DNA from: an uncultured Nitrososphaerota archaeon | Lineage (GTDB): Archaea > Thermoproteota > EX4484-205 > JAAOZO01 | DNA: 64,000 bases | Direction: 5' to 3' | NCBI GenBank assembly: GCA_964408285.1 | Contig: CAYOYV010000008.1 | Span: 1-64,000, forward strand | Shown here: positions 1 to 64,000 of the stretch, piece by piece | Layout: each line of letters starts with the position of its first letter | Numbering within the stretch: position 1 is the first letter of the stretch | Notes under the pieces: generated by a model | Databases searched by the model: none | What the model saw: only the letters and a program-made list of their open reading frames with translations | Told to the model about the DNA's origin: nothing | Made by a program: the position numbers and the translations under genes

Positions 1-71
1 TGGGCCAGTTTAAGGAAAGGCGGAATCAAGAGAGGAGAGATAGAAGGAGAGCGCAGCGCGCGCGCTAAACG

Positions 72-183
72 TGCGGTGGGCGGGAAATTCCGTCACATCA
101 ATGACTTTTGAACCCGCGTGGCGACCGCGCTGCTTTTTGTACAATGGCAGGGTCGTATCCTAACCAGTCTAGATTACCACCGC
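72..183 (-). tRNA. tRNA-Gly(GCC) with two introns (37/38: 128-144; 59/60: 86-106)
   Basis: Reverse strand GCGGTGG...CCACCGC-A acceptor stem; anticodon arm CGACC-CTGCCA|C-GGTCG; T arm GCGGG-TTCAAA|T-CCCGC; both insertions sit in BHB-like motifs (CTGC/GCAG; TTCA/GGAA). Confidence 0.92.
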
Positions 184-312
184 CGCACTTAATCGAAGGA
201 ATGAACTTTTTATCTCTTTCCGGCTCGCCTTGGAATTCTATATGTGCCGCAAATGCTAAAGAACAACAGTTTCATGTGCTACGGGACGGCCAAGTGTGAA
301 TATGAACGATAG

Positions 313-1380
313 GTGACAGTCATGGACAAAGTCGAAAGAGTCTATCGGGCGTTGAGCATTCAGGAACCTGATAAGCTTCCGAAGGGAGAGCTACAAATAC
401 ATGATGAACTAGTCTCTGCACTTCTAGGAGAGCCCATCCAAGAGTCGTTCGAGGCCCATGTCAAAGTCCGCAACCTGCTTAACATCGACATAGTGAACCT
501 TGGATTGGAAGGTGGGCCAGAAACAAAGCGAATAGGAACAACGATTGAGGGCTACCCCATGTATCGAGATTGGATCGGGAATGAATGGGTGGAAAGTGGA
601 AAGACAAGACGCTATATGAAGACCGCCTTTTCCTCAGAGGAAGATCTAGAGCGTTTCGAGGAACCGGACATATCTTTGTTTCGGACCTCGGCCATTAAAC
701 AGTGGTCAGAAAAGACCGACTTCTGCGTGTTCGCTCAAGTCGGTGGTGTATTCGACTCGATCTACCCGTTGATGGGCCTGAACAACTATGTGAAAGCGCT
801 CTATCAGTACCCAAATGCCCTCATCCACCTAATCGAGGAAGTCCACAAATTCAACCTGCAGGTAATAAGACTGTATTCTGAGGCCGGGGCGCACGTGATA
901 CTGGTTGGAGACGATATCGCCTATGACAGCGGTCCATTCATTTCACCACAGGATCTCAGGAAGTATGTTTTTCCATATCTAGCAGGGGAGGCGGAGGCTG
1001 CTCATCGTTTAAAGCTCCCTGCAATATTACACTCGGACGGCAACATTACATTGCTGATGGACGACATAATCGAAGCCGGGTTCAATGGCCTGCATAGTCT
1101 TCAGCCAAGCTCAGGGGTGGATATAGTGAAGATCAAGAAGCACTGGGGACAACGAATATGTTTGATGGGCAACGTGGATCTGGATTCTCTGTTGACGCTG
1201 GGAAGGCCCGAGGAAGTGGAAGCAGAAGTAAAGCGGCTCATACAGGAGGTAGCCCCGGGTGGAGGCTACATTCTAAGTACCACGAACGTCCTTACAAGAT
1301 ATACCCCACCCGAAAACGCCTTGGCCATGTACAGAACCGCAGAGAAATACGGAAGATATCCAGTCAAGATTCAACAATAA
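313..1380 (+). CDS. Uroporphyrinogen decarboxylase family / MtaA-CmuA-like (MT2) methyltransferase
   Basis: GDDIAY...GPFISP, LHSDGN, CLMGNVD, GGGYILS motifs typical of the URO-D/MT2 TIM barrel. Confidence 0.8.
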   Translation: MTVMDKVERVYRALSIQEPDKLPKGELQIHDELVSALLGEPIQESFEAHVKVRNLLNIDIVNLGLEGGPETKRIGTTIEGYPMYRDWIGNEWVESGKTRRYMKTAFSSEEDLERFEEPDISLFRTSAIKQWSEKTDFCVFAQVGGVFDSIYPLMGLNNYVKALYQYPNALIHLIEEVHKFNLQVIRLYSEAGAHVILVGDDIAYDSGPFISPQDLRKYVFPYLAGEAEAAHRLKLPAILHSDGNITLLMDDIIEAGFNGLHSLQPSSGVDIVKIKKHWGQRICLMGNVDLDSLLTLGRPEEVEAEVKRLIQEVAPGGGYILSTTNVLTRYTPPENALAMYRTAEKYGRYPVKIQQ

Positions 1381-1445
1381 CAATGAATACAGAAAGTGAT
1401 GGTTCGCGAAAAGAAAATAAACCTCTTGAATCAATAGAATAACGC

Positions 1446-1533
1446 GGTCTGGTAGCTCAACCTGGGAGAGCGCTCGGCTGAAGGGACGAACGCCGAAACC
1501 GAGTTGTTGCTGGTTCAAATCCGGCCCAGACCA
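1446..1533 (+). tRNA. tRNA-Phe(GAA) with canonical 37/38 intron (1484-1497)
   Basis: GGTCTGG/CCAGACC acceptor stem, CTCGG-CTGAAG|A-CCGAG anticodon arm, GCTGG-TTCAAAT-CCGGC T arm. Confidence 0.93.
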
Positions 1534-1648
1534 CTTAAATCAATGTCTAAGGAAGAGCTACTTCCATCATAGATAGACTCCATGGCGTCATTGCATAGCA
1601 ATAAGATCTAATACCTAGTGTCCATAAGACCAGAAGGTTACGGGCGCT

Positions 1649-2068
1649 CTACTCCCACTGCTTCTTTACCCATTCTGCCACCCCGGCTCTTTGAATTTCC
1701 CTAAGGGTCTGCACCTTTTCTTCAGGGAAGGGCCATTTGCCCCATGTTTTGCATGGAAACTCTCCGCATTCGAAACAAAACGATATTCCCTTGTTCTCGC
1801 AGCGTTTCCTTACTGGGCAGTCCTTCCATCCGGAACCGGCTTTGCAGCAGTAAGCGCAGAACCCGGATTGTGAGAGCCATTCCAATCCGGCAACGAAATT
1901 GTCGGCATCGGCTTTCTCCATTATCCAACCCTTAAGCTCAGGGCGGGTCTTTATCAATCGTAGCAGCTGATCTGCTGGCTCCTTTATTCTTCCGGCATAC
2001 CAATCACATTTATGACAATATTCCCCGCAATAGCCCACAGCCTTTCTCCTCTCCTCCTCGTATTTCAT
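1649..2068 (-). CDS. Cys-rich DUF3795-like protein
   Basis: N-terminal CGxxCxxC, then CxxCK...C...C...CFECGEFPC. Confidence 0.7.
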   Translation of the reverse strand: MKYEEERRKAVGYCGEYCHKCDWYAGRIKEPADQLLRLIKTRPELKGWIMEKADADNFVAGLEWLSQSGFCAYCCKAGSGWKDCPVRKRCENKGISFCFECGEFPCKTWGKWPFPEEKVQTLREIQRAGVAEWVKKQWE

Positions 2069-2160
2069 TGGACCGTTTCCGGATTTTTGCAGGAAATTAT
2101 TATGTCTTGCTAACTGATGACGCCTAGCTCATGGCTCTATTCTCATGCTTCTGCAACGGT

Positions 2161-2850
2161 TCACATTGTCCTGATTATCTGTGGCACTTCCGTCAAGCTC
2201 CTCACCCTAATCGCGGACCTGTCGGCATTCTTGCCACTCCGATCAACTAGAATGGCCTTGAATCCTGACGCAGTCGCACCAAGATAGTCAGCGTCGAAGT
2301 CGTCGCCAATGTGCACTATTCTTCCCGGATCAACGCCGATTGCCCTCGATGCCCAGAGGAACAAGCCCTTGTTTGGTTTTTCGAATCCTACGGAGCCAGA
2401 CGCAGCGAGCAACGCGAAGTATGTGTTCAAATTCACTTTAGAGAGGTATGTTGAGAGGCTTTTCAATGAGGTCACATTTGATATTACAATAAGCCTGTAT
2501 CCCCTTCGCCGTAAATCCTCTATGGCCGGCTCCACGTCTTCATAAGCCTTCAATCCGGCTCTGTCGAGCCACAGTTCGTCGACGCGCTTGACTAAGTCCG
2601 GTGTACCCTCGATCTTCAAATACATAGCGACATGCTGTATATACTTCTCCAAGACGTTTGAATTCCATATAATGCCTTGTTTCTTTTGCTCTTTCCACCA
2701 ATCCTTGGCTTTCTGTATGGCTGATTCGACTTCATTGATGTCAACTTCGATACCCAATGTTTCGAAGATCTCGTGATATACAACGTATTCTTTCCTAGTT
2801 TCATAAACGAGGGTTCCTCCGAAATCAAAGGACACGATCTCTAGTGCCAT
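2161..2850 (-). CDS. HAD-superfamily hydrolase
   Basis: FDFGGTL motif I, ISN, EKP, HIGDD...D. Confidence 0.85.
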   Translation of the reverse strand: MALEIVSFDFGGTLVYETRKEYVVYHEIFETLGIEVDINEVESAIQKAKDWWKEQKKQGIIWNSNVLEKYIQHVAMYLKIEGTPDLVKRVDELWLDRAGLKAYEDVEPAIEDLRRRGYRLIVISNVTSLKSLSTYLSKVNLNTYFALLAASGSVGFEKPNKGLFLWASRAIGVDPGRIVHIGDDFDADYLGATASGFKAILVDRSGKNADRSAIRVRSLTEVPQIIRTM

Positions 2851-3210
2851 TCCGGCTTCCTACAGAGACGTCTCTTGATTATAGATTTGTTGGTAACGTG
2901 GTAAATCAGAAGGCCGCCTCGGATAATCGCGTAGAACTCCAAATCGCTTGATTAACAACCTCCTATTCCCTAACACGGCGCAGATCACATTGGGGAGAAC
3001 CTAGAGAACAAGAGAAAAGAAGCGGGCCTCTCCCATGAGAATGAGCGGCAATCGCGAAGGCGAATAGTGCCAAGAATTCTTGTAGCAAAGCACAATAACG
3101 CTTTTAAGTCAGTTGGGCGTCTGCCAGAGCGATCCGAGTCGGTGAAGCCTTATGTCGATTCTGAATTCACAACCCGCCTTCATTCCCTCTAATATCGAGG
3201 GGGACCATAT

Positions 3211-5673
3211 ATGAAAGTAGACTTTGGAAAAGTTGAGAAAAGGTGGCAGAAAAGATGGGAAAGAGCAAAGGCATTTCAGGTTAGGGAAGATCCCAAGAAG
3301 AAAAAACTATACGTCCTTGAAATGTATCCGTACCCTTCTGCAAGTTACCTCCACGTAGGGCATGTCAGAAACTACACAATAGGAGACGTGTATGCTCGGT
3401 TCAAGAGGATGCAAGGGCTTAACGTTCTTTATCCAATGGGATACGATTCATTTGGATTACCTGCGGAAACGGCCGCAAAGACGGAAGGGATCCACCCGAA
3501 GAAATATACTATAAAGGCTATCAAGAAAATCATGGAGTATCAAAAAGCCCTAGGAAACAGCTATGACTGGAGCAGGGTGATTGCCAGTCACGATCCAAAC
3601 TACTATAAGTGGAACCAATACTTCTTTCTAAAGCTATTCGAGAAAAACCTGGCGTACAGGAAAAAGGCACCCGTGAACTGGTGTGAGACCTGCACTTCGG
3701 TCCTAGCGAACGAGGAAGCAGCAGGCGGTAGGTGCTGGAGGTGTGAGGGAGAGGTGATCAAGAAAGAGACAGAGCAGTGGTTTCTCAAAATCACCGATTA
3801 CGCAGACAGACTGCTCGAGGACCTAGACAAGATAGACTGGCCAGAAAGGATAAAAGTGATGCAGAGAAACTGGATTGGAAAAAGCTACGGGACGGAGATC
3901 GATTTCAGAATAGGAGAGGAAACTTGGCCCATCTTCACAACCAGGCCGGATACGATTTATGGAGTCACCTTCATGGTCATCTCGGCTCAGCACCCAAGGC
4001 TCTTGAAGCTAACTGACGATGAGCACAAGAAAGAGGTAGAATCTTTTGTAAAGAGATGCCAGAAAGCAAGAACCGAAGAAGAAATAGAAAGTCTCGAGAA
4101 GGAAGGCGTCTTCATAGGAAGATATGCTACAAATCCGTTGTCAGGCGAAAAGGCTCCTGTCTACGCTGGCAATTTCGTCATTGCGGAATATGGAAGTGGC
4201 ATGGTTATGGGCGTTCCTGCCCACGACCAAAGGGACCTCGAATTCGCGAAGAAATACAACCTTCCCATCAAAGTCGTAATTCGGCCCAAGGACAGGCAAA
4301 TAGACGAAAAGAGCATGAAAGAAGCCTACGTTGAAGAGGGAGTTCTTGTCAATTCGGACAGATTTAGTGGAATCGGTAGTAAGATCGCAATCGATGAAAT
4401 CACGGCATACCTGCAAAGTAAGGGTCTCGGCAGAAAAGCCATCAACTACAAGATAAGAGACTGGATGATCTCGAGGCAGAGATATTGGGGAACGCCGATA
4501 CCGATCGTATACTGTGAAGAGTGCGGAATGGTGCCCGTTCCTGAAAAGGATCTGCCCGTCTTACTTCCTGAAAAGGTCCATTTTACATCGACTGGAAATC
4601 CCCTATCGCATAACAAGAAGTTCCTCAACGTGAAGTGCCCCAAGTGCGGTGGGCTGGGGAGAAGAGAAACGGACACGATGGGTGGCTTCGTCGATTCCTC
4701 CTGGTATTTCTTGAGATATTGCGATAATAAGAACAAGAAGAGACCCTTTGCTCCAGCCAAAGTCAATTACTGGATGCCGGTGGATCAATATATCGGCGGC
4801 GCAGAGCATGCCGTGATGCATTTAATCTATGCCAGATTTTTCGCAAAAGCCCTCAAGGATCTAGGGTTCATCGATTTCGATGAGCCGTTTATGAGGCTGT
4901 TCAACCATGGCATAGTTCATAAGGGCGGAGTCAGAATGAGCAAGAGCAAGGGAAACGCTGTCTACCAGACGGTGATATCAAACAAGTATGGGACAGATAC
5001 GTTGAGGCTGTTCCTCATGTCGGTTGCCTCTCCTGATAAGCCAATGGAATGGAGCGACGAGGGAGTTGAGGGGAGCTTCAGGGTTGTCACCAAACTCGTA
5101 AGACTGAAGGACAAGATAGGCGCATCGGACAAAAGACAAGATAGCAAGATAAACGTCGCGATTAAGGAGGTCACCGAAAACATAGAGAGCTTTCAATATC
5201 CAAAGGCAATATCATCAATTATCGATTGCATCAATAACTTCTCAGAGCATGTTTCGAAAGACAATTACGGAACGTTGCTAAGATTACTCGCACCGTTTTG
5301 CCCACATATAGCCGAGGAGTTGTGGGAAGAAATTGGAAACAAGCGACTCATAAGCCTAGCAAGATGGCCTGTAGCAGATGAGAGTAAGATCGATGTGACG
5401 TTTGAAAAACAAGAAAAGGCAGTCGAGGAGCTTCTGAAGGACATAAACAACGTCGCCAAACTAATCAGGGAGAAGCAGAACAGGAAACCCAGAAACGTGT
5501 ACGTCTACGTCCTTCCTCAGGAAATTGACTTCTATGGAGGGGTATCTGCGCTGATGAAGAGAAGAACAGAACTCAACGTTCAATTCTTCGCTGTAAACGA
5601 CAAAATGCGATATGACCCTGAAAAAAGGGCCGCAAGGGCTAAACCAGGCAAGCCGGGGATCTACCTAGAATGA
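3211..5673 (+). CDS. leuS: Leucine--tRNA ligase (bacterial-type core, archaeal-type C-terminus)
   Basis: MYPYPSASYLHVGH (HIGH), GYDSFGLPAE, FTTRPDT editing domain, DWMISRQRYWGTPIP, GGAEHA, RMSKS (KMSKS). Confidence 0.96.
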   Translation: MKVDFGKVEKRWQKRWERAKAFQVREDPKKKKLYVLEMYPYPSASYLHVGHVRNYTIGDVYARFKRMQGLNVLYPMGYDSFGLPAETAAKTEGIHPKKYTIKAIKKIMEYQKALGNSYDWSRVIASHDPNYYKWNQYFFLKLFEKNLAYRKKAPVNWCETCTSVLANEEAAGGRCWRCEGEVIKKETEQWFLKITDYADRLLEDLDKIDWPERIKVMQRNWIGKSYGTEIDFRIGEETWPIFTTRPDTIYGVTFMVISAQHPRLLKLTDDEHKKEVESFVKRCQKARTEEEIESLEKEGVFIGRYATNPLSGEKAPVYAGNFVIAEYGSGMVMGVPAHDQRDLEFAKKYNLPIKVVIRPKDRQIDEKSMKEAYVEEGVLVNSDRFSGIGSKIAIDEITAYLQSKGLGRKAINYKIRDWMISRQRYWGTPIPIVYCEECGMVPVPEKDLPVLLPEKVHFTSTGNPLSHNKKFLNVKCPKCGGLGRRETDTMGGFVDSSWYFLRYCDNKNKKRPFAPAKVNYWMPVDQYIGGAEHAVMHLIYARFFAKALKDLGFIDFDEPFMRLFNHGIVHKGGVRMSKSKGNAVYQTVISNKYGTDTLRLFLMSVASPDKPMEWSDEGVEGSFRVVTKLVRLKDKIGASDKRQDSKINVAIKEVTENIESFQYPKAISSIIDCINNFSEHVSKDNYGTLLRLLAPFCPHIAEELWEEIGNKRLISLARWPVADESKIDVTFEKQEKAVEELLKDINNVAKLIREKQNRKPRNVYVYVLPQEIDFYGGVSALMKRRTELNVQFFAVNDKMRYDPEKRAARAKPGKPGIYLE

Positions 5674-5808
5674 TGGGGTGGCCCATTTTTATCCGCCGCT
5701 TCCAACTGGAGCTCCAAACAGGAGAAACCTTGAGAAAATAACAGGGCCCTGATACGCATGCGAATATACGGAACAGATTTTTTAACCCATTGGAGTCCAT
5801 GGTTTATC

Positions 5809-5911
5809 GGGCCCGTTGCCTAGAGCCAACAGTGGGCAATCAGGATAAGGCGTCGGCTTTCTAATCACCGAAAAGAGCCGGAGATCGAGGGTTCAAATCC
5901 CTCCGGGCCCG
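5809..5911 (+). tRNA. tRNA-Arg(TCT) with two introns (15/16: 5824-5839; 37/38: 5864-5875)
   Basis: GGGCCCG/CGGGCCC acceptor stem, GAGGG-TTCAAAT-CCCTC T arm; BHB central helices GCCT/GGGC and TTTC/GAAA. Confidence 0.92.
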
Positions 5912-6020
5912 CTTTAGTGACCTTTTTTACAAACCTCTTCTTGAGTGATGGCAGAAAACATATCTGGTGCAAGGTTCGCGATTTGGATGGGTATAGATCG
6001 ACTGTGTCAGGGGCATTTGA

Positions 6021-6992
6021 ATGTGCTGTCTGAGTGGCGTTGCTCACCAGTCGCTTCGTAAATCCTCCTCGTTTGGTCAAAACATATTATGTCGGAGTGC
6101 GGACTCCTATTCATTGAAACTCCATCTATCACCGAAAGTGGAGAGCGCGCTCCGGAAAGCTATCTATCAAGACGATGTGGAGGGTTTCGGTAGGCTAGCG
6201 TCTCCGCTTAACTGGGGGCGGCCCTCTTGGTCAGCGTCTCACTTATTGGTCGAGGTTAACGATGGAAATCCAAAGAAGCTACGGTTTTGGGCTAGAGCTT
6301 TGTCCGCCCACAATGACCCCTACGTTAGAAGGTACGCTCCAATACTGTTTCTTAACCTGTGGAGAGACGACAGGGAAAGGTCCAAGAGAGTTCTTACCGC
6401 TCTGGCAAACGACCAACATTGGCTTGTTCGGGAAGTCGCACACGGAGTCTGGGGAGAGCTCTTGAAGTTGCACTTCAAAGAGATCTCTCAAATGTTTCGG
6501 AAATGGAACAATCATCCCTCGGCGAACCTCAGGAGATGCGTAGTCCACGCAGTCCGTGATGCCGGAAATCTGAGAAAGAAGGAATGGGCAGAAACGCTTG
6601 TGCACCTACTTGAGCCTCTCCTTTGCGATAAGACCAATTATGTGAGGAAGAACCTTGGACCATACGCAATAGGGGACGGCTTGCTGCGTTGCTATCCGGC
6701 TTTGGCCATAAAGCACTTGCGCAGGTGGGCTCAGAGAACGGATGAAGCAACACGTTGGAATGTAGCGATGTCCTTTGCGTCTTATGGTGGTAACAAAAAC
6801 TGGCGAATAGGTTTGAGCATCTTGACGCAACTTGCCACAGATGAAAGACGGTACGTATGGCGATCAGTGGCCTCAGCAATGCTGTACTTGGCCCGCCGTC
6901 ACCCTGAAGTCAGAAGCACCCTCAACAACTGGCTGAGCGACTCGAAAAGGGCTAAAGCGGCTGAGATCGCACTCAGATATCTACGCACGTGA
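6021..6992 (+). CDS. HEAT-repeat / DNA alkylation repair (AlkD-like) protein; true start probably downstream (~6114-6138)
   Basis: Repeated helical units such as D-x-x-x-VR (NDQHWLVRE, DKTNYVRKN, DERRYVWRSVA). Confidence 0.65.
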   Translation: MCCLSGVAHQSLRKSSSFGQNILCRSADSYSLKLHLSPKVESALRKAIYQDDVEGFGRLASPLNWGRPSWSASHLLVEVNDGNPKKLRFWARALSAHNDPYVRRYAPILFLNLWRDDRERSKRVLTALANDQHWLVREVAHGVWGELLKLHFKEISQMFRKWNNHPSANLRRCVVHAVRDAGNLRKKEWAETLVHLLEPLLCDKTNYVRKNLGPYAIGDGLLRCYPALAIKHLRRWAQRTDEATRWNVAMSFASYGGNKNWRIGLSILTQLATDERRYVWRSVASAMLYLARRHPEVRSTLNNWLSDSKRAKAAEIALRYLRT

Positions 6993-7083
6993 GGATGAAG
7001 CTGCCTCTACATGATCCTCGACAAGTAGCTCCTATCAAACTGATTTAAACCACGGAACTACTCTTCTTGGTGACTATCAAGGC

Positions 7084-8148
7084 ATGCGTAATCTTGAGGA
7101 AGGAAAAAGCATCAGGGAAGTTAGAGGGGTGGATATCCATCCGGCCGCTCTGTTCGGCAGAGCTCCTGAAACTGGATCACTCAGAGTAAGGGAGATCGCT
7201 CGTCTGGCCGCCGAGTGCAAACTGAACTTCTTACGTCCGTTTGTTGTTGGTGTCAATTGCGACGCCTCATACAATAGCAGAATACTTCCCACCAAGCTTT
7301 TCGAGGAGTGGGATCCTCTAGAAATCCTGATCGAAGAAGCACATGCTCGGGGCTTGGAAGTTCATCCCTTCGTCTGTGTAGTGCCACAAGGTGCTGACGA
7401 AATTGGTCTGACCCTGAGGAATCATCCGGAATGGGCCATGGTCGATAAAGAGGGAAAAACCATAGGATGGGGGAATCCCGCTCATCCCAAGTTCAGGGAA
7501 TTCGCGGTAAGCATCGTTGCAGAGATAGCAAAGAATTATGATGTTGATGGTATTAGCCTTGACTATCTCCGCTATCCTGACGCAAACGCAGATTATTCTG
7601 AATACAGCCGCAACAGCTTTAGGGAACGCTTTGATGCCGACCCTCTACAACTGACGGAAGAGACTCCGTTATTTGAGAAGTGGAACCAATGGCGAATAGC
7701 GCAAATCGAAACCCTTACAAGGGAAATCTACGGGACCGTCAGACGCGTTAGGGCAGATGCCGTTGTGTCCGCCTATGTCTGGACAGTCTTGGATCCCCAG
7801 ATCTGCCTAAGGGACTGGGAGGCCTGGCTTAGGAAAGGTTACTTAGACGCCATTAATCCAACAGGTTACGTCTATGACTTCTCGTCGTACATGCATCGGA
7901 TTAGGGCCTCCATCGCCGCGGCCCACAAAGCCGCCCCCGAAGTTCCGGCCTTCGTGAACATTGGGGTAAGCACCAGCCATGGAAGCCTGAAGGATGCGAT
8001 TCAAATCGTACAGTGGACACAGGGTGCCCGCGAGGCAGGAGCGGCCGGGGTCAGTTTCTTTACAATGGAGTCCCTGCTACCCTTCCTGAAAGAGGTCTCT
8101 CAGGCGCTTTTCAAAGGAAAAGCCAGTGTTCCACGTAGAGTGAATTAA
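7084..8148 (+). CDS. Glycoside hydrolase-like family 10 (GHL10/DUF187) protein
   Basis: DPLEILIEEAHARGLEVHP, YDVDGISLDYLRYP, DWEAWLRKGYLD. Confidence 0.8.
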   Translation: MRNLEEGKSIREVRGVDIHPAALFGRAPETGSLRVREIARLAAECKLNFLRPFVVGVNCDASYNSRILPTKLFEEWDPLEILIEEAHARGLEVHPFVCVVPQGADEIGLTLRNHPEWAMVDKEGKTIGWGNPAHPKFREFAVSIVAEIAKNYDVDGISLDYLRYPDANADYSEYSRNSFRERFDADPLQLTEETPLFEKWNQWRIAQIETLTREIYGTVRRVRADAVVSAYVWTVLDPQICLRDWEAWLRKGYLDAINPTGYVYDFSSYMHRIRASIAAAHKAAPEVPAFVNIGVSTSHGSLKDAIQIVQWTQGAREAGAAGVSFFTMESLLPFLKEVSQALFKGKASVPRRVN

Positions 8149-8207
8149 CCCACCAGTTCAGACCTTTTGCTATCACCGCGTACCGAGGCGCCTCAATCTT
8201 GTCGTGA

Positions 8208-11156
8208 CTAGGCGCCTTGGGCCCTCTTTGACGCCGGTAGAACCTGAACCGTCCTTGTGACCTTGGGCTCGGGCAGGCCTACAGCCAATTCGTGTCTTCC
8301 CCACTTACGAAGCTGCGTGTGGAATCTCATTAGCCTCTCCTCCCTTGGCGAAAGGTCAATCATTTTGGATTCCACTTCCCTGCCGTCAACTAGGAGTCGG
8401 ACATGAGCCCTGTCGGAGACTTGGCTTATGTTCTTCACCCTAATTATAACGGTCGTTCTTTCTCCAGGGTTAAGCTTGATTTTCTCCGGCTTCATTTCGG
8501 CGCAATCGAAATCAGATGTAATCCTACTTTTGACGTTGAATGTCCCACTGAGCCTTATGTCCTGAGAAGAGGACCCGATCATGATTTCAAACTCGCCGGG
8601 TTCGACGGTTCGTCTCATTTCCGCATCTAGCATCGCAAGGTCATCTGGAGTGATGGCGAAGGAGACGGTCTTTTTCTCGCTCGGCTTGAGCGTTAACCGT
8701 TTGAAACCTCGGAGTTCCATGACGGGCCTCGCGACACTTGCCACCACGTCGTGTATGTACAATTGGACGACTTCGTCTCCTTGCCTGCTTCCTACATTTT
8801 GAACGTCTAATTCTATTTTCACGTTTCCACTTTCTTGATCTACCTTAAGACTTAGTCCGCTGTATGTGAATTCTGTGTAGCTTAGGCCATAGCCGAACGG
8901 GAACAACGGAACTCCAGTCATGTCAACGTAGTCGTAGCCCCTGCCCGTAGGCTTGTAGTTGTAGTAGAGTGGAAGTTGCCCAACATATCTTGGCCAAGTG
9001 AATGGCAGTCTTCCTCCGGGGTTGTATTCTCCGAACAAGACCTCAGCAATAGCAGTTCCGCCTTCTTGACCTGGGTACCAAGCTTGGATTATCGCGGGGG
9101 CACTACTCATCCATTCCCCGGTTACAACACTGCCTGTGACTAGAACTACAACAGTTGGAGTGCCGGTTTTGAGTACCTGTTCGACCAACGCCTCTTGCGG
9201 TCCCGGAAGCTCGAGCCTAGCCCTATCCTTGCCCTCCCCCTCAAATACGCCTACAAAAACGACAGCAACATCTGCTCTTCGTGCTAGCTCCGCAGCCTGA
9301 AGAATTTCGGTTGACATCGAGAACGCAAAATCCCAGCTAAGCTCGGCTACGGCATCGACCAGATGCTCATAGTACTCTATCTTAATGTCGTACTCCCTGC
9401 CTCCCTCGAGTGCTATTCTCACAATATCTGAAGTTGCGCCCCTATCATGCCAAGAATCGATTAGGAGTTTGTTGTCGAGCCAGAACCTGACACCATCATC
9501 GGTCGTGAGGTTGATCTCATATGTTCTATTCTGGGGCGGGACAAGCTTTCCCGTCCAACGAACGGAGAAGTTATCAGAGGGAATCCTTGGGTCGGGTGAA
9601 CCGGCTCCCCAGTTAAAATTAACACTTTCGTCAATCCTCACTATGACAGGATCACCGGATAAGCTGATGTTGTCGAAGTACTCTCCTCTAAGGCCGTGTT
9701 CGCCCGGTCTTGCATCTGATGGAACGAGGAATTCCGAGGATATTGGGAAGTGTTTCCCGATTGTAATGGGGCTGCCACTGGCATGATAGATATCGGTGCC
9801 TTGTTTTGCCTTGCTCTTTATGCCTTCAAGTGGCGTAACTCCCCTAAGAGGAACCGTGCTATAACCTCCCAGTTTGAGTTCGTTTGAGAGCGGCCCTAAT
9901 ACGGCAATCGATCTGATCTTGCCTTTGTCAAGCGGAAGCAGCCCTCCTTCGTCCTTAAGCAAAACGATGGCCTCCCTCGCCGCCTGGAGCGCCAAATCAC
10001 TGTGTTCTGTGGACCCGCAGACCTCTTCCGCCTTGTTTGGGTTTACAAATGGCCGATCAAACAATCCTATCAGAAATTTTACCCTTAAGATCCTACGAAC
10101 CGCTTCGTCCAAAACCTCTTGGGGCACAAATCCTTTCCTGATGGCCTCTAGCAAGGGCTCACCGAAGAAATCTGTAATCGGGAGTTCCACATCAAGGCCG
10201 GATTCAAGGGCAACCTTTGCGCCCTCTTCGGGGGTTGCCACGACATGATGCTTGCTGAGGATTCCATTGACCGAACCATAGTCAGATACGACGAAACCCT
10301 CGAAGCTCCACTCGTCTCTCAGCACTTCGACAAGAAGCCACTTATTGCTTGAACACGGTGTACCGTCAATCGAATTATACGCTGCCATCACCGAAAGTGC
10401 TCCGGCCTTTACGCACGCTTTGAAGCCAGGAAAGAATGTCTCTCGGAGTATTCGTTCAGAGAAGTGGATTTCGTTACTGTCCCTTCCGCCATCTCCCACG
10501 AAATTCGCCGCGAAATGCTTGGGTGTAGCTACAACTCCCTTCTCTCGCATGGCTTGGCAGAAGGCAGCTCCCATCATTGAAGTCAAGTATGGATCTTCGG
10601 CGTAACTTTCCTCCGTCCTGCCTCCTCTCACATCCCTTGCAATGTTTACGACAGGAGAAAGACACTGATGAATTCCTCTCGTTACAGTCTCCTCTGCTAT
10701 GACTTGGGAAACCTTGTAGACAAGAGCTGGATCCCACGTTGCCCCGAGACCTATCGCCTGAGGAAAACTCGTTGAGAACTTCGCGACACAACCATGTAGG
10801 CACTCATCATGAACTATAACTGGCACTCCCAGGCGCGTCTTCTCGATTGCTCTCTCTTGAAACTCGTTTCCCTTTATTGCTCCCTCCTTTGCCCCAAGTC
10901 CTCTGCTGATATGAGTCAAGTTCCCTATTCCCGGTTCTGGTATATCGAACCCAGAACCCAACTGACCGACTTTCTCCATCAGATTCATCCTGGAAAGCAG
11001 ATCGTCGACCCTATTTTCGATGGGTAATTTTGGATTCTCGTAAGGATCCATGATGCCATTTTTGTTGAAGTCTATCCAGTCTTCATGGTATATCTCTTGG
11101 TTCACGATCTCTTGGGGAAGGAAGTATTTTGTCTTAATTGGAATCGTCATATCCAA
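8208..11156 (-). CDS. GH3 beta-glucosidase with PA14 insertion, Fn3-like domain and extra C-terminal Ig/CARDB-like domain
   Basis: RLGVP...ECLHG, RGGRTEESYAEDP, KHF, VSDY nucleophile, PA14 (FSVRWTG...DDGVRFW), FPFGYGLSYT. Confidence 0.92.
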   Translation of the reverse strand: MDMTIPIKTKYFLPQEIVNQEIYHEDWIDFNKNGIMDPYENPKLPIENRVDDLLSRMNLMEKVGQLGSGFDIPEPGIGNLTHISRGLGAKEGAIKGNEFQERAIEKTRLGVPVIVHDECLHGCVAKFSTSFPQAIGLGATWDPALVYKVSQVIAEETVTRGIHQCLSPVVNIARDVRGGRTEESYAEDPYLTSMMGAAFCQAMREKGVVATPKHFAANFVGDGGRDSNEIHFSERILRETFFPGFKACVKAGALSVMAAYNSIDGTPCSSNKWLLVEVLRDEWSFEGFVVSDYGSVNGILSKHHVVATPEEGAKVALESGLDVELPITDFFGEPLLEAIRKGFVPQEVLDEAVRRILRVKFLIGLFDRPFVNPNKAEEVCGSTEHSDLALQAAREAIVLLKDEGGLLPLDKGKIRSIAVLGPLSNELKLGGYSTVPLRGVTPLEGIKSKAKQGTDIYHASGSPITIGKHFPISSEFLVPSDARPGEHGLRGEYFDNISLSGDPVIVRIDESVNFNWGAGSPDPRIPSDNFSVRWTGKLVPPQNRTYEINLTTDDGVRFWLDNKLLIDSWHDRGATSDIVRIALEGGREYDIKIEYYEHLVDAVAELSWDFAFSMSTEILQAAELARRADVAVVFVGVFEGEGKDRARLELPGPQEALVEQVLKTGTPTVVVLVTGSVVTGEWMSSAPAIIQAWYPGQEGGTAIAEVLFGEYNPGGRLPFTWPRYVGQLPLYYNYKPTGRGYDYVDMTGVPLFPFGYGLSYTEFTYSGLSLKVDQESGNVKIELDVQNVGSRQGDEVVQLYIHDVVASVARPVMELRGFKRLTLKPSEKKTVSFAITPDDLAMLDAEMRRTVEPGEFEIMIGSSSQDIRLSGTFNVKSRITSDFDCAEMKPEKIKLNPGERTTVIIRVKNISQVSDRAHVRLLVDGREVESKMIDLSPREERLMRFHTQLRKWGRHELAVGLPEPKVTRTVQVLPASKRAQGA

Positions 11157-11294
11157 TTCGGCTTCTGTTCAATATTGGTTTTTAACACTTGCTACGAGGG
11201 TCTCCTCATTCGGTACTTCTCACAGAGTGCAAACAACTGCACTTACACGAGCAATTCACGAATGTATGTTGTGGCGAAGCGCGAACTTCTCTCC

Positions 11295-12572
11295 TTATCC
11301 ACATATTTTTCGAACCGCAACGTCTATGGTGCACACTTCTTGCACCCCGCTCCTCATGTCCTTTATGGTAACGGTCTTGGTCGAAGCCTCCTTATCGCCG
11401 ATTATGATGGCGAACTTGGGTCCCTTCTTAGATGCTTTCTCCATTGTGGACGATAAGGACTTCGCGGGAAATTCGGTTATCACTGGGATTCCCTTTTTTC
11501 TCAATTCGTTACCGACTTCAAAGGCATACTCGTAATTGGCTTCCGTCACAGGGACAAGACTGACGAACGCTTCTTTGTATGCCTCTGGCGCCTCATCCCC
11601 GAGAACTAATCTGTCTACTCCCAACGCAAAACCAATAGCTGGTATGTCTAACCCAAACAACTTACATAGCCCGTCGTATCTTCCTCCGCCGGCCACTGCA
11701 ATTTCCAGTCCCTTAACGTAGATCTCAAAGATCATACCTGTGTAGTATTCCAAACCCCTTGCGAAACCCATGTCGACTACAACACGATTGCCGGTGTTGG
11801 CATGCAAGAAGCCGATGATCTGACGGAAGGCGTCAAAGAGCGGCTCGATCCCATCTATTCCCTTGAGAACCTCTTTGGCCTCATTCACGATGGCTTCTGC
11901 CTCGGAACCCTTTAAGCCGGATAATCTCTCCAACAAGCCAAGAAGCTCGATCTTCTCCTGTTGCCTTAGCTCGGACTTAATCGGATCCCATTCATTCCTA
12001 TCGAGCATCCCAAGCAACATGTCTTGTTTATCTGGAGGAACATCGAAGTGGCTCATCGTCTTTCTTAATATCCCCTCATGTCCGATTTTGACCCTGAAAT
12101 CCTTGAATCCAAGTTGCCTCAGCAAGCGCAAGGCTATCTCCAATATTTCGACTTCAGCTAGCACGCTTCCGGAACCGAATAACTCGAACCCAACCTGCGT
12201 ATGCTCTCTGAACCTTCCTCTCTGTGGTTCATCATATCTGAACATATTCGCGACGTAGGAAAGCCTAGCGGGAAGAGAGATGGCCTTTAGCTTGGTCGCC
12301 ATCAACCTAGCTATGGAGATCGTGCCTTCAGGTCTTAGCACAACATCTCTCCCACTCAGATCCTTAAACCTGAACATGCGATGCTTAATTTCCTCCCCGA
12401 CCTTTAGCTCAATAAGGTTCAAAGGCTCTAACGTTGGGATTTCTACCTCTTCGTAACCATATAGTCTGAAGAGCTCCTTGGCTTTCGAAGTCACTATAGC
12501 CTTCTTACCGAATTCCTCCGGGGTTAGTTCCCTAAATCCCCTTAATGGCTGAATAGATGCATCATCTTTCAT
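11295..12572 (-). CDS. hisS: Histidine--tRNA ligase
   Basis: LRPEGT, FRYDEPQRGRFREHTQ, ARGLEYYTG, GGGRYD, anticodon-binding domain. Confidence 0.96.
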   Translation of the reverse strand: MKDDASIQPLRGFRELTPEEFGKKAIVTSKAKELFRLYGYEEVEIPTLEPLNLIELKVGEEIKHRMFRFKDLSGRDVVLRPEGTISIARLMATKLKAISLPARLSYVANMFRYDEPQRGRFREHTQVGFELFGSGSVLAEVEILEIALRLLRQLGFKDFRVKIGHEGILRKTMSHFDVPPDKQDMLLGMLDRNEWDPIKSELRQQEKIELLGLLERLSGLKGSEAEAIVNEAKEVLKGIDGIEPLFDAFRQIIGFLHANTGNRVVVDMGFARGLEYYTGMIFEIYVKGLEIAVAGGGRYDGLCKLFGLDIPAIGFALGVDRLVLGDEAPEAYKEAFVSLVPVTEANYEYAFEVGNELRKKGIPVITEFPAKSLSSTMEKASKKGPKFAIIIGDKEASTKTVTIKDMRSGVQEVCTIDVAVRKICG

Positions 12573-13420
12573 ATTCTAACACCACCAATCATGAAGGATA
12601 TCATCGCAAACAGCATCCATATCCTTACTAGGTTCTTCTCAAGTCGAAGCTTCGCCTTATCGTTTGTCCTGAAGAGCCTGTAAATGGACGAGAAGAAAAG
12701 GACACAAATTGCCCCTATCATGTAGGGGTAGTAAGTATTTGTCAGACCCAGTGGAATAGGAGCCAGCGCCAAGAGGATAGCGAAGCAGTAAAGCAGTGCG
12801 GCTACTCTCTTAGCCGTCTCCCTGCCATAACTCACAGCTATTGTTCTTGTCCCGCGTGCTGCGTCGCCCTCAATGTCCACTACGCCTTTATGAACTTCCC
12901 TTCCGAGATTTGCAAGAAACGCCATCACCGAGAAAAGGATAAGATAGGTAGGGATATGACCAACCGCTATCAAACCGCCACCTATGAACGATAACCCTAC
13001 CAAAACGCTCACCAGAATGTTGCCCAAGAATCCAATCCTTTTCAGGAAGATGTTGTAGAAAACACTGAGAAAGGCAACAAGGGGAGGGATCGTTATCCAC
13101 CAAACATCGCGCGTTAAGGTTGCAACCACTATAGCAAAGACCAAGAGGACCAAGGAATAATCCATCGCGCCCTTCACTGTGAATCTTCCAGATGGTATGG
13201 GCCGTGTTGGTTCGTTTATCTTATCTATTTCGAGATCTATTATGTCGTTTGTCAGCATTGCAAACGCGGTGAAGATTCCACACGCTACCGAACCGGCAAT
13301 CAATTCCTGTGAAAGCATGACTCTTCCGGTTGAGATGACCGAGCCAACGAATACTCCTAGGCCCATCAAGAACACGTCTGTTGGCCTTACGATCTCAAGG
13401 CATTCCTTTAAGCCAGACAT
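12569..13420 (-). CDS. Digeranylgeranylglyceryl phosphate synthase (UbiA prenyltransferase family)
   Basis: NDIIDLEIDKINEPTRPIPSG; REVHKGVVDIEGD; multiple TM helices. Confidence 0.88.
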   Translation of the reverse strand: MSGLKECLEIVRPTDVFLMGLGVFVGSVISTGRVMLSQELIAGSVACGIFTAFAMLTNDIIDLEIDKINEPTRPIPSGRFTVKGAMDYSLVLLVFAIVVATLTRDVWWITIPPLVAFLSVFYNIFLKRIGFLGNILVSVLVGLSFIGGGLIAVGHIPTYLILFSVMAFLANLGREVHKGVVDIEGDAARGTRTIAVSYGRETAKRVAALLYCFAILLALAPIPLGLTNTYYPYMIGAICVLFFSSIYRLFRTNDKAKLRLEKNLVRIWMLFAMISFMIGGVRI

Positions 13421-13421
13421 A

Positions 13422-13973
13422 TCAAATCAACCTCGATATAGAATAATAGACGACTTCGTTTCTTCTATCAATGACGCCGAGTACCAAAGTCTTTCTGTTG
13501 GACTGGGCTCTTTTCAATATACTAATCAAATCCTCAAACTCTATGGGGGAACCCTCAGACAGTCCAACGACCAAAAAGCTCGGCGTTTCGGTTGGAAAGC
13601 CGCCCTTGTTGTAAACGTTGAAGTCTACACCAAGCCCATAGCCCTCCCTCGCGACGTATCCTCTCGAACGGAGATCCCTCAAAATAAGATACCTGTTCCA
13701 GACGTTTCTGTCTGCCTTGGTTGCCTTCCTGAGTAATTGCTCGAAACCTATCTCGTCCCCCCCTCTAATCCCCACTTTGAGTTTGTTGCTCTCAATCAGG
13801 AACAGTGCCTCAGGAACTGAAAGAACTACCACCTTATCGCCAACTCCATATCCTCGCTCGTTAAGCCATTTTACTTGATTTTCTTCTCTAACCAGGATCT
13901 CATTGGCCCTTAATTTTCCATCTAGGTGGATCGCTTCCTCTTGAGGGCCCTCTGCCTGTTCCATGGCTTTCAT
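13422..13973 (-). CDS. endA: tRNA splicing endonuclease subunit, probably the structural (beta) subunit; start reassigned to 13973
   Basis: LSVPEALFL, RDLRSRGY..REGYGLGVDFNVY, RAQSNRK, VVYY; no His in the expected catalytic position. Confidence 0.85.
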   Translation of the reverse strand: MKAMEQAEGPQEEAIHLDGKLRANEILVREENQVKWLNERGYGVGDKVVVLSVPEALFLIESNKLKVGIRGGDEIGFEQLLRKATKADRNVWNRYLILRDLRSRGYVAREGYGLGVDFNVYNKGGFPTETPSFLVVGLSEGSPIEFEDLISILKRAQSNRKTLVLGVIDRRNEVVYYSISRLI

Positions 13974-14014
13974 GTCTTCCACCGCTTCATCTCTATAAAA
14001 ACGAATGGGGTCAA

Positions 14015-14764
14015 TCAGGGGAGTCGAAGCAATGAATAGTAGGGTATTGACTGTTCCTCTATTATGGCTCTCCATTTATTTCCGACGGAAACCATTGCGA
14101 ATAGGCCAATCACTTTGCCACCGGCCCTTTCTGCCAGTCTAACAAGTGCAGCGATTGTACCGCCAGTTCGAACGACATCGTCGACTATAAGCAAGCGGTC
14201 GTTTCTCCTTATTGCCTTCCTCGGGACGTAGAACGTCCTTACAATTGCCACATCTGTAGGGCTGTATGAATCCTCTATAAAGTCCTCTAAGCCAACTTCT
14301 TTTCTCTCCTTGGCGACCACAAGATCCGCGCCCAGTTCCTCACCAACCAAGCATGCTATTGGAACCCCATCGGCTGCGGCGGTCAAAACCTTGCTCGCGC
14401 CGTACTTCGAGAAATTCTCTGACACCTTAACTGCTACCAATCTAAGAAACGCGGTATCCCAAATCAACGGGGTTACGTCATAATATCCGCCCTTCGATGG
14501 CTTGATCCTTTCTTTAACCAGATCCTCGAATCTTATAGTCTTTTTCAAGGCGCTCAATATCTCCTCGATCCTTTCGTCCGATGGTAACATCCTTCTTCTT
14601 GCATATCTCGATAATACGGACGGAGGAAGGCCCGTCATTTCCGAGAGTTCCCTATGTTTGTATTTCCTCTTCAATAGAGTCAGAAGGTCGATGACCATCA
14701 TCTTTCTCCTCAAAGTCTCAACTTTGTCACTTTGTGCCTCGCTTTTGAGGGGGACTTCAGACAT
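14015..14764 (-). CDS. HTH-phosphoribosyltransferase (PurR-like/APRT-like) protein
   Basis: N-terminal HTH (ELSEMTGLPPSVLSRY) plus PRPP motif IVDDVVRTGGT. Confidence 0.8.
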   Translation of the reverse strand: MSEVPLKSEAQSDKVETLRRKMMVIDLLTLLKRKYKHRELSEMTGLPPSVLSRYARRRMLPSDERIEEILSALKKTIRFEDLVKERIKPSKGGYYDVTPLIWDTAFLRLVAVKVSENFSKYGASKVLTAAADGVPIACLVGEELGADLVVAKERKEVGLEDFIEDSYSPTDVAIVRTFYVPRKAIRRNDRLLIVDDVVRTGGTIAALVRLAERAGGKVIGLFAMVSVGNKWRAIIEEQSIPYYSLLRLP

Positions 14765-14861
14765 GATCAGGAGGTACGCATTTCTGGGCGGTTAAAAACC
14801 ATTTCCGGCTAGAGGTGCAATTACTTTATCTTACTGAGGGCCTGAATCTAGACAAGAGATA

Positions 14862-16952
14862 ATGACAGAGGCCGACCCCCTTCAGAGTCTTTTAGATCCA
14901 AGAACAATAGCCTTGATAGGCGCATCCTCCTCGAAACAGAAAATAGGTGGTTTGATCTGGGAGTACCTGAAGGATTTTGGAGGACTTAAATTCCCGGTGA
15001 ACGTGAAGGGAGAGCCCCTTGACGGGCAAATTCCTTTTAAAAGCATTCTGGAAATTCCAGACGATATAGACCTAGCTATCGTAAGCATTCCGGCATCCTC
15101 CGTTCCTGCCGTTCTGAAGGAGTGCGTTGAAAAGCGAGCAAAAAGCGTCATTGTAATCTCAAGTGGTTTCAGCGAAACAGGCGAAGTTGGAAGAGAGATG
15201 GAGGAACAGATGATGGACATTATCGCCGGGAAGTCGACGCGAGTTCTCGGCCCTAACACTCTTGGTGTGTTCGTTCCAAGAACGAAATTGGATACAATGT
15301 TCGTCGTGAAAGAGCGCTCTAGAAGGCCGCCCGATGGGACGATCGCATATGTTTCGCAGAGCGGGGCTTCGGCCGTGGGCTTCATGGACATGCTCGAGCT
15401 CCACGGCGTTGGCATTTCTGCTTTCATAGGGCTAGGGAACAAAATGGACATCAGCGAGAATGACCTCATAGAGTATTTTGCAGAAGACGAAAGGACAAGA
15501 GTGATCTGTCTTCATCTGGAGGGGTTCAGGGACGGTAGAAAGCTACTGAGGATTTGCGGGAAGGTTTCAAGAAGCAAGCCCGTTGTGATTCTTAAGGCAG
15601 GCCGAACACAGAAGGGCAGCAGGGCGGTCATCCTCCACACGGGAGCATTAGCTGGGCCCGATACTGCCACTTCAGGTGCATTCAAGCAATTCGGCATAAC
15701 TCGTCCTTATGATCTGGTGGAGCTCTTTGACTACTCAAGGATTTTGGCAAATCAGAGACCTCTCACAGGCCCAAACATCGCAGTACTTACTTCAGGTGGT
15801 GGATATGGCGTTATATCTGCGGATTATCTCGAAGACCCGAATTTCGGCGGACTGAAGCTTGCTGAGCTGTCTGAACACAGTAAGTCAGAACTGAGAAAAC
15901 ACCTTCCGGCCTTTGCCTCAGTTGACAATCCTATAGATCTAACCGGAAGCGTCAGGGACGAAATGTTTCATCACGCCTTCAGGATACTGAACGAAGATCC
16001 TGGAGTAGATGGGATTCTGGCGTTTCCTCTCTTCCAGACCCCATTGACGACAGATGCTTTATTTGACATCACTGTGAAGTGGTTCAAGGAGGGACGCAAA
16101 CCCGTCGTGCCATGCATCATAGGAGGAGAATACGTAACGAAAATGGCGAAGAAATTCGAGGCGCTGGGCATCCCCGTCTATCCCTCTATAGGGAGAGCCG
16201 TCCTTGCAATCAGGGTTCTCTATGAGAGGGGGCGCTATCTGAAACGGATGGCTGCGGCGAAGGAGCCTGTGGAAATTGACACAACAACCTTCGGTAGAAT
16301 ACTTGATTACTCTGAAGAGTCGGGAGCAAAGGCAATACCGGAACATCTCACGAAATCGTTCCTGAGCGGGGCCGGAATAAGGGTTCCGAAGGCTGTTACC
16401 GTTAAGACGCTTGAAGACATTAAGGAGCCGCTGGGTATCTCCTTCCCCGTGGCCCTCAAAGTTTCATCGAGCGCGCTTTTTCACAAGACCGAAGTAGGTG
16501 GGGTCATACTGAACATAGGAAACCTTGATGAACTCAGGCGCAACTTGGGGGGCTTCATCACCAAATTCAAGAACGAGACATTCATTGTCGAGGAGATGTG
16601 TGTCTCATCAATTGAAGCCCTAGTCGGGTTGATGGTGGACCCAAACTTTGGGCCCTGCATTACGGTGGGGATCGGGGGGATTTTCACTGAGGTCTACAAC
16701 GACTCCTCAACGAGAGTTGTTCCAATCAGCATTGCTGACGCAGAAGAAATGTTGAGTGATCTCAGAGGCAAGACGCTTTTTGAGAATTACCGAGGCATCA
16801 GGGTAAATAGGGATGCGCTGGTCAGAATCATGATGACTGTATCAAAGATAGGGGAGCGGTTTGGCGACAAGATACATGGCCTAGACCTCAATCCCATAGC
16901 TCTAAGCGAGAGGGATGCCGTCATTCTAGACGCCAAGTTGATTCTTAAGTAG
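14862..16952 (+). CDS. acdAB: Acetate/acyl-CoA ligase (ADP-forming), fused alpha-beta
   Basis: IALIGAS, LGPNTLG, SQSGA, HTGALAG phospho-His, NPIDLTG, HKTEVGGV, LDLNP. Confidence 0.92.
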   Translation: MTEADPLQSLLDPRTIALIGASSSKQKIGGLIWEYLKDFGGLKFPVNVKGEPLDGQIPFKSILEIPDDIDLAIVSIPASSVPAVLKECVEKRAKSVIVISSGFSETGEVGREMEEQMMDIIAGKSTRVLGPNTLGVFVPRTKLDTMFVVKERSRRPPDGTIAYVSQSGASAVGFMDMLELHGVGISAFIGLGNKMDISENDLIEYFAEDERTRVICLHLEGFRDGRKLLRICGKVSRSKPVVILKAGRTQKGSRAVILHTGALAGPDTATSGAFKQFGITRPYDLVELFDYSRILANQRPLTGPNIAVLTSGGGYGVISADYLEDPNFGGLKLAELSEHSKSELRKHLPAFASVDNPIDLTGSVRDEMFHHAFRILNEDPGVDGILAFPLFQTPLTTDALFDITVKWFKEGRKPVVPCIIGGEYVTKMAKKFEALGIPVYPSIGRAVLAIRVLYERGRYLKRMAAAKEPVEIDTTTFGRILDYSEESGAKAIPEHLTKSFLSGAGIRVPKAVTVKTLEDIKEPLGISFPVALKVSSSALFHKTEVGGVILNIGNLDELRRNLGGFITKFKNETFIVEEMCVSSIEALVGLMVDPNFGPCITVGIGGIFTEVYNDSSTRVVPISIADAEEMLSDLRGKTLFENYRGIRVNRDALVRIMMTVSKIGERFGDKIHGLDLNPIALSERDAVILDAKLILK

Positions 16953-17003
16953 GTGAAAAAAAACCTAAGCAAAGCAACGAATAAGTAGCTAAACCGCATT
17001 ATC

Positions 17004-17891
17004 TTGGGCGTGACAAGGATCAGATTCCATGGCCGGGGAGGCCAAGGGATGAAGACATCATCTAGGATCTTAGGAACTACAGCCTTTCTCTCGGGCTTTG
17101 AAGTTCAAGACTTCCCCTTGTATGGTGCGGAAAGAAGAGGAGCACCTATGGTGGCCTGTGTTGCAATATCCAAGGAGAAGATCATGGAAAGAGGATACCT
17201 GAAGAACCCAGATCTTGTTCTTATCTCAGACGATTCGCTGCTATACGATTCCATTACCCTTCCCCTCGCGGGCCTTGGCCCCTCAGGAAAGGCTTTCGTG
17301 AATTCCGCAGTTAACGAAGAAGATCTGATGAACAGATTCAGAGTGAGCATCTCGTCAAGAAACCTGACCCAAATGGCGCTCAGAACTCTGGGAAAACCAG
17401 TACTTAGTGCAGCCATGGCTGGTGTTGCCTCCAAAATGATTGGTCTAAGTGAATCGAAGCTGAAAGAGGCCACCGATTTGGAGCTGAAGGCGCTTGGCCT
17501 AAGTCAGGATCTTGTTATTAAGAACATCGATCTCGCTTCAGAGGCCTACGGCGCAGTGCCTCTCGTCGAAATCGCCACACGAGGCACCCTTCCTTATACA
17601 GCTGTGAATATAATTCAACCGCGTTACGATTCGGCCATATTGGGCACCCCTGTTATCACACAAGCCTCGAATAGTCGCACGAGAAAGACCGGCAATTGGA
17701 GAGTGTTTAGGCCGGAAGTGGATCAAGCAAAATGCACTGGCTGCAGGATCTGCTACTTATCATGCCCAGACAGCGCGATAAGTATTCCGGAGGGCAAACC
17801 AATCGTGGATTACGAGAATTGCAAAGGGTGCCTGATTTGTCTCGAAGAATGCCCGGTCAAAGCGATAAAGGAGGTCATCGAGGCTAGATGA
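17004..17891 (+). CDS. porCD: 2-oxoacid:ferredoxin oxidoreductase gamma subunit fused to delta (2x4Fe-4S) subunit
   Basis: FHGRGGQG, YGAERRGAP; KTGNWRVFRP; CxxCxxCxxxCP twice. Confidence 0.9.
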   Translation: MGVTRIRFHGRGGQGMKTSSRILGTTAFLSGFEVQDFPLYGAERRGAPMVACVAISKEKIMERGYLKNPDLVLISDDSLLYDSITLPLAGLGPSGKAFVNSAVNEEDLMNRFRVSISSRNLTQMALRTLGKPVLSAAMAGVASKMIGLSESKLKEATDLELKALGLSQDLVIKNIDLASEAYGAVPLVEIATRGTLPYTAVNIIQPRYDSAILGTPVITQASNSRTRKTGNWRVFRPEVDQAKCTGCRICYLSCPDSAISIPEGKPIVDYENCKGCLICLEECPVKAIKEVIEAR

Positions 17892-19123
17892 CCCTCAAGA
17901 CCCTCTTAACGGGCAATGAAGCTGCTGCTTGGGCAGCGAGGCTCGCGGACGTTGATTACGTACCCGGCTACCCAATAACGCCCCAAACTGAGATAATAGA
18001 AACGCTCGCGCACTGGATTAGGGATGGCAAACTGAAGGCCAAATTCGTCACTATGGATTCGGAGCATTCGATGGTAACCGCCGCCGGTGCGGCTTCGGCC
18101 ACGGGAGCGCGAGTTTTCACGACAAGTTCCAGCCAAGGATTCCTCTATTCTTATGAAATGCTGTTCAATCTCTCCGGTTGGAGGGTCCCGGTTGTAATGG
18201 CAAACGTTTCGAGGGCCCTGTCAGCTCCCATAACGCTAGAACCAGATCACAACGACGTTCTGAGCGCAAGAGATGCCGGCTTCATCCAGATTCATTGTGA
18301 AACAGTGCAGGAGATACTCGACTCAATCCTTATGGCCTTCAGGATTTCAGAGGACGAAAGAATCCTGCTTCCTTCCATTGTAAACTTCGATGGATTCTAT
18401 CTATCTTTTACGAGGGAGATTGTAGATGTACCGGAGGAGAACGAAGTCAGGGAATTCCTGCCGCCATATGTTCCAAAACACGCGTTCATCAGTTCAAGAC
18501 AACCAATGGTCCAAGGGGCCGCGGTCTTAAACGCCTCCCTGTACTCATATTTCAGGTATCAGCTACACCTCGCCGCCGAGAACGCATTAACGGTCTATGG
18601 CGAAGTAGCGCAGGAATACCGAAGGAAGTTCGGGAGAGACTTGAGCCCGATTGAGAAATTTATGATGCGCGACGCAGAATACGCAATCGTGATGATTGGT
18701 AGCTTTGCCACCAAGGGAAAGAAGGCCGTGACATTAATGCGAGAAAAAGGAATGAAGGTTGGGCTAACAAAACTTCGTCTCCTGAGGCCCTTCCCTGCCC
18801 AAGAACTCATAGAAGCCCTTTCAGGACTCAAAGGAATCGCAGTGATAGACCAGAACATTTCTCCTGGAAAGGGAGGGGTGCTTTTCTCCGAACTGACTAG
18901 CGCTCTCTATAATCTAAAGCAAAAGCCAGTGGCATTGTCTTTCATAGGTGGCCTAGGAGGCAAGGACATAAGCCAAGCGGAATTCGAGTTTGCGTTGAAC
19001 AAGACCATCTCAACCGAAGAAGGAAAGCAGACTCTCCAAATGGCACCGATCCTTCTCTTCACGCAGACCGACGATGAGATTGTTAGACGAATGTTAGCGA
19101 TTGGTCATGGTGAGACCGAGTGA
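17888..19123 (+). CDS. porA: 2-oxoacid:ferredoxin oxidoreductase alpha subunit
   Basis: GNEAAA, YPITPQTEI, SEHS, TSSSQG, GGLGGKD. Confidence 0.92.
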   Translation: MTLKTLLTGNEAAAWAARLADVDYVPGYPITPQTEIIETLAHWIRDGKLKAKFVTMDSEHSMVTAAGAASATGARVFTTSSSQGFLYSYEMLFNLSGWRVPVVMANVSRALSAPITLEPDHNDVLSARDAGFIQIHCETVQEILDSILMAFRISEDERILLPSIVNFDGFYLSFTREIVDVPEENEVREFLPPYVPKHAFISSRQPMVQGAAVLNASLYSYFRYQLHLAAENALTVYGEVAQEYRRKFGRDLSPIEKFMMRDAEYAIVMIGSFATKGKKAVTLMREKGMKVGLTKLRLLRPFPAQELIEALSGLKGIAVIDQNISPGKGGVLFSELTSALYNLKQKPVALSFIGGLGGKDISQAEFEFALNKTISTEEGKQTLQMAPILLFTQTDDEIVRRMLAIGHGETE

Positions 19124-20058
19124 CCGCAAAGGAGAAGATCAAGATTAGAAGTCTTTCCGAGATACCGCAAGAGGAACACATCTCTTCTGGAACAATCTTC
19201 TGTCAGGGCTGTGGTGGCTTGCTCGCGGCTCGCCTCTTTCTTAAAGGGATAGGTTCAAACACGGTTATCGTTAATGCAGCGGGCTGTTTCACCCTCTCGG
19301 TCATCTACCCCTTCTCTCCTTTCGACGGCTCCTGGCTTTACGCGGCGATGGCATGTGCACCAGCTGGAGCCCAAGGGGTTCGAGACGCAATAGATATTTT
19401 GAAAGAGAAGGGAAGGAGAGACGCCAAAGATGATTTACAGGTGGTAGTTATCACTGGCGATGGCGCAGCAAGCTCAATAGGACTCCAGAGCACCCTCACC
19501 GCTATCCACAGGGGGCTGGATTTCTGGTATTTGTGCTATGACAATCAAGCCTTCATGAACACGGGAGCCCAGCAATCGGACACCACCCCGTTCTCCGCGG
19601 TAACTAGCACATCTAAGCCAACAGGCATGAAACCCATCGGCGTGGAGGAGGAAGCAATGGATCTCTTCTCCATCTGGAATTCCATGAAACCTCGCTACTT
19701 GGCGACCGTATCAATCTCTCACCCCATAGACTTCCTCAACAAAGTCCAAGCCGCCCACCGCTTAAATGGACCTAAACTCTTCATAGCGTTCTCGCCCTGC
19801 CCACCAGGTTGGGATTTCAATGCGTCTAGGACATTGAAATTGGCAAAGCTTGCCGTTGAGACTGGTGTATATCCGTTAAAAGAGTCGGTGAACGGCGAAG
19901 TACTTCATACCTACGTTCCAAAAAGGAGACTTCCTGTGGAGAAGTATCTTGAAACTCAAGGTAGATTCGAATACTTGTTTCATCCCGGTAGGAGGGAGAA
20001 CCTGATAAAACACATTCAGAAAAAGGTCAATGCCTACTGGGAATCTTTGGAGAAATAG
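19120..20058 (+). CDS. porB: 2-oxoacid:ferredoxin oxidoreductase beta subunit
   Basis: CQGCG, GDG TPP motif, YDNQAFMNTG, SPCPPGW. Confidence 0.92.
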   Translation: MTAKEKIKIRSLSEIPQEEHISSGTIFCQGCGGLLAARLFLKGIGSNTVIVNAAGCFTLSVIYPFSPFDGSWLYAAMACAPAGAQGVRDAIDILKEKGRRDAKDDLQVVVITGDGAASSIGLQSTLTAIHRGLDFWYLCYDNQAFMNTGAQQSDTTPFSAVTSTSKPTGMKPIGVEEEAMDLFSIWNSMKPRYLATVSISHPIDFLNKVQAAHRLNGPKLFIAFSPCPPGWDFNASRTLKLAKLAVETGVYPLKESVNGEVLHTYVPKRRLPVEKYLETQGRFEYLFHPGRRENLIKHIQKKVNAYWESLEK

Positions 20059-20193
20059 AAACCCGCAGAAGACAAATCTCTCGCAGCAGTATCTAGTGTA
20101 CAGTAATGAGGATGTGCAGAACAAGGTTCTGAAAGCTAAAACATCAAAACCCTTTTATGTTATGACCGCCTACTAGATACGGGAGCAAATATT

Positions 20194-21432
20194 TTGAAGT
20201 ATGAGAGGTTTTATTCCTCGAGAGAGGCCGTCATGAAGCCCTCCGAGGTCCGAGAACTTCTCCGGCTGACGATCGAGAAAGACGTCATTTCTTTTGGCGG
20301 CGGACTTCCGGATCCGAAACTTCTTCCCAAGGGCTTCGAACTCGAAGGCTTCTTTGAATATCTAAGTTCCGTGGATGAGGTAGCCTTTCAATATGGGACG
20401 ACTGAAGGCTTTCCAGAGCTGCGAGAGGAGGTGCTGAATTTCATGAGGTCTCATAGCGGCATAAGTGGCGACGTCGATAGCATCATAATAACAACTGGAA
20501 GCCAACAGGCTCTTGATATAAGTGCGAGGTTACTGCTGGATCGAAATGACCACGTTGTCGTTGAACTCCCGACATATCTCGCCGCGCTCCAAGCTTTCAA
20601 TCTGTCTGAACCTCGCTATGTAGGAGTAGCTGTAGATGACATGGGGATAAGAACAGACTTGCTCGAGACAAAGCTGAAACACCTCAAGTCACAAAACGTT
20701 CAATCGAAGTTCATCTACACCATCCCGAACTTCCAGAATCCGTCTGGCGTGACAATGAGCGAGGACAGGAGGAGACACCTTTTGGAACTTGCGTCGAGAT
20801 ATGACCTCTTGGTGATAGAGGATGATCCCTATCGATACATTTCATTCGATGAACGACCGAAGACCGCACTCAAGGCCTTGGACGCGGATGGCAGGGTGCT
20901 ATACCTTTCAACTTTTAGCAAGATAATCGCACCGGGCCTAAGAGTTGGTTGGGTGGTTGCAGACAAGGATCTCATTAACAAAATCGCTCTAGCCAAGCAA
21001 GGAATGGATCTGTGTACCTCGCCGCTGAATCAATACTTGGCGTTATGGTGCCTGAGAAACGGATTGGTCGAGAAGCGACTAAAGGTGATAAGTGAAGCTT
21101 ATAAGCGAAAGAGAGATCTCATGCTAAAAACGCTGGAAGATTCAATGCCCAAGGGCGTTAGGTGGACTCGGCCAGCAGGTGGAATGTTTGTCTTCGTCTG
21201 GCTTCCGGATGGAATGGATACGAAAGCAATGATGCGAAGGGCAATAACAGAATACAGGGTAGCATATGTTCCAGGACGATCCTTCTTTGTTGATGATTCT
21301 GGAAAGAATACCATGCGGCTGAATTTCACTTACGCGAATGAACCAGATATAAAAGAAGGCATAGGCAGACTCGGCAGATTGATAGAACAGGAATTAGAGC
21401 AGACGCTCATAACTAATATTCCTCAAGCCTAG
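20194..21432 (+). CDS. PLP-dependent class I aminotransferase (LysN/aromatic type)
   Basis: ISFGGGLPD, FQNPSG, EDDPY, TFSKIIAPGLRVGW, RLNF. Confidence 0.9.
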   Translation: MKYERFYSSREAVMKPSEVRELLRLTIEKDVISFGGGLPDPKLLPKGFELEGFFEYLSSVDEVAFQYGTTEGFPELREEVLNFMRSHSGISGDVDSIIITTGSQQALDISARLLLDRNDHVVVELPTYLAALQAFNLSEPRYVGVAVDDMGIRTDLLETKLKHLKSQNVQSKFIYTIPNFQNPSGVTMSEDRRRHLLELASRYDLLVIEDDPYRYISFDERPKTALKALDADGRVLYLSTFSKIIAPGLRVGWVVADKDLINKIALAKQGMDLCTSPLNQYLALWCLRNGLVEKRLKVISEAYKRKRDLMLKTLEDSMPKGVRWTRPAGGMFVFVWLPDGMDTKAMMRRAITEYRVAYVPGRSFFVDDSGKNTMRLNFTYANEPDIKEGIGRLGRLIEQELEQTLITNIPQA

Positions 21433-21594
21433 ACGCCACGGAAGTAGGCCGGTGGAAGAAGCTCGCGCCATGATAGCGCTCCATAGGTGTGTTTGCTCGA
21501 GCTTCTTCTGGGCTCTTTCCGAGGGACCATAGATTCTATCGGATCCTCTCCCGGTTTCAGAAAATATACTCCCTTCGTTATTCGATTGAGATAG

Positions 21595-21704
21595 CGGGCC
21601 CGAGGGGACTGTCAAGGGTTGAGGCCTTTTTGAACCCCTGATTTGCAGCTTAGGAGGTTCAGCGCTTAAGCTCTGCTGCCTTATCCATACTAGGCCACGA
21701 GCCC
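21595..21704 (-). tRNA. tRNA-Arg(CCT) with two introns (30/31: 21658-21672; 59/60: 21609-21628)
   Basis: GGGCTCG/CGGGCCC acceptor stem; GCAG|C-CTCCTAA-GCTGC; AGGGG-TTCAAA|T-CCCCT; BHB helices CAGC/GCTG and TTCA/TGAC. Confidence 0.9.
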
Positions 21705-21882
21705 GATTCGTTTTCGAGCCCTGCTGTATTTTAATCTTAGCAACGACTCCTTAGCATTCCTGCGTTCGTTCATCTTATGTTTTGAGCTAATCGAGTCATA
21801 CCACTGAACTTGAACTCTTGAAACTGGGCGGATCGATTGATGCGCCAGCGTTTCTGGCGAGAGTCAGACACTAGATCTCAAA

Positions 21883-22665
21883 TCAGAAGCGCTTAGGATT
21901 GGCCACCTGCCATCTTTCGATGGCCTCAAGAGCCCGGATGCCAAGGGCGAACGCCTCTCTAGCTTTCCTTGGGTCCTTCTCTATCTCTCCCCAATTCGTG
22001 ATCGCGTCAAAGAAGCTCCTTGCGTGTGATAGCTCTTGTGATTGTTCACAAGCATAACTTAGCATCTGATCTAGGGTCAATGAGAAGGCCCTCCCTGGAT
22101 CCTTTGTGAGGACGCACGAAAGCGCATATAGAAGGCCTTTCAAGCAAGTTCCAGTCAGTCTAACTAATCCCGATATCGAGGAATTCGGTTTATCAACAAA
22201 CTTCCCCAGAAGATCGAGTCTGTCTCTTCTCGCTTCTGACAAATACCGCCATTCTTGCTCAAGGTATTCGTGCAGCGAAGTCATCTGCATCGCTGGAACA
22301 GGAGCCCCGTGTAGTATTTCATATGTTCCGGGGACAGGTGGATTCCAACCTTCAATCCTTCTATCGGCAGGGAGAAAATAGACCTGAAATTGACTGACGC
22401 CGGCCTTCTTCGGATCCAATCGTCCGATGGCCTCTTGGAACCTGATCACGTATTCGAGCTTGGGGCTTTTCCTTTCCTCCAAGACCCTAGGTTCAACGTA
22501 TGCATGGATATCAATATCCGAGTAGTCTGGCACGAAGTCATGATTCTGCCCTGACCCTTTCAGGATTACACAAAGAAGATACTCCCCGAATATGCCCTTG
22601 CAGGCTTTTACTATATCCTTAATAGCTGCCCGCAATCTAGTTCGATGTAATCTTTTCATCTGCAT
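21883..22665 (-). CDS. Pol-beta-type nucleotidyltransferase domain protein with helical C-terminus
   Basis: LKGSG...YSDIDIH (hGS...DhD). Confidence 0.65.
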   Translation of the reverse strand: MQMKRLHRTRLRAAIKDIVKACKGIFGEYLLCVILKGSGQNHDFVPDYSDIDIHAYVEPRVLEERKSPKLEYVIRFQEAIGRLDPKKAGVSQFQVYFLPADRRIEGWNPPVPGTYEILHGAPVPAMQMTSLHEYLEQEWRYLSEARRDRLDLLGKFVDKPNSSISGLVRLTGTCLKGLLYALSCVLTKDPGRAFSLTLDQMLSYACEQSQELSHARSFFDAITNWGEIEKDPRKAREAFALGIRALEAIERWQVANPKRF

Positions 22666-22795
22666 TGTTTGTGTGTTGGCCTAATACTGATTTAACAATT
22701 GTGTCTGCGCGCATCACGAAATAGGAAAAAACAAGAAGGCTCGCGAAGACTACCTGATGCAGATCTACTGGGCGTCGCTGGCGCCGTAACAGAGG

Positions 22796-22891
22796 TGCGG
22801 AGGGCGCGATTTGAACGCACGTAGGCCTTTGCCACGAGATCTTAAGTCTCGCGCAGCGACTCGCGCTTTTTCCAGACTCAGCAACCTCCGC
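22796..22891 (-). tRNA. tRNA-Leu(TAA) with 12-nt intron at 30/31 (22848-22859)
   Basis: GCGGAGG/CCTCCGC acceptor stem, CGAG|A-CTTAAGA-TCTCG, long variable arm, BHB helix CGCG/CGCG. Confidence 0.9.
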
Positions 22892-22913
22892 ACGATTGCT
22901 TATTCTCAAGGGA

Positions 22914-23204
22914 TCAATCTTTAATCTTTTCTAATAGCGTGAGAGCGTTCCATATCCTAGTTCTTGAGAGCATTGGAAGATTCGTGTCTTGATTCGCTTC
23001 CTCAAGCAATTGGATTGCTCCGGCTGCCTTAACGCCGAAAGAGGCTCCTTCTTTTGTAAGGGCATCGTTTGCCTCTTTGACGAGCTTCTTCACGCTTTTT
23101 GGGGCGGCCAAATCAGCCTGAACTTGCTTGAGTGTCTCCACCACCTTCAAGATCGAGGCCTCGTATTCCTCCTTCCTTTTCTGGGCCTTCGTTTGTTTGC
23201 TCAA
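22914..23204 (-). CDS. UPF0147 family protein
   Basis: D...PKSVK...A...LEEANQDTNLPMLSRTRIWNALTLLE. Confidence 0.85.
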   Translation of the reverse strand: MSKQTKAQKRKEEYEASILKVVETLKQVQADLAAPKSVKKLVKEANDALTKEGASFGVKAAGAIQLLEEANQDTNLPMLSRTRIWNALTLLEKIKD

Positions 23205-23264
23205 GGTGGATCCCCCGCAAGATTTCTATATCACCACCTGACTTTTGGGAGGTATTAAAGGGTA

Positions 23265-23603
23265 ATGTCTGACGAAAAGATCAAAGAGATGGCAAACCTG
23301 TTAACATCAGGTGCCACCATGCTCGCAAAACCATGTCCGAAATGCGGGTCACCTCTCTTCAGGACAAAGGGAGGTGAGGTCTTATGCCCCTCATGTGGCT
23401 TCAAGCCGGATCTAAAAGAGGAGGAGAAAGAGCCCAGCAAAGCGCAAGTTGCAGAACAAACCAACGGACTGCAAATGGCCTTAAGAGGGAAACTGAGACT
23501 TCTGGTCGAGAAACTAAACGAAACCGAGGATCCACACGAAATAAAGGAGCTGGTTGACACAATAAAGGCGGTTCTGGACGTCATGAAACAGGCGACACAA
23601 TAG
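23265..23603 (+). CDS. UPF0148 / Sjogren autoantigen-1 family zinc-ribbon protein
   Basis: MANLLTSGATMLAKPCPKCGSPLF...CPSC. Confidence 0.85.
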   Translation: MSDEKIKEMANLLTSGATMLAKPCPKCGSPLFRTKGGEVLCPSCGFKPDLKEEEKEPSKAQVAEQTNGLQMALRGKLRLLVEKLNETEDPHEIKELVDTIKAVLDVMKQATQ

Positions 23604-23615
23604 AGCGACAGAAGG

Positions 23616-25898
23616 ATGCTTGGCGGGACATTTACTGGGTACGGAGGCTTTGTCGTGCATCCTCTCATCAAAGAGAAAACGATTCAGTGGAGAGATTATC
23701 AAATTGAGCTAGCTCAAGCGGCTCTCAGTGTCAATTCTCTGATAACACTACCAACCGGACTAGGCAAGACGGTAGTCGCAACACTAATCATTGCCGAGGA
23801 ACTGAGGTCAAACGAAGCTGGATGGATCCTTTTCCTAGCGCCGACCAAGCCTCTCTGCCTACAGCATTCTGAAACGCTCCGCCGAACGCTCAACCTTAAG
23901 GACGATGAAATAGAGCTCTGGACAGGGGAAATACCATCGGCGCAACGTCACACATCATTCCGCATTCTCGTTTGCACTCCTCAATTAATGTTCAACGAAC
24001 TTGCATCACAAAGGCTTTCACTTAAGGACCTCAACCTATTGGTACTCGATGAAGCCCATAGGGGAATAGGCGAGTACGCATATGTGCCGATCGTGCAGAT
24101 ATACGCGCAACAGAGGCATGACTACCATGTGGTGGGCTTTACGGCGTCACCGGGGAGTCCGGAACGCTTGGAAGAAATGGCGAACAGTCTCAGATTAGAA
24201 AAACTTCTGATAAAATCCGATGAAGACATGTCGGTCAGGAAATACATACAGAAGGTAACACCGCATCTGCTTCCCGTCCGACCTTCTCCATTCATGGCAG
24301 ATGCGAGGGCTCTTCTCGTTTCTCAACTTGAAGAGGAGCTTTCAAAACCTGGTATGAGGGAGCTAATTTCAACAAATAGACCCTCTTTCAGGCGCATTAC
24401 TGAGGTTATGGCTCAGATGAGTAAGAGGGCCGCCTCGGAACGGGACTACCGCCTGCTCCAGATAGTCAAGTCTTTGGCTTCCGCTAGGCGCATTCTCATG
24501 GCGCTTGAAAGGCTAGACCTAGGCGGCGCATCGCTCTTCCTCGACTTCATGGAATCACAACTGAGGAGATCGGAGAGAGGCGGTGCTCCGAAATCGTTGA
24601 AGCAGACGATGCGCTCCCAAAGGATAACCCAGGCCATTGAGCTCGCAAAAATGCAGGTGTCATTGGACCCTCCCAATCCTAAGCTTGAGATGTTAGAACA
24701 AATATTGAACAAGGAAGTCTCATCGAGAGGCAGGAAAGTGATAGTCTTCGTGAGTTATAGGCTCTCAGCGGACGAAATCGTGTCCTATCTCTCGAGAAGG
24801 GGACATATCCGGACAACCCTGTTGCTAGGCCAGAGAGCTTCTTCTGGATTTGGTGGGATGACGCAGAAGCAACAGCAAGCCGCAATAGACAAATTCAAGC
24901 GGGGAGGATGCGATGTGCTAATAGCAACACAAGTAGGAGAAGAAGGGCTCGATATATTCGGTGCTGACGCTATAGTCTTCTATGATAATACGCCTAGCGC
25001 TATTCGCTTTGTCCAGAGAATAGGGCGGACTGCTAGGTTCTTTCCTGGTGACGCGTATATATTATATTTCTCCGGAACTAGCGATGAGAGGTATCTGTGG
25101 ATAGCAAAGCGAAGGGAATCCTCGATGAAGAAACTGATAAAGGCAATTGCTGCCGACAGAAGGCCTCAGGCCGAGAAGAAAAAACCGAGGGGAGATCTTT
25201 CTGGATTCTTGGCAGAGGAAACAGAGCCGCAGAAAATAAGAATATTAGTAGACGAGCGTGAGCGCCAATCTAGTGTCACCCAAGAATTAACAAAAATGGG
25301 GGCCCTTCTAGAATTCAAAACGTTGCAAGTAGGCGATTACATTGTATCTGAGGACATAATAATTGAAAGAAAAACGACGAAGGACTTCTCGGTTTCGATA
25401 ATAGATGGAAGGCTCTTCTCTCAGGCATCACAAATGAGGGAGCTCTACACGCTGCCTGTAGTGTTGATAGAAGGCGAGAACCTGTTCGCGGTGGCGGGGA
25501 TACATCCGAACGCATTAAGAGGAGCAATAATCTCGCTTGTGGTCGATTTTCAGATTCCCGTGATCCAAGCCGGTTCGGCTGCCGAAACAGCCTCATATAT
25601 CTATAGAATAGCAGAGAGGGAGCAACTCGAGAAGAAGAAGTTCCCGCGTATAAGGGGGGAAAAGAAGCCACCAACCCTTAGGCAGATGCAGATATTCGTC
25701 GTGTCTGGGTTGCCCTTTGTGGAACGGACTACAGCGGAAAAACTGTTGGAGAAGTTCACGACTCCCATCAAGACATTCAATGCTTCGATAGCGGAACTCA
25801 TGGATGTCGAGGGGATAGGAAAGGTCAAAGCGTCAAAAATCAAAGAAGTGCTCGAGACGGAAACGCAGAAGCAGGAAGAGAAGGAATCAGATTCCTAG
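23616..25898 (+). CDS. hef: Hef: SF2 DEAH helicase fused to ERCC4/XPF nuclease and HhH (start possibly GTG ~23655)
   Basis: LPTGLGKT, DEAH, TASP, GEEGLD, QRIGRTAR; VDERE...GDY...ERKT...IIDGRLFSQ; GIGKVKA. Confidence 0.92.
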   Translation: MLGGTFTGYGGFVVHPLIKEKTIQWRDYQIELAQAALSVNSLITLPTGLGKTVVATLIIAEELRSNEAGWILFLAPTKPLCLQHSETLRRTLNLKDDEIELWTGEIPSAQRHTSFRILVCTPQLMFNELASQRLSLKDLNLLVLDEAHRGIGEYAYVPIVQIYAQQRHDYHVVGFTASPGSPERLEEMANSLRLEKLLIKSDEDMSVRKYIQKVTPHLLPVRPSPFMADARALLVSQLEEELSKPGMRELISTNRPSFRRITEVMAQMSKRAASERDYRLLQIVKSLASARRILMALERLDLGGASLFLDFMESQLRRSERGGAPKSLKQTMRSQRITQAIELAKMQVSLDPPNPKLEMLEQILNKEVSSRGRKVIVFVSYRLSADEIVSYLSRRGHIRTTLLLGQRASSGFGGMTQKQQQAAIDKFKRGGCDVLIATQVGEEGLDIFGADAIVFYDNTPSAIRFVQRIGRTARFFPGDAYILYFSGTSDERYLWIAKRRESSMKKLIKAIAADRRPQAEKKKPRGDLSGFLAEETEPQKIRILVDERERQSSVTQELTKMGALLEFKTLQVGDYIVSEDIIIERKTTKDFSVSIIDGRLFSQASQMRELYTLPVVLIEGENLFAVAGIHPNALRGAIISLVVDFQIPVIQAGSAAETASYIYRIAEREQLEKKKFPRIRGEKKPPTLRQMQIFVVSGLPFVERTTAEKLLEKFTTPIKTFNASIAELMDVEGIGKVKASKIKEVLETETQKQEEKESDS

Positions 25899-26492
25899 TC
25901 TAGCAAGTACTGTCTTTCTTACATTGGCAAGTATCTGTTGCCGATTTCCATTTCCATCGATCTGTACCAATTCAGCCTGTCTTACCATTCGCTGATAAGC
26001 GCGCCTTACCTCTGTCAAGAACTGGATTTTCTCAAAGATGGTGGGTTTTCTAGCCTTCCTCGTGGTGATCAGCCTTCTGATCGCTTCTTTTGGTTCTATG
26101 TCAATGTATAGACCCAAGTCCGGAGGTGGGATCCTATTGTTTATGATCCTCACCCATTTTTCATCATGAAGGGCTGTCCCTTGGTAAGCTATGGATGAAT
26201 GAACATACCTGTCAACTATCACATTGATTCCGTCCTGAACGATGGGCCATATTTCCGTTTCGAAATGAAACAGGCGGTCCGAGGCAAACATGAGGGCCAA
26301 AAACGCAGGGGAGGTCTTGAGGTCGCCCCTCAAAATCTTGTGCGGTATGCTTCCGACTCTTGTGTAGGTTGGTTCAAAGGTGTAATGAACGGGTATGCCT
26401 TGCTTCCTCATGACGTGATAAAGCAGATCGGAAATCGTCGTCTTCCCGCTGCCGTCTATTCCTTCGAAAGCGATTATCTTTCCTCTCTTCAT
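25887..26492 (-). CDS. tmk: Thymidylate kinase
   Basis: FEGIDGSGKTT, EP, DRYVHSSIAYQ. Confidence 0.93.
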   Translation of the reverse strand: MKRGKIIAFEGIDGSGKTTISDLLYHVMRKQGIPVHYTFEPTYTRVGSIPHKILRGDLKTSPAFLALMFASDRLFHFETEIWPIVQDGINVIVDRYVHSSIAYQGTALHDEKWVRIINNRIPPPDLGLYIDIEPKEAIRRLITTRKARKPTIFEKIQFLTEVRRAYQRMVRQAELVQIDGNGNRQQILANVRKTVLARLGI

Positions 26493-26696
26493 CTAGAAGA
26501 AGTAAGTTCAAAAAGCATTATTAAGCTTGGATGTCGCCGGGCATCGGCGCGCACTATGCGAACATAAACCGTGGCGAAGGGCAAACGCAGCTATCTTATC
26601 CTAGAGGTCGTCCAGAGAACGACCATAATGACATAGGGTATGGCCCCGAAGGGGCGTAACGCTCTTCTGAACATCCATTCAGCCGGGAGGCCCCTA

Positions 26697-27104
26697 TTAT
26701 CGACCAGTGGGTTCGCAGATCGTACCGGTATAAGCATCGACATCGAGAAACTGCCCATTATCTATCGACTTCCATGTGCCCTCATCTAATATCAGAAGGG
26801 GGATCTTTGCAAGAACGCAACCGGTAGCAGTTATCATGTCGAACTCCTTGCAGAGAATCGCAGAAGGAGCCGTATCAGCTTTCCTCATGGAATACAATAC
26901 ATAACTGCCAACTGTGCTTCCCTTGCTGGAGGGAATAGCTAGGACCTTCTCCCTCACATTCTCTCCAAATAGCGGGTGTGCCTCATCGGATATTAGTCCG
27001 GTTTTCGGGTCTATCCCTCCAAGAAACGATATAGGCGAATCAGATTTCAATACTTTACCACTGCCCTTGCCCTTGACCACGATCTTGATTTTGGGATTGA
27101 TCAT
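26697..27104 (-). CDS. Aconitase X small/swivel subunit (DUF126; phosphomevalonate dehydratase small subunit)
   Basis: ISFLGGIDPKTG, KGSTVGSYVLY. Confidence 0.9.
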   Translation of the reverse strand: MINPKIKIVVKGKGSGKVLKSDSPISFLGGIDPKTGLISDEAHPLFGENVREKVLAIPSSKGSTVGSYVLYSMRKADTAPSAILCKEFDMITATGCVLAKIPLLILDEGTWKSIDNGQFLDVDAYTGTICEPTGR

Positions 27105-28240
27105 ATCTCCTCCCCACTAAGAATTTCCTTCAACGATCTTAATCTAGCATTGATTCTCATTTGGTGAGAGAGGTAAAAGGCGGCCTTGACCGAATTAGTG
27201 ACGACCGTCTTGAATCCCATCCGTCTGAGGCCACACCACATTACACAAGAATCTGCAACCACCTTCAGTTTTCCATCCCTCTTTAGAATCGCACGACTCT
27301 CTACTGCTCTTTTCACCCTAGCTGAAGTAAACAAGTAAGTTGGCAGGGCCAGCCTATCGTTATATTGTGCGACGTCTTTGATAGTGTTGAGCGTCACGTG
27401 AGGGCAACCAATGATTATGGCCTCGGCCTGATCTTCCGAGCTAAGCTCCTCTATAGTCTCTTCGATCTCTTTCTTGTAGAACAGGGCCTCTTCGACTCTG
27501 GCGCCGTGGAAATCGAATTCTCTCGGGCTGGCCCCATGAATCCAAACCATAGGGGCAGAACCGCTTGTACCGAAGGCTGCCAGATATTCGATTGTTCTAT
27601 CTTGTTCCTGAAGCCCGGGTGCCTCAATATAGTGTATCACCGTTCCGGCCTTTCTTCCAACAACATAGCCTAACGCACCGGCTTCCACTTCGTTCTCCAA
27701 TGACCCTTCATATCTAACTCTTAATTTTGGTATTCTGCCTTCCGCCCTATGAACTCCAACATTGGCCGTGAAGCCAACTATGGCGGAGGCAAGTGCGCCT
27801 ATTCCACTCTCCTTATTAGTCCAAGCACCGATTACAGAATTCACGTAAAGAACAGCTGAGGATTCTGCCCACGCCAAATGATCGCCAGGGTTTGGCGGAT
27901 TGTCTTCGAAATAGGGAGCACAGCTCAAGCTGGGCGTTACGCCGATCCTCTTTAACAGATCTATTATCTCAGCCTGTTTCTCATAGGTTGTCACATCGCA
28001 GGTTCTCTCCCCTTCTTCCCCGAGTTCAACAAATCCGGGATTCATAGTTGTGGGGACAGAGACTCTCAATCCAGAGTCCTCAAACTCGGATAGTAGCTCG
28101 ATTCCTGCATCACCGATGTTTAGATAGGAAATACCCGATATGTGCGCGCTCTTGATCGGGACAACGCTTGGCGTTTCCTCCGTTGTCTTAAAGGGGAGCA
28201 AAACCAGCTCTTCTAGCTCGGACCTCATGATAGCGTCCAT
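27101..28240 (-). CDS. Aconitase X catalytic subunit (DUF521; phosphomevalonate dehydratase large subunit)
   Basis: SAHISGISY, SCAPY, AWAESSAV, GCPH, DSC, TNSVKA. Confidence 0.88.
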   Translation of the reverse strand: MDAIMRSELEELVLLPFKTTEETPSVVPIKSAHISGISYLNIGDAGIELLSEFEDSGLRVSVPTTMNPGFVELGEEGERTCDVTTYEKQAEIIDLLKRIGVTPSLSCAPYFEDNPPNPGDHLAWAESSAVLYVNSVIGAWTNKESGIGALASAIVGFTANVGVHRAEGRIPKLRVRYEGSLENEVEAGALGYVVGRKAGTVIHYIEAPGLQEQDRTIEYLAAFGTSGSAPMVWIHGASPREFDFHGARVEEALFYKKEIEETIEELSSEDQAEAIIIGCPHVTLNTIKDVAQYNDRLALPTYLFTSARVKRAVESRAILKRDGKLKVVADSCVMWCGLRRMGFKTVVTNSVKAAFYLSHQMRINARLRSLKEILSGEEI

Positions 28241-28247
28241 CTTGATG

Positions 28248-29558
28248 CTACCTAGGGATCTCCGACTTGAGGAATCTCCTTCTCTCTGCTCGAAAATCCA
28301 ATGTCAAATCAAGGCCCCACTTGACCGTGGTTAGTTCCGATTGATTTGCTGATGGGTCTAGAGTTGAACCCCTCAGGCCCTCCAACCAGATCACTTGATC
28401 TTTCCTGCCGAATCTAGTAGCCAGAGCAAAATCCACGGCTTCATAGTCATTTACGTCGATGTCATCATCAACGACTATGACTCCTTTCAACGATCTATGG
28501 GCATTTAGAGCAATGAGAATTGCGTCCTTACCATCCGAGGCCGATTTCTTCCTTATGCTGATGAGGCAATGTAACCACCCCCCACTGCCCGGGGTAAGTA
28601 CGATGCTTCTTGCCTCAATTCCTCTTTCGAGGATGGCAGCCTTTATTTCAGCTGCTCTCGGAAGACCCATGAGTAGAACGTGCTCATACCCGCCGGGCAG
28701 TATTGCATGGCATAGGGGCTTCTCCTTGTAGTAAGTCATAAGGATGTCCACAACTGGTTGTTCCCTTATCTTATCATAAGTGCCAAGAACGTCAGTCATC
28801 ATCTCCGGGGCGGACCGCTCTCTCGATATCTTTCCTATCATAACGAATTCGCTTTCTATTGGAACCGGGAAGTCCACTTCGTTCAGATCTGTCACTGGCA
28901 AAGGATTCCCCTTTAGCGAACTGGCCAGAGAGAGTTCAGAGATCTGCCAAGGGAGAGGAGAGGCTGCAGCCAAAAGCAGGTGAGGCAAGACTCCTACCAA
29001 AATGGCAACGGGCATGTCCTTACCTTCCGATTTGTGATCTTGGAATATGCGATGGAGGTGCCTGCCCTCGACCATTCTTATGACGTATCTGTTTTCTCCA
29101 AGGTGGAGAAGCCTGTGTATTGAGGCGTTAATGTACCCTGACTTCAGATCGCGCGCAAGAACAACTGAACTCGTTATGTATGAGCCGTAATCGTCTTTGT
29201 AGTACTTGAATGCAGGTGGCAAAACCAAATTGGGACTTCTGGATCCAGCGAAGTCATGAGAGGTCGACGTAGTAGGCCCAGTCTCGGTTGTCTTGAATTT
29301 CCTGCCCAATTCATCCAGAAAGCTCGTCGGGCTTCTATTCAAACTCTTTGCGATTTTCTCTTGAGAGGAGAACAAATTGGAGACTACGTCGCCCTGTTTC
29401 GGTAATAGGTTTCTGAACAACACCGTTCTCCTTCCAGCCTCCTTTATCTTCAGTGATAATTCGAAACCGCCGGCAAGTGGGCCTTCATATTCGATCATGT
29501 CTCCGGATTGGTCCAATACGTCCCAGAGCCTCTTGATTCCGTTGCCTTTCAACTGCAA
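28248..29558 (-). CDS. UbiD-family decarboxylase (likely anhydromevalonate phosphate decarboxylase); start approximate
   Basis: NASIHR, GRHL, EHVLLMG, GSGGWLH, VVDDDID, GSTLDPS; adjacent to the AcnX pair. Confidence 0.85.
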   Translation of the reverse strand: MQLKGNGIKRLWDVLDQSGDMIEYEGPLAGGFELSLKIKEAGRRTVLFRNLLPKQGDVVSNLFSSQEKIAKSLNRSPTSFLDELGRKFKTTETGPTTSTSHDFAGSRSPNLVLPPAFKYYKDDYGSYITSSVVLARDLKSGYINASIHRLLHLGENRYVIRMVEGRHLHRIFQDHKSEGKDMPVAILVGVLPHLLLAAASPLPWQISELSLASSLKGNPLPVTDLNEVDFPVPIESEFVMIGKISRERSAPEMMTDVLGTYDKIREQPVVDILMTYYKEKPLCHAILPGGYEHVLLMGLPRAAEIKAAILERGIEARSIVLTPGSGGWLHCLISIRKKSASDGKDAILIALNAHRSLKGVIVVDDDIDVNDYEAVDFALATRFGRKDQVIWLEGLRGSTLDPSANQSELTTVKWGLDLTLDFRAERRRFLKSEIPR

Positions 29559-29569
29559 ACATAATACTG

Positions 29570-31879
29570 TCAGTCGGCCGTCAAAAACCTTTCTAGGTCG
29601 TCTAGCAGAAGCATGTTGTCGGCATATCGCCCTTTCAGGCTTCTCCTTATCCAATTTGGGAATTTTCCGAAGATCTCATAACTGAAGTACCTATCATCTG
29701 CTAATATCAGGGCCACCCTGTCATCCGGGGATCTGTAGGCCCTACCGACAGCCTGTGCTGCCTTAATCACCGCAGGGTAAGAATATCCATAAAGCTCTCC
29801 TTTGCCACAAAACTTCCTGTTTAGGTACTGTACGTATTTCTCCATCTTGGGGGAAGGCTCTGGGAAGGGAATCCCAAACACGACTACGCCTCTCAGCATA
29901 CCTGGTCCAAAGTCCATGCCCTCGGCGCTTCTTCCTCCCATAACTCCAACCAAAACGGATTCCTTCTCACGATCTAGGACGAATCGATTAACCATCTCAC
30001 GATGCTCTTCCGAGTTCATGCCCTCTTCCTCCCAGTGGACCTGCTTTTCTACGGCCCTTTCAAAGCCCTCCTCTCTGAAGGCACACAACACCTTGAAGCT
30101 AGGGAAGTATAACGCACTCTTCCCTCCAATGCCATTAACGAGCGCAGCCAGATTCTCGGAATAAACACGATATTTTTCCTCAGTTCTATCACTCTCCCTA
30201 CTGCTCATTGTTTCCAATACGGCCAAGAAGACGCTCTCGTAATTGTAATACGGATCGATTACACACTTCTGATACTGAGTCGGCACCCCGGTCAACGCAA
30301 CATACGCTTCTTCCCATTCATTTGTGCCTGACACATGAATCACTGATCTGAAATGCCGAAAGATGCTGCGGCCTACGGAGCTTGAATCAAACGATGAGAG
30401 CTCAAGGTAACAAGCGGGAAATTCCTCGGTGGTGACGTACTCAAGAAAGAAGGAAGGATATAACCTGTTACCGTAGAGTTGTTGAAAGAATTCTGCAACA
30501 TAGGCCAAGGAGCATTTAGCGATGAAGTCTGAAGAGAAGGCCTTCTCTTGGGCCGAATCTGCGGCATTTGTAAGGATCTGAAGAATCCGGTCGAACGGTA
30601 TACCATTAAATCTTCTTTCGAGCATTCCTATGAATTCAGAAGGGGTCATCACAACAATCTTCTCAATTCGCTTCCCTTTCAAGAACGACAGCAGCTCGAT
30701 CAAGATGGCTCTTGCTGCTATGTCCAGGGAGTAAATCTCAAGCAATCCCCGCTGCAAATCTGCAACCCTAAGTTTCCAAGATCTGTCACTTCCTATGACA
30801 AATGGCATGTTGTGTGAATTGTGGACAACAAACCCGTTAGCTATGTAATTATGATCTGGAACGCAAGCAAAATCATAGACGATTTGACGTTCCGCCCTCA
30901 CTATGTCGGATATGGCTTCACGGTATAAACGGCCCTCCTCAAAGACCAGTGTGACACTTCCTACGCGCAGATATGACGCCGGGCACCATTGAAACTTTGA
31001 TCCTTTTGATCGAAGGACTCCCGTGTTTTCAGTTAATTCGAGGGTACGTCCTGTTTCCGTCGAGACCTTGAGAACTTTATCGCTGAATTCCCTTCTTCGA
31101 CCGTATATTCTATTCTCCACAACATTCGTAGCGTTGCGTTCGTCAAGTCGAATGGAGAGGATTGAAGAGCTTAGGCCCTCGTATAGGTCCTTTGCCTTGA
31201 TGTCGCCGGGGGGAATCACGACGTCGACATGCGCTGCAATACATTCATCAATAACCAAGTGGCTTTGCCTCCTGCTGGGCCACACTAAGTCCCGCCTGAG
31301 ATGGTCCAACGTGATGTATGGGTAAGGCATGATTATGAGATCAGAAGAGGCCAGACCACTCTTCATCAAATAGTAGGGGCATGTTCCATTCATGGCGGCC
31401 AGCTGAAGGGCAAGCTTCGAAGAGAGGATGTTGTAGTTTACACTTCTTCCAAAATCCGGCAATGTCCGTTTCAACGCCAGATAGAATGGGCATTTTCTTC
31501 GTTCCACAAGCTTCCTACAATACCTGTCAACGATTTCAGCTTGGGCTCCTCTCTCTAGGGCGACTCTGCACAAGTGCCGTTTTCCCCTGATTTCAGAGAC
31601 CTTGAAGGGAAAAGAGACCACGGTCTCAATCCTGCTTAACTCTCTGATCACCCCCTCAGCTTCCCTGTGTGTCTTCACTGTATAATAGACTCTTGATTCC
31701 GTTTCCTCAATGAACGGCAATATGCCTGCCAAGACGCCCGCAGTCTTTCCGAATCCTGTAGGGGCCTGTAATATCAGGTGCTTCCTATCCGCAAGTGCTT
31801 CATACACCCTTGATGCGAGTTCTATCTGTTTTGGGCGAGCGCGTTCATGTGCGAAGTATTGCGTTAAGCGTTTCTCCAA
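29570..31879 (-). CDS. xpd: XPD/Rad3/DinG Fe-S helicase precursor containing a mini-intein
   Basis: APTGFGKT, four Fe-S Cys, VIDE[intein]SHN, SGT, FPSF, GRSAEGMDF, QAVGRAYR. Confidence 0.9.
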   Translation of the reverse strand: MEKRLTQYFAHERARPKQIELASRVYEALADRKHLILQAPTGFGKTAGVLAGILPFIEETESRVYYTVKTHREAEGVIRELSRIETVVSFPFKVSEIRGKRHLCRVALERGAQAEIVDRYCRKLVERRKCPFYLALKRTLPDFGRSVNYNILSSKLALQLAAMNGTCPYYLMKSGLASSDLIIMPYPYITLDHLRRDLVWPSRRQSHLVIDECIAAHVDVVIPPGDIKAKDLYEGLSSSILSIRLDERNATNVVENRIYGRRREFSDKVLKVSTETGRTLELTENTGVLRSKGSKFQWCPASYLRVGSVTLVFEEGRLYREAISDIVRAERQIVYDFACVPDHNYIANGFVVHNSHNMPFVIGSDRSWKLRVADLQRGLLEIYSLDIAARAILIELLSFLKGKRIEKIVVMTPSEFIGMLERRFNGIPFDRILQILTNAADSAQEKAFSSDFIAKCSLAYVAEFFQQLYGNRLYPSFFLEYVTTEEFPACYLELSSFDSSSVGRSIFRHFRSVIHVSGTNEWEEAYVALTGVPTQYQKCVIDPYYNYESVFLAVLETMSSRESDRTEEKYRVYSENLAALVNGIGGKSALYFPSFKVLCAFREEGFERAVEKQVHWEEEGMNSEEHREMVNRFVLDREKESVLVGVMGGRSAEGMDFGPGMLRGVVVFGIPFPEPSPKMEKYVQYLNRKFCGKGELYGYSYPAVIKAAQAVGRAYRSPDDRVALILADDRYFSYEIFGKFPNWIRRSLKGRYADNMLLLDDLERFLTAD
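30818..31243 (-). mobile_element. Mini-intein (142 aa, no homing endonuclease) in XPD motif II
   Basis: Begins with Cys (CIAAH), block B-like LELTENT, block F/G VYDF...HNYIANGFVVHN followed by +1 Ser. Confidence 0.9.
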
Positions 31880-31949
31880 GATCGTAAGGCAGCGCGCTCA
31901 AGTTTTTAACGACCCCGCTACCTTTCATGCAGAGAAAAACCGGAGAACC

Positions 31950-32642
31950 ATGGGCCAAGATGGTAAAAACTCGCCTGTTCATCCTCTACTGGGTGAGGAC
32001 CTTACCTATCTAGCCGGAAAGCTTACAACCATCATGGGACCCGCTGGACCTCTGAGAAGGGAGCTGGTATTGCGCTTACTTTCTACCGCCGCTTCTCGCA
32101 CCACTGTCCTCTTCCTTCACTCAAGATTACACTTTCCCATAGATCGACTCAAAGAGATAACCGGGGGAGACACTCAGAGGCTCCAGAACATACGTCTGCT
32201 GTACCTATCAGATTTCTTGCTACAGGAAAGGGCCATTTCCGGTTGCGAATTTCTCATAGCGAAGAATAACATCCGATACTTATTTCTGGATAATCCGCTG
32301 GACAACTATATAGATGCGCTGAGCGTCCGTTGGAACGTATCTTCGGCTCTGAAGGCCACCCACTCCTCACTGATAAAGCAGTTGGCCACGTTGCGGGAGA
32401 TCTCAATTGGACGTGACGTGGGCGCGTTTTTCATTCTTGATTCAAATGATAGCAAGACTGCCATAACAAAGTATGCAGTGGACCTCTGGCCAGACATAGT
32501 GATAGAAATTGAGCAACTCGAACCCAGAGCAGGAAGACTAACAATCAGAAAGAAACCCGATCACGAACCAGTGAGATCATTTGACGTAGCGCTCAAGGGC
32601 GAGGGGAAGGAAATGGAATGGAGGGAGCCAGAGCATGTCTGA
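31950..32642 (+). CDS. Degenerate RadA/RadB-like (RecA-fold) protein; start reassigned to 31950
   Basis: GKLTTIMGPAG at the P-loop position but no GKT; FPIDRLKEI; YLFLDN Walker B-like strand. Confidence 0.55.
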   Translation: MGQDGKNSPVHPLLGEDLTYLAGKLTTIMGPAGPLRRELVLRLLSTAASRTTVLFLHSRLHFPIDRLKEITGGDTQRLQNIRLLYLSDFLLQERAISGCEFLIAKNNIRYLFLDNPLDNYIDALSVRWNVSSALKATHSSLIKQLATLREISIGRDVGAFFILDSNDSKTAITKYAVDLWPDIVIEIEQLEPRAGRLTIRKKPDHEPVRSFDVALKGEGKEMEWREPEHV

Positions 32643-33135
32643 CTGGGTGAGTGCCAGCACAATATTAAGCATGCTTCTCACAATATACGTCAAAATGCTT
32701 CCGGCAATGGTTGCCAATTCAAGTGCCGTAATCTTCGGGGGAGGTCCGCCAATCGACAACGGGGCGAAATTCCTTGACTCCCAACCAATTTTCGGCAAAA
32801 ACAAAACAATAAGGGGGTTCGTCGGCGGGGTTGTCGCCGGGGGAGTTGTGGGCCTCTTTCTTTCCCAAGGGTATTGGGGGTTCATACTTGCGTTTGGCGC
32901 CCTACTCGGGGACTTAGCCGGGGCGTTCATCAAGAGGAGGTTCAAGATGGAACCAGGGCAACCGTTCCCCCTTCTGGATCAATATGACTTTGTCATTGGC
33001 GCATTTGTGGTGTCACAATTGTTCAATCCAGTAGATGTAGGCGAGTTCTTACTTTTCGTGCTCACAATTCCCCTTGTGCATTTGGGAGCCAACATAATTG
33101 CCTATAAGGTCGGTCTTAAGAGAGTGCCCTGGTAG
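32635..33135 (+). CDS. carS: CDP-archaeol synthase (DUF46)
   Basis: PAMVANS...GGPPID, FGKNKTIRG, GDLAGAFIKRR, LDQYDF, KRVPW. Confidence 0.92.
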   Translation: MSDWVSASTILSMLLTIYVKMLPAMVANSSAVIFGGGPPIDNGAKFLDSQPIFGKNKTIRGFVGGVVAGGVVGLFLSQGYWGFILAFGALLGDLAGAFIKRRFKMEPGQPFPLLDQYDFVIGAFVVSQLFNPVDVGEFLLFVLTIPLVHLGANIIAYKVGLKRVPW

Positions 33136-33138
33136 TTT

Positions 33139-33582
33139 CTAATATGCTTTAGAGCTTCCTATCCAATATAGCGAAATGACGGAAATCAGAATCAGTACCA
33201 ACGCGATTATTATTTCTGGCGAGGAGCCACGACGTCTGCTGTAAATGGAATAAGACCAATAGAGGCCAGCGAAACCCATTGCATATAAGAGTCCAACGAT
33301 CAAGGCCTCGATCGGCCCCTCTCCCAATTGCTCAGGTGATATGAAAGTGGACCCTATATTCGTACTTGCGCCGTAAATCAGACGGGGTTTATAGACCAAT
33401 ACATATGACCATCCAGAAAGCAACAATACTAGGACGAAGAGAAGCCCGATCACCAGTGCCCGGCCAACTCTCTCGTCACTCAGGATTTCCTTCTTCTTCT
33501 CCAATGTGGAGACGAAAGCGTCGGACATCCTGTTTATCGCCAACAACAGATCTTCTGGGCGCAACCCGAGCAATCTGTTCAA
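33139..33582 (-). CDS. Small 3-TM membrane protein, OST3/OST6 TM-region-like
   Basis: Three hydrophobic helices; loop FI...Q...E followed by ALIVGLLYAMGFAGL; divergent from aglB. Confidence 0.5.
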   Translation of the reverse strand: MNRLLGLRPEDLLLAINRMSDAFVSTLEKKKEILSDERVGRALVIGLLFVLVLLLSGWSYVLVYKPRLIYGASTNIGSTFISPEQLGEGPIEALIVGLLYAMGFAGLYWSYSIYSRRRGSSPEIIIALVLILISVISLYWIGSSKAY

Positions 33583-33667
33583 TACATAAGCTATTTAAAT
33601 TTGTTTTGACGAACGAGTTAGGTTACGTTTAAATGATAGTCCCGCGGGAAAATGAGCGCTAATTCTT

Positions 33668-36223
33668 ATGCCTCCGTCGTCAGAGACACAAACGAACTTG
33701 CCTCTCAATCTACTAAATCTGCTGAATGAAAGGAGGCCGGGAATTGATACCTGGAGTTTCCTTCAGGGCGCCATTCTCTTGACTGCTCTGTTGCTAGCAA
33801 TAACAGTGCGCCTTCTCAATTTTCGATATGGCTTCTTCTTATCGGAGTTCGATCCGTATTGGCACTACAGAAGTGCAGACTACATCGTCGAGAATGGCAT
33901 TCCTGCTTTCATTTCTTGGATAGATCTGATGAGCTGGGTGCCAGGAGGTCGTCCTGTCGCGGCATCAACACCGATAGGCCTTCCTCTATTTGCTGCTTCT
34001 TTGTATGATGCTTTGAGATTCATGGGGATAGGCATTGACTTAATGAGCCTTACGATCCTGATCCCGCCACTCTCCGGGGGGCTCGCCGTTTTAGCCGTCT
34101 ACTTCTTAGGGACGGAGTTACTATCGACTGAAGTTGGGCTCATCTCAGCTGTACTTATTGCGTTCAATGGAAGCCACATAGAAAGAACGCACCTTGGGTT
34201 CTTCAAACACGAAACACTTGGAATTCCTCTGATAGCGATCTCACTCCTGTTCTTCCTGAAATCGGTGAAGGCCAAGGACGAAAAATCAACATGGGCGTTT
34301 TCTATTCTGGCTGGCCTTTCTCTAGGTTATCTTGCTATAAGCTGGACTGGATATGTGTATGCCGTCGGTTTGATTGGGCTGCTTACCGTGGTTTTGAGCC
34401 TTCTATCTCTGGTAGATAACTCCAAGCTTCTCCTCTCTTTTTCCGTAACGCAAGGCATCTACTTGGCTATTGCGTCGTTGTTCCCGAGAAGCCAAGCAGA
34501 GATCCTCTCCCTGAATCTTGCCGTGTCGTTCAGCGCCTTTGCATTCATTATAGCTAAACGGGAGCTGGATCGACTCGAGTCGGTTCGTCTGAAAGTGTCA
34601 GCAATGTTGGGGATCATTGCGTTTGGCGTTTTCATTGGAATCCTAGGAGTCCAAGCTGGAGTGCTGACTTCCTTATATGGAAAACTGCTAGCGATATTGA
34701 ACCCGGCTTTAAGATCGGAACAAGCAATAATAGAATCGGTGGCTGAGCACAAAGTATCCAACTGGTTCACCATTTTTAACGATCATGGAACACTACTGTT
34801 GCTTTTCGGGTTTGGTCTTCTACTTGCGATCAAAAAGCTTGATGTCAACAACGTGGCTGTTTTACTAAGTGGGGTAACTTCGCTCTACTTCTCAACGATG
34901 ATGGTAAGGCTCGGTCTGATCTTCTCTCCATTCAGCTGTATAATAGGCTCTATGGGCGCCTACCAGTTGGTGAGTGGAGCTTACCAGACGATTGAGACTA
35001 GGGTGTTCGGCAAATCTCGTACGAGAAGAAGAAGGGAAGGTGTTTCTAGCACTCCCCTAATTCTATCAGCACTCTTGGTATTTGGTTTGCTCGCACCGGC
35101 CGTCTATATGGGCTTCGCTCACGCTGGCACACCAGTAACTATAGCGGCAGCCTCTCTTCCAATAGGAATCGACATACCGGACTGGCCAGAGACCTTAGCT
35201 TGGATCAGGCAGAACACTCCCGCAGGGTCGGTTATCATGTCTTGGTGGGACTACGGATATTGGATTACAACCTTGGGCGATAGACCCACTATAATCGACA
35301 ATGCTACAATAAACACCACTCAAGTTGCTCTTGTGGGGAAGGCCTTCATCTCCAACAACACGATTGCTCTGCCGATAATGAGGAAATTCAACGTGTCATA
35401 CGTGGTTGTCTTCACCAGCCTTCCGCACGCGAAGAACTTGGGTGCTTGGGGAGACGAGGTGAAATGGATTTGGATGGCGGAAATCGGTTACGGGTTGAAG
35501 ACGGAACCAACTCATAACTACACCATTCGCACGTTTGGAGACTATGACCTGAGCAAGGCTTTAGCTGATCAGCAATTCATACCCACGTACTCCGGAACTA
35601 CAGAACCAACAATAGAATTACCGAAGAGGGACTACGTTTTGACCAGGCTACTAGTGCTCAGTTCATTCGGTACTTCTCAGAGTCTTATCCCAGTTGATCC
35701 GCACTTTACACTAGTTTACAGATCGTTTTATGGCGTCGTCTCCGTTTTCAAGGTGGATTATGATTACCAAGGACCTACTGTCTACAGTCTGTCCGCCTCA
35801 TCATCCGACATCACAACAGCTGAATGGACTTGGACGACCGAATATGACTTTGCTCCCAATCGCACAGTAAGTTTTACCGTGCTCAATCTCGTGAAAACCA
35901 GAGGACAATATGTTGTTAATGGTACTGAGCATTATCTCAACTGCAGCGCCGTTGCGGAACTTCTAACCTCTGACGGCAGCGTTGTACTCAGTTACGACGT
36001 AGAGTTGGGCGAAAACACCATATCCGTATACAAAGACAGAATTGTCTACACAACCGGTAACGTATCAAAAGAAGTGCGTTTCAAGTACCAAAAGCCGCTC
36101 AGGATATCTATAAGGGTGAATGCAGAGAAAATGCCCGAAGGAGTAACAGGAGAAGTGATTGAGCCAGCTAAGGCGGAAATGTTGATTGCCACCCTGAAGA
36201 TAGGGTGGATAGGAGAACCATAG
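33668..36223 (+). CDS. aglB: Oligosaccharyltransferase AglB/STT3
   Basis: EFDPYWH, SVAEH, WWDYG, DNAT-N, multi-TM N-terminal region. Confidence 0.95.
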   Translation: MPPSSETQTNLPLNLLNLLNERRPGIDTWSFLQGAILLTALLLAITVRLLNFRYGFFLSEFDPYWHYRSADYIVENGIPAFISWIDLMSWVPGGRPVAASTPIGLPLFAASLYDALRFMGIGIDLMSLTILIPPLSGGLAVLAVYFLGTELLSTEVGLISAVLIAFNGSHIERTHLGFFKHETLGIPLIAISLLFFLKSVKAKDEKSTWAFSILAGLSLGYLAISWTGYVYAVGLIGLLTVVLSLLSLVDNSKLLLSFSVTQGIYLAIASLFPRSQAEILSLNLAVSFSAFAFIIAKRELDRLESVRLKVSAMLGIIAFGVFIGILGVQAGVLTSLYGKLLAILNPALRSEQAIIESVAEHKVSNWFTIFNDHGTLLLLFGFGLLLAIKKLDVNNVAVLLSGVTSLYFSTMMVRLGLIFSPFSCIIGSMGAYQLVSGAYQTIETRVFGKSRTRRRREGVSSTPLILSALLVFGLLAPAVYMGFAHAGTPVTIAAASLPIGIDIPDWPETLAWIRQNTPAGSVIMSWWDYGYWITTLGDRPTIIDNATINTTQVALVGKAFISNNTIALPIMRKFNVSYVVVFTSLPHAKNLGAWGDEVKWIWMAEIGYGLKTEPTHNYTIRTFGDYDLSKALADQQFIPTYSGTTEPTIELPKRDYVLTRLLVLSSFGTSQSLIPVDPHFTLVYRSFYGVVSVFKVDYDYQGPTVYSLSASSSDITTAEWTWTTEYDFAPNRTVSFTVLNLVKTRGQYVVNGTEHYLNCSAVAELLTSDGSVVLSYDVELGENTISVYKDRIVYTTGNVSKEVRFKYQKPLRISIRVNAEKMPEGVTGEVIEPAKAEMLIATLKIGWIGEP

Positions 36224-36230
36224 CTATCTG

Positions 36231-37036
36231 TTACCCAAGGTATTCCGGGCTCTCCGGTCCCTTGAGGAAGGCAGAGAGCGACTTATCACTTTCCAATTTC
36301 TTCAGTTCCTTTCTGTATTTATCCTGCAGTTCCTTCCACTTCTGGGCTTCAGATTCAAATGACGAAAAATCTAGATTGGCATTGAGAAATGTATCTAGCT
36401 TTTCAAGGACTTGGCGTGAGCTTTCTAGTTCAGGTCCGCCTAGACTTGCTAGCCCGAGCAGACCTATACCCTTTATGCCAAGCAGCCTGCACAATCCCAA
36501 GGTTATGCCGACTGACCCAACGATTGGTGTACCTATTGGAGCCATTTCCAGACCCAAGGACTTGAGGTACTCTAGTCCTGATGGATCAGCGGCCAAAGCG
36601 AATATCCTATTTTCTGCTTTAGGTTGCTCAATGTGGCCTCCAATGGCTATTACCAAGTCTCCCCCGATGCTTTTGAAGAATTTCAACAGTATTCTACTAG
36701 CCTCGAACTCACCTCCCATTAATTCCTGGTGCTGTTCGCCGAGCGCGATAATCAGGTCTCCCTCCTTCCTATTCTTTAGGAAAATCTGGACGCCCAGAAG
36801 TCTGGTCCTTCCTTTCTTGTCCACGACTGCCTGCGTGCTGAAGTAGGGAGATGTGATCATTCCGATTCTTTGAGCTTTGAAACTCTTTATCAGGAATCTA
36901 ACTACTATTTCGCCAATGCGTCCTATCCCGGGGTAGCCTATTACTAAGATTGGTTTTGAAACCGCCCATCCTTTGCTGATCCAAAGCTTCGGATTAGTGA
37001 AATAGTAGACACTCGGTTCGATCCTTCCTGCTAACA
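36231..37036 (-). CDS. PAC2 family proteasome assembly chaperone (start approximate)
   Basis: ILVIGYPGIGRIG, IGG, PIVGSVG, GIGLLG, C-terminal YLG. Confidence 0.8.
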
Positions 37037-37189
37037 TACTAGATTGTGACGAGTGCTTAAAACGACAGATAAAAACCCTCCGGCAACACATCAAATCCAT
37101 AAGGGGCTGCCGGGGTATCACGCGCGACGATGAGGCGATTTGACGCGCTCTGGCCTCAGACTTATAGCGATTCCGACATACCGTAGAGC

Positions 37190-38245
37190 ATGACCAAGCC
37201 CAGGGTATTGGTCATTCACCCTTTGGTATTCGTTGGCAGAGGCGAATTAGAATCGGAGTTCATAGTTGAACAACTTCAATGGCAATTGCCAGCAAAAGAA
37301 CAGGAGTTGAGGGAAAAAATCAAAGCGAAGGATGGCGTTATCTGTTTCTCGATGGACATATTCAATCGAGAGGTCCTGCAATCCGCAGACGAGTTGAAGG
37401 TCATAAGTTCGGTCAGTGCCGGCCTGGATCACATAGACCTCGCCGAAGCGACTAAGAGAGGGATTTATGTAGCTAATACTCCTCGTGCGCCAACAGATTC
37501 CGTGGCCGAGTTCGCAATTGCGAGCCTTCTTGCCATCGCTAAGAGGATACCCGAAGGAGACCGGATGATAAGGTCCGGACGATGGAAGGGGCCCCCAAAA
37601 GGAAAGCCTGGCCTTACGTACATGATAGGGCCTGAGCTGAAGGGAAAGACGCTAGGCATAATCGGCCTTGGAAGGATTGGTTCGGCCATAGCGAGGAAAA
37701 TCAAGGGATTCGGGCTTCGAATTTTGTACTATGACATCGCGAAAAGACGGGAGATTGAGAAAGAATTAGATATCGGCGCCACGTCGCTTGAAAGGCTTCT
37801 TATGGAATCTGATTTCGTTGCACTTTGTGTTTCATTAACCGCTCAAACAAGAGGGTTGATTGGTGCACGCCAGTTGGGCATGATGAAGAGGACAGCCTAC
37901 CTAGTCAATGTCTCCCGGGGGGCAATCTTGGATGAGGAAGCCCTAGCAAGGGTCCTCAAACGAGGACGAATTGCAGGAGCAGCGCTCGATGTGTTCGCGA
38001 CAGAACCTATACGCAAGGATCATGCCCTAGCGAGTCTCGAAAACATTGTTCTAACTCCGCATATCGCAAGTGCAACATTGGAGGCGAGGAGAGCGATGGT
38101 TTTTCAGGCGGTTGAAAATATGACAGAGCTTTTCAAGGGAATCGTTCCTATGGACCTCGCTAATCCCGAGGTCATGAAAAAGAGGCCTTTGGATCAACTA
38201 AGGATGCTAAGACCTAGCGTGCCACATCATGCGCGCGCACGGTAG
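37190..38245 (+). CDS. D-isomer-specific 2-hydroxyacid dehydrogenase (glyoxylate reductase-like)
   Basis: GLDHID, GIIGLGRIG, NVSRG, LDVFATEP, TPHIAS. Confidence 0.92.
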   Translation: MTKPRVLVIHPLVFVGRGELESEFIVEQLQWQLPAKEQELREKIKAKDGVICFSMDIFNREVLQSADELKVISSVSAGLDHIDLAEATKRGIYVANTPRAPTDSVAEFAIASLLAIAKRIPEGDRMIRSGRWKGPPKGKPGLTYMIGPELKGKTLGIIGLGRIGSAIARKIKGFGLRILYYDIAKRREIEKELDIGATSLERLLMESDFVALCVSLTAQTRGLIGARQLGMMKRTAYLVNVSRGAILDEEALARVLKRGRIAGAALDVFATEPIRKDHALASLENIVLTPHIASATLEARRAMVFQAVENMTELFKGIVPMDLANPEVMKKRPLDQLRMLRPSVPHHARAR

Positions 38246-38553
38246 CACGTTGATTCGTGCGCAATCTGCCTGTTGAGCGCTGCTTCGCTGAAACACTACG
38301 CCTGAAGGGGAAAGGCGATAACGGGGGAAAGAATTGATTGCGACGGCCCTGCTTCCCATCAACCGCTTCAAATGATGAATCATTCATAGCAAGACTCATA
38401 TTGCGTGTCCTCAGCGATAGGGGCGCGGCAGTTGAGAGTCCACGGGATATCCTATCGGAGCTTAGGCGTTCAACTCCAAAGCCGTTGAACGAAGAAACGA
38501 CTTAACGTACGACCAGAGAGTTTTTATCGATACACTCAGCGATTTTCGATGAT

Positions 38554-38718
38554 TTGAGGAAGTGCAGGAAGTGCGGAAGATACACGCTCAGACTGGAGAG
38601 ATGTCCCTACTGCAAGGGGGAACTACAGGATCCTTCTCCCCCGAGGTTCTCACTAGATGACAGATATCTCAAGGTGAAACTCGAAGCGATAATGAAATCG
38701 ATGAAGGACGATTCATGA
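38554..38718 (+). CDS. nop10: H/ACA RNP protein Nop10 (54 aa, TTG start, absent from the ORF track)
   Basis: Hand translation MRKCRKCGRYTLRLERCPYCKGELQDPSPPRFSLDDRYLKVK...; matches the Nop10 zinc ribbon and PxRFSxDDxY. Confidence 0.9.
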   Translation: MRKCRKCGRYTLRLERCPYCKGELQDPSPPRFSLDDRYLKVKLEAIMKSMKDDS

Positions 38719-39474
38719 AACACTGAACTGACCGCCTAGTTTCCTAGTCTCCTGCTCCAATTTCTTTAGGACGTCTTCGGCGACTGTTCTGGCTTTTTTC
38801 GGCCTAGGGCTTCTTACGATTAATTCATACTCCGGGGGCGCTATCGTTCTGATCGCTAACGTTACACCCATTTCGCTCTTTCCAGAGAATTTGCTTCCAA
38901 GACTTCGCATTTTATCAATTCCAGCGGGGTCTGTGAAGAAGATCTTCACTCGCCTCTTTTCGACATAGACTTTCTTGAGCAACTCCTTCTCAATTTCCTC
39001 CTCAAGAACTCTCGCAGTTTCAGGGGGAATGAGCAACCTAGAAAAGGCCTTGCTGCCGGTCTCTATGGCGGCCCGGAAAGCTTCACTAAGGGAGCCAAAC
39101 TTCTCGACAGCCTTTTCTTCTATCTTATCAACTAATTCCTGTTGCTGATTGGTTCTCACCAAGGCCTCTTTCAAAATCGCTATTGCTTTGTTTTCTTCCT
39201 TCCACGAGCGAAGAACCCTTCTGGAATCGGAAAAGGATATTCCTTTGAGCGAAACGAACATCCTACTCGTGTGTTTATCTTCCCTCATAGTTCTTACAAC
39301 CAAGACCTGATTTCTTCTGACAACATCCGTAAGTCTCTGTTCCCTCTTCAGAGGAATCTCCGATATATGGAGAAAGAGCTCGCCATCATATGCATCGGAT
39401 TTCAATGTAGCTCCGAATTGGCCTATTTCCTGAACCCTACCGACGACTAGTTCTTGTTCGGAATAGGCGCTCAT
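38713..39474 (-). CDS. eif2a: Translation initiation factor 2 alpha subunit
   Basis: S1 domain with LHISEI, WKEENKA, IAPPEY; conserved position after rps27e. Confidence 0.88.
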   Translation of the reverse strand: MSAYSEQELVVGRVQEIGQFGATLKSDAYDGELFLHISEIPLKREQRLTDVVRRNQVLVVRTMREDKHTSRMFVSLKGISFSDSRRVLRSWKEENKAIAILKEALVRTNQQQELVDKIEEKAVEKFGSLSEAFRAAIETGSKAFSRLLIPPETARVLEEEIEKELLKKVYVEKRRVKIFFTDPAGIDKMRSLGSKFSGKSEMGVTLAIRTIAPPEYELIVRSPRPKKARTVAEDVLKKLEQETRKLGGQFSVS

Positions 39475-39671
39475 CCTAGTTTCTTTACCAATTCCGCTTC
39501 GGCGAACTTCCCCTTGCCCCCAGTTGGCTTCAGGAGAACTGCGTTACAGGAGTTGCACTTAACCTCTATGACTGGATTTGAGAAAGTCACTTGCTGATTC
39601 GAACATGTCTTGCATTTGACTAAAAGGAAGGACGACTTCGGACCGGTATATCTCTTTGGCAATTCACTCAC
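39471..39671 (-). CDS. rps27e: 30S ribosomal protein S27e
   Basis: PKSSFLLVKCKTC...CNSC...PTGGK. Confidence 0.95.
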   Translation of the reverse strand: MSELPKRYTGPKSSFLLVKCKTCSNQQVTFSNPVIEVKCNSCNAVLLKPTGGKGKFAEAELVKKLG

Positions 39672-39958
39672 CCGACCTTTATCTCCATCTTCTTTATCCT
39701 AATGCCTTTTCTCACGATGATCCTGCCACATGTCTTACACTTCAATTTCAACGCCACCTTTTTTGTCGTCTTGACAGGTTTCGCTACTGGCGCCTTAGAT
39801 CCTCCATACCCATGCCTATCAACTCTTTCATGGTGTCTTTCCCCCCTTGCCAGTGCCCTCCTCTTTCCAACCTTGTACACGGAAACGGAATGCGCAGTAT
39901 ACTTGTTGCATTTCGGACAGTAAGCATCAATTTCTGGTGGTATTTTCATTATGTTCAC
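39668..39958 (-). CDS. rpl44e: 50S ribosomal protein L44e
   Basis: YCPKC..HSV...GYGG...KTTKK...LKCKTC. Confidence 0.95.
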   Translation of the reverse strand: MNIMKIPPEIDAYCPKCNKYTAHSVSVYKVGKRRALARGERHHERVDRHGYGGSKAPVAKPVKTTKKVALKLKCKTCGRIIVRKGIRIKKMEIKVG

Positions 39959-39963
39959 CGCAG

Positions 39964-40506
39964 TCAGTATGGCGAAATCCTTTGCGCTAACCCTTGGCTT
40001 ATAAGAATTTCCGCATATTTCTTGGGCAACATGGCCAAATCAGAGTCGTCGTAAGGACCATGTTTGGTTCCCCACTCGTCCACAAATTGCTCAACTCTGT
40101 TTTTTATCTGAACGATTTCGCCAATGGCACTCGACTTGAAGGGACTCTGCAGAGCTTTGGCATGTCCTCCTTCCATATTCTTCATGAACGATTCAACGAG
40201 TTTCTTGGCCTCCATGACGGGGAGCAAAACGGCCAAATCAGGTTCCTTGTAAACCCTTATTCCCATGTCTTTCGCGAGAACTTTCAAGACTCTGCTGAAG
40301 ATAACATCCTCGGCCATAAAGCGGACCATGTGGGTTTCAGTTTCCCTAAGTTTCCGGACTACTCCACTTCTCTCGGTGCCGAAGTTCGCTTCTCTGACTC
40401 TTCTTAGGGATGTCTTGACAGCACCCATGGAGGAATCCGATAGTTCGGCTGGTTCCTCAGCTTCTCTTTCCTTTTTCCAAACGTCGGGCAATTTCTCCTC
40501 AGACAA
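39964..40506 (-). CDS. GINS subunit (Gins15/51-like); TTG start reassigned
   Basis: N-terminal WKKERE helix; C-terminal FVDEWG..HGPY..SDLAMLP...AEILISQGLA; directly follows priS. Confidence 0.7.
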   Translation of the reverse strand: MSEEKLPDVWKKEREAEEPAELSDSSMGAVKTSLRRVREANFGTERSGVVRKLRETETHMVRFMAEDVIFSRVLKVLAKDMGIRVYKEPDLAVLLPVMEAKKLVESFMKNMEGGHAKALQSPFKSSAIGEIVQIKNRVEQFVDEWGTKHGPYDDSDLAMLPKKYAEILISQGLAQRISPY

Positions 40507-41707
40507 TGGTTGCCACCCCCTTTGTGACAAGATAGGCAGCCAAATAACCCGGAACTTCGACCTTCTCATTCTCGTACGGGCCGAATTTCCTCCCTCTAAT
40601 TCTGATCTCGGGAGCAATCTTCACATGAATATCGGTTCTATCTGGCCCGTACTCAGGCATAGCATCAAGAACGTTATTAGCCAGCGTTTTAAGCTCTACG
40701 GGGAACTTAGGTAAATGACTTTTGCTGCTGATTGTGCCAGGCATTCTAAATAATCTATGTAGATCTAGGGTTACAGAGGGGTCAACCTTGATTTTTGAGC
40801 GCTCTACAGCCGTCGCCAAGAATTTCTTCGCCCTTTTCGTTCCAAGCATCAAGAAGATCCGATCCAACAAACCCCTGTTGAGTTCTTGCCTAAGCCGCTC
40901 TTTCTCACGCTCTACACTATTCATTGCTTCGTTTGAGAAGACATTGGGATGCTCACGACATCTGTCAATGATTTCAATTGCATTCTGAATTATCCTGTTC
41001 CCCACCCCCTCTTTCAGTATCCGCTGTCTTCCAGGCGCCCTTGTTATGATGAGATCCTCCTTGAGCCCATTAAGCGCAAGGTAGTCAACTATCTCTTTCC
41101 TGCCGTTCTGGTCCAACTCCTTTAGCAAGTCGGAACGGGCATAAATATGAAATCCCTTGTTTCCACTGAAATATATCCTGAGGTCTTCGCTGCCGATATT
41201 CAACTCATTGACCAAAGCATGCACAAGTCTAACGGTTTCATTAGCCGCTATATTCAGGCAAACCGGGTCTATGAAATCAATCTTTCTGATGCTTCCTCCG
41301 CAATACACGCACTTTTCGGCCTTTTCAGTGCCGTAGTGCTCGTTAGCAGCACAGATCCAGTATGAGTTTCGTTTTCCACATCTTGGATCCATCGGGTCGG
41401 GGTCTATATCGAACGCCAGCTCGATCCACAACTCCTTCTTTTGATCAATTGGTTTGTCTGGAAACTCATATACAGCACACGAATGATAAGCATCCCAAGG
41501 CAGACTGTCGCGAAGGTGAGCCTTGATATCATCAATTGTATCAAAAGCCATATGCCTGACCATCACTTTTTCATGACCCATGGTGAATCCGATTTCCCTC
41601 TTATTGACTGGAGGCGGGACATAGACAAGATCCGCTTGGGTTGTGTAGTACTCGGCTGAAACAGAACGCAGAAACCTGATGTCTTGTTCTTTCATGTGGC
41701 CTCTCAA
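40499..41707 (-). CDS. priS: DNA primase small (catalytic) subunit
   Basis: REIGF, ELAFDID, FSGNKGFH, DPSVTLDLHRLFRMPG. Confidence 0.93.
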   Translation of the reverse strand: MRGHMKEQDIRFLRSVSAEYYTTQADLVYVPPPVNKREIGFTMGHEKVMVRHMAFDTIDDIKAHLRDSLPWDAYHSCAVYEFPDKPIDQKKELWIELAFDIDPDPMDPRCGKRNSYWICAANEHYGTEKAEKCVYCGGSIRKIDFIDPVCLNIAANETVRLVHALVNELNIGSEDLRIYFSGNKGFHIYARSDLLKELDQNGRKEIVDYLALNGLKEDLIITRAPGRQRILKEGVGNRIIQNAIEIIDRCREHPNVFSNEAMNSVEREKERLRQELNRGLLDRIFLMLGTKRAKKFLATAVERSKIKVDPSVTLDLHRLFRMPGTISSKSHLPKFPVELKTLANNVLDAMPEYGPDRTDIHVKIAPEIRIRGRKFGPYENEKVEVPGYLAAYLVTKGVATIV

Positions 41708-42723
41708 CCGATCCTATACTGAAGGGGGTTTCGTATATTGTCACACCACTGATCCGGGAAGCATAACCCATAGGTCTTCATAGTTTTGCACGATGGAGGC
41801 AGGTATTTCCTCCTTCCTCCCCTTTGTCCGGCGAGGTGCTCCAGCTGATATCTCGCTATTCTTTCATTGAAATCGGGGCTTGTCTTGAATATCTCCATCA
41901 ATTCTTCCACGTTTCGTCCTATCGCTATGAGATAAGTCGCCAATGACCGCCTCTCTACGTGTGAGAGATTCTCGCCCTTTCCTTGCCTGGACGAAAGCCT
42001 TACCATACATGGAGGCGTATCTCTCCTTTCTTCAATGGCAAATGTACCCAATTGTGTCTTGAATATGCCCCATTCCTGAGTGATCAGTTCGAATTCATTC
42101 TTCAATAGGCCACTGAAACCACGGTGGTCTATGGCGCGCCTAGTTCTTTCAAGAACTTGTTCCCTTATGCTTTCTTCCAATAATCTTGCGAGTTCTAACG
42201 AAGAGAGCAGGACCCTCCCACCAACGATTCTTCTATTTGTCAGTTTCCATGATGGACCCCAAAACTGCGGTGAGTGCCTTAGGTACTCGGGGACTTTCAG
42301 AGACAGGCCTCTTTCTCCTTTTTCTTCCGTCTCCGTTATTGGAAAGAGCATATTGTTAGCCACCTCCAAGATCTCGTCTGTTCCTCCCGCAGCCATGAGA
42401 TCGAAGCATTTCTTCGCCTCCGCTATTGAAAACATCTGTCGTAACCTGTCGTCGTTTATCGCGACAACCAGGCCTATGGCTACTGGGAAAGACAGTATTT
42501 CTGACTTGTAATCTATCATGTTGCTGCTGTCAAAGCTGATCCTCTTTCTTCTAATAGTCTGGACGACGCGCTCTGCTGCCCTTTCTATGGCGCCTTTGTA
42601 TTCGTCCCCTGCCAACTCTCCAATGTCGATGTCAAAATAATCTGCCAGGAACTCCCTGGCCTTAGGTAAGACGGGGTACTTCGCCATAAAAAAGACATTC
42701 AATCTCTTGGCTCGAGCGGACAC
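41704..42723 (-). CDS. priL: DNA primase large subunit
   Basis: PPCM, LSHVER, PDFNERIARYQLEH, PPSC...C...C..NPL Fe-S domain. Confidence 0.92.
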   Translation of the reverse strand: MSARAKRLNVFFMAKYPVLPKAREFLADYFDIDIGELAGDEYKGAIERAAERVVQTIRRKRISFDSSNMIDYKSEILSFPVAIGLVVAINDDRLRQMFSIAEAKKCFDLMAAGGTDEILEVANNMLFPITETEEKGERGLSLKVPEYLRHSPQFWGPSWKLTNRRIVGGRVLLSSLELARLLEESIREQVLERTRRAIDHRGFSGLLKNEFELITQEWGIFKTQLGTFAIEERRDTPPCMVRLSSRQGKGENLSHVERRSLATYLIAIGRNVEELMEIFKTSPDFNERIARYQLEHLAGQRGGRRKYLPPSCKTMKTYGLCFPDQWCDNIRNPLQYRIG

Positions 42724-42756
42724 GAGCTTAAATTAATATCTCTTTGATGGAGACGT

Positions 42757-43527
42757 GTGGGTGGTATGTCACCGGACAAGCCGGTTGTGGCAGAGATAGT
42801 ATTCAAGGATGGATCGGTTCTACAGGAAGTCCTTAAGGCTACATCTTCTGTTACTGAAGAGGCTCCTTTGAAGTTGACCCCCGATGGTATATCGATAAGG
42901 GCCCTAGATCTGTCAGAGGTCTCAATGGTCGATATTGCGATACCCACCCACGTTGCGGCCGAATTTAGGGTTGAGAAAGCCGAATCTCTTTCAATAAAGT
43001 CAGACGACTTCCTCGAATTCTACAAAGGGCATATTGAGGAGCAGACTCGCCTAACATTCGAACCAGGAAGGCTCGTTGTTTACATTGGTGGGGAGGAAGG
43101 CACAAGGTTCGAAGTGCCAATATTCCAGCCGGAATCAAAGGAACTGCCCTTGCCAAAGATCTCCTATAAGACAACATTCAAGACAGATCTCAAGTTCCTC
43201 AGGGACGTAATAGACAAAGGCAAGGCCATGACAGATCGGGTAGAAATAAAAATCGAGGATAACTCTGTGAAGCTAGTGGTGGCGTCGGAAACAAAATCAT
43301 ACTCGCGGACTCTAAGAGAACAGACCGGATCACTGAGGGATGCTTCGCTAGAGGAAAACGTGTCGGCGAAATATGACCTTAAGAAACTCTACCAGATAAT
43401 CTCTTCCTTTCAGCCTCAAGGCGACGTTACGCTTTTCTTCGGCAAAGACCTTCCTCTCAAGATAAGTGCGGAATTGAGAGACGGCATACAAATAAACTAC
43501 TATTTGGCTTCTATGATAGAGGCCTAG
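42757..43527 (+). CDS. pcn: DNA sliding clamp PCNA (ATG start probably 42766)
   Basis: GISIRALDLSEVSMVD, LPLPKI, DLPLKI, YYLA. Confidence 0.88.
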   Translation: MGGMSPDKPVVAEIVFKDGSVLQEVLKATSSVTEEAPLKLTPDGISIRALDLSEVSMVDIAIPTHVAAEFRVEKAESLSIKSDDFLEFYKGHIEEQTRLTFEPGRLVVYIGGEEGTRFEVPIFQPESKELPLPKISYKTTFKTDLKFLRDVIDKGKAMTDRVEIKIEDNSVKLVVASETKSYSRTLREQTGSLRDASLEENVSAKYDLKKLYQIISSFQPQGDVTLFFGKDLPLKISAELRDGIQINYYLASMIEA

Positions 43528-43538
43528 CTGTTATCTGG

Positions 43539-43874
43539 TCAGGTGTATTCTCGCCAAGTATGCCCGCACTTAGTGCACCTGAAGAACTGCGTTGGAGACT
43601 CGTCAGCCCCTCTTGTCTGTAGCATCCACCAGAACGCTTTGTCGTTGCCGCATGAAGGGCATTTCGTATCAGTTATAGGCAACGGTCTTAATTCATCATC
43701 CTTTGCGGTAACGATTTTGACAGCAGGTTTTGCCTTGTTCTTTATCACCGGTATCTTGACCTCCTTTGCTGGCTCAGAATAGCCGCATTTGGAGCATGTG
43801 AATAATGACTTCCTGCCAGTCTTCTGGATCCCCATTCTTGTTCCACACCTGGGGCAGAATCTTAATACCGCCAT
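43539..43874 (-). CDS. tfs: Transcription factor S (RpoM/TFS)
   Basis: FCPRCG; CPSCG...QTRGADE..TQFFRCTKCGHTWRE. Confidence 0.95.
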   Translation of the reverse strand: MAVLRFCPRCGTRMGIQKTGRKSLFTCSKCGYSEPAKEVKIPVIKNKAKPAVKIVTAKDDELRPLPITDTKCPSCGNDKAFWWMLQTRGADESPTQFFRCTKCGHTWREYT

Positions 43875-43926
43875 TTCGCAGTTTGCGGGGGCTCAGTATT
43901 TAGCTGCCTAATAAATCTTGAGATAT

Positions 43927-44511
43927 TCATATCATGGGCAAGGAAGAAGCGAACATCCTAGCCGCCCTCAGAGCCTCAGGCACAGTGGCGGCTTTCCTCG
44001 TCAACTCTAGGACTGCTCTGAGTTCTTTCTCCTCAAGCCCAACGGATTGCACGAACAGACATTTCTTCGACCCCCTTATTTTCACAGGTTTGGGCTCTCC
44101 CAATCTTGAAATCAGGTTCCACCTCAGATCAGAATCGGGGAACTTCGTCAAGCTCTTCCTTATTCTCTTCAGGTCAGGGCTTTTCTCAACTATGGTAACG
44201 ATTGGCAAGTCGGTCTGAACGTGCAGCCTCTGGATGTCAACTATATTAAAGCCACCGAACGTGATGCCATCAAGGAATACTGCCCTTATCTGTGAAGCGA
44301 ACTTGGTGTTGTTTATCATGTTGATTATGACATCAGTTACATCCATGCCATCCACTTGGATCGTATCAACTAGGACGCCTTCCATCCAAAGATTTCCCCT
44401 GAAGATAACGCCGACTAGCCAGGTTCTCTTGCTCTTTGAAAAATCGAAGGGGGCATCGTCTATTCCTAAAGATCTGGCTTGGGATTTCAAGCTACCAGCC
44501 CTCTTCCTCAA
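43927..44511 (-). CDS. DUF99 / endonuclease dU family protein
   Basis: GIDDAPF, VDGMD, DGITFGGFNIVD, PEALR. Confidence 0.88.
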   Translation of the reverse strand: MRKRAGSLKSQARSLGIDDAPFDFSKSKRTWLVGVIFRGNLWMEGVLVDTIQVDGMDVTDVIINMINNTKFASQIRAVFLDGITFGGFNIVDIQRLHVQTDLPIVTIVEKSPDLKRIRKSLTKFPDSDLRWNLISRLGEPKPVKIRGSKKCLFVQSVGLEEKELRAVLELTRKAATVPEALRAARMFASSLPMI

Positions 44512-44905
44512 AGAGTCTCCGGATTAACTCTATCAGAGCTGAATCGAATCCGGTCGTTTCCTTTATTTCCTTCAGGAAATCCTGCATGGAGAATCTCCCT
44601 CTCAGATACCAATAAGCTACCAAGGCCTCCACCGCGTTGCCAATCTCCGTTCTTTTCAATCTCTTCTTAAGGAGCATCCTTAAGCCTGCCTTCTGCGAGA
44701 CCTGCCTAAGCATTCTGTTCGATACCTTCGATTCTTCAGGTATGTATCCCGAGACCTTTGCGAGCACATTGAGAAGATTAAGGAGAGAGTCTCCCACCTT
44801 GGCTAGCTCTCTATCTTCCACTATGTCTTTTACGTTCCTTTTTGAAAGCACAAGATTTCGGAGTTCAGTAGGCAAGCGTGACAGGACCTCGGGGTCCATT
44901 GTCAT
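44492..44905 (-). CDS. Archaeal ribonuclease III-like protein
   Basis: LAKVGDSLLN ... GNAVEALVAY. Confidence 0.75.
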   Translation of the reverse strand: MTMDPEVLSRLPTELRNLVLSKRNVKDIVEDRELAKVGDSLLNLLNVLAKVSGYIPEESKVSNRMLRQVSQKAGLRMLLKKRLKRTEIGNAVEALVAYWYLRGRFSMQDFLKEIKETTGFDSALIELIRRLFEEEGW

Positions 44906-45183
44906 GTTTTATTAGCTTCCTTCTCTATGTGTTCCCTGATTTCCTCTATTTCCTTTTGCAGTCTTTCGATGGCTTTGAATACCAAGTCTACGGGATCTCC
45001 CCTCTCAGCCCTCACAACCAACCTAAGTGGTCCCTTTATGGGATGATCCAAAACATAGGTGGCAAATGCTCTTTTATCGACCTCCAGAATGTACGTCGCC
45101 AGTGGGTCCACAAACGTAGTCGACGCCTCGTCAAAAATCAATTCCAGTTCTTTTTCGCTTTTCCTTCGAATTTCGAAATCCAC
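44902..45183 (-). CDS. rpoL: RNA polymerase subunit Rpo11 (RpoL)
   Basis: FATYVLDHP; size; position after csl4. Confidence 0.8.
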   Translation of the reverse strand: MDFEIRRKSEKELELIFDEASTTFVDPLATYILEVDKRAFATYVLDHPIKGPLRLVVRAERGDPVDLVFKAIERLQKEIEEIREHIEKEANKT

Positions 45184-45189
45184 GATACC

Positions 45190-45762
45190 TCACCATTTTG
45201 GTTGCCCATAGTCGGGAGCCAGTAGTCTGGTTTCTCTCCATCCGCAATTCTGGCACACCAAGAGATTGGGCTTATTGGTCTTCTCCAACTTCTCGCCACA
45301 TTTGGAGCAATTGGCTAGGATTACTCCCTGCCTGCTGTCGACGGTCGAAATCTGGATGGGCGTCTTATTCGATATCACCTTCCCCCTGATGATGTCTCCT
45401 GGCTTGACGTAGCTCTTCAACGTCTTTACTGGAGTCTTGCCCATTCTCCCATGATATAACATCCCAGTGAAGGTCCTTCCCAAGACCCTATCCCCGGCCC
45501 TTATGATTTCCAAAGAGGCCAAGGCATTCTGGACAGAGTTTATCCTTGCAATCACCTCTTCTCCTACCCTTGGGATGGAGATTGCCCCACTCATTGCTGT
45601 CACTTTGAAGACTTTGTTCTGAGCATCTAGGTGTCCCTTGCCGGTTGTTACGGCTCTGATGTTACCATTATCTTCATATGTTCCTTCACCGGACTCTCCC
45701 TCCTCTATGGTGCCGAGCTTTTCGCCGGGAACAAACAACGCGTTGGTGTTCATTGATCTCAC
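45190..45762 (-). CDS. csl4: Exosome RNA-binding protein Csl4
   Basis: PGEKLG..EE...GEGTY; S1 domain; C-terminal CSKC...CQNC...ETR. Confidence 0.9.
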   Translation of the reverse strand: MRSMNTNALFVPGEKLGTIEEGESGEGTYEDNGNIRAVTTGKGHLDAQNKVFKVTAMSGAISIPRVGEEVIARINSVQNALASLEIIRAGDRVLGRTFTGMLYHGRMGKTPVKTLKSYVKPGDIIRGKVISNKTPIQISTVDSRQGVILANCSKCGEKLEKTNKPNLLVCQNCGWRETRLLAPDYGQPKW

Positions 45763-46247
45763 GCTTTGATCGCTTCTACCCCTGTCTTCAAAGGCAACTT
45801 ATATGTGCCCCTTTTCAATGCCTCTCTAAGGACGCTTAAGTTCTCAGCTCGAGAGTGCACCTCAAACACGGCTCCGCCCTTAGATACGTGGGCTGCCCTG
45901 CTTGCCGGCTTTCCATAAGCTCTTCTCATCCCTTGGCTAAGTCTGTCAGCTCCGGCTGTAGCCAAGAATTCATGCCTTCTCAAAATGACATGAGGATAGG
46001 CGATCACCCTAAGGACATAATTTCCTTCTCCTAACCTCTTCTGAAGCACACTATTTATCGCAACCCTGGCCGCCTCAAGAGCCTCCTGTCTCACCACAAC
46101 ATCTTCGTGACTTACCATCCTTAGACCGGAATCATATTGCCCCGAACCAAGTTTGAATTTACTCACCTTGATGCCGGGGGCTCCAGGGATATATTCAACT
46201 CTGGCGTACGGCATGCCTCCTCTTCTTCTTCCCATATTGGGCTCCAT
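45759..46247 (-). CDS. rpl10e: 50S ribosomal protein L10e (uL16)
   Basis: ALEAARVA, YPHVILR, AGADRLSQGMRRAYGKP, KLP. Confidence 0.95.
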   Translation of the reverse strand: MEPNMGRRRGGMPYARVEYIPGAPGIKVSKFKLGSGQYDSGLRMVSHEDVVVRQEALEAARVAINSVLQKRLGEGNYVLRVIAYPHVILRRHEFLATAGADRLSQGMRRAYGKPASRAAHVSKGGAVFEVHSRAENLSVLREALKRGTYKLPLKTGVEAIKA

Positions 46248-46303
46248 AACCGGGGCCTCTTATTTAGTTTTATTATACCCCAAACCAAGCATCTGGACAA
46301 AAT

Positions 46304-47014
46304 ATGCCAGAGGTTAGAGTGATCATGATTGAGCCGCGCTATTCTTTCAATCTGGCACTCGTAGCCAGAACGATGAAGAATTTCGGATATTCGGACCTTT
46401 GTCTAGTAAGGCCAAAAGAAGGAGTAGTGAAGCATGCAAAGATCTATTCAGCAAGAGCAGCCTCTCTACTGAACATTACAAGGGTTTTCCCGAGATTGCC
46501 CGATGCACTGGAGGGCGTTGACCTGAAGGTAGGTACCTCCGCTAAACTTGGTAGGAGGTCTAGGTTCAGGGAATTCATAAGACCAGAGGAGTTAGCCCAT
46601 ATCTCAACCCAGTTCGACAAGACTGGTCTCGTTCTTGGAAGAGAATCGTCAGGCCTAACGAACGAAGAACTAGCAATGATGGACTTAAACACTAGGATAG
46701 CAACGGATCCGTCCTATCCTACACTGAATGTCGCCATATCCGCAGCAATTATCTTGTATGAACTAAGCAAAGCGCTTGAACTCCAGCCTAGAGATTATGA
46801 GCTCGCTCAACCACTTCAGATTGAGGGGTTCCTAAGAGCCTATTGCCGCCTTCTCGATGCGTTTGGATTCACCCGGAGAAGAGTGGACACCTCGAAGAAG
46901 GCATTCGGTTCCCTAATCAAGAAGGCAAGCCCCAGCTCAAAAGAGATTGGCCTTTTGGCTTCCAATACGAGAAAGATGGGTTCAATCTATCTTGAGAAGA
47001 TGAAAAATAAATAA
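46304..47014 (+). CDS. trmJ: tRNA (C/U32-2'-O) SPOUT methyltransferase TrmJ-like
   Basis: EP...N...ARTMKNFG, GRESSGLTNEEL, YPTLNVA. Confidence 0.85.
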   Translation: MPEVRVIMIEPRYSFNLALVARTMKNFGYSDLCLVRPKEGVVKHAKIYSARAASLLNITRVFPRLPDALEGVDLKVGTSAKLGRRSRFREFIRPEELAHISTQFDKTGLVLGRESSGLTNEELAMMDLNTRIATDPSYPTLNVAISAAIILYELSKALELQPRDYELAQPLQIEGFLRAYCRLLDAFGFTRRRVDTSKKAFGSLIKKASPSSKEIGLLASNTRKMGSIYLEKMKNK

Positions 47015-47043
47015 GCCTCGAGCCAATATTCCCTCCATCCAAA

Positions 47044-48165
47044 GTGGTAACTAATCTTCCTCCAAATGCGCAAGCGCAGTACAAGAGAGTAGTGGCATCG
47101 AAATCGAAGATGGAAAGACTCCAAAACCTACAGATCTTCATCTCGATGATCCCGGAACATAAGGGTACCCAGAAACTGAGGGCAAACGTCAAGAGACAGA
47201 TTAGCAGACTAGAGGAGGAGATAGGAAAGGAAAAATCTAGAAAAAGGCAAGTTGGGCATCAAAAGTCGCTCTCATTCTCGAGGAAGGAGGACGAACTGCT
47301 GTTGTTGCTATTGTACGGCAGTCCAGAGATCAAGGGGGCGTTTCTTTCAAAGATGTCGGATCTATCTCCAGAATCATTCTATACCGAAGGAGTGAGACCA
47401 TATTCAAGGAGAATAGGGGGCGTCAACACGATTTTTCTTCCGATAGGCTATTCGCTGGCCGCAAATCCAGATCGAATCGACCTCGCTAGACAAACTGATG
47501 GCGCCATTTTCCTGATTTCCTCAGAGGGTGAAATAGAGAGCAGTCAGTCCTTGATCGATTCATTCAGGAAGTTCAATGTCTTCTTTCTCATGCCGGGATC
47601 GGAGGTGAAGATTATGCCCTCTGCTACTGCAGGTACGAACGTGATAGGAAATTCGCGCTTTCTTAGCAGGGAGGACGTTGCGAATCACGTGCTGGGGTCT
47701 AATCTTGTCGGAGCGACGATTGTGATTTCCGAGTTCTCAACAATCTACTCTTTGGATGCCGCCATTGAGAAGAAAGCGCATTTGCTGAGGTATTGGTTCC
47801 TTCTTGATGATAGCCTTTATGGCAAATATGACGGAAAAACAATCTTATTGCGGGATTCAATACCGGCTGGAACAAGGTCACTATCAGAAGCAGTGGAGAA
47901 CCCCACGAGCCTTCTTCTCGACGTTCTCAGTGGAATCGGAAAAATCAGGGTTTGGACAAAGGAACCGGGCGAAAAGTCAGTATCAAGGGAACCCGTGTTG
48001 TTGAGAGAGGGAGCGACTATCTTGGATCTTGCAAAGGCAATCCATGGGGAGTTAGCGATGGAATTCAGCCACGCGATACTATACAGGCCCTCAGAAAAAA
48101 TAAAACAGATGAGGGTTGGATCAAGATTTCAGTTGAAAGATGGCGACACGGTGGAGGTTCACTGA
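47044..48165 (+). CDS. DRG/OBG-like TGS-domain protein with degenerate G domain
   Basis: MVTNLPP...IPEHKGTQKL N-terminus and TGS C-terminus (IRVWTKEPG...IHGEL...LKDGDTVEVH); no GxxxxGKS or DxPG. Confidence 0.75.
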   Translation: MVTNLPPNAQAQYKRVVASKSKMERLQNLQIFISMIPEHKGTQKLRANVKRQISRLEEEIGKEKSRKRQVGHQKSLSFSRKEDELLLLLLYGSPEIKGAFLSKMSDLSPESFYTEGVRPYSRRIGGVNTIFLPIGYSLAANPDRIDLARQTDGAIFLISSEGEIESSQSLIDSFRKFNVFFLMPGSEVKIMPSATAGTNVIGNSRFLSREDVANHVLGSNLVGATIVISEFSTIYSLDAAIEKKAHLLRYWFLLDDSLYGKYDGKTILLRDSIPAGTRSLSEAVENPTSLLLDVLSGIGKIRVWTKEPGEKSVSREPVLLREGATILDLAKAIHGELAMEFSHAILYRPSEKIKQMRVGSRFQLKDGDTVEVH

Positions 48166-48192
48166 GAATGTCGGAAGACATAATCATGGATT

Positions 48193-49023
48193 CTAGTGAT
48201 GGTGCGTTTCTGAGAGTAGATAAGGCATCTGCTTGGCCAACCTATTGAGGTCGCCCGGTTCGATTTGGAAGACTCTGGTCTCGAGGAGCTTTTGACCTAG
48301 ATCGCTTCCCTTAAAGAGGGAATCTAGACGGGCAAGTCTCAATGCTTTGCCAAACTTCTTTCTTCTGTACTTGAACAATTCTCTGGTAAGGTCTTCCAGG
48401 TGTCTGATCTCGGAGTCTTCGAGTTTGGGTTCTATCGGTCGGAACGTCAGAGCTGAGACACCTGTCTTGGGGGCTGGATAGAATGATGTCTTACTAAAGA
48501 TGGCAAGTTCCTCCACATGAAAAATCAATTGAGCTATGACGGACAATCGCCCATAGTGCCTGGTACCGGCTCTAGCCAGCAATCTCTTTGCGAATTGCTC
48601 TTGAAACGTAAGCACAGCAATGCTTGGTCTTTCGTGGATTAACTTCAACACAATCTTCGAGGATATGTTGAAAGGAGGATTCGAAACACACTTGTCGTAT
48701 TCTAGCGGCCCGATTCTCAGATAGTCTCCAGCCATTATTTGCACATTGGATGGGCCGGAAAACTTGCGACGCAGGAATTCAGCCAATCTTGGATCTTTTT
48801 CGACCACTATGAATCGTCGAGGCTTTTCCGCAAGGATTTGCTCGGAGAGCGTTCCAAGCCCTCCCCCGATTTCCAGCACTACGTCTTCGGTTGAGATATA
48901 GGAGGCTTTCACTATACTCTGCAGGAGAGTCTCATCGATTGCGAAATGCTGCCCCTTTCTTTTTTCGGGTTTGAGCCGCAACTGCCTAAGGCTCGTCAGT
49001 GTCCTCTGAAGTAATCCGTTCAT
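48193..49023 (-). CDS. rsmA: 16S rRNA dimethyladenosine transferase KsgA/Dim1
   Basis: GQHF, LEIGGGLG, NPPF, YGRLSV, FYPAPK. Confidence 0.93.
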   Translation of the reverse strand: MNGLLQRTLTSLRQLRLKPEKRKGQHFAIDETLLQSIVKASYISTEDVVLEIGGGLGTLSEQILAEKPRRFIVVEKDPRLAEFLRRKFSGPSNVQIMAGDYLRIGPLEYDKCVSNPPFNISSKIVLKLIHERPSIAVLTFQEQFAKRLLARAGTRHYGRLSVIAQLIFHVEELAIFSKTSFYPAPKTGVSALTFRPIEPKLEDSEIRHLEDLTRELFKYRRKKFGKALRLARLDSLFKGSDLGQKLLETRVFQIEPGDLNRLAKQMPYLLSETHHH

Positions 49024-49025
49024 TA

Positions 49026-49604
49026 TTATCTTACAAAAAGCCTGTATTTCTGTGGAGTTGAAAGCTCCTCTATTATCCTGTCCGTGATTATCCTGCCCAG
49101 ACCAGTGATCGCTGTCCTCTTCTCGAAATCCTCGAATGATTTGAAGGGAGCCTTCTCTCTTTCTTCAAGTATCCTTCTTGTTGTCGTTTTGCCGACCCCG
49201 GGCAGCAATTCAAAGGCATGCAACCTAGGAGTCAGGAGTCCAAAGAAGTTGATCATGCTGAGGAATCTCGGTTCGTTTTCTTTCGTTGTCGCCTCTACTA
49301 CCTTGGGCAGATTGTCCTTTGCATCCTGCGTTAGGTCTTCGTAGCCAATCCTGCCTAGTATGGTGATTACAATCGATCTGTCTCCTGATCCGACGTAGAC
49401 CCTCTCTCCAACGCTAAGTCGTCTTCCCTTCACAACGGTTATCTCCAACAACGAGAAGAAGGATTCGCCCAAACCCTGTATGTGGGGGGTTGGTTCTCTT
49501 CTCCAATGGCGCCTGGGTATCCCTGATTCAATGAAGTCCAAGACTCTAACGTAGTCTTCATAGTGCTTTGTCTCTGCTCTATGGAATGCCATGGCCCTTC
49601 CCAT
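49026..49604 (-). CDS. DUF655 nucleotide-binding protein
   Basis: VLDF, GESFFSLLE, TPRLHAFELLPGVGK, PFKSFED, KYRLF. Confidence 0.88.
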   Translation of the reverse strand: MGRAMAFHRAETKHYEDYVRVLDFIESGIPRRHWRREPTPHIQGLGESFFSLLEITVVKGRRLSVGERVYVGSGDRSIVITILGRIGYEDLTQDAKDNLPKVVEATTKENEPRFLSMINFFGLLTPRLHAFELLPGVGKTTTRRILEEREKAPFKSFEDFEKRTAITGLGRIITDRIIEELSTPQKYRLFVR

Positions 49605-49919
49605 TCTCCGTCTTGTCTATGTCAAAATCGGCGATGTGTCTTCACAGGACGCCTCAGAACCAAGAAAGCTTACTGCACTGCGCGTAATCATCACAACCAA
49701 CATAAGGCGGTCAGATGATGTTTTTAAGACTTTTGATTAAAGAAATGCCCACAATCAAAGTTATTATATGCAGGCTCGGAGTCTGGAATTGGGGCGACAG
49801 TGAAGAATAAAGGGTTACTCCTATGAAAAAATGAGATGAAGGCATTTGTCTGAGTCGGCCCCTCAACGATAATCTGTTGCGGAATTTGACAGGTGAATCA
49901 CGTGTCTTTTAATTTGGTA

Positions 49920-50035
49920 CGCCCCGGTCGGGCATGCCGAAAACGCCTTTGGCGTTCTTTTCGAATTCTCGAGCTTCCGCTTCCCGAGTCTGCCGGGTGA
50001 CAGCCGGCAATGTTAACCTGTTGCACCACCGGGGC
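49920..50035 (-). tRNA. tRNA-Asp(GTC) with two T-arm introns (53/54: 49966-49982; 59/60: 49934-49959)
   Basis: GCCCCGG/CCGGGGC acceptor stem, GCCGG-CTGTCAC-CCGGC, TCGGG|TTCGAA|G-CCCGA; BHB helices CTCG/CGAG and TTCG/CGGC. Confidence 0.9.
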
Positions 50036-50170
50036 TCAAATATCAGCGCTCGCTTTGATTTTATTTAAACTTGTTTGCCATTGTCTAACTCGGGATCTAA
50101 GCAAAGTCACACCAATACAGCGTTGGCAAAGCTAGTACTCATCAGTTCCCAATTACCCTATACTCAAGGT

Positions 50171-51004
50171 TCATGCTGCTTTCTTTTTTGGCTTGTGTTT
50201 GATTAGAACTACTTCTTTGTCTACGAGCCTCAAGATGCCTTGAGGCGTGAAAGCCGTTCCTCGCACCCCTTCCAACCACGCCTTAACATCGTTGAATATC
50301 TTCTTGTCCTTTTCGGGATCGCCAGTGTTAGGGGGCCATTCTGCCACTAACAAGGCTGGTCTGCCTATTCGACCACGCCTTCCAGGGACTCGGATGTCTG
50401 TTTTGAGGAGGGCACGTCTTTCAGCAGAATATTCTGCTCTATAGCCAATCCAGGAATCGAATTTGTGCCCCGCCTCGCCAACTCCTTTGAATCTCACGTC
50501 GATTGCGTTTAGTATTTCCTCGTCGCTCATGTTTCTCGCATCAAACTTAATTCCGAAGTCTATGTAGAAAGAGTGAGCCTTGGTAACAACTTCGTCAAGG
50601 GGAAGCCCATATTTCTTGACAGCCTCATTCATTGCATCGCAAACTATTTCATAGTCCCTCACTATAGCTGGGATGATGTTCTCAAGTCTTTTCCTCATGT
50701 CAGAATTGATTAACCTGTCAATGTCTTCAGGTAGCATATGAATGTGGTAACTATCTTGGAGTATATGGTTCATATTGGGACTTGTACGGATTATTTCTAT
50801 GAATCCCTCGTGGACAGACAGGATGGGATAGGCATAACAAGAAGAATAAAGTTGGGATTCATTAGTTGCGGGTGGATGCCTTAAACCCCAATCCAGCCTG
50901 TCGTGATCCCACCATACCTCATATTGACAACCGCTTATCGTCTCGATTAGATTCTCGGTTTTTCTGGCGAGACTGTGAGCAGATGCCATCAATACTATTT
51001 TCAC
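50171..51004 (-). CDS. Hypothetical protein (third gene of the TGT-like/nuclease cassette)
   Basis: 277-aa ORF starting 12 bp after the upstream stop, with SD-like GGGTG; no recognised motif. Confidence 0.6.
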   Translation of the reverse strand: MKIVLMASAHSLARKTENLIETISGCQYEVWWDHDRLDWGLRHPPATNESQLYSSCYAYPILSVHEGFIEIIRTSPNMNHILQDSYHIHMLPEDIDRLINSDMRKRLENIIPAIVRDYEIVCDAMNEAVKKYGLPLDEVVTKAHSFYIDFGIKFDARNMSDEEILNAIDVRFKGVGEAGHKFDSWIGYRAEYSAERRALLKTDIRVPGRRGRIGRPALLVAEWPPNTGDPEKDKKIFNDVKAWLEGVRGTAFTPQGILRLVDKEVVLIKHKPKKKAA

Positions 51005-51016
51005 CCACTTGAGGAT

Positions 51017-52288
51017 TTAAGCTACACCCTTGTTGGGAAAATATCGTGGTATGCCAGTATCCTTGTCAATCTTGATCCACCCATCCAGCCTACGTGTGAA
51101 TTCTCCACTCTGCGGGTTAAACAACACAATTACTATCGTTCCTTCGTAAAGTCTGGGCAATCCCTTCCTAGCGTCGTCAGACATCGCGTTCCACTCTTTC
51201 AACCGTTTGGGAAATTCCAAGATCGCGTCATAGCGGGCGTCTCTGTATGATTTTTCACTTGTCCTGAGCTTTACTTCCTCCACGACAAACTTCCTGTTCT
51301 CATCGAAATACGATGCGTCAAAGAAATATCTAATGCCTCTATTCATGTCATTGCCACCGGACAAGTCATAAGCAATATCCTTTACCCCTGACTTTTTCAG
51401 GACTGCGCATTCGATCTCGGTCCCGAGGATGCCCTTCTTGGTGAAATCCGCGTAAGGGTACCAGTTTATTCCGGCATAGGAATCACGGTCAATGACGCCC
51501 TCAACTCTCTCGAGAGACATCTTGAAGAAACCTATCTTGAGGTGCTCGTAGTATTCGAAGGGAGGAGCTCTGAGCCAGTTTCTTCTCTTATATGGGGTCT
51601 CTTTAAGATATGTGATGGTGAGGAGTGCTTTCCCCGGGTCATATTCGACTCCTTGGACTCTCTTGAATCCTGGAGTCTTAACGCCTAAGAAAGCATCACC
51701 ATGTCCATTATAAGCGATCTTCAAGAAGGTTTCCTTGCCTTGATAGTCCTTTATACTGAAAACCAAAGCCGGTGCATTTACTTGTCCGTTGTTCCAACGC
51801 AACTCGTCTATCCAAGCGACAGGTATAGAGTTGCCCTCAATCACTAGCAACCCGCTATTGCCAGACCGATCAATGATAAGCTCGAACGGTAATTTCCCCG
51901 TTTTAGTTGAACTCGATAAGAATTCGGATCGGCTCAACTCTCTTACGGTGGCTTCGATTCCTTGACCCTTTTGTTGCAGTCTGCTTGGAACGATCGGACC
52001 ATATAACCCTCTAAGTGGATTATAGACCGAATAGATGTTCACTCCCTTAACACTTATCACGGCAAGGCAATGTTCATTGCCAAAGCAGTCCTTGATTTTT
52101 TGCACTTCTGCCCTATCCGTTATGAGGAGGTGCCAGCGTCCTTCACGGTCTATATCGATGGTGCTTCTTATCTGAATACCATGGTAATCGGCGCCGCCTT
52201 CGGGACATTCAGATCTTGGCTCGCCTTGCACGAGTTGACCCTGCCCGAACCTTTCGGCGAACTGCCTAACTCGTTTCCCGGCACCCAT
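51017..52288 (-). CDS. Hypothetical protein with C-terminal PD-(D/E)XK nuclease-like domain; start reassigned to 52288
   Basis: KGILGTEI...LKKSG...FDASY...FVVEEVK pattern. Confidence 0.55.
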   Translation of the reverse strand: MGAGKRVRQFAERFGQGQLVQGEPRSECPEGGADYHGIQIRSTIDIDREGRWHLLITDRAEVQKIKDCFGNEHCLAVISVKGVNIYSVYNPLRGLYGPIVPSRLQQKGQGIEATVRELSRSEFLSSSTKTGKLPFELIIDRSGNSGLLVIEGNSIPVAWIDELRWNNGQVNAPALVFSIKDYQGKETFLKIAYNGHGDAFLGVKTPGFKRVQGVEYDPGKALLTITYLKETPYKRRNWLRAPPFEYYEHLKIGFFKMSLERVEGVIDRDSYAGINWYPYADFTKKGILGTEIECAVLKKSGVKDIAYDLSGGNDMNRGIRYFFDASYFDENRKFVVEEVKLRTSEKSYRDARYDAILEFPKRLKEWNAMSDDARKGLPRLYEGTIVIVLFNPQSGEFTRRLDGWIKIDKDTGIPRYFPNKGVA

Positions 52289-52289
52289 C

Positions 52290-53386
52290 TTACCAGGCCC
52301 CCAATTCCTTTTGCATTTCGAGAAGGTTATGCAACGCAAGAATTTCCACGCGTTTCTCCGCTTCTCTCAGATCCTCAGGTCTTAACCCATTACATGCAGG
52401 ACATGGCAACTCTCGAATCTGACTCTCGGGTCGACGAGGTCATAGGGTGAGCCATCCTTGTAATAGCCGTCCTGCTTCGCCTCTAGGAACCAAGACAGAC
52501 TGGAGTAAGTCAACTCCTTGCGACTTGTACACCTGTACGACCTCCCGTGTATCACCAGCTCCGCGTCTGGTTTCGTTTCCTCGAATGCTTGAACCGTTGC
52601 TGCGAGCATGACCCTGAGGCTGTCATCTTTTTCCCTAGATAGCTCTCGTGCGGGCAAGACGAAGGATCTGTACCCCATCTCAATCTGTTTTTGAATCGTC
52701 CAATAGGCCTGGTTCCAGAAGACCCCCTTGCATAGACCTAACACCGGAATATCAAGACGGAGGAAAGCGTTGGCGTTATTGACGAGTCTAATGGTCTGAG
52801 ACCACGACAGATACAGTGGGTCATCGTCATAGGTATAGTTATCGGGCACAGTTGCCACATCGGGTCTCAATTCGCGAACTATTCTGAGATAATCTCCCGA
52901 ATCAAACCTGTCTAGGAACTCGTCGGGCATTATGCCAGAGAGGATGATCCGACCTTCAAAGCCCAGGTAATCATGAAGGCCTCTTCTGGAAACTTCTTGG
53001 AGAAGCGTTCGCCCTGCTAATATTTGCCCGAGATTAACTATGACTGTGCGCAATTCAATCTTCTTCCAAAACCAAGATCTTTCGTCTGTGATTTCGATAA
53101 TTGGTATGAACCCCGGCAAACCAATTTTGTTCATGCTCTTTGTTGTCGTCTCAAGCATTCGCTCGGGCGGCGGTCTCGGCTTCCGACCAATGGGACACCA
53201 GGACCTCAGGTCGCAGGAAGGATATGGATACGTTATCCCGGTGTAAGACCTTCCTTCGATGCATTCGGCGATCAGACACGTCCTACCCGGCGTGCAACCT
53301 ACACAAGCGTTTTGAAAATAGACGCAACGCGAGCACTCAACTCCGCATCTTCCCCTCTGCCCTTGGTGAGGTGTGAACTTTGTCAC
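52290..53386 (-). pseudogene. TGT-fold/DUF4417-like protein with Cys-rich N-terminus; frameshifted near 52404 (pseudogene, sequencing error or recoding)
   Basis: GLHDYLGFEGRI, PDVATVPDNY, IHG, SSLSW; the -1 frame continues C-PCPAC...LALHNL...W* and ends 1 nt before the next ATG. Confidence 0.6.
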
Positions 53387-53737
53387 GGCTCTGCAAAAAC
53401 CACCCCAGTTCAGTTCCCTGTCATCTAGCCCGTCTTCTCATCTCCATGAAGCCGTTCACTTCACCTAGGTTCCTCACTGAAGCCAAATCAATAGTAAACC
53501 TCCCAACGCTGAGGACGCAAGTATCTATATAAACGAAAATGAGCATAACTACCGCTATTGGACCGAATTTCTAGAAACGAAACAGAACAACAGGAAACAT
53601 CAGATCATAAGCTCAGATGGAGACCAACCCATTAGACTGAATCTCCGATCGACTGTAGCAACTTGTTCCTTTATGAAGAGTTCAGAGCCATTTGATGTAA
53701 AGACTTATTAGAATAGGGAATTCGATGGATTGCTGGT

Positions 53738-53893
53738 CCCGCTGTAGCTCAACCTGGTAGAGCTTCCGAGCCCGAATGGGCGGAGACGCTGTAGATTTCG
53801 GCCTCGGGCCGAATCGTCCAGCCTACTAGGCTAAAACCGAAACCGGACTGTTGCTGGTTCAAATGGTCTGTCCTGGAAGTCCAGCCGGCGGGA
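53738..53893 (+). tRNA. tRNA-Tyr(GTA) with three introns (30/31: 53769-53787; 37/38: 53795-53841; 59/60: 53864-53879)
   Basis: CCCGCTG/CGGCGGG acceptor stem (C1:G72), TCCG|G-CTGTAG|A-CCGGA, GCTGG-TTCAAA|T-CCAGC; BHB motifs. Confidence 0.9.
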
Positions 53894-53943
53894 CCTTAAT
53901 CAACTGACAATTCTTAAGTAGATGCAGCGCCGAACCCAAAGCA

Positions 53944-54103
53944 GGGCCCGTAGCTCAGCATGGTAGAGACAAGTGTCAGCACCAAAAGCGCCGGTGACCG
54001 TTGTCGGCGATGCTTTTAACCCGGGTGTCACGGGGTTACCCCGCACTACTCGGGTCCAAGACTGATTCGGCTGCGAAACGCTGTGGAAGTCCCGACGGGC
54101 CCG
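53944..54103 (+). tRNA. tRNA-Lys(TTT) with four introns (22/23: 53967-53986; 30/31: 53995-54011; 48/49: 54030-54049; 59/60: 54061-54089)
   Basis: The 160-nt gene collapses to a 74-nt cloverleaf after removing 20+17+20+29 nt; each junction has a BHB central helix (TGGT/ACCA, CGCC/GGCG, GGTG/CACT, TCCA/TGGA). Confidence 0.85.
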
Positions 54104-54164
54104 CCTTCTCAACCCAACAAGAAGAGTAAGATTAATATAAATCACCATTTGGTAGCACAAAGAG

Positions 54165-54428
54165 TTGAAGGCAGATTTAGCCCATCCTACGGGCCTTTTT
54201 GACCCGTTATCCCATATCTTATCACCAACATATGAGATTCTTTCAGAGGACCGGAGAGGAGAGGTCCTTCGAACATATAGGATAAAACCCTACAATTTGC
54301 CGAAGATTCTAATCACAGATCCTGCAATGAAAGCAACCGGAGCGAAAATCGGTGACATCATCAAGATAACAAGGAAAACAGAAACGGCCGGAACAACTAT
54401 TAGCTATAGGTTGGTGGTGTCTGAATGA
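54165..54428 (+). CDS. rpoH: RNA polymerase subunit Rpo5 (RpoH)
   Basis: HILSP, LPKILITDP, GDIIKITRKTETAG..YRLV. Confidence 0.95.
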   Translation: MKADLAHPTGLFDPLSHILSPTYEILSEDRRGEVLRTYRIKPYNLPKILITDPAMKATGAKIGDIIKITRKTETAGTTISYRLVVSE

Positions 54429-57400
54429 CGGTCCCCAGTCTGAATATATCGATTACGAACAAGGACTTGGAATACGTCTATTATCTGTTAGTCTCAAAGA
54501 GGGGCTTGGCCCAGCATCACATCGACTCATATAACGAACTAGTGCAGAAAGACATCAACAAGATAGTCGAGGAGGTTGGCGATTTACGCGTTTCACTGCC
54601 GGATCTAAGGCACAGAATACAGTTTGGAAAAGTCTTCGTAGAAACCCCGTCCGTTGAAGAGGCATCTGGAGCGCAGAATCCGGTTTACCCACTTGAGGCG
54701 CGTCTTCGGAACATTACTTATTCCTCCCCGCTGTTCCTGGAATACAAAGAATACAAGAACGAGAGGCTCATGCACGAAGGCAACGTGAAGATAGGGGCCT
54801 TTCCTGTTATGGTGAAATCAAGTCTCTGCAGGCTTCATAACGCTCGTTCGGAAGAACTCATCAGTGCCGGGGAAGATCCAAGAGATCCGGGAGGTTATTT
54901 CATTGTCAATGGTTCGGAGAAAGTGATCGTAGGCCTTGAGGATTTCGCCAGCAATAGGATATTCACAGAGAAGAAGAAAATGGGAAGTTCGATATTCTAT
55001 ATCTCCAGGGTATTCTCATCGACAGTGGGTTATAGGACCAAAGTCGAGGTCAGGTTCAATCAACAAAACAAATTCCTGCGCGTCTACTTCCCGGGAATAG
55101 GGGAGGACATTCCCTTTGTCATCTTGATGAGAGCGCTCGGGATTGAAAAGGATGTGGAAATAGCCCTTGGAACCTCAGTTTTTGGAGAAGTGCAAAACGA
55201 ACTCTTCAAGTCATTTGACGAAGCTTCAGGAATAATAGACAGAGACCAAGCGATAGACTTCATAGGGGGAAGAGCTGCCTACGGGCAACCCAAAGAGATC
55301 AGAATGAGGCGTGCGGAGTATTTGCTCGACAGGGTTCTCTTACCACATATTGGGACTTCCTCTGACGATAGATTGCGGAAGGCGTATTACTTGGGGAAAA
55401 TGGCTGAGCGAGCGGTTGCCATTAAACTCGGGTGGAGAAGGGCCGATGATAAGGACCATTATAAGAACAAAAGGCTTCGTTTTGCAGGGCCATTAATAGC
55501 TGAGATGTTTAGGCAGGCCTTCAGGAGAATGGTGCGGGATCTAAAATACCAGGTAGAAAGAGCAGACATAAAGAGAAGTGCCCCGCCTAGGAGCGTTGCG
55601 CATCTGGTTTCGACCAGATTGATCTCTGAATTACTGAATCATGCAATAGCCACTGGCAATTGGGGAAGGCGATTGGCTGGCGTTTCACAACTCCTAGAAA
55701 GAACAAACTATGTCTCCACCATAAGCCACCTGAGAAGAATACAATCGACGCTAAGCCGCAGCCAAGCCAACTTCGAGGCGAGGGATCTACATCCAACTCA
55801 ATGGGGCAGAATCGACCCTTCAGAATCTCCTGAGGGGAGCAACTGCGGTCTAGTAAAGAACCTTAGCCTTCTGGCCCAGATTTCGGTGACAGCCGATACC
55901 GAGGAGATAATCAAGACCCTTACGTCACTAGGAGTCGTGTCAGCTGAAAGCGCAGACGAGAAACTAAGGAAAGAGGGGGCGGAGGTGTATGTCAATGGAA
56001 CGTTGGTGGGGTACCATGTTGAAGGGCGCCCGCTCGCCAAGGAATTGGTCCGACTGAGAAGGAGAGGCGCGCTTTCAAATCAAGTGAACGTAGGGGCCTA
56101 CGTTCATGACTATGCTGGCGTAACCAAAGTTGAAGTAGTGATCAATGCGGATCCCGGCCGTCCGAGGCGCCCACTGGTGGTTGTCGAGGAAGGAATACCC
56201 AGACTCAAGGCAGAACATGTTCAGAAACTGAAGGAGGGGGACCTAACGATCGAGGACCTGACTGACCTCGGTGTTGTGGAGTATCTTGATGCCGAAGAGG
56301 AAGAGAATACGCTAATCGCAACCAGCTTAGAAGAACTGATCCCGGAGGTCCAACATCTTGAAGCATCACCCATGAGTGTCTTCGGAGCAACGACATCCTC
56401 CATTCCGTTTGCTGAACACAACCAATCACCGAGGAATACGTATGAGGGAGCAATGGCTAAACAGGCATTGGGATATCCAACTTCTGTCCTCACGTTCAAT
56501 TACTCGACCACATCGCACTACCTAGTGTATCCTCAGGTCCCGCTTGTGAACACGGTGACCAGTGATATTGTTGGCTTTGAGAAGAATCCAATAGGACAGA
56601 ATTTTGTAGTTGCTGTTATCTCCACGCCGTATAATATGGAGGACGCCCTCGTCATAAACAAAGCATCAGTTGAAAGAGGACTGGGAAGAACCGTATCCTA
56701 CTTCGTCTACGAGGCAGAAGCCCAACTTTATGCAATGGGAGAAAGGGACAGAATACAGAAACCGGAATCAAGCGTGAGAGGCTATCGCGGCGAGGACGCA
56801 TACGCAAGATTGGACGAGGACGGAATAATCCCCCTTGAGAGCCACATCGCAGGTGGAGAAGTCATAATAGGTAGGACCAGTCCGCCGAGATTCCTAGAGG
56901 AACGGGTCGATATATGGGGCCAGCCATCCTATAGGCGTGACACATCAGTTCTCCTTAAGGCATCTCACTCAGGTTATGTAGACGATGTGCTTCTGACCGA
57001 GGATAAGGAACAGAACAAACTTGTGAAGGTGAGGATCCGGGACACAAGAACACCGGAAATAGGCGACAAGTTCGCCACTCGTGCAGGACAAAAGGGAATA
57101 ATAGGTGCAATCGTGCCGCAGGAGGATCTCCCATTCACCACATCGGGCATGACACCGGATGCCATGATCAATCCTCATGCGATTCCTTCCAGGATGACCA
57201 TCGGGCACTTCCTTGAGAGTATTTTTGGGAAGGCCGCAACCATAACAGGAAAACAAGTCAGAGGAGATCCATTCATCCACGACTCGCCGGATTCAATCTA
57301 TGACCTCTTGAAGTCCCATGGATTTGAGCCATACGGAGAGGAGCTAATGGTTAACGGAAGAACCGGGGAATTACTGGATGCGAAGATATTCGTAGGATTG

Positions 57401-57799
57401 GTATACTATCAGAGGCTTCACCACATGGTCAAGGACAAAATGCATGCTAGGGCGAGAGGACAGGTCACCCTATTGACTCATCAACCAACAGAGGGCAGGG
57501 CTAGAGGCGGAGGTCTCCGCTTCGGAGAGATGGAGAGGGACTGTCTGGTTGGTCACGGGGCTTCTAGGCTGCTTCAGGACAGGCTCCTCGAGGAATCAGA
57601 CAAGACGACGATATATATCTGTGAGAATTGTGGCACAGTTGGATATTACGATTCAAAACAAAGGCGATATGTCTGTAGGATCTGCGGTAGAAACACAAAC
57701 ATAAGTGCCGTGACCATTTCCTATGCGTTCAAGCTTCTACTTCAGGAAATCATGAGCCTAGGCATATTCCCACGAATCACCTTGAAGGAGAGGATCTAA
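54425..57799 (+). CDS. rpoB: RNA polymerase subunit Rpo2 (unsplit RpoB)
   Basis: GGYFIVNGSE, SPEGSNCGL, GDKFATRAGQKG, GGLRFGEMERD. Confidence 0.98.
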   Translation: MTVPSLNISITNKDLEYVYYLLVSKRGLAQHHIDSYNELVQKDINKIVEEVGDLRVSLPDLRHRIQFGKVFVETPSVEEASGAQNPVYPLEARLRNITYSSPLFLEYKEYKNERLMHEGNVKIGAFPVMVKSSLCRLHNARSEELISAGEDPRDPGGYFIVNGSEKVIVGLEDFASNRIFTEKKKMGSSIFYISRVFSSTVGYRTKVEVRFNQQNKFLRVYFPGIGEDIPFVILMRALGIEKDVEIALGTSVFGEVQNELFKSFDEASGIIDRDQAIDFIGGRAAYGQPKEIRMRRAEYLLDRVLLPHIGTSSDDRLRKAYYLGKMAERAVAIKLGWRRADDKDHYKNKRLRFAGPLIAEMFRQAFRRMVRDLKYQVERADIKRSAPPRSVAHLVSTRLISELLNHAIATGNWGRRLAGVSQLLERTNYVSTISHLRRIQSTLSRSQANFEARDLHPTQWGRIDPSESPEGSNCGLVKNLSLLAQISVTADTEEIIKTLTSLGVVSAESADEKLRKEGAEVYVNGTLVGYHVEGRPLAKELVRLRRRGALSNQVNVGAYVHDYAGVTKVEVVINADPGRPRRPLVVVEEGIPRLKAEHVQKLKEGDLTIEDLTDLGVVEYLDAEEEENTLIATSLEELIPEVQHLEASPMSVFGATTSSIPFAEHNQSPRNTYEGAMAKQALGYPTSVLTFNYSTTSHYLVYPQVPLVNTVTSDIVGFEKNPIGQNFVVAVISTPYNMEDALVINKASVERGLGRTVSYFVYEAEAQLYAMGERDRIQKPESSVRGYRGEDAYARLDEDGIIPLESHIAGGEVIIGRTSPPRFLEERVDIWGQPSYRRDTSVLLKASHSGYVDDVLLTEDKEQNKLVKVRIRDTRTPEIGDKFATRAGQKGIIGAIVPQEDLPFTTSGMTPDAMINPHAIPSRMTIGHFLESIFGKAATITGKQVRGDPFIHDSPDSIYDLLKSHGFEPYGEELMVNGRTGELLDAKIFVGLVYYQRLHHMVKDKMHARARGQVTLLTHQPTEGRARGGGLRFGEMERDCLVGHGASRLLQDRLLEESDKTTIYICENCGTVGYYDSKQRRYVCRICGRNTNISAVTISYAFKLLLQEIMSLGIFPRITLKERI

Positions 57800-57802
57800 A
57801 TC

Positions 57803-60800
57803 ATGAGCAAGGAGATAGAGCTGAAATCGATTGATTCGGTGAAGTTCGGAATCCTGAATCCAAACATAATCAGGAAAATGTCGGTCGTAGAAATCTCTTC
57901 AGAAGAGGTCTATAACGAGGACGGAACGGCAGTTCCTGGAGGTGTAATGGATCTCAGGTTAGGCACCATTGAACCGAGCCAGAGATGCCAGACTTGTGGG
58001 AATCCACCCACAAAATGCCCCGGTCACTTCGGGCACATAGAATTGCCAAGTCCGGTCATTAACTATCTCTTCGTCAAGGAGATTCACCTACTTCTAACTG
58101 TCACTTGCAGGTCATGCGGGAGGCCACTTCTTCCGGAGGAGAAGGTCAGGGAATGCAAAAACGAGATGAAGGAATACATGGCAGAATATGGAGCGGTTCC
58201 CGAGAAATTCTATTCCCAGATAACTAGGGAAGCAAAGAGAATGTCGAGCTGTCCCCACTGTGGGTCAGCCCAATTCGTGGTAAAACCGGTCAAACCTGCC
58301 GGATTCTTCGAGATATCCCCAGACAAGACGACTACGAAACTGACGCCGTCAATGGTCAGGGAGAGGCTGGCACGAATACCCGACGGCGATCTACCCCTGC
58401 TGAAGATAGACCAGGAAGTAAGTAGGCCGGAATGGATGGTTGTGGAGCCTCTTCCAGTGCCACCAGTGCAAGTGAGGCCCTCGATAATACTAGAGAGCGG
58501 GGAGAGATCCGAGGATGACCTAACGCACAAGCTCGTAGATATCGTGAGGGCATCGCAAAGAATGAAGGAAGCGCTTGAGAGCGGGGCTTCGCCAATGATC
58601 GTTCAGGATTTCGAGGATCTTCTTCAATACCATGTCACCACGTACCTAGATAATGAAGCAAGTGGCGTTCCTCCCTCAAGGCATAGAACCAACAAAATCC
58701 TGAAGACTCTCTCACAAAGACTGAAAGGAAAAGAGGGAAGGTTCAGAAAGAACCTCTCAGGAAAAAGGGTGGACTTCTCAGCTAGAACGGTGATATCGCC
58801 GGATCCATCACTCGAAGTGGACGAAGTTGGTGTTCCGCTGCGCATAGCCATGCAATTAACTATTCCTGAGAAAATCAATCCATACAACAGGACCGGCCTG
58901 ATTGAGCTGGTGAAGAATGGTCCGAATAAATATCCAGGTGCGCTATATGTCATTAGACCCGATGGGGCCAGAATAAAGCTGGAATTCGTCAAGGACCTGA
59001 CCTCATTCGCGGACAATCTAGAAGAGGGATACACAGTTGAAAGGCACCTGCTGGATGAGGACCATGTCGTGTTCAACAGGCAACCCTCCCTGCATAGGAT
59101 TTCGATGATGGGGCACAGAGTTAGAGTGCTGCCTGGGTCGACCTTGAGATTACACCCGGCCGTCTGTCCGCCATACAATGCAGATTTCGATGGAGATGAA
59201 ATGAATCTTCATGTGCCTCAATCGACTGAAGCCATTGCAGAAACCAAGGAACTCCTTCAAGTTAAGCGGAATTACATAACACCAAGGTACGGGGCGCCTA
59301 TAATAGGTGCAATAAGGGATTTCGTCACCAGTGCGTATCTTCTCACCCGTTCAGATACACATCTTTCCCGGAAGGAGGCATACGCCCTAGCTGCGGCAGC
59401 AGGGAGCTCGGCCCCCTTCCCTAAGCCAGCAATTGAAGGGCCTCCACCACTCTGGTCAGGCAAGCAGGTTTTCGGCCTATTACTTCCCTCCGACTTCGAG
59501 TACAAAACCATAGCAAAGGTCTGCTCGAATTGCGATACCTGCAAAGAGGAGGACTGCCCATATGATGCCTATGTATTGATCAAGAACGGCAAGCTGCTCA
59601 AAGGGGTAATCGATCACGCTTCAATCGGAGCTGAAAAGGCCGGTACGATTCTCCATGAAATTCTTCTACATTATGGCGAGGAAAGAGCGAACACCTTCTT
59701 GACTTCCTTGACAAAAATGGTATCGAAATTCGTTGAGCTAAGGGGATTCAGCATGTCTTACAGTGAACTCATATTACCGGAGGGTGCCGCTCAGGAGATT
59801 TCTCAGTATCTCAACGGTGCCGACGAAAGGGTTGATACTGTTATCTCCGACTTCAGGTCCGGCAAGCTTCCGAAAATGGCAGGCCTCTCAAATGAGGATT
59901 CCTTAGAAGCATATATAATGGACGTCCTAGAAACCATAAGGACCAAGACCGGGGAAATAGCAAGCAACTCATTGGGCCTTGAAAACAACGCTGTTGTCAT
60001 GACAAGGACTGGAGCCAGAGGTTCGAATGTGAACCTAGGACAAATGTCGGCCTCCCTTGGACCACAGTCGCTGAGGGGCAAGAGGATCTCTCGAGGATAT
60101 ACCGGGAGACCGCTTCCACACTTCAGACGAAACGATCTGGGTCCCGCAGCCAGGGGCTTCATAAAGTCGAGCTACATGACTGGTCTATCTCCAACGGAGT
60201 TCTTCTACCACGCGATGGGTGGGAGAGAGTCTCTTGTTGATACAGCTGTCAGGACGCAACAAAGTGGATACCTACAGAGGCGCCTCATACATGCACTCGA
60301 AACATTGAAAATAGAATATGATGGCACGGTTAGGGATCCATATGGGAACGTTGTTGAATTCATCTATGGCGGAGATGGCCTGGATCCATCAAGAAGCTAC
60401 CATGGGAAATTTCCAATCGATGTGGTGTTGAAGAACCTAATTGCCTCACACAAGGCAAAGCTAGGAGCAAGGGTCGCGGTGTCACATCTAAAGGACGTTC
60501 TTGATAAGAAAGCAGCAGCTATCCCGCCTTCGCTGAGAGATGAGCTAAAGAAGAAGATACTCGAGTTAGGGATAGAATCGGAGAAGATTTCTGGAATCGT
60601 GCAAGGAGCAGTTCAGAAGTATCAAGACTTGGCAGCTGACCCCGGCGAAAGTGTAGGCGTCGTCGCGGCTCAATCAATAGGCGAGCCCGGGACACAAATG
60701 ACGCTGAGAACCTTCCACTATGCTGGTGTCAGAGAGGCAACCGTCACTATCGGGCTACCAAGGCTGATGGAGCTATTGGATGCAAGGAGAGTGCCAAAGA

Positions 60801-61624
60801 CGGCCACAATGAAGATTCATCTGTTGCCTGAGTATGGCTCCAAACAAGCAACCGCACTGAAGATAGCGAAGAAAATGGTGTATACCTCTATAAACGACAT
60901 TGCCTCTGAGATGACGGAACAGCCAGTGAGGTTACTTGTGAACATAACGCTATCTAAGGAAATGATGACCGAAAGGTCACTGACCCCCAAGAAGGTTCTA
61001 GATGTACTGGTGTCGGCAGGCTTCAAGGCCACGTCCAACGGAGAGATCATTCAGGTGAAGGCCAAAGACGCTGAGGAGCTTGAGGGCGTAATCGAAAAAC
61101 TGAAGAAGACACCTGTGTCCGGAATCATGTCTATAACCAGAGTCACCGTGAAGCAGGAAGGAGACGAGTGGATCTTGGACACTGAAGGATCTAATCTTTC
61201 AGAAGTGCTAAAAATACCGGAAGTTGACAAGAAGAGAGTATCTACGAACAACGTACATGAAGTGGCGGAAGTCATAGGCATAGAGGGCGCCCGCCTCGCG
61301 CTCATGCAAGAGATAAAGAGTACTCTGGATGAACAAGGCCTTGATGTCGATTTGAGGCACATTGAGTTGGTCGCATCTGCGATGACAACGAGTGGAAGAA
61401 TAAAGCAGATAGGGCGTCACGGGCTGTCAGGCGAAAAGACGAGCGTGTTAGCGAAGGCTGCCTTCGAAAGAACCATACCGACCATTGTGGACGGAGCAGT
61501 GACTGGTTCAGTGGATTACATGAAGGGAATGACGGAGAGGGTATTAGCCGGAGAGGAGATAAAAGCAGGAACGGGCATGATAGATGTCTATGTCGATTTG
61601 CGAAAGAGTTTAATCCAAGAGTAG
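57803..61624 (+). CDS. rpoA: RNA polymerase largest subunit Rpo1 (fused A'+A'')
   Basis: NADFDGD catalytic motif; A'' motifs AQSIGEPGTQMTLRTFH and AAFE in the same ORF. Confidence 0.98.
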   Translation: MSKEIELKSIDSVKFGILNPNIIRKMSVVEISSEEVYNEDGTAVPGGVMDLRLGTIEPSQRCQTCGNPPTKCPGHFGHIELPSPVINYLFVKEIHLLLTVTCRSCGRPLLPEEKVRECKNEMKEYMAEYGAVPEKFYSQITREAKRMSSCPHCGSAQFVVKPVKPAGFFEISPDKTTTKLTPSMVRERLARIPDGDLPLLKIDQEVSRPEWMVVEPLPVPPVQVRPSIILESGERSEDDLTHKLVDIVRASQRMKEALESGASPMIVQDFEDLLQYHVTTYLDNEASGVPPSRHRTNKILKTLSQRLKGKEGRFRKNLSGKRVDFSARTVISPDPSLEVDEVGVPLRIAMQLTIPEKINPYNRTGLIELVKNGPNKYPGALYVIRPDGARIKLEFVKDLTSFADNLEEGYTVERHLLDEDHVVFNRQPSLHRISMMGHRVRVLPGSTLRLHPAVCPPYNADFDGDEMNLHVPQSTEAIAETKELLQVKRNYITPRYGAPIIGAIRDFVTSAYLLTRSDTHLSRKEAYALAAAAGSSAPFPKPAIEGPPPLWSGKQVFGLLLPSDFEYKTIAKVCSNCDTCKEEDCPYDAYVLIKNGKLLKGVIDHASIGAEKAGTILHEILLHYGEERANTFLTSLTKMVSKFVELRGFSMSYSELILPEGAAQEISQYLNGADERVDTVISDFRSGKLPKMAGLSNEDSLEAYIMDVLETIRTKTGEIASNSLGLENNAVVMTRTGARGSNVNLGQMSASLGPQSLRGKRISRGYTGRPLPHFRRNDLGPAARGFIKSSYMTGLSPTEFFYHAMGGRESLVDTAVRTQQSGYLQRRLIHALETLKIEYDGTVRDPYGNVVEFIYGGDGLDPSRSYHGKFPIDVVLKNLIASHKAKLGARVAVSHLKDVLDKKAAAIPPSLRDELKKKILELGIESEKISGIVQGAVQKYQDLAADPGESVGVVAAQSIGEPGTQMTLRTFHYAGVREATVTIGLPRLMELLDARRVPKTATMKIHLLPEYGSKQATALKIAKKMVYTSINDIASEMTEQPVRLLVNITLSKEMMTERSLTPKKVLDVLVSAGFKATSNGEIIQVKAKDAEELEGVIEKLKKTPVSGIMSITRVTVKQEGDEWILDTEGSNLSEVLKIPEVDKKRVSTNNVHEVAEVIGIEGARLALMQEIKSTLDEQGLDVDLRHIELVASAMTTSGRIKQIGRHGLSGEKTSVLAKAAFERTIPTIVDGAVTGSVDYMKGMTERVLAGEEIKAGTGMIDVYVDLRKSLIQE

Positions 61625-61630
61625 ACCACG

Positions 61631-61936
61631 GTGCCTAAAGAAATGGAGGCGTCTATCAGAACTGCCTACAGAACCGGCGATGTCGTGATAGGCCTATCGA
61701 GAGTCAGAAAAGACCTAGTTCTCGGAAAATTGAAGGCTGTAGTCTATTCCTCCTCTCTACCTCACAAGAGGGCAGACGAACTTGAAAACCTTGCCAAGCT
61801 ATCTGAAGTGCCGATCAGGAGGGCGAGCTTTACCTCGGTGGACCTAGGTCACCTCTGCAACAAGCCATTTCCCATAGCGGTAATCGGTGTCAAGGAATTC
61901 GGACAATCAGATCTGGGGGCCATTGTCAAATCATGA
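61631..61936 (+). CDS. rpl30e: 50S ribosomal protein L30e
   Basis: TGDVVIG...SVDLGHLCNKPF...GQSD; position after rpoA. Confidence 0.9.
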   Translation: MPKEMEASIRTAYRTGDVVIGLSRVRKDLVLGKLKAVVYSSSLPHKRADELENLAKLSEVPIRRASFTSVDLGHLCNKPFPIAVIGVKEFGQSDLGAIVKS

Positions 61937-62370
61937 GTTCTCCCAAAGTCAAGCTGACTACGGATTCGTTTCAATATCTTGCCCTATTCGAGAGCGTTGC
62001 AAGGGCAAGACCAATCGATTTCGTTGAATTCATGGACTCCGAGCTAATCTTCTTCGTAAGAAAGGAGGAACTTATCTTGGTCGATCTGAATCCGGTCAAA
62101 CCCGTTGCACGCCTCTCGCGATTGCTCAACAAGAAAGTCAAGATATTCGCATACTCTGACAACCCCGAGGATTTCATTTGCTCCCTGTTCAGGCAAGTGG
62201 GCGTTGAGTCGGTGAATGTCTCCGACGTGAAGGACGGGCGAAAGATCGCCTATGTGAAGGTTTGTGATAAGGATAAGGGCAAGGCAATAGGGATAAATGG
62301 AATGAACGCAAAGAGGGCCTCCTTCCTAACGAAAAAGTATTTCGACATTGACATGGTAAAAATAGTGTGA
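61933..62370 (+). CDS. nusA: Archaeal NusA (KH domains)
   Basis: VKLT...LFES; KGKAIGINGMN; conserved position. Confidence 0.88.
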   Translation: MSSPKVKLTTDSFQYLALFESVARARPIDFVEFMDSELIFFVRKEELILVDLNPVKPVARLSRLLNKKVKIFAYSDNPEDFICSLFRQVGVESVNVSDVKDGRKIAYVKVCDKDKGKAIGINGMNAKRASFLTKKYFDIDMVKIV

Positions 62371-62459
62371 TTGAATAAACCAGGTTTCTGTGAGCATAAG
62401 CGATTGGCAAAATGACATAAGTTTGCTCATGCCGGATCAAATGGGGGGCAACGGGTGGA

Positions 62460-63101
62460 TTGTCTTCTTGGGAAGAGGATTATAGAAGCGTCAAATCACT
62501 GTGGGGATTGGAGCCCGATTACGTGCTGGCGAAATATTCAAGGCTTATTCCCCCGGGAAATGTCTTGGACCTAGGCATTGGAGAAGGAAGAAACGCACTT
62601 TTCTTTGCCAAGATGGGTTATGAGGCGGAAGGAGTAGACATTTCGCCAACTGCCATTCAGCGATGCGCCGAGCGAGCTAAGAACGCAAATGTTAGAATCA
62701 AGCTTGATATGAGAGACTTGAGGGAAACGGATATCGCTGAAGGTAGACATTCCCTTATCATTGCAGCGTGGGTACTGAATTTCTTTAGAAAGGTAGAAAT
62801 ACAGGGAATTGTGAAAAACATAAAGAACGGCCTGAAAGAAAAAGGCCTTTTCTACGCTGGAGTTTTTTCAGTCGACGACCCAGGATATGAAAGCGCCGAG
62901 AAGAACCTGCCATTGTTGGAAGAGAATACATTTTTTTCTGAGAAGCGTGGTTTCTACATGCATTACTTCACCAAAGAGGAAATTCTTTCTCTCGTCTCCG
63001 ATTTGGAGATCATCCATTGCTCAGAGAGCAGGGAACTGGATCTCAGCCACGATGAACCCCATTATCATGGTCTTATTGAAATTGTGGCACGGAAACGTTA
63101 A
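62460..63101 (+). CDS. Class I SAM-dependent methyltransferase (TehB-like)
   Basis: VLDLGIGEGRNALFFA, GVDIS, LKEKG, HYFT. Confidence 0.85.
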   Translation: MSSWEEDYRSVKSLWGLEPDYVLAKYSRLIPPGNVLDLGIGEGRNALFFAKMGYEAEGVDISPTAIQRCAERAKNANVRIKLDMRDLRETDIAEGRHSLIIAAWVLNFFRKVEIQGIVKNIKNGLKEKGLFYAGVFSVDDPGYESAEKNLPLLEENTFFSEKRGFYMHYFTKEEILSLVSDLEIIHCSESRELDLSHDEPHYHGLIEIVARKR

Positions 63102-63194
63102 TATCGCATCCTTAGTTGTTCGCGAGCTCATGGACCGGTTCTTGCGAGTACCTACGTGGAAAAATGGCCCAAAAAGAGACAAAGTAATCTTGGA

Positions 63195-63854
63195 CTAGAC
63201 TTGGAGCGTTCTGAAGAAGGTTTCGATCTGAAGCAACAACGGTAGAGGATCCTGCATGTACTGCTCGTGACATGAATCCCAATTGCCTAGGATCCTCATC
63301 AGATTGACGCCAAGCGAACCGCTCTTCTGTTTTTCGATCAAACTCACAGTTTCGTTTCTTGTCAGAGGCAGATTGCCAGTGTCCTTGTAGACCAGACATG
63401 AAAGGCAGAGGTAGACTGATTTCAGTGCAGGCAAGAGGGCACTTGCTGGTTTCTCATGAGGATGCGGTAGAATCAAATAATGACGAATCCTGTCGAGCCA
63501 ATCCCTGCGGACGATGTTGATATAATCTTGAATTTCTTGCCCCGAAGGAAGCGGATAGTCCAGATCTCCATAGAGTTTCTCTGAATGGACGAACTGCAGT
63601 AACATCGGCTTTGGCATCGTCTTCAGATCATTCTTATCCAATAGGTAGACCGAGTAACCCCTTCGGTCCGCAAATACCGCTCGAAGCCCCAGAATTGTCC
63701 CTTCATCTACCCTTGAGACAATTATCGCAATATCGTAGTCACTACCCTCCCTTTCTTCGCCCCTGACCCTACTGCCGGTCAGGAACATGGCCACAAGATT
63801 CTCAGCCAAGGTCTGCCTGATTTGGTTCTTTAGGGCGTCTAGCACTTCAACCAT
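63195..63854 (-). CDS. Pol-beta-type nucleotidyltransferase domain protein; start reassigned to ~63854
   Basis: LTGSRVRGE...SDYDI. Confidence 0.75.
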   Translation of the reverse strand: MVEVLDALKNQIRQTLAENLVAMFLTGSRVRGEEREGSDYDIAIIVSRVDEGTILGLRAVFADRRGYSVYLLDKNDLKTMPKPMLLQFVHSEKLYGDLDYPLPSGQEIQDYINIVRRDWLDRIRHYLILPHPHEKPASALLPALKSVYLCLSCLVYKDTGNLPLTRNETVSLIEKQKSGSLGVNLMRILGNWDSCHEQYMQDPLPLLLQIETFFRTLQV

Positions 63855-63942
63855 TGCCCTACATACCACTTGGCTCTTTATAAGGGTGTGATAAGATTTA
63901 TTAGTAGCTTTTGACATAAATGTAACAGTGTTATATCGAGGA

Positions 63943-64000
63943 ATGAGGCTAAAAGATAAAATAGCGATAGTGACCGGGTCTGGCCAAGGCATAGGAAGGG
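63943..64000 (+). CDS. SDR oxidoreductase, 5' fragment truncated by the window edge
   Basis: MRLKDKIAIVTGSGQGIGR (TGxxxGIG). Confidence 0.85.
   Translation, partial: MRLKDKIAIVTGSGQGIGR

What the first reader, a model, noticed from the sequence alone, without database searches (positions are those of the whole stretch)
72..54103. Every tRNA in the window is intron-split: 17 introns in 8 genes, with hotspots at 30/31 and 59/60
Seen: Gly 2, Phe 1, Arg-TCT 2, Arg-CCT 2, Leu 1, Asp 2, Tyr 3, Lys 4. Only 4 of the 17 introns are at the canonical 37/38 site. Position 59/60 is used five times (Gly, Arg-CCT, Asp, Tyr, Lys) and 30/31 four times (Arg-CCT, Leu, Tyr, Lys); 15/16, 22/23, 48/49 and 53/54 occur once each. 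Intron sequences differ, but each 3' part is complementary to its own exon, so the BHB is tailored per gene. Inference: a lineage with extreme tRNA disruption outside Thermoproteales (RpoA is fused here). T-loop introns fall in the 3' half commonly used as attB by viral integrases, consistent with the hypothesis that introns block integration.
Basis: partly seen in the sequence, partly recalled or inferred. Interest (0 to 1): 0.78.

Follow-up and report, generated by a model that had tools for sequence, protein, structure and literature searches.

The report
Eight heavily intron-split archaeal tRNA genes
All eight tRNA genes in this stretch of an uncultured sediment archaeon are broken up by 17 short introns of the protein-spliced archaeal kind, and the whole genome and its relatives are the same, adding one more lineage to the few known with almost every tRNA gene interrupted.

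Summary
Standard tools see one or two of the eight genes.

The window is typical of its genome. I resolved 41 tRNA genes with 66 introns; 37 of 41 are interrupted, two carry four introns, and 49 of 66 introns are non-canonical. A reversed-genome decoy gave no passing locus.

Alignments with relatives show clean presence/absence of introns at 22/23, 30/31, 53/54 and 59/60, independently of the splice motif. The genome encodes a two-subunit EndA of the broad-specificity crenarchaeal type (one subunit lies in the window) and RtcB ligase.

The organism belongs to a small class of Thermoproteota with a fused RpoA. It is not Thermoproteales, and all four families sampled have interrupted tRNA genes.

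Comparable or higher densities are already published for Thermoproteales and for some Asgard archaea, so this is a new member of a known kind. The idea that the introns block virus integration is untested. The 59/60 hotspot is more simply explained because the T arm supplies the same outer helix as the anticodon arm does at 37/38.

The parts
72..183 (-). tRNA-Gly(GCC) gene, 2 introns: 144..128 at 37/38 (17 nt) and 106..86 at 59/60 (21 nt). Base 72 is the discriminator.
   Evidence: The spliced product is a 73-nt cloverleaf with all stems paired, and ARAGORN accepts it. Central helix 4/4 and 3/4.
1446..1533 (+). tRNA-Phe(GAA) gene, 1 canonical intron 1484..1497 (14 nt).
   Evidence: (Rfam 54.4 bits). 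The central helix is only 2/4, the weakest splice motif of the 17.
5809..5911 (+). tRNA-Arg(TCT) gene, 2 introns: 5824..5839 at 15/16 (16 nt) and 5864..5875 at 37/38 (12 nt).
   Evidence: (partial Rfam hit, 23.2 bits). Both central helices 4/4.
21595..21704 (-). tRNA-Arg(CCT) gene, 2 introns: 21672..21658 at 30/31 (15 nt) and 21628..21609 at 59/60 (20 nt).
   Evidence: Central helices 4/4 and 3/4.
22796..22891 (-). tRNA-Leu(TAA) gene (class II), 1 intron 22859..22848 at 30/31 (12 nt).
   Evidence: (Rfam 37.2 bits). Central helix 4/4. ARAGORN mis-placed the intron and mis-read the anticodon.
49920..50035 (-). tRNA-Asp(GTC) gene, 2 introns: 49982..49966 at 53/54 (17 nt) and 49959..49934 at 59/60 (26 nt), leaving a 6-nt middle exon.
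   Evidence: Central helices 4/4 and 3/4. The second motif only forms in the context left by removing or looping out the first intron.
53738..53893 (+). tRNA-Tyr(GTA) gene, 3 introns: 53769..53787 at 30/31 (19 nt), 53795..53841 at 37/38 (47 nt) and 53864..53879 at 59/60 (16 nt).
   Evidence: Alignment A2: the 30/31 intron is cleanly absent in G003 and the 59/60 intron cleanly absent in G006. G002 has an extra intron at 53/54.
53944..54103 (+). tRNA-Lys(TTT) gene, 4 introns: 53967..53986 at 22/23 (20 nt), 53995..54011 at 30/31 (17 nt), 54030..54049 at 48/49 (20 nt) and 54061..54089 at 59/60 (29 nt).
   Evidence: all four central helices 4/4. Alignment A1: the 22/23 insertion is a clean 20-column gap in G002 and G006, and the 30/31 intron is shared by all three.
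13422..14075 (-). Second paralogue of the tRNA-splicing endonuclease EndA (217-aa ORF). It is probably the structural (beta) subunit of a two-subunit enzyme.
   Evidence: PF01974 hit, 67.6 bits. In the PDB alignment to 1a79, the position I take from recall to be the catalytic histidine is not His. The catalytic-type partner lies on contig C4.

Best explanation
These are functional tRNA genes interrupted by archaeal protein-spliced (bulge-helix-bulge, BHB) introns.

How it works. Each precursor folds so that four exon bases just upstream of the 5' splice site pair with four bases near the 3' end of its own intron. That places both splice sites in 3-nt bulges. A heterotetrameric alpha2-beta2 EndA of the broad-specificity crenarchaeal type cuts there, and RtcB joins the exons. 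Where introns lie close together, as in Asp, the motifs can only form one after another.

Where it occurs. The condition is not special to the window. It holds for about 90% of the genome's tRNA genes, at about 1.6 introns per gene, and for every family sampled in the organism's class.

History. Introns have been gained and lost repeatedly among close relatives. There are no related intron families, so copy-and-paste transposition of the Thermoproteales kind is not indicated.

Hotspots (inferred). Introns sit where the mature tRNA itself supplies the outer helix. Position 59/60 lies between the sixth and seventh base of a 7-nt loop closed by a 5-bp stem, exactly as 37/38 does in the anticodon arm.

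Shown: gene structures, motif register, enzyme genes, comparative presence/absence. Inferred: actual splicing, splicing order, and the cause of the hotspots.
For: Gene structures:
- Eight of eight window genes splice to cloverleaves with 20-21 of 21 stem pairs.
- All 41 spliced genome sequences are accepted as tRNAs by ARAGORN.
- They cover 40 different anticodons with only one duplicate, so these are the working copies.

Specificity of the search:
- On the reversed genome, 0 loci pass the score >=20 and >=13 G-C pair thresholds. The second pass covered 60 of 138 chunks and found none, against 29 in the real genome.

Splice motif:
- The central helix is 4/4 in 52 of 66 introns, against 0-3 of 66 when the partner is slid by 1-4 bases.
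- The 17 canonical introns were not filtered on the motif. They still show 4/4 in 8, 3/4 in 7 and 2/4 in 2.
- All 12 introns at 59/60 have a 5-bp outer helix, which is the T stem. The 37/38 introns have 5-7 bp, apart from Cys with 3.

Motif-free support:
- Clean intron-sized gaps in relatives at 22/23, 30/31, 53/54 and 59/60.

Enzymes:
- Two EndA paralogues.
- The C4 copy aligns end to end with crenarchaeal subunits 2cv8 and 3p1z_B (E 2e-45 and 3e-43). The alignment includes the loop region after the N-terminal strand and the Tyr/His/Lys positions (my reading of the residues is from recall).
- The window copy lacks the His.
- RtcB scores 560.7 bits.

Lineage:
- Rfam-detectable tRNAs number 18 in G000; 9-28 in its family, the 9 coming from a 57%-complete genome; 5-6 in family f3; 18-39 in f4; and 42-44 in three near-complete outgroups.
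- 14 of 15 tRNA genes resolved in 11 relatives' loci and 16 of 18 in 26 f3 loci have called introns, up to four per gene.
Against: - There is no RNA evidence, so splicing is inferred.
- Non-canonical introns were accepted only if the central helix had at least 3 of 4 pairs. The motif statistics for them are therefore partly circular; the slid control and the canonical subset soften this but do not remove it.
- Only 14 of 66 introns meet a strict form with the central helix plus at least 2 bp on both sides. One window intron (Phe) has a poor motif.
- Two genome genes are uncertain. Lys-CTT needs a 4-nt micro-exon whose first intron has a 3/4 helix and weak flanks. The gene at C15:14809-14951 could not be resolved.
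- Five anticodons were not found (Trp-CCA, Gly-CCC, Pro-TGG, Thr-GGT, one CAT). The per-gene figure is therefore an estimate, probably a low one.
- The hotspot explanation is an argument from geometry. It does not explain 30/31.
Confidence: 0.85

Rival explanations
1. The T-loop and other 3'-half introns are kept by selection because they break the attB sequences that viral or plasmid integrases use.
For: The hypothesis is in print (PMC4090602, passages read). 17 of the 66 introns lie between 53/54 and 59/60. G000 has no PF00589 recombinase hit.
Against: - Nothing here links introns to integration.
- 18 of 30 relatives, with similarly interrupted tRNA genes, do carry PF00589 recombinases, up to six per genome.
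- No tRNA gene lies within about 1.5 kb of the four integrase genes inspected.
- The review itself notes that other tRNA genes remain usable as attB.
- The geometry of 59/60 gives a simpler reason for the hotspot.
- Metagenome bins tend to lose integrated elements, so the blank in G000 means little.
Confidence: 0.1
2. Some of the inserts are not introns but insertions kept in the mature tRNA (enlarged D or variable loops), or the genes are decaying pseudogenes.
For: There is no RNA evidence. Several inserts have only relaxed motifs. Four tRNAs have an odd T loop with C at position 55, and one has A at 54.
Against: - The inserts interrupt stems and the T loop, where they would destroy the fold.
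- Each interrupted gene is the only copy found for its anticodon; the single duplicated anticodon, Leu-TAA, is interrupted in both copies.
- After removal, the stems are perfect.
- The helix register is sharply specific.
- The exons are conserved across families while the inserts come and go.
Confidence: 0.04
3. [quoted passage not shown]
For: The density is similar to Thermoproteales, and the same positions are used in different tRNAs.
Against: No pair among the 66 introns (2145 pairs) scores above shuffled sequences: best score 9, against a shuffled mean maximum of 10.2 and a range of 8-16. Introns of 9-47 nt leave little signal, so old copying events cannot be excluded.
Confidence: 0.05

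Closest known systems
Multiple-intron tRNA genes of Thermoproteales (Pyrobaculum, Caldivirga, Thermofilum and others)
   Same: BHB introns at canonical and many non-canonical positions, several per gene. The same alpha2-beta2 EndA type. The density matches the record genome: 71 introns in 46 genes in P. calidifontis, against an order mean of 0.84 per gene (PMC8450103, passages read).
   Different: A different class, with a fused RpoA and a different place in the RpoA tree. DNA of this organism occurs in sediment, wastewater and soil runs rather than hot springs (DNA runs only). There are no recurrent intron families. Two genes have four introns, where that paper states up to three.
[quoted passage not shown]
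   Same: About 90% or more of tRNA genes interrupted, mostly at non-canonical positions, with over half of genes carrying several introns. T-arm and anticodon-loop concentrations. Repeated gains without intron families. Wetland or sediment habitats (PMC11291895 and preprint 10.64898/2026.10.13.758758, passages read).
   Different: A different phylum. Here the mean is about 1.6 per gene with a maximum of four resolved, against 2.2 and up to five in the preprint.
Caldiarchaeum subterraneum (Aigarchaeota) tRNA genes
   Same: A neighbouring deep lineage in the RpoA tree, with introns in the D, variable and T arms and some multi-intron genes (PMC3293823, passages read).
   Different: Only 13 of 45 genes are interrupted and three carry several introns there, against 37 of 41 and 21 of 41 here.

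Membership tests
Archaeal BHB (endonuclease-spliced) tRNA introns | The insert lies inside a tRNA gene whose exons rejoin into a canonical cloverleaf. | tested here: met
   8 of 8 window genes and 41 of 41 genome genes. The decoy gave 0 loci.
Archaeal BHB (endonuclease-spliced) tRNA introns | A 4-bp central helix flanked by two 3-nt bulges that hold the splice sites, in fixed register. | tested here: met
   Window: 12 of 17 perfect, 4 with 3/4, 1 with 2/4. Genome: 52 of 66 perfect, against 0-3 of 66 when slid. Only 14 of 66 are of the strict form with both flanking helices; the rest are relaxed forms.
Archaeal BHB (endonuclease-spliced) tRNA introns | The genome encodes a splicing endonuclease able to cut non-canonical sites (alpha2-beta2 or epsilon2 type), and an RtcB ligase. 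| tested here: met
   Two PF01974 paralogues: one like the crenarchaeal catalytic subunit, one without the His. RtcB is present. The subunit assembly itself is inferred.
Archaeal BHB (endonuclease-spliced) tRNA introns | The insert is removed from the precursor RNA. | not testable with these tools
   No RNA run is listed for this DNA.
Transposing intron families of the Thermoproteales type | Related intron sequences recur in different tRNA types of one genome. | tested here: not met
   Best local score 9 among 2145 pairs, not above shuffles.
Split or permuted tRNA genes | tRNA halves encoded at separate loci or in permuted order. | not tested
   All eight window genes are collinear. Five anticodons not found in G000 could be split, permuted, more heavily interrupted or unassembled.
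Order Thermoproteales (as host lineage) | RpoA split into A' and A'' genes (recalled as the crenarchaeal state), and placement among Thermoprotei. | tested here: not met
   One 1273-aa ORF with Rpb1 domains 1-5. In the RpoA tree it lies in an unresolved fork with Bathyarchaeia and Aigarchaeota-type rows. The tree held no usable Thermoprotei row, so the placement is by exclusion.

The most novel reading that the evidence does not exclude
This small, mostly sediment-dwelling class of Thermoproteota is a third, independent radiation of near-total tRNA gene interruption. One of its families (f3) shows only 5-6 Rfam-detectable tRNA genes in genomes of 2.0-2.4 Mb, and may be at least as fragmented as the most extreme Asgard lineages, possibly with split genes. 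Recurrent C at T-loop position 55 in essential single-copy tRNAs hints that tRNA maturation in the class departs from the universal pattern. That could mean editing, or loss of the position-55 pseudouridine contact.
Probability: 0.25. Interest if true: 0.65.

Novelty: new member of a known kind. Interest (0 to 1): 0.45.

Why it matters
**Annotation.** Genome annotation of this class is badly incomplete for tRNAs. Standard models find 18 of at least 42 genes in G000, which will distort completeness and codon-usage inferences.

**Evolution.** A further lineage with about 90% interrupted tRNA genes is an independent replicate for asking how and why such introns accumulate. It lies outside both Thermoproteales and Asgard and seems to live in ordinary sediments. 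Like Asgard and unlike Thermoproteales, it shows no intron families. It also shows gains and losses between genomes of one family, and those can be dated on a tree.

**Hotspots.** The 59/60 hotspot with an invariant 5-bp outer helix supports the view that spliceability decides where introns persist.

Tried and rejected
**Search versions that failed or were superseded**
- The first finder, using genomic context only, missed Asp and Lys. Asp needs the spliced context for its second motif. The Lys 22/23 intron has no flanking helix.
One seed scheme was too slow and was stopped after 15 of 138 chunks. A relaxed scan of ten regions mostly hit its time limit and yielded only Gln-CTG.
- ARAGORN's Thr-TGT at C3:73915 and its Gln with a 1514-nt intron on C26 look spurious and were dropped, as was the Rfam fragment at C11:32131.
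- I dropped two finder loci before the census. C1:127550 is an overlapping alternative of Val-CAC. C15:14809 is the unresolved gene; brute-force enumeration of its anticodon loop gave 446 solutions, the best needing a 2-nt micro-exon and reading Pro-CGG.
- I also dropped three alternative start sites of genes already counted.

**Naming the lineage**
Its best hits were only 52-53% identical.
- The RpoA tree used 71 of 80 loci. Nine whose longest ORF was under 1100 aa were left out, among them the only Thermoprotei row.
- No mcrA was found in 26 genomes of the class, so it is not the methanogenic class of the phylum.

**RNA evidence**
- No RNA holder is listed.

**Integration idea**
- Searches gave nothing decisive.

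**Print searches for four or more introns per archaeal tRNA gene**
- Searches found only the red-alga paper and the Asgard papers.
- Supplementary tables of all papers were closed. They may hold per-genome intron counts that bear on novelty.

- Searches were rejected for a slash in a search term and were repeated.


Full report
**Observation**

Standard tools see almost nothing in the window.
- ARAGORN finds one odd tRNA.
- Rfam finds one tRNA at its gathering score (Phe, 54.4 bits) and a partial Arg-TCT hit at E<=10.
- Over the whole 1.82-Mb genome, which is 93.7% complete, ARAGORN with introns allowed makes 21 calls, several of them dubious. Rfam finds 18 at E<=0.001, 17 of them above the cut-off.

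I read the intergenic stretches and wrote a depth-first cloverleaf matcher. It may jump over a candidate intron wherever a bulge-helix-bulge register is possible, and over any insert after position 37.

The positions are 37/38 in Gly, Phe, Arg-TCT and Tyr; 59/60 in Gly, Arg-CCT, Asp, Tyr and Lys; 30/31 in Arg-CCT, Leu, Tyr and Lys; 15/16 in Arg-TCT; 22/23 and 48/49 in Lys; and 53/54 in Asp. No other credible tRNA gene turned up in the window.

**Is it more than chance?**

- On the reversed (not complemented) genome, the same pipeline gave no locus reaching score >=20 with >=13 G-C stem pairs. The second pass found none in 60 of 138 decoy chunks, against 29 in the real genome.
- The central helix of the splice motif is perfect in 12 of 17 window introns and 52 of 66 genome introns. 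When the intron-side partner is slid by 1 to 4 bases, 0-3 of 66 are perfect, and the mean number of pairs falls from 3.76 to 1.3-1.8.
- Non-canonical jumps required at least 3 of 4 pairs, so part of this contrast is built in. The 17 canonical introns were not filtered on the motif, and they still show 4/4 in eight, 3/4 in seven and 2/4 in two.

The best independent evidence is comparative.
- Lys-TTT: the 22/23 intron of G000 is a clean 20-column gap in two relatives. The 30/31 intron is shared and recognisably similar in all three.
- Tyr: the 30/31 intron is cleanly missing in G003 and the 59/60 intron cleanly missing in G006. G002 has an extra intron at 53/54. The 47-53-nt canonical intron is present in all four genomes.

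**The genome as a whole**

I combined three search passes, five genes read by hand (three of them re-found by the third pass, two kept by coordinates) and checks by coordinates.

| Measure | Result |
|---|---|
| tRNA genes resolved | 41, all accepted by ARAGORN after splicing |
| Different anticodons | 40 |
| Introns | 66 (9-47 nt, median 17) |
| Genes with no intron | 4 |
| Genes with 1 / 2 / 3 / 4 introns | 16 / 15 / 4 / 2 (Lys-TTT and Ile-GAT have four) |
| Introns at 37/38 | 17 |
| Introns at 59/60 | 12 |
| Introns at 30/31 | 7 |
| Introns at 15/16 and at 22/23 | 4 each |
| Other positions, from 6/7 to 58/59 | 1 or 2 each |

Forty-nine of the 66 introns are non-canonical. One further gene (C15:14809-14951) has at least three inserts, but its anticodon loop could not be resolved. 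The T loop of Lys-CTT needs a 4-nt micro-exon and is uncertain. Trp-CCA, Gly-CCC, Pro-TGG, Thr-GGT and one CAT gene were not found. So the window, at 2.1 introns per gene, is a somewhat rich sample of a genome that averages about 1.6.

**Machinery**

The genome has two EndA paralogues.
- The copy on C4 aligns over its whole length with the catalytic subunits of the crenarchaeal heterotetramers (2cv8, 3p1z_B). It keeps the Tyr, His and Lys that I recall as the catalytic triad.
- The copy inside the window (13422-14075, minus strand) lacks the His. I read it as the structural subunit.
- RtcB is present.

According to the abstract of PMC5829648 (search listing) and the review PMC4090602 (passages), this enzyme type cuts non-canonical and relaxed motifs.

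**Lineage**

- RpoA is one ORF with all five Rpb1 domains.
- In a FastTree of 72 RpoA rows, the window sits on a long lone branch in an unresolved fork with Bathyarchaeia, an Aigarchaeota-type group and one long hot-spring row. No supported set holds it.
- In the held collection, every other genome of its class at 85% completeness or more (17) belongs to the same order.
- No mcrA was found in the class, but one same-phylum outgroup has it.
- DNA of the region occurs in sediment, freshwater sediment, wastewater and soil runs.
- I could not name the class.

Rfam-detectable tRNA counts form a gradient:

| Group | Rfam-detectable tRNAs |
|---|---|
| G000 | 18 |
| Its family | 9-28 (the 9 from a 57%-complete genome) |
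| Family f2 | 28 |
| Family f4 | 18-39 |
| Family f3 (77-82% complete) | 5-6 |
| Three near-complete outgroups | 42-44 |

My finder, run on relatives' loci, found introns in 14 of 15 genes and in 16 of 18 f3 genes, up to four per gene. Some class I genes were left with 10-20-nt 'variable loops' that are probably further introns.

**Mechanism and hotspots**

All 12 introns at 59/60 have the 5-bp T stem as outer helix, and T-loop bases 54-57 form the exon half of the central helix. This is the mirror of 37/38 in the anticodon arm. I infer that such sites need the least from a newly arrived insert, which accounts for the hotspot without invoking viruses.

The introns share no sequence families. 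In that they resemble the Asgard case and differ from Thermoproteales, as described in the preprint's passages.

The integration-blocking idea remains untested.

**What is known**

- tRNAscan-SE 2.0 (PMC8450103, passages) states up to three introns per archaeal tRNA gene, a Thermoproteales mean of 0.84 per gene, and 71 introns in 46 genes for the record genome.
- Valentin-Alvarado et al. 2024 (PMC11291895, passage) report 92-95% of tRNA genes interrupted in three Asgard genomes.
- A 2026 preprint (10.64898/2026.10.13.758758, abstract and passages) reports 2.2 inserts per gene and up to five in one gene.
- Caldiarchaeum has 13 of 45 genes interrupted (PMC3293823, passages).

The kind is therefore known, and the density here is matched or exceeded elsewhere. 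What may be new is the lineage. My four print searches found no description of such tRNA genes in a Thermoproteota class other than Thermoprotei, Thaumarchaeota and Aigarchaeota. I could not search by the lineage's name or see supplements.

**Verdict**

- This is a new member of a known kind, of moderate interest.

Noticed in passing
window 54055-54060 and 54090 (T loop of Lys-TTT; C at 54056). Also G000 C1:123410 (Gly-TCC), C14:20619 (Asn), C14:25383 (Glu-TTC); relatives L103 and L113.: Four of 41 tRNAs in G000, all single-copy, have C instead of the universal U at T-loop position 55. Two tRNAs of a relative in family f3 do as well. The Lys-TTT orthologue in G002 has the normal U.
   Followed up: partly
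G000 C17:4805-4811: Thr-TGT has A at T-loop positions 54 and 60. I recall this combination from eukaryotic initiator tRNAs, not from elongators.
   Followed up: no
window 13422-14075 (-): An EndA paralogue without the catalytic histidine lies in the window. Its catalytic-type partner is on contig C4.
   Followed up: yes
window 57803-61624 (+): The RNA polymerase largest subunit is one 1273-aa ORF rather than two genes. RpoB (54425-57799) is also unsplit.
   Followed up: yes
window 53795-53841; alignment A2, about columns 58-119: The long canonical intron of tRNA-Tyr (47-53 nt) is present in all four genomes compared, across two families, and keeps a conserved hairpin-like stretch. No function was sought.
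   Followed up: no
G000 C15:14809-14951: A tRNA gene with a good acceptor stem, D arm and T arm and at least three inserts. Its anticodon loop cannot be rebuilt with ordinary introns. The best solution needs a 2-nt micro-exon and reads Pro-CGG.
   Followed up: partly
G000 C4:36647-36778: Lys-CTT has a 63-nt insertion in its T loop. It splices to a normal loop only through a 4-nt micro-exon (36733-36736). The first of the two introns has a weak motif.
   Followed up: partly
G007 and G009 (family f3), whole genomes: Only 5-6 tRNA genes reach E<=0.001 with the Rfam model in genomes of 2.0-2.4 Mb (77-82% complete). Nearly all hits are 85-117 nt long, which means they are interrupted.
   Followed up: partly
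G000 whole genome: There is no PF00589 tyrosine recombinase hit at all, not even a Xer-type one, although the same search rings in all 14 control genomes and in 18 of 30 relatives.
   Followed up: partly
G000 C14:4489-4472 (-): The 7-nt 5' acceptor strand of Gln-TTG is directly repeated 8 nt upstream of the gene. Both Gln genes carry an intron at 10/11.
   Followed up: no

What the first reader, a model, noticed from the sequence alone, without database searches (positions are those of the whole stretch)
53944..54103. tRNA-Lys(UUU) apparently interrupted by four BHB introns, one at position 48/49
Seen: a 160-nt gene in which removing 53967-53986, 53995-54011, 54030-54049 and 54061-54089 gives a 74-nt cloverleaf. 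Each junction has a 4-bp central helix (TGGT/ACCA, CGCC/GGCG, GGTG/CACT, TCCA/TGGA) flanked by 3-nt bulges, and cutting after the second bulge nucleotide gives exactly these boundaries. More than half of the gene is intron. Known: multi-intron archaeal tRNAs are described mainly from Thermoproteales, and the maximum I recall is three. Inference: four introns, and a site at 48/49, may be unprecedented. Some BHB outer helices compete with the mature stems, which implies ordered splicing. Standard tRNA callers would probably miss this gene.
Basis: partly seen in the sequence, partly recalled or inferred. Interest (0 to 1): 0.88.

Follow-up and report, generated by a model that had tools for sequence, protein, structure and literature searches.

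The report
Four-intron tRNA-Lys gene in archaeon
This is a real archaeal lysine tRNA gene cut into five pieces by four short introns, an extreme but not unique case in a little-studied lineage where most tRNA genes are interrupted.

Summary
Removing 53967-53986, 53995-54011, 54030-54049 and 54061-54089 from 53944-54103 gives a 74-nt cloverleaf that ARAGORN calls tRNA-Lys(UUU). ARAGORN and the Rfam tRNA model both miss the unspliced gene.

- **Boundaries:** a spliced alignment against an uninterrupted tRNA-Lys(UUU) from another genome recovers the same four boundaries.
- **Splicing motif:** every junction has a fully paired 4-bp central helix between two 3-nt bulges (chance about 3e-6). The sites are 22/23, 30/31, 48/49 and 59/60.
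- **Selection:** a contig about 93% identical, from an unrelated metagenome, keeps all four introns. Its 16 differences inside the gene all lie in introns (0 of 74 exon bases, p = 2.5e-5).
- **Relatives:** sister genera carry one intron (59/60) or two (30/31 and 59/60), so 22/23 and 48/49 look like recent gains.
- **Machinery and need:** the genome encodes two EndA paralogs and RtcB, uses AAA codons, and showed no second tRNA-Lys(UUU).

"Unprecedented" does not hold. tRNA-Ile(GAU) in this genome also has four introns, and a 2026 preprint reports up to five in Asgard archaea. I could not establish whether 48/49 is a new site. No RNA data exist, so splicing is inferred. The spliced T-loop carries C55 in place of the near-universal U55.

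The parts
53944..54103 (+). tRNA-Lys(UUU) gene: five exons and four introns. Discriminator G73 is at 54103; no CCA is encoded.
   Evidence: Spliced product called tRNA-Lys(ttt) by ARAGORN. Boundaries recovered with an independent uninterrupted reference.
53944..53966 (+). Exon 1, tRNA positions 1-22: acceptor 5' strand, D-stem 5' strand, D-loop and G22.
   Evidence: Identical to the uninterrupted stretch in G002.
53967..53986 (+). Intron 1, 20 nt, site 22/23. Central helix TGGT/ACCA; weak flanking helices (0/1), so a relaxed motif.
   Evidence: Absent in G002, G001 and all 43 metagenome loci. Two substitutions in the X10 relative, one turning U-A into U.G.
53987..53994 (+). Exon 2, positions 23-30.
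53995..54011 (+). Intron 2, 17 nt, site 30/31. Central helix CGCC/GGCG; flanking helices 5/3.
   Evidence: The same site and helix occur in G002-type orthologs (15-16 nt). The same site is used in G007 and G009 and in seven other metagenome loci (25 nt).
54012..54029 (+). Exon 3, positions 31-48: G31, anticodon loop CUUUUAA, anticodon-stem 3' strand and variable loop.
54030..54049 (+). Intron 3, 20 nt, site 48/49. Strict hBHBh': central helix GGTG/CACT, flanking helices 5/5.
   Evidence: Absent in G002, G001 and all 43 metagenome loci. Present in the X10 relative.
54050..54060 (+). Exon 4, positions 49-59: T-stem 5' strand and T-loop bases 54-59 (TCCAAG).
54061..54089 (+). Intron 4, 29 nt, site 59/60. 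Central helix TCCA/TGGA, with the T-stem as the exon-side helix.
   Evidence: The 59/60 intron is shared with G002 and G001, and the helix covaries across them. In the X10 relative: 9 substitutions and 2 indels, including a G-C to C-G swap in the hairpin.
54090..54103 (+). Exon 5, positions 60-73.
53911..53920 (+). A/T-rich TATA-like box (TTCTTAAGTA), 24-33 nt upstream of the tRNA 5' end. Probable own promoter (inferred).
   Evidence: Similar A/T-rich boxes lie at about the same distance upstream of most of the 27 tRNA genes listed.
13422..14075 (-). EndA paralog, 217 aa, probably the structural (beta-like) subunit of the splicing endonuclease. The catalytic-type paralog (194 aa) is on contig C4 (L051:1201-1785).
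   Evidence: Pfam PF01974 and PF02778 in both proteins; NCBIfam endA.

Best explanation
This is the functional gene for the only tRNA-Lys(UUU) found in this genome. The genome is an uncultured Thermoproteota archaeon; its nearest named relatives by RpoB are MAGs labelled Thaumarchaeota/Nitrososphaera (72-74%) and Brockarchaeota (57%).

- **Transcription (inferred):** the gene is transcribed from its own TATA-like promoter as a precursor of about 160 nt.
- **Cleavage (inferred):** the two-subunit EndA endonuclease cuts four bulge-helix-bulge motifs, each after the second base of a 3-nt bulge. This removes introns at 22/23, 30/31, 48/49 and 59/60.
- **Ligation (inferred):** RtcB joins the five exons into a 74-nt tRNA, to which CCA is then added.
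- **Order (inferred):** the full motifs of neighbouring introns share bases, so they cannot all form at once. Splicing probably goes through successive refolding.
- **History:** the 30/31 and 59/60 introns are older. The 22/23 and 48/49 introns were gained in this genus.

Shown here: the gene structure, the motifs, selection on the exons, the intron-poorer orthologs and the presence of the enzymes. Inferred: transcription, cleavage, ligation and the splicing order.
For: 1. The spliced product is a cloverleaf tRNA-Lys(ttt).
2. A motif-aware spliced alignment against the uninterrupted tRNA-Lys(UUU) of G044 returns exactly these four introns. A motif-free alignment also needs four insertions.
3. 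All four junctions have 4 of 4 central-helix pairs in the exact register. Background frequency is 0.019; joint chance is about 3e-6.
4. Contigs from two other studies (X5, X8) span the gene with no listed difference.
5. A contig of about 93% identity from a fourth study (X10) keeps all four introns. It has 0 changes in 74 exon bases against 16 in 86 intron bases (Fisher p = 2.5e-5) and 8 in 79 upstream bases.
6. In that relative, two central-helix changes give U.G pairs, one hairpin pair swaps G-C to C-G, and its intron-4 region folds more stably (-23.3 against -14.2 kcal/mol).
7. Orthologs have identical exons apart from the T-loop, and fewer introns. G002, in the same position upstream of rpoH-rpoB, has 30/31 and 59/60. 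G001 has 59/60 only. More distant relatives have none. Of 43 metagenome loci with an exact exon-3 match, 11 have the two-intron form.
8. The 59/60 central helix covaries across orthologs: TTCG/CGGA, TTCG/CGGG, TTCA/TGAA and TCCA/TGGA.
9. The genome has two EndA paralogs and RtcB.
10. AAA codons are used (24 in rpoB, 29 in rpoA). No second tRNA-Lys(UUU) turned up by pattern search, seeded spliced alignment or an anticodon-hairpin scan.
11. The genome is intron-rich overall: 48 introns in 27 reference-guided tRNA genes, 26 of them confirmed by ARAGORN after splicing.
Against: - There is no RNA evidence, so no intron has been shown to be excised.
- The 22/23 junction lacks a flanking helix of 2 bp or more (0/1). 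By the stricter published classes (hBHBh', hBH, HBh') it is not canonical.
- In the X10 relative the 48/49 central helix loses its G.U pair (G.A).
- The spliced T-loop is TCCAAGT, with C at the near-universally U position 55. That is unusual for a working tRNA.
- The genome is 93.7% complete, so a second Lys(UUU) gene in the unassembled part cannot be excluded.
- The intron scoring in my alignment favours fully paired helices, so the census motif counts are not independent evidence.
- Of the 29 differences in the X10 contig, 27 are itemised. The other two are not placed.
Confidence: 0.88

Rival explanations
1. It is a decaying tRNA pseudogene that has accumulated insertions, and AAA is decoded by a Lys(UUU) gene not present in the assembly.
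For: The T-loop has C55 instead of U55. The genome is only 93.7% complete. There are no RNA data.
Against: - The exons are untouched (0 of 74) in a relative with 16 changes in 86 intron bases and 8 in 79 upstream bases.
- All four insertions sit in exact BHB register.
- The exons are identical to the G002 ortholog outside the T-loop.
- The T-loop changes preserve or improve pairing with the intron.
- No other Lys(UUU) was found by three searches.
Confidence: 0.05
2. The gene is real, but only three insertions are endonuclease introns. The 22/23 insertion, which has no flanking helices, is removed another way, stays in the tRNA, or has different boundaries.
For: Flanking helices at 22/23 are 0 and 1 bp. 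The Asgard preprint (10.64898/2026.10.13.758758, passages read) notes that D-arm insertions often lack a canonical motif and that some may not be introns.
Against: - The central helix is 4 of 4 Watson-Crick pairs, with 3-nt bulges, at the one placement of three that gives the conserved D-arm.
- The G002 ortholog shows the uninterrupted D-arm.
- The helix stays paired (U.G) in the X10 relative, while the insertion itself varies.
- A 20-nt insert inside the D-stem 3' strand would be incompatible with the cloverleaf.
Confidence: 0.06
3. It is an assembly artefact or chimera of the metagenome bin.
For: The window comes from a draft assembly of 46 contigs.
Against: Contigs assembled independently from runs of three other studies cover the whole gene. 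Two show no listed difference and one is a diverged relative with the same structure.
Confidence: 0.01

Closest known systems
[quoted passage not shown]
   Same: - Short BHB introns at non-canonical sites. 22/23, 30/31 and 59/60 are listed sites (PMC4090602, passage read).
- A two-subunit EndA of the type reported to cut relaxed motifs.
- Introns close enough together that one motif can form fully only after another is removed, as described for tRNAscan-SE 2.0 (PMC8450103, passage read).
   Different: - Four introns instead of the stated maximum of three.
- A different lineage, related to Brockarchaeota rather than Thermoproteales.
- One site (48/49) that is not in the lists I could read.
- No paralogous intron copies in the genome. 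In Thermoproteales, intron families shared between tRNAs are reported.
[quoted passage not shown]
   Same: - Most tRNA genes are interrupted.
- Standard tools miss introns.
- Up to five intervening sequences per gene are reported.
- Gains are repeated and recent.
- No evidence of intron copying between genes.
   Different: - A different phylum.
- Here every one of the four junctions has a fully paired central helix.
- A closely spaced series of relatives (1, 2 and 4 introns in the same gene) is available.
Split tRNA-Lys(CUU) at 30/31 in Nanoarchaeum equitans and Staphylothermus (PMC4090602, passage read)
   Same: The same break point (30/31) in a lysine tRNA.
   Different: Those are two separate genes joined in trans. 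Here it is a cis intron, one of four.

Membership tests
Archaeal BHB (endonuclease-spliced) tRNA intron | [quoted passage not shown] | tested here: met
   4 of 4 pairs at all four junctions (one G.U at 48/49). The bulges are AGA/AAA, GGT/ATG, TCA/ACT and AGA/AGT.
Archaeal BHB (endonuclease-spliced) tRNA intron | At least one flanking helix of 2 or more contiguous pairs (classes hBHBh', hBH, HBh'). | tested here: inconclusive
   Met at 30/31 (5/3), 48/49 (5/5) and 59/60 (5/1). Not met at 22/23 (0/1). With one bulged A, a 2-bp exon helix (C16-G24, G15-C25) can be drawn there, by my own reading of the sequence.
Archaeal BHB (endonuclease-spliced) tRNA intron | Removing the intron(s) restores a canonical cloverleaf tRNA matching uninterrupted orthologs. 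| tested here: met
   ARAGORN calls tRNA-Lys(ttt). The exons match the G002, G001 and G044 orthologs.
Archaeal BHB (endonuclease-spliced) tRNA intron | A splicing endonuclease and an RNA ligase are encoded in the genome. | tested here: met
   Two EndA paralogs, each with PF01974 and PF02778. RtcB (PF01139) at C15:34836-36143. Only the 194-aa paralog shows a His in the stretch where I recall the catalytic His of EndA; that is my reading of the sequences, and the motif is recalled.
Archaeal BHB (endonuclease-spliced) tRNA intron | The intron is actually excised from the transcript. | not testable with these tools
   No RNA run holds the stretch.
Functional elongator tRNA | Conserved T-loop U54-U55-C56-R57-A58. 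| tested here: not met
   The T-loop is TCCAAGT, with C55. The same exon sequence is kept in the X10 relative. Of 27 tRNAs, 22 print a TTC... T-loop, 2 rows are misregistered by my script, and 3 have a non-U55.

The most novel reading that the evidence does not exclude
This Brockarchaeota-related family is a third, independent hot spot of tRNA intron proliferation, beside Thermoproteales and some Asgard classes.

- **Gain caught in steps:** the same tRNA-Lys(UUU) gene has one, two and four introns in three sister genera.
- **Motif overwrites the T-loop:** position 55 is C or G in three tRNAs of this genome whose T-loop bases 54-57 pair with a 59/60-type intron. One of them is the sole tRNA-Lys(UUU).
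- **Consequence:** either U55/pseudouridine-55 is dispensable in these tRNAs or it is restored after transcription.
Probability: 0.35. Interest if true: 0.65.

Novelty: new member of a known kind. Interest (0 to 1): 0.45.

Why it matters
- **Record for the phylum, in what I could read:** it adds a well-supported four-intron tRNA gene. The sources for cultured Thermoproteota give three as the maximum.
- **Annotation:** the lineage's tRNA set is largely invisible to standard callers. The Rfam model finds 18 tRNAs in a 94%-complete genome, so automatic annotation would report missing tRNAs.
- **Intron gain:** the 1, 2 and 4-intron series among close relatives, plus a strain-level variant, is useful material for studying how BHB introns are gained.
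- **Exon-intron co-evolution:** the C55 T-loop shows exon and intron changing together.
- **What it does not change:** it does not alter how archaeal tRNA splicing is understood.

Tried and rejected
- **RNA evidence:** no RNA holder was listed for window 53700-54500, so expression and splicing could not be tested.
- **Splicing order from pair probabilities** (ViennaRNA, all 15 intermediates): inconclusive. The energy model prefers a 3x3 internal loop to the two staggered bulges at 48/49 and gives the BHB pairs near-zero probability. I draw no order from it.
- **Alternative T-loop with U55**, using the TTCG inside intron 4 and two introns in the T-loop: rejected. The required junction has no BHB pairing (my reading of the sequence), and that TTCG is disrupted in the X10 relative.
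- **References from the complete genome G026**: these gave no new tRNA loci, so they were too divergent. The census stays partial: 32 genes resolved, plus tRNA-Lys(CUU) at C4:36647 with an unresolved T-loop insertion. About 13 expected isoacceptors were not located, so a gene with five introns in this genome cannot be excluded.
- **tRNA-Ile third intron:** the automatic placement (weak motif, T-stem mismatch) was replaced by my manual reading as a 13-nt insertion at 37/38, which gives a perfect anticodon stem. The count of four is unchanged.
- **Intron paralogs in the genome:** none beyond 12-14-nt chance matches.
- **G009 insertion at the variable-loop/T-stem boundary:** no single-intron placement has a fully paired helix. 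Left unresolved.
- **Literature on 48/49:** the search tools do not accept "48/49", and supplements were closed. Supplementary Data 4 of PMC11291895 and the supplementary tables of the 2026 preprint may list four-intron genes and 48/49 sites, but I could not see them. Searches made.
- **Minus-strand ORF 53900-54160** (86 aa): not pursued. The exon-only conservation pattern fits an RNA gene.

Full report
**What is there**

Removing 53967-53986 (20 nt), 53995-54011 (17 nt), 54030-54049 (20 nt) and 54061-54089 (29 nt) leaves five exons of 23, 8, 18, 11 and 14 nt. The 74-nt product is called tRNA-Lys(ttt) by ARAGORN. It has a 7-bp acceptor stem, a 4-bp D-stem, G18 and G19 in the D-loop, a 5-bp anticodon stem, a CUUUUAA loop, a 5-nt variable loop, a 5-bp T-stem and discriminator G.

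In standard tRNA numbering the introns lie at 22/23, 30/31, 48/49 and 59/60. Introns make up 86 of the 160 nt.

The unspliced gene is invisible to the tools I had:
- ARAGORN on the window.
- The Rfam tRNA model at gathering score.
- The Rfam tRNA model at E<=10 on the whole genome.
- The Rfam tRNA model at E<=10 on 53600-54300.

**Is it more than chance?**

In the published BHB register, the four exon bases that end two bases before the 5' cut pair with the four intron bases that end two bases before the 3' cut. In that register all four junctions have 4 of 4 pairs with 3-nt bulges.

| Site | Central helix | Flanking helices (exon side / intron side, bp) |
|---|---|---|
| 22/23 | TGGT/ACCA | 0 / 1 |
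| 30/31 | CGCC/GGCG | 5 / 3 |
| 48/49 | GGTG/CACT (one G.U) | 5 / 5 |
| 59/60 | TCCA/TGGA | 5 (the T-stem) / 1 |

The intron boundaries can slide only to 3, 1, 2 and 4 placements that give the same product. Such a helix occurs at 1.9% of random positions in this window, so the joint chance is about 3e-6 (my multiplication).

I also aligned the uninterrupted tRNA-Lys(UUU) of a phylum-level relative (G044, locus L134) to the region, allowing introns. A motif-free version needs four insertions.

**Evidence that the exons are under selection**

No RNA run holds the stretch. DNA contigs from four other studies were laid on 53800-54300.
- X5 and X8 span the gene with no listed difference, so it is not an assembly artefact.
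- X9's contigs stop at 53965 and resume at 54184, so they say nothing about the gene.
- X10 holds a 452-nt contig of a relative about 93% identical (29 differences and 2 gaps over 53865-54300), and it keeps all four introns.

Inside the gene, the 14 substitutions and 2 single-base indels listed for X10 all fall in introns. That is 0 of 74 exon bases against 16 of 86 intron bases (Fisher p = 2.5e-5), and 8 of 79 bases upstream.

How those changes affect pairing:
- Two central-helix changes (53981 and 54087, A to G) turn U-A into U.G.
- One change (54047, T to A) breaks the G.U pair at 48/49.
- In the intron-4 hairpin, G54075 and C54079 swap to C and G.
- The relative's intron-4 region folds more stably (-23.3 against -14.2 kcal/mol).

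One caveat: 27 of the 29 differences are itemised, and two are not placed.

**Relatives**

By RpoB, the organism is nearest to MAGs labelled Nitrososphaera sp., Thaumarchaeota archaeon and Thermoproteota archaeon (72-74% identity). The next nearest are Candidatus Brockarchaeota (57%).

| Genome or locus | Relation | Introns in tRNA-Lys(UUU) |
|---|---|---|
| G000 (this window) | genus g1 | 22/23, 30/31, 48/49, 59/60 |
| G002 | same family, another genus; same position upstream of rpoH-rpoB | 30/31 (16 nt), 59/60 (20 nt); exons identical outside the T-loop, which is TTCGAAT |
| G001 | third genus of the family | 59/60 only |
| Five phylum-level relatives | same phylum | none |
| G007 | sister family | 15/16, 30/31, 37/38 |
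| G009 | sister family | 15/16, 30/31, 59/60, plus an unresolved insertion of about 46 nt between the variable loop and the T-stem |

A scan of metagenome contigs for the exact 18-nt exon 3 gave 43 loci:
- 11 have the two-intron form (30/31 and 59/60).
- 7 have a single 25-nt intron at 30/31.
- 1 is archaeal and uninterrupted.
- 18 are bacterial-type tRNA-Lys.
- 6 are not tRNA.
- None has an insertion at 22/23 or 48/49.

The tool warns that records very near the window's own genome may be left out.

The 59/60 central helix covaries across orthologs: TTCG/CGGA, TTCG/CGGG, TTCA/TGAA and TCCA/TGGA. The simplest history is that 30/31 and 59/60 are old, and that 22/23 and 48/49 were gained in this genus before G000 and the X10 relative split.

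**The genome as a whole**

The Rfam model finds only 18 tRNAs in this 93.7%-complete genome. It finds 25 in G002, 27 in G001 and 34 in G044.

I ran a reference-guided census, using uninterrupted tRNAs of G044, G001 and G002 as references. It resolved 27 tRNA genes with 48 introns.

| Introns per gene | Genes |
|---|---|
| 0 | 2 |
| 1 | 10 |
| 2 | 9 |
| 3 | 4 |
| 4 | 2 |

Of the 27 spliced products, 26 are called as tRNA by ARAGORN. The 27th is called directly on the genome with a canonical intron. ARAGORN adds five more genes carrying two introns in total, which gives 50 introns in 32 genes. About 13 expected isoacceptors were not located.

- The second four-intron gene is tRNA-Ile(GAU) at C17:12671-12817. 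Its introns lie in the D-loop, at 30/31, at 37/38 (my manual correction of the automatic placement) and at 59/60.
- tRNA-Tyr(GUA), with three introns, lies 50 nt upstream of the Lys gene, at window 53738-53893.
- My intron scoring rewards full helices, so the motif statistics of the census are not independent evidence.

**Machinery and need**

- Two EndA paralogs carry both Pfam domains. One is 194 aa on contig C4, and the other is 217 aa at window 13422-14075 on the minus strand. This fits the two-subunit enzyme type that is reported to cut relaxed motifs (PMC4033280 and PMC5829648; passages and abstract read).
- RtcB is present.
- AAA codons are used: 24 in rpoB and 29 in rpoA.
- No other tRNA-Lys(UUU) was found by a pattern search with one mismatch allowed, by seeded spliced alignment, or by a scan of 22 UUU-loop hairpins (best score 33 of 148).
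- An A/T-rich box at 53911-53920 resembles the boxes upstream of most other tRNA genes.

**How it most likely works**

The precursor is transcribed from its own promoter. EndA cuts each motif after the second bulge base, RtcB joins the exons, and CCA is added. All of these steps are inferred.

The full motifs overlap (read):
- The exon-side helix of the 48/49 motif (54019-54023 with 54051-54055) uses bases that the 59/60 motif needs for its T-stem helix and central helix.
- The 5-bp exon-side helix of the 30/31 motif (53984-53988 with 54013-54017) covers the 3' bulge of the 22/23 motif.

The four motifs therefore cannot all be complete at once, which argues for stepwise refolding. My attempt to predict an order from pair probabilities was inconclusive.

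**Comparison with what is known**

- Sites 22/23, 30/31 and 59/60 are listed non-canonical sites (PMC4090602, passage read).
- Three introns is given as the archaeal maximum in PMC8450103, PMC4033280 and PMC4390854 (passages read).
- A bioRxiv preprint of October 2026 (10.64898/2026.10.13.758758; abstract, passages and section 2.3 read) reports 2.2 intervening sequences per gene and "up to five in a single gene" in Asgard families.
- PMC11291895 (passages read) reports that over half of the tRNA genes in three Asgard genomes have multiple introns.
- I found no paper on tRNA introns in Brockarchaeota-related archaea. The search returned only PMC11291895, which is on another subject.
- Whether 48/49 has been recorded before I cannot say: the supplements were closed and Sugahara 2007 is not held.

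**Verdict**

It is an extreme member of a known class, in a lineage where this has not been described. It is neither unique in its own genome nor unprecedented among archaea.

The most unexpected detail is the C55 T-loop. It is conserved in the X10 relative and paralleled by non-U55 T-loops in tRNA-Gly(UCC) and tRNA-Gly(CCC) of the same genome, both of which have T-loop introns.

Noticed in passing
window 54055-54060 plus 54090 (T-loop of the spliced tRNA); also G000 C1:123303-123410 (-) and C1:44770-44895 (+): Position 55 of the T-loop, almost always U, is not U in three tRNAs of this genome. It is C in tRNA-Lys(UUU) (TCCAAGT) and tRNA-Gly(UCC) (TCCAACT), and G in tRNA-Gly(CCC) (TGCAAAT). All three have a T-loop intron whose central helix pairs with bases 54-57. 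Of the other 24 tRNAs listed, 22 print a TTC... T-loop and 2 rows are misregistered by my script. The G009 tRNA-Lys(UUU) also reads TCCGACT.
   Followed up: partly
window 53738-53893 (+): tRNA-Tyr(GUA) with three introns, at 30/31 (19 nt), 37/38 (47 nt) and 59/60 (16 nt). It has a C1-G72 pair and A73, lies 50 nt upstream of the Lys gene, and has its own A/T-rich box. ARAGORN and Rfam do not call it unspliced.
   Followed up: partly
G000 C17:12671-12817 (+): tRNA-Ile(GAU) also has four introns: in the D-loop (21 nt), at 30/31 (14 nt), at 37/38 (13 nt, my manual placement; no clear BHB) and at 59/60 (21 nt).
   Followed up: partly
whole genome G000: The tRNA set is very intron-rich: 48 introns in 27 reference-guided genes, or 50 in 32 with the ARAGORN-only genes. 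The preprint quotes 1.54 per gene for Pyrobaculum calidifontis. About 13 expected tRNAs were not located.
   Followed up: partly
G000 C4:36647-36775 (+): tRNA-Lys(CUU) has an insertion of about 60 nt in the T-loop. My alignment splits it into two introns (27 and 31 nt) without a convincing T-loop.
   Followed up: partly
L033 (G009), about 1499-1625: The tRNA-Lys(UUU) of a sister-family genome has an insertion of about 46 nt between the variable loop and the T-stem, containing a repeat of GGTCCAGGG. No single-intron placement gives a full BHB helix. In both G007 and G009 base 1 (C) faces C72 in the acceptor stem.
   Followed up: partly
window 57803-61624 (+): RpoA is a single 1273-aa ORF carrying Rpb1 domains 1-5, so it is not split into A' and A''. 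It follows rpoH (54165-54428) and rpoB (54425-57799). From recall, an unsplit rpoA is known from Thaumarchaeota and Korarchaeota.
   Followed up: partly
window 1446-1534 (+), 5809-5914 (+), 21594-21704 (-), 22795-22891 (-): Four further tRNA genes lie in the window: Phe(GAA) with one intron, Arg(UCU) with two, Arg(CCU) with two and Leu(UAA) with one.
   Followed up: partly
G000 C26:204-1810 (-): ARAGORN calls a tRNA-Gln(ttg) with a 1514-nt intron. This is probably spurious, because a Gln(UUG) gene exists at C14:4385-4481.
   Followed up: no
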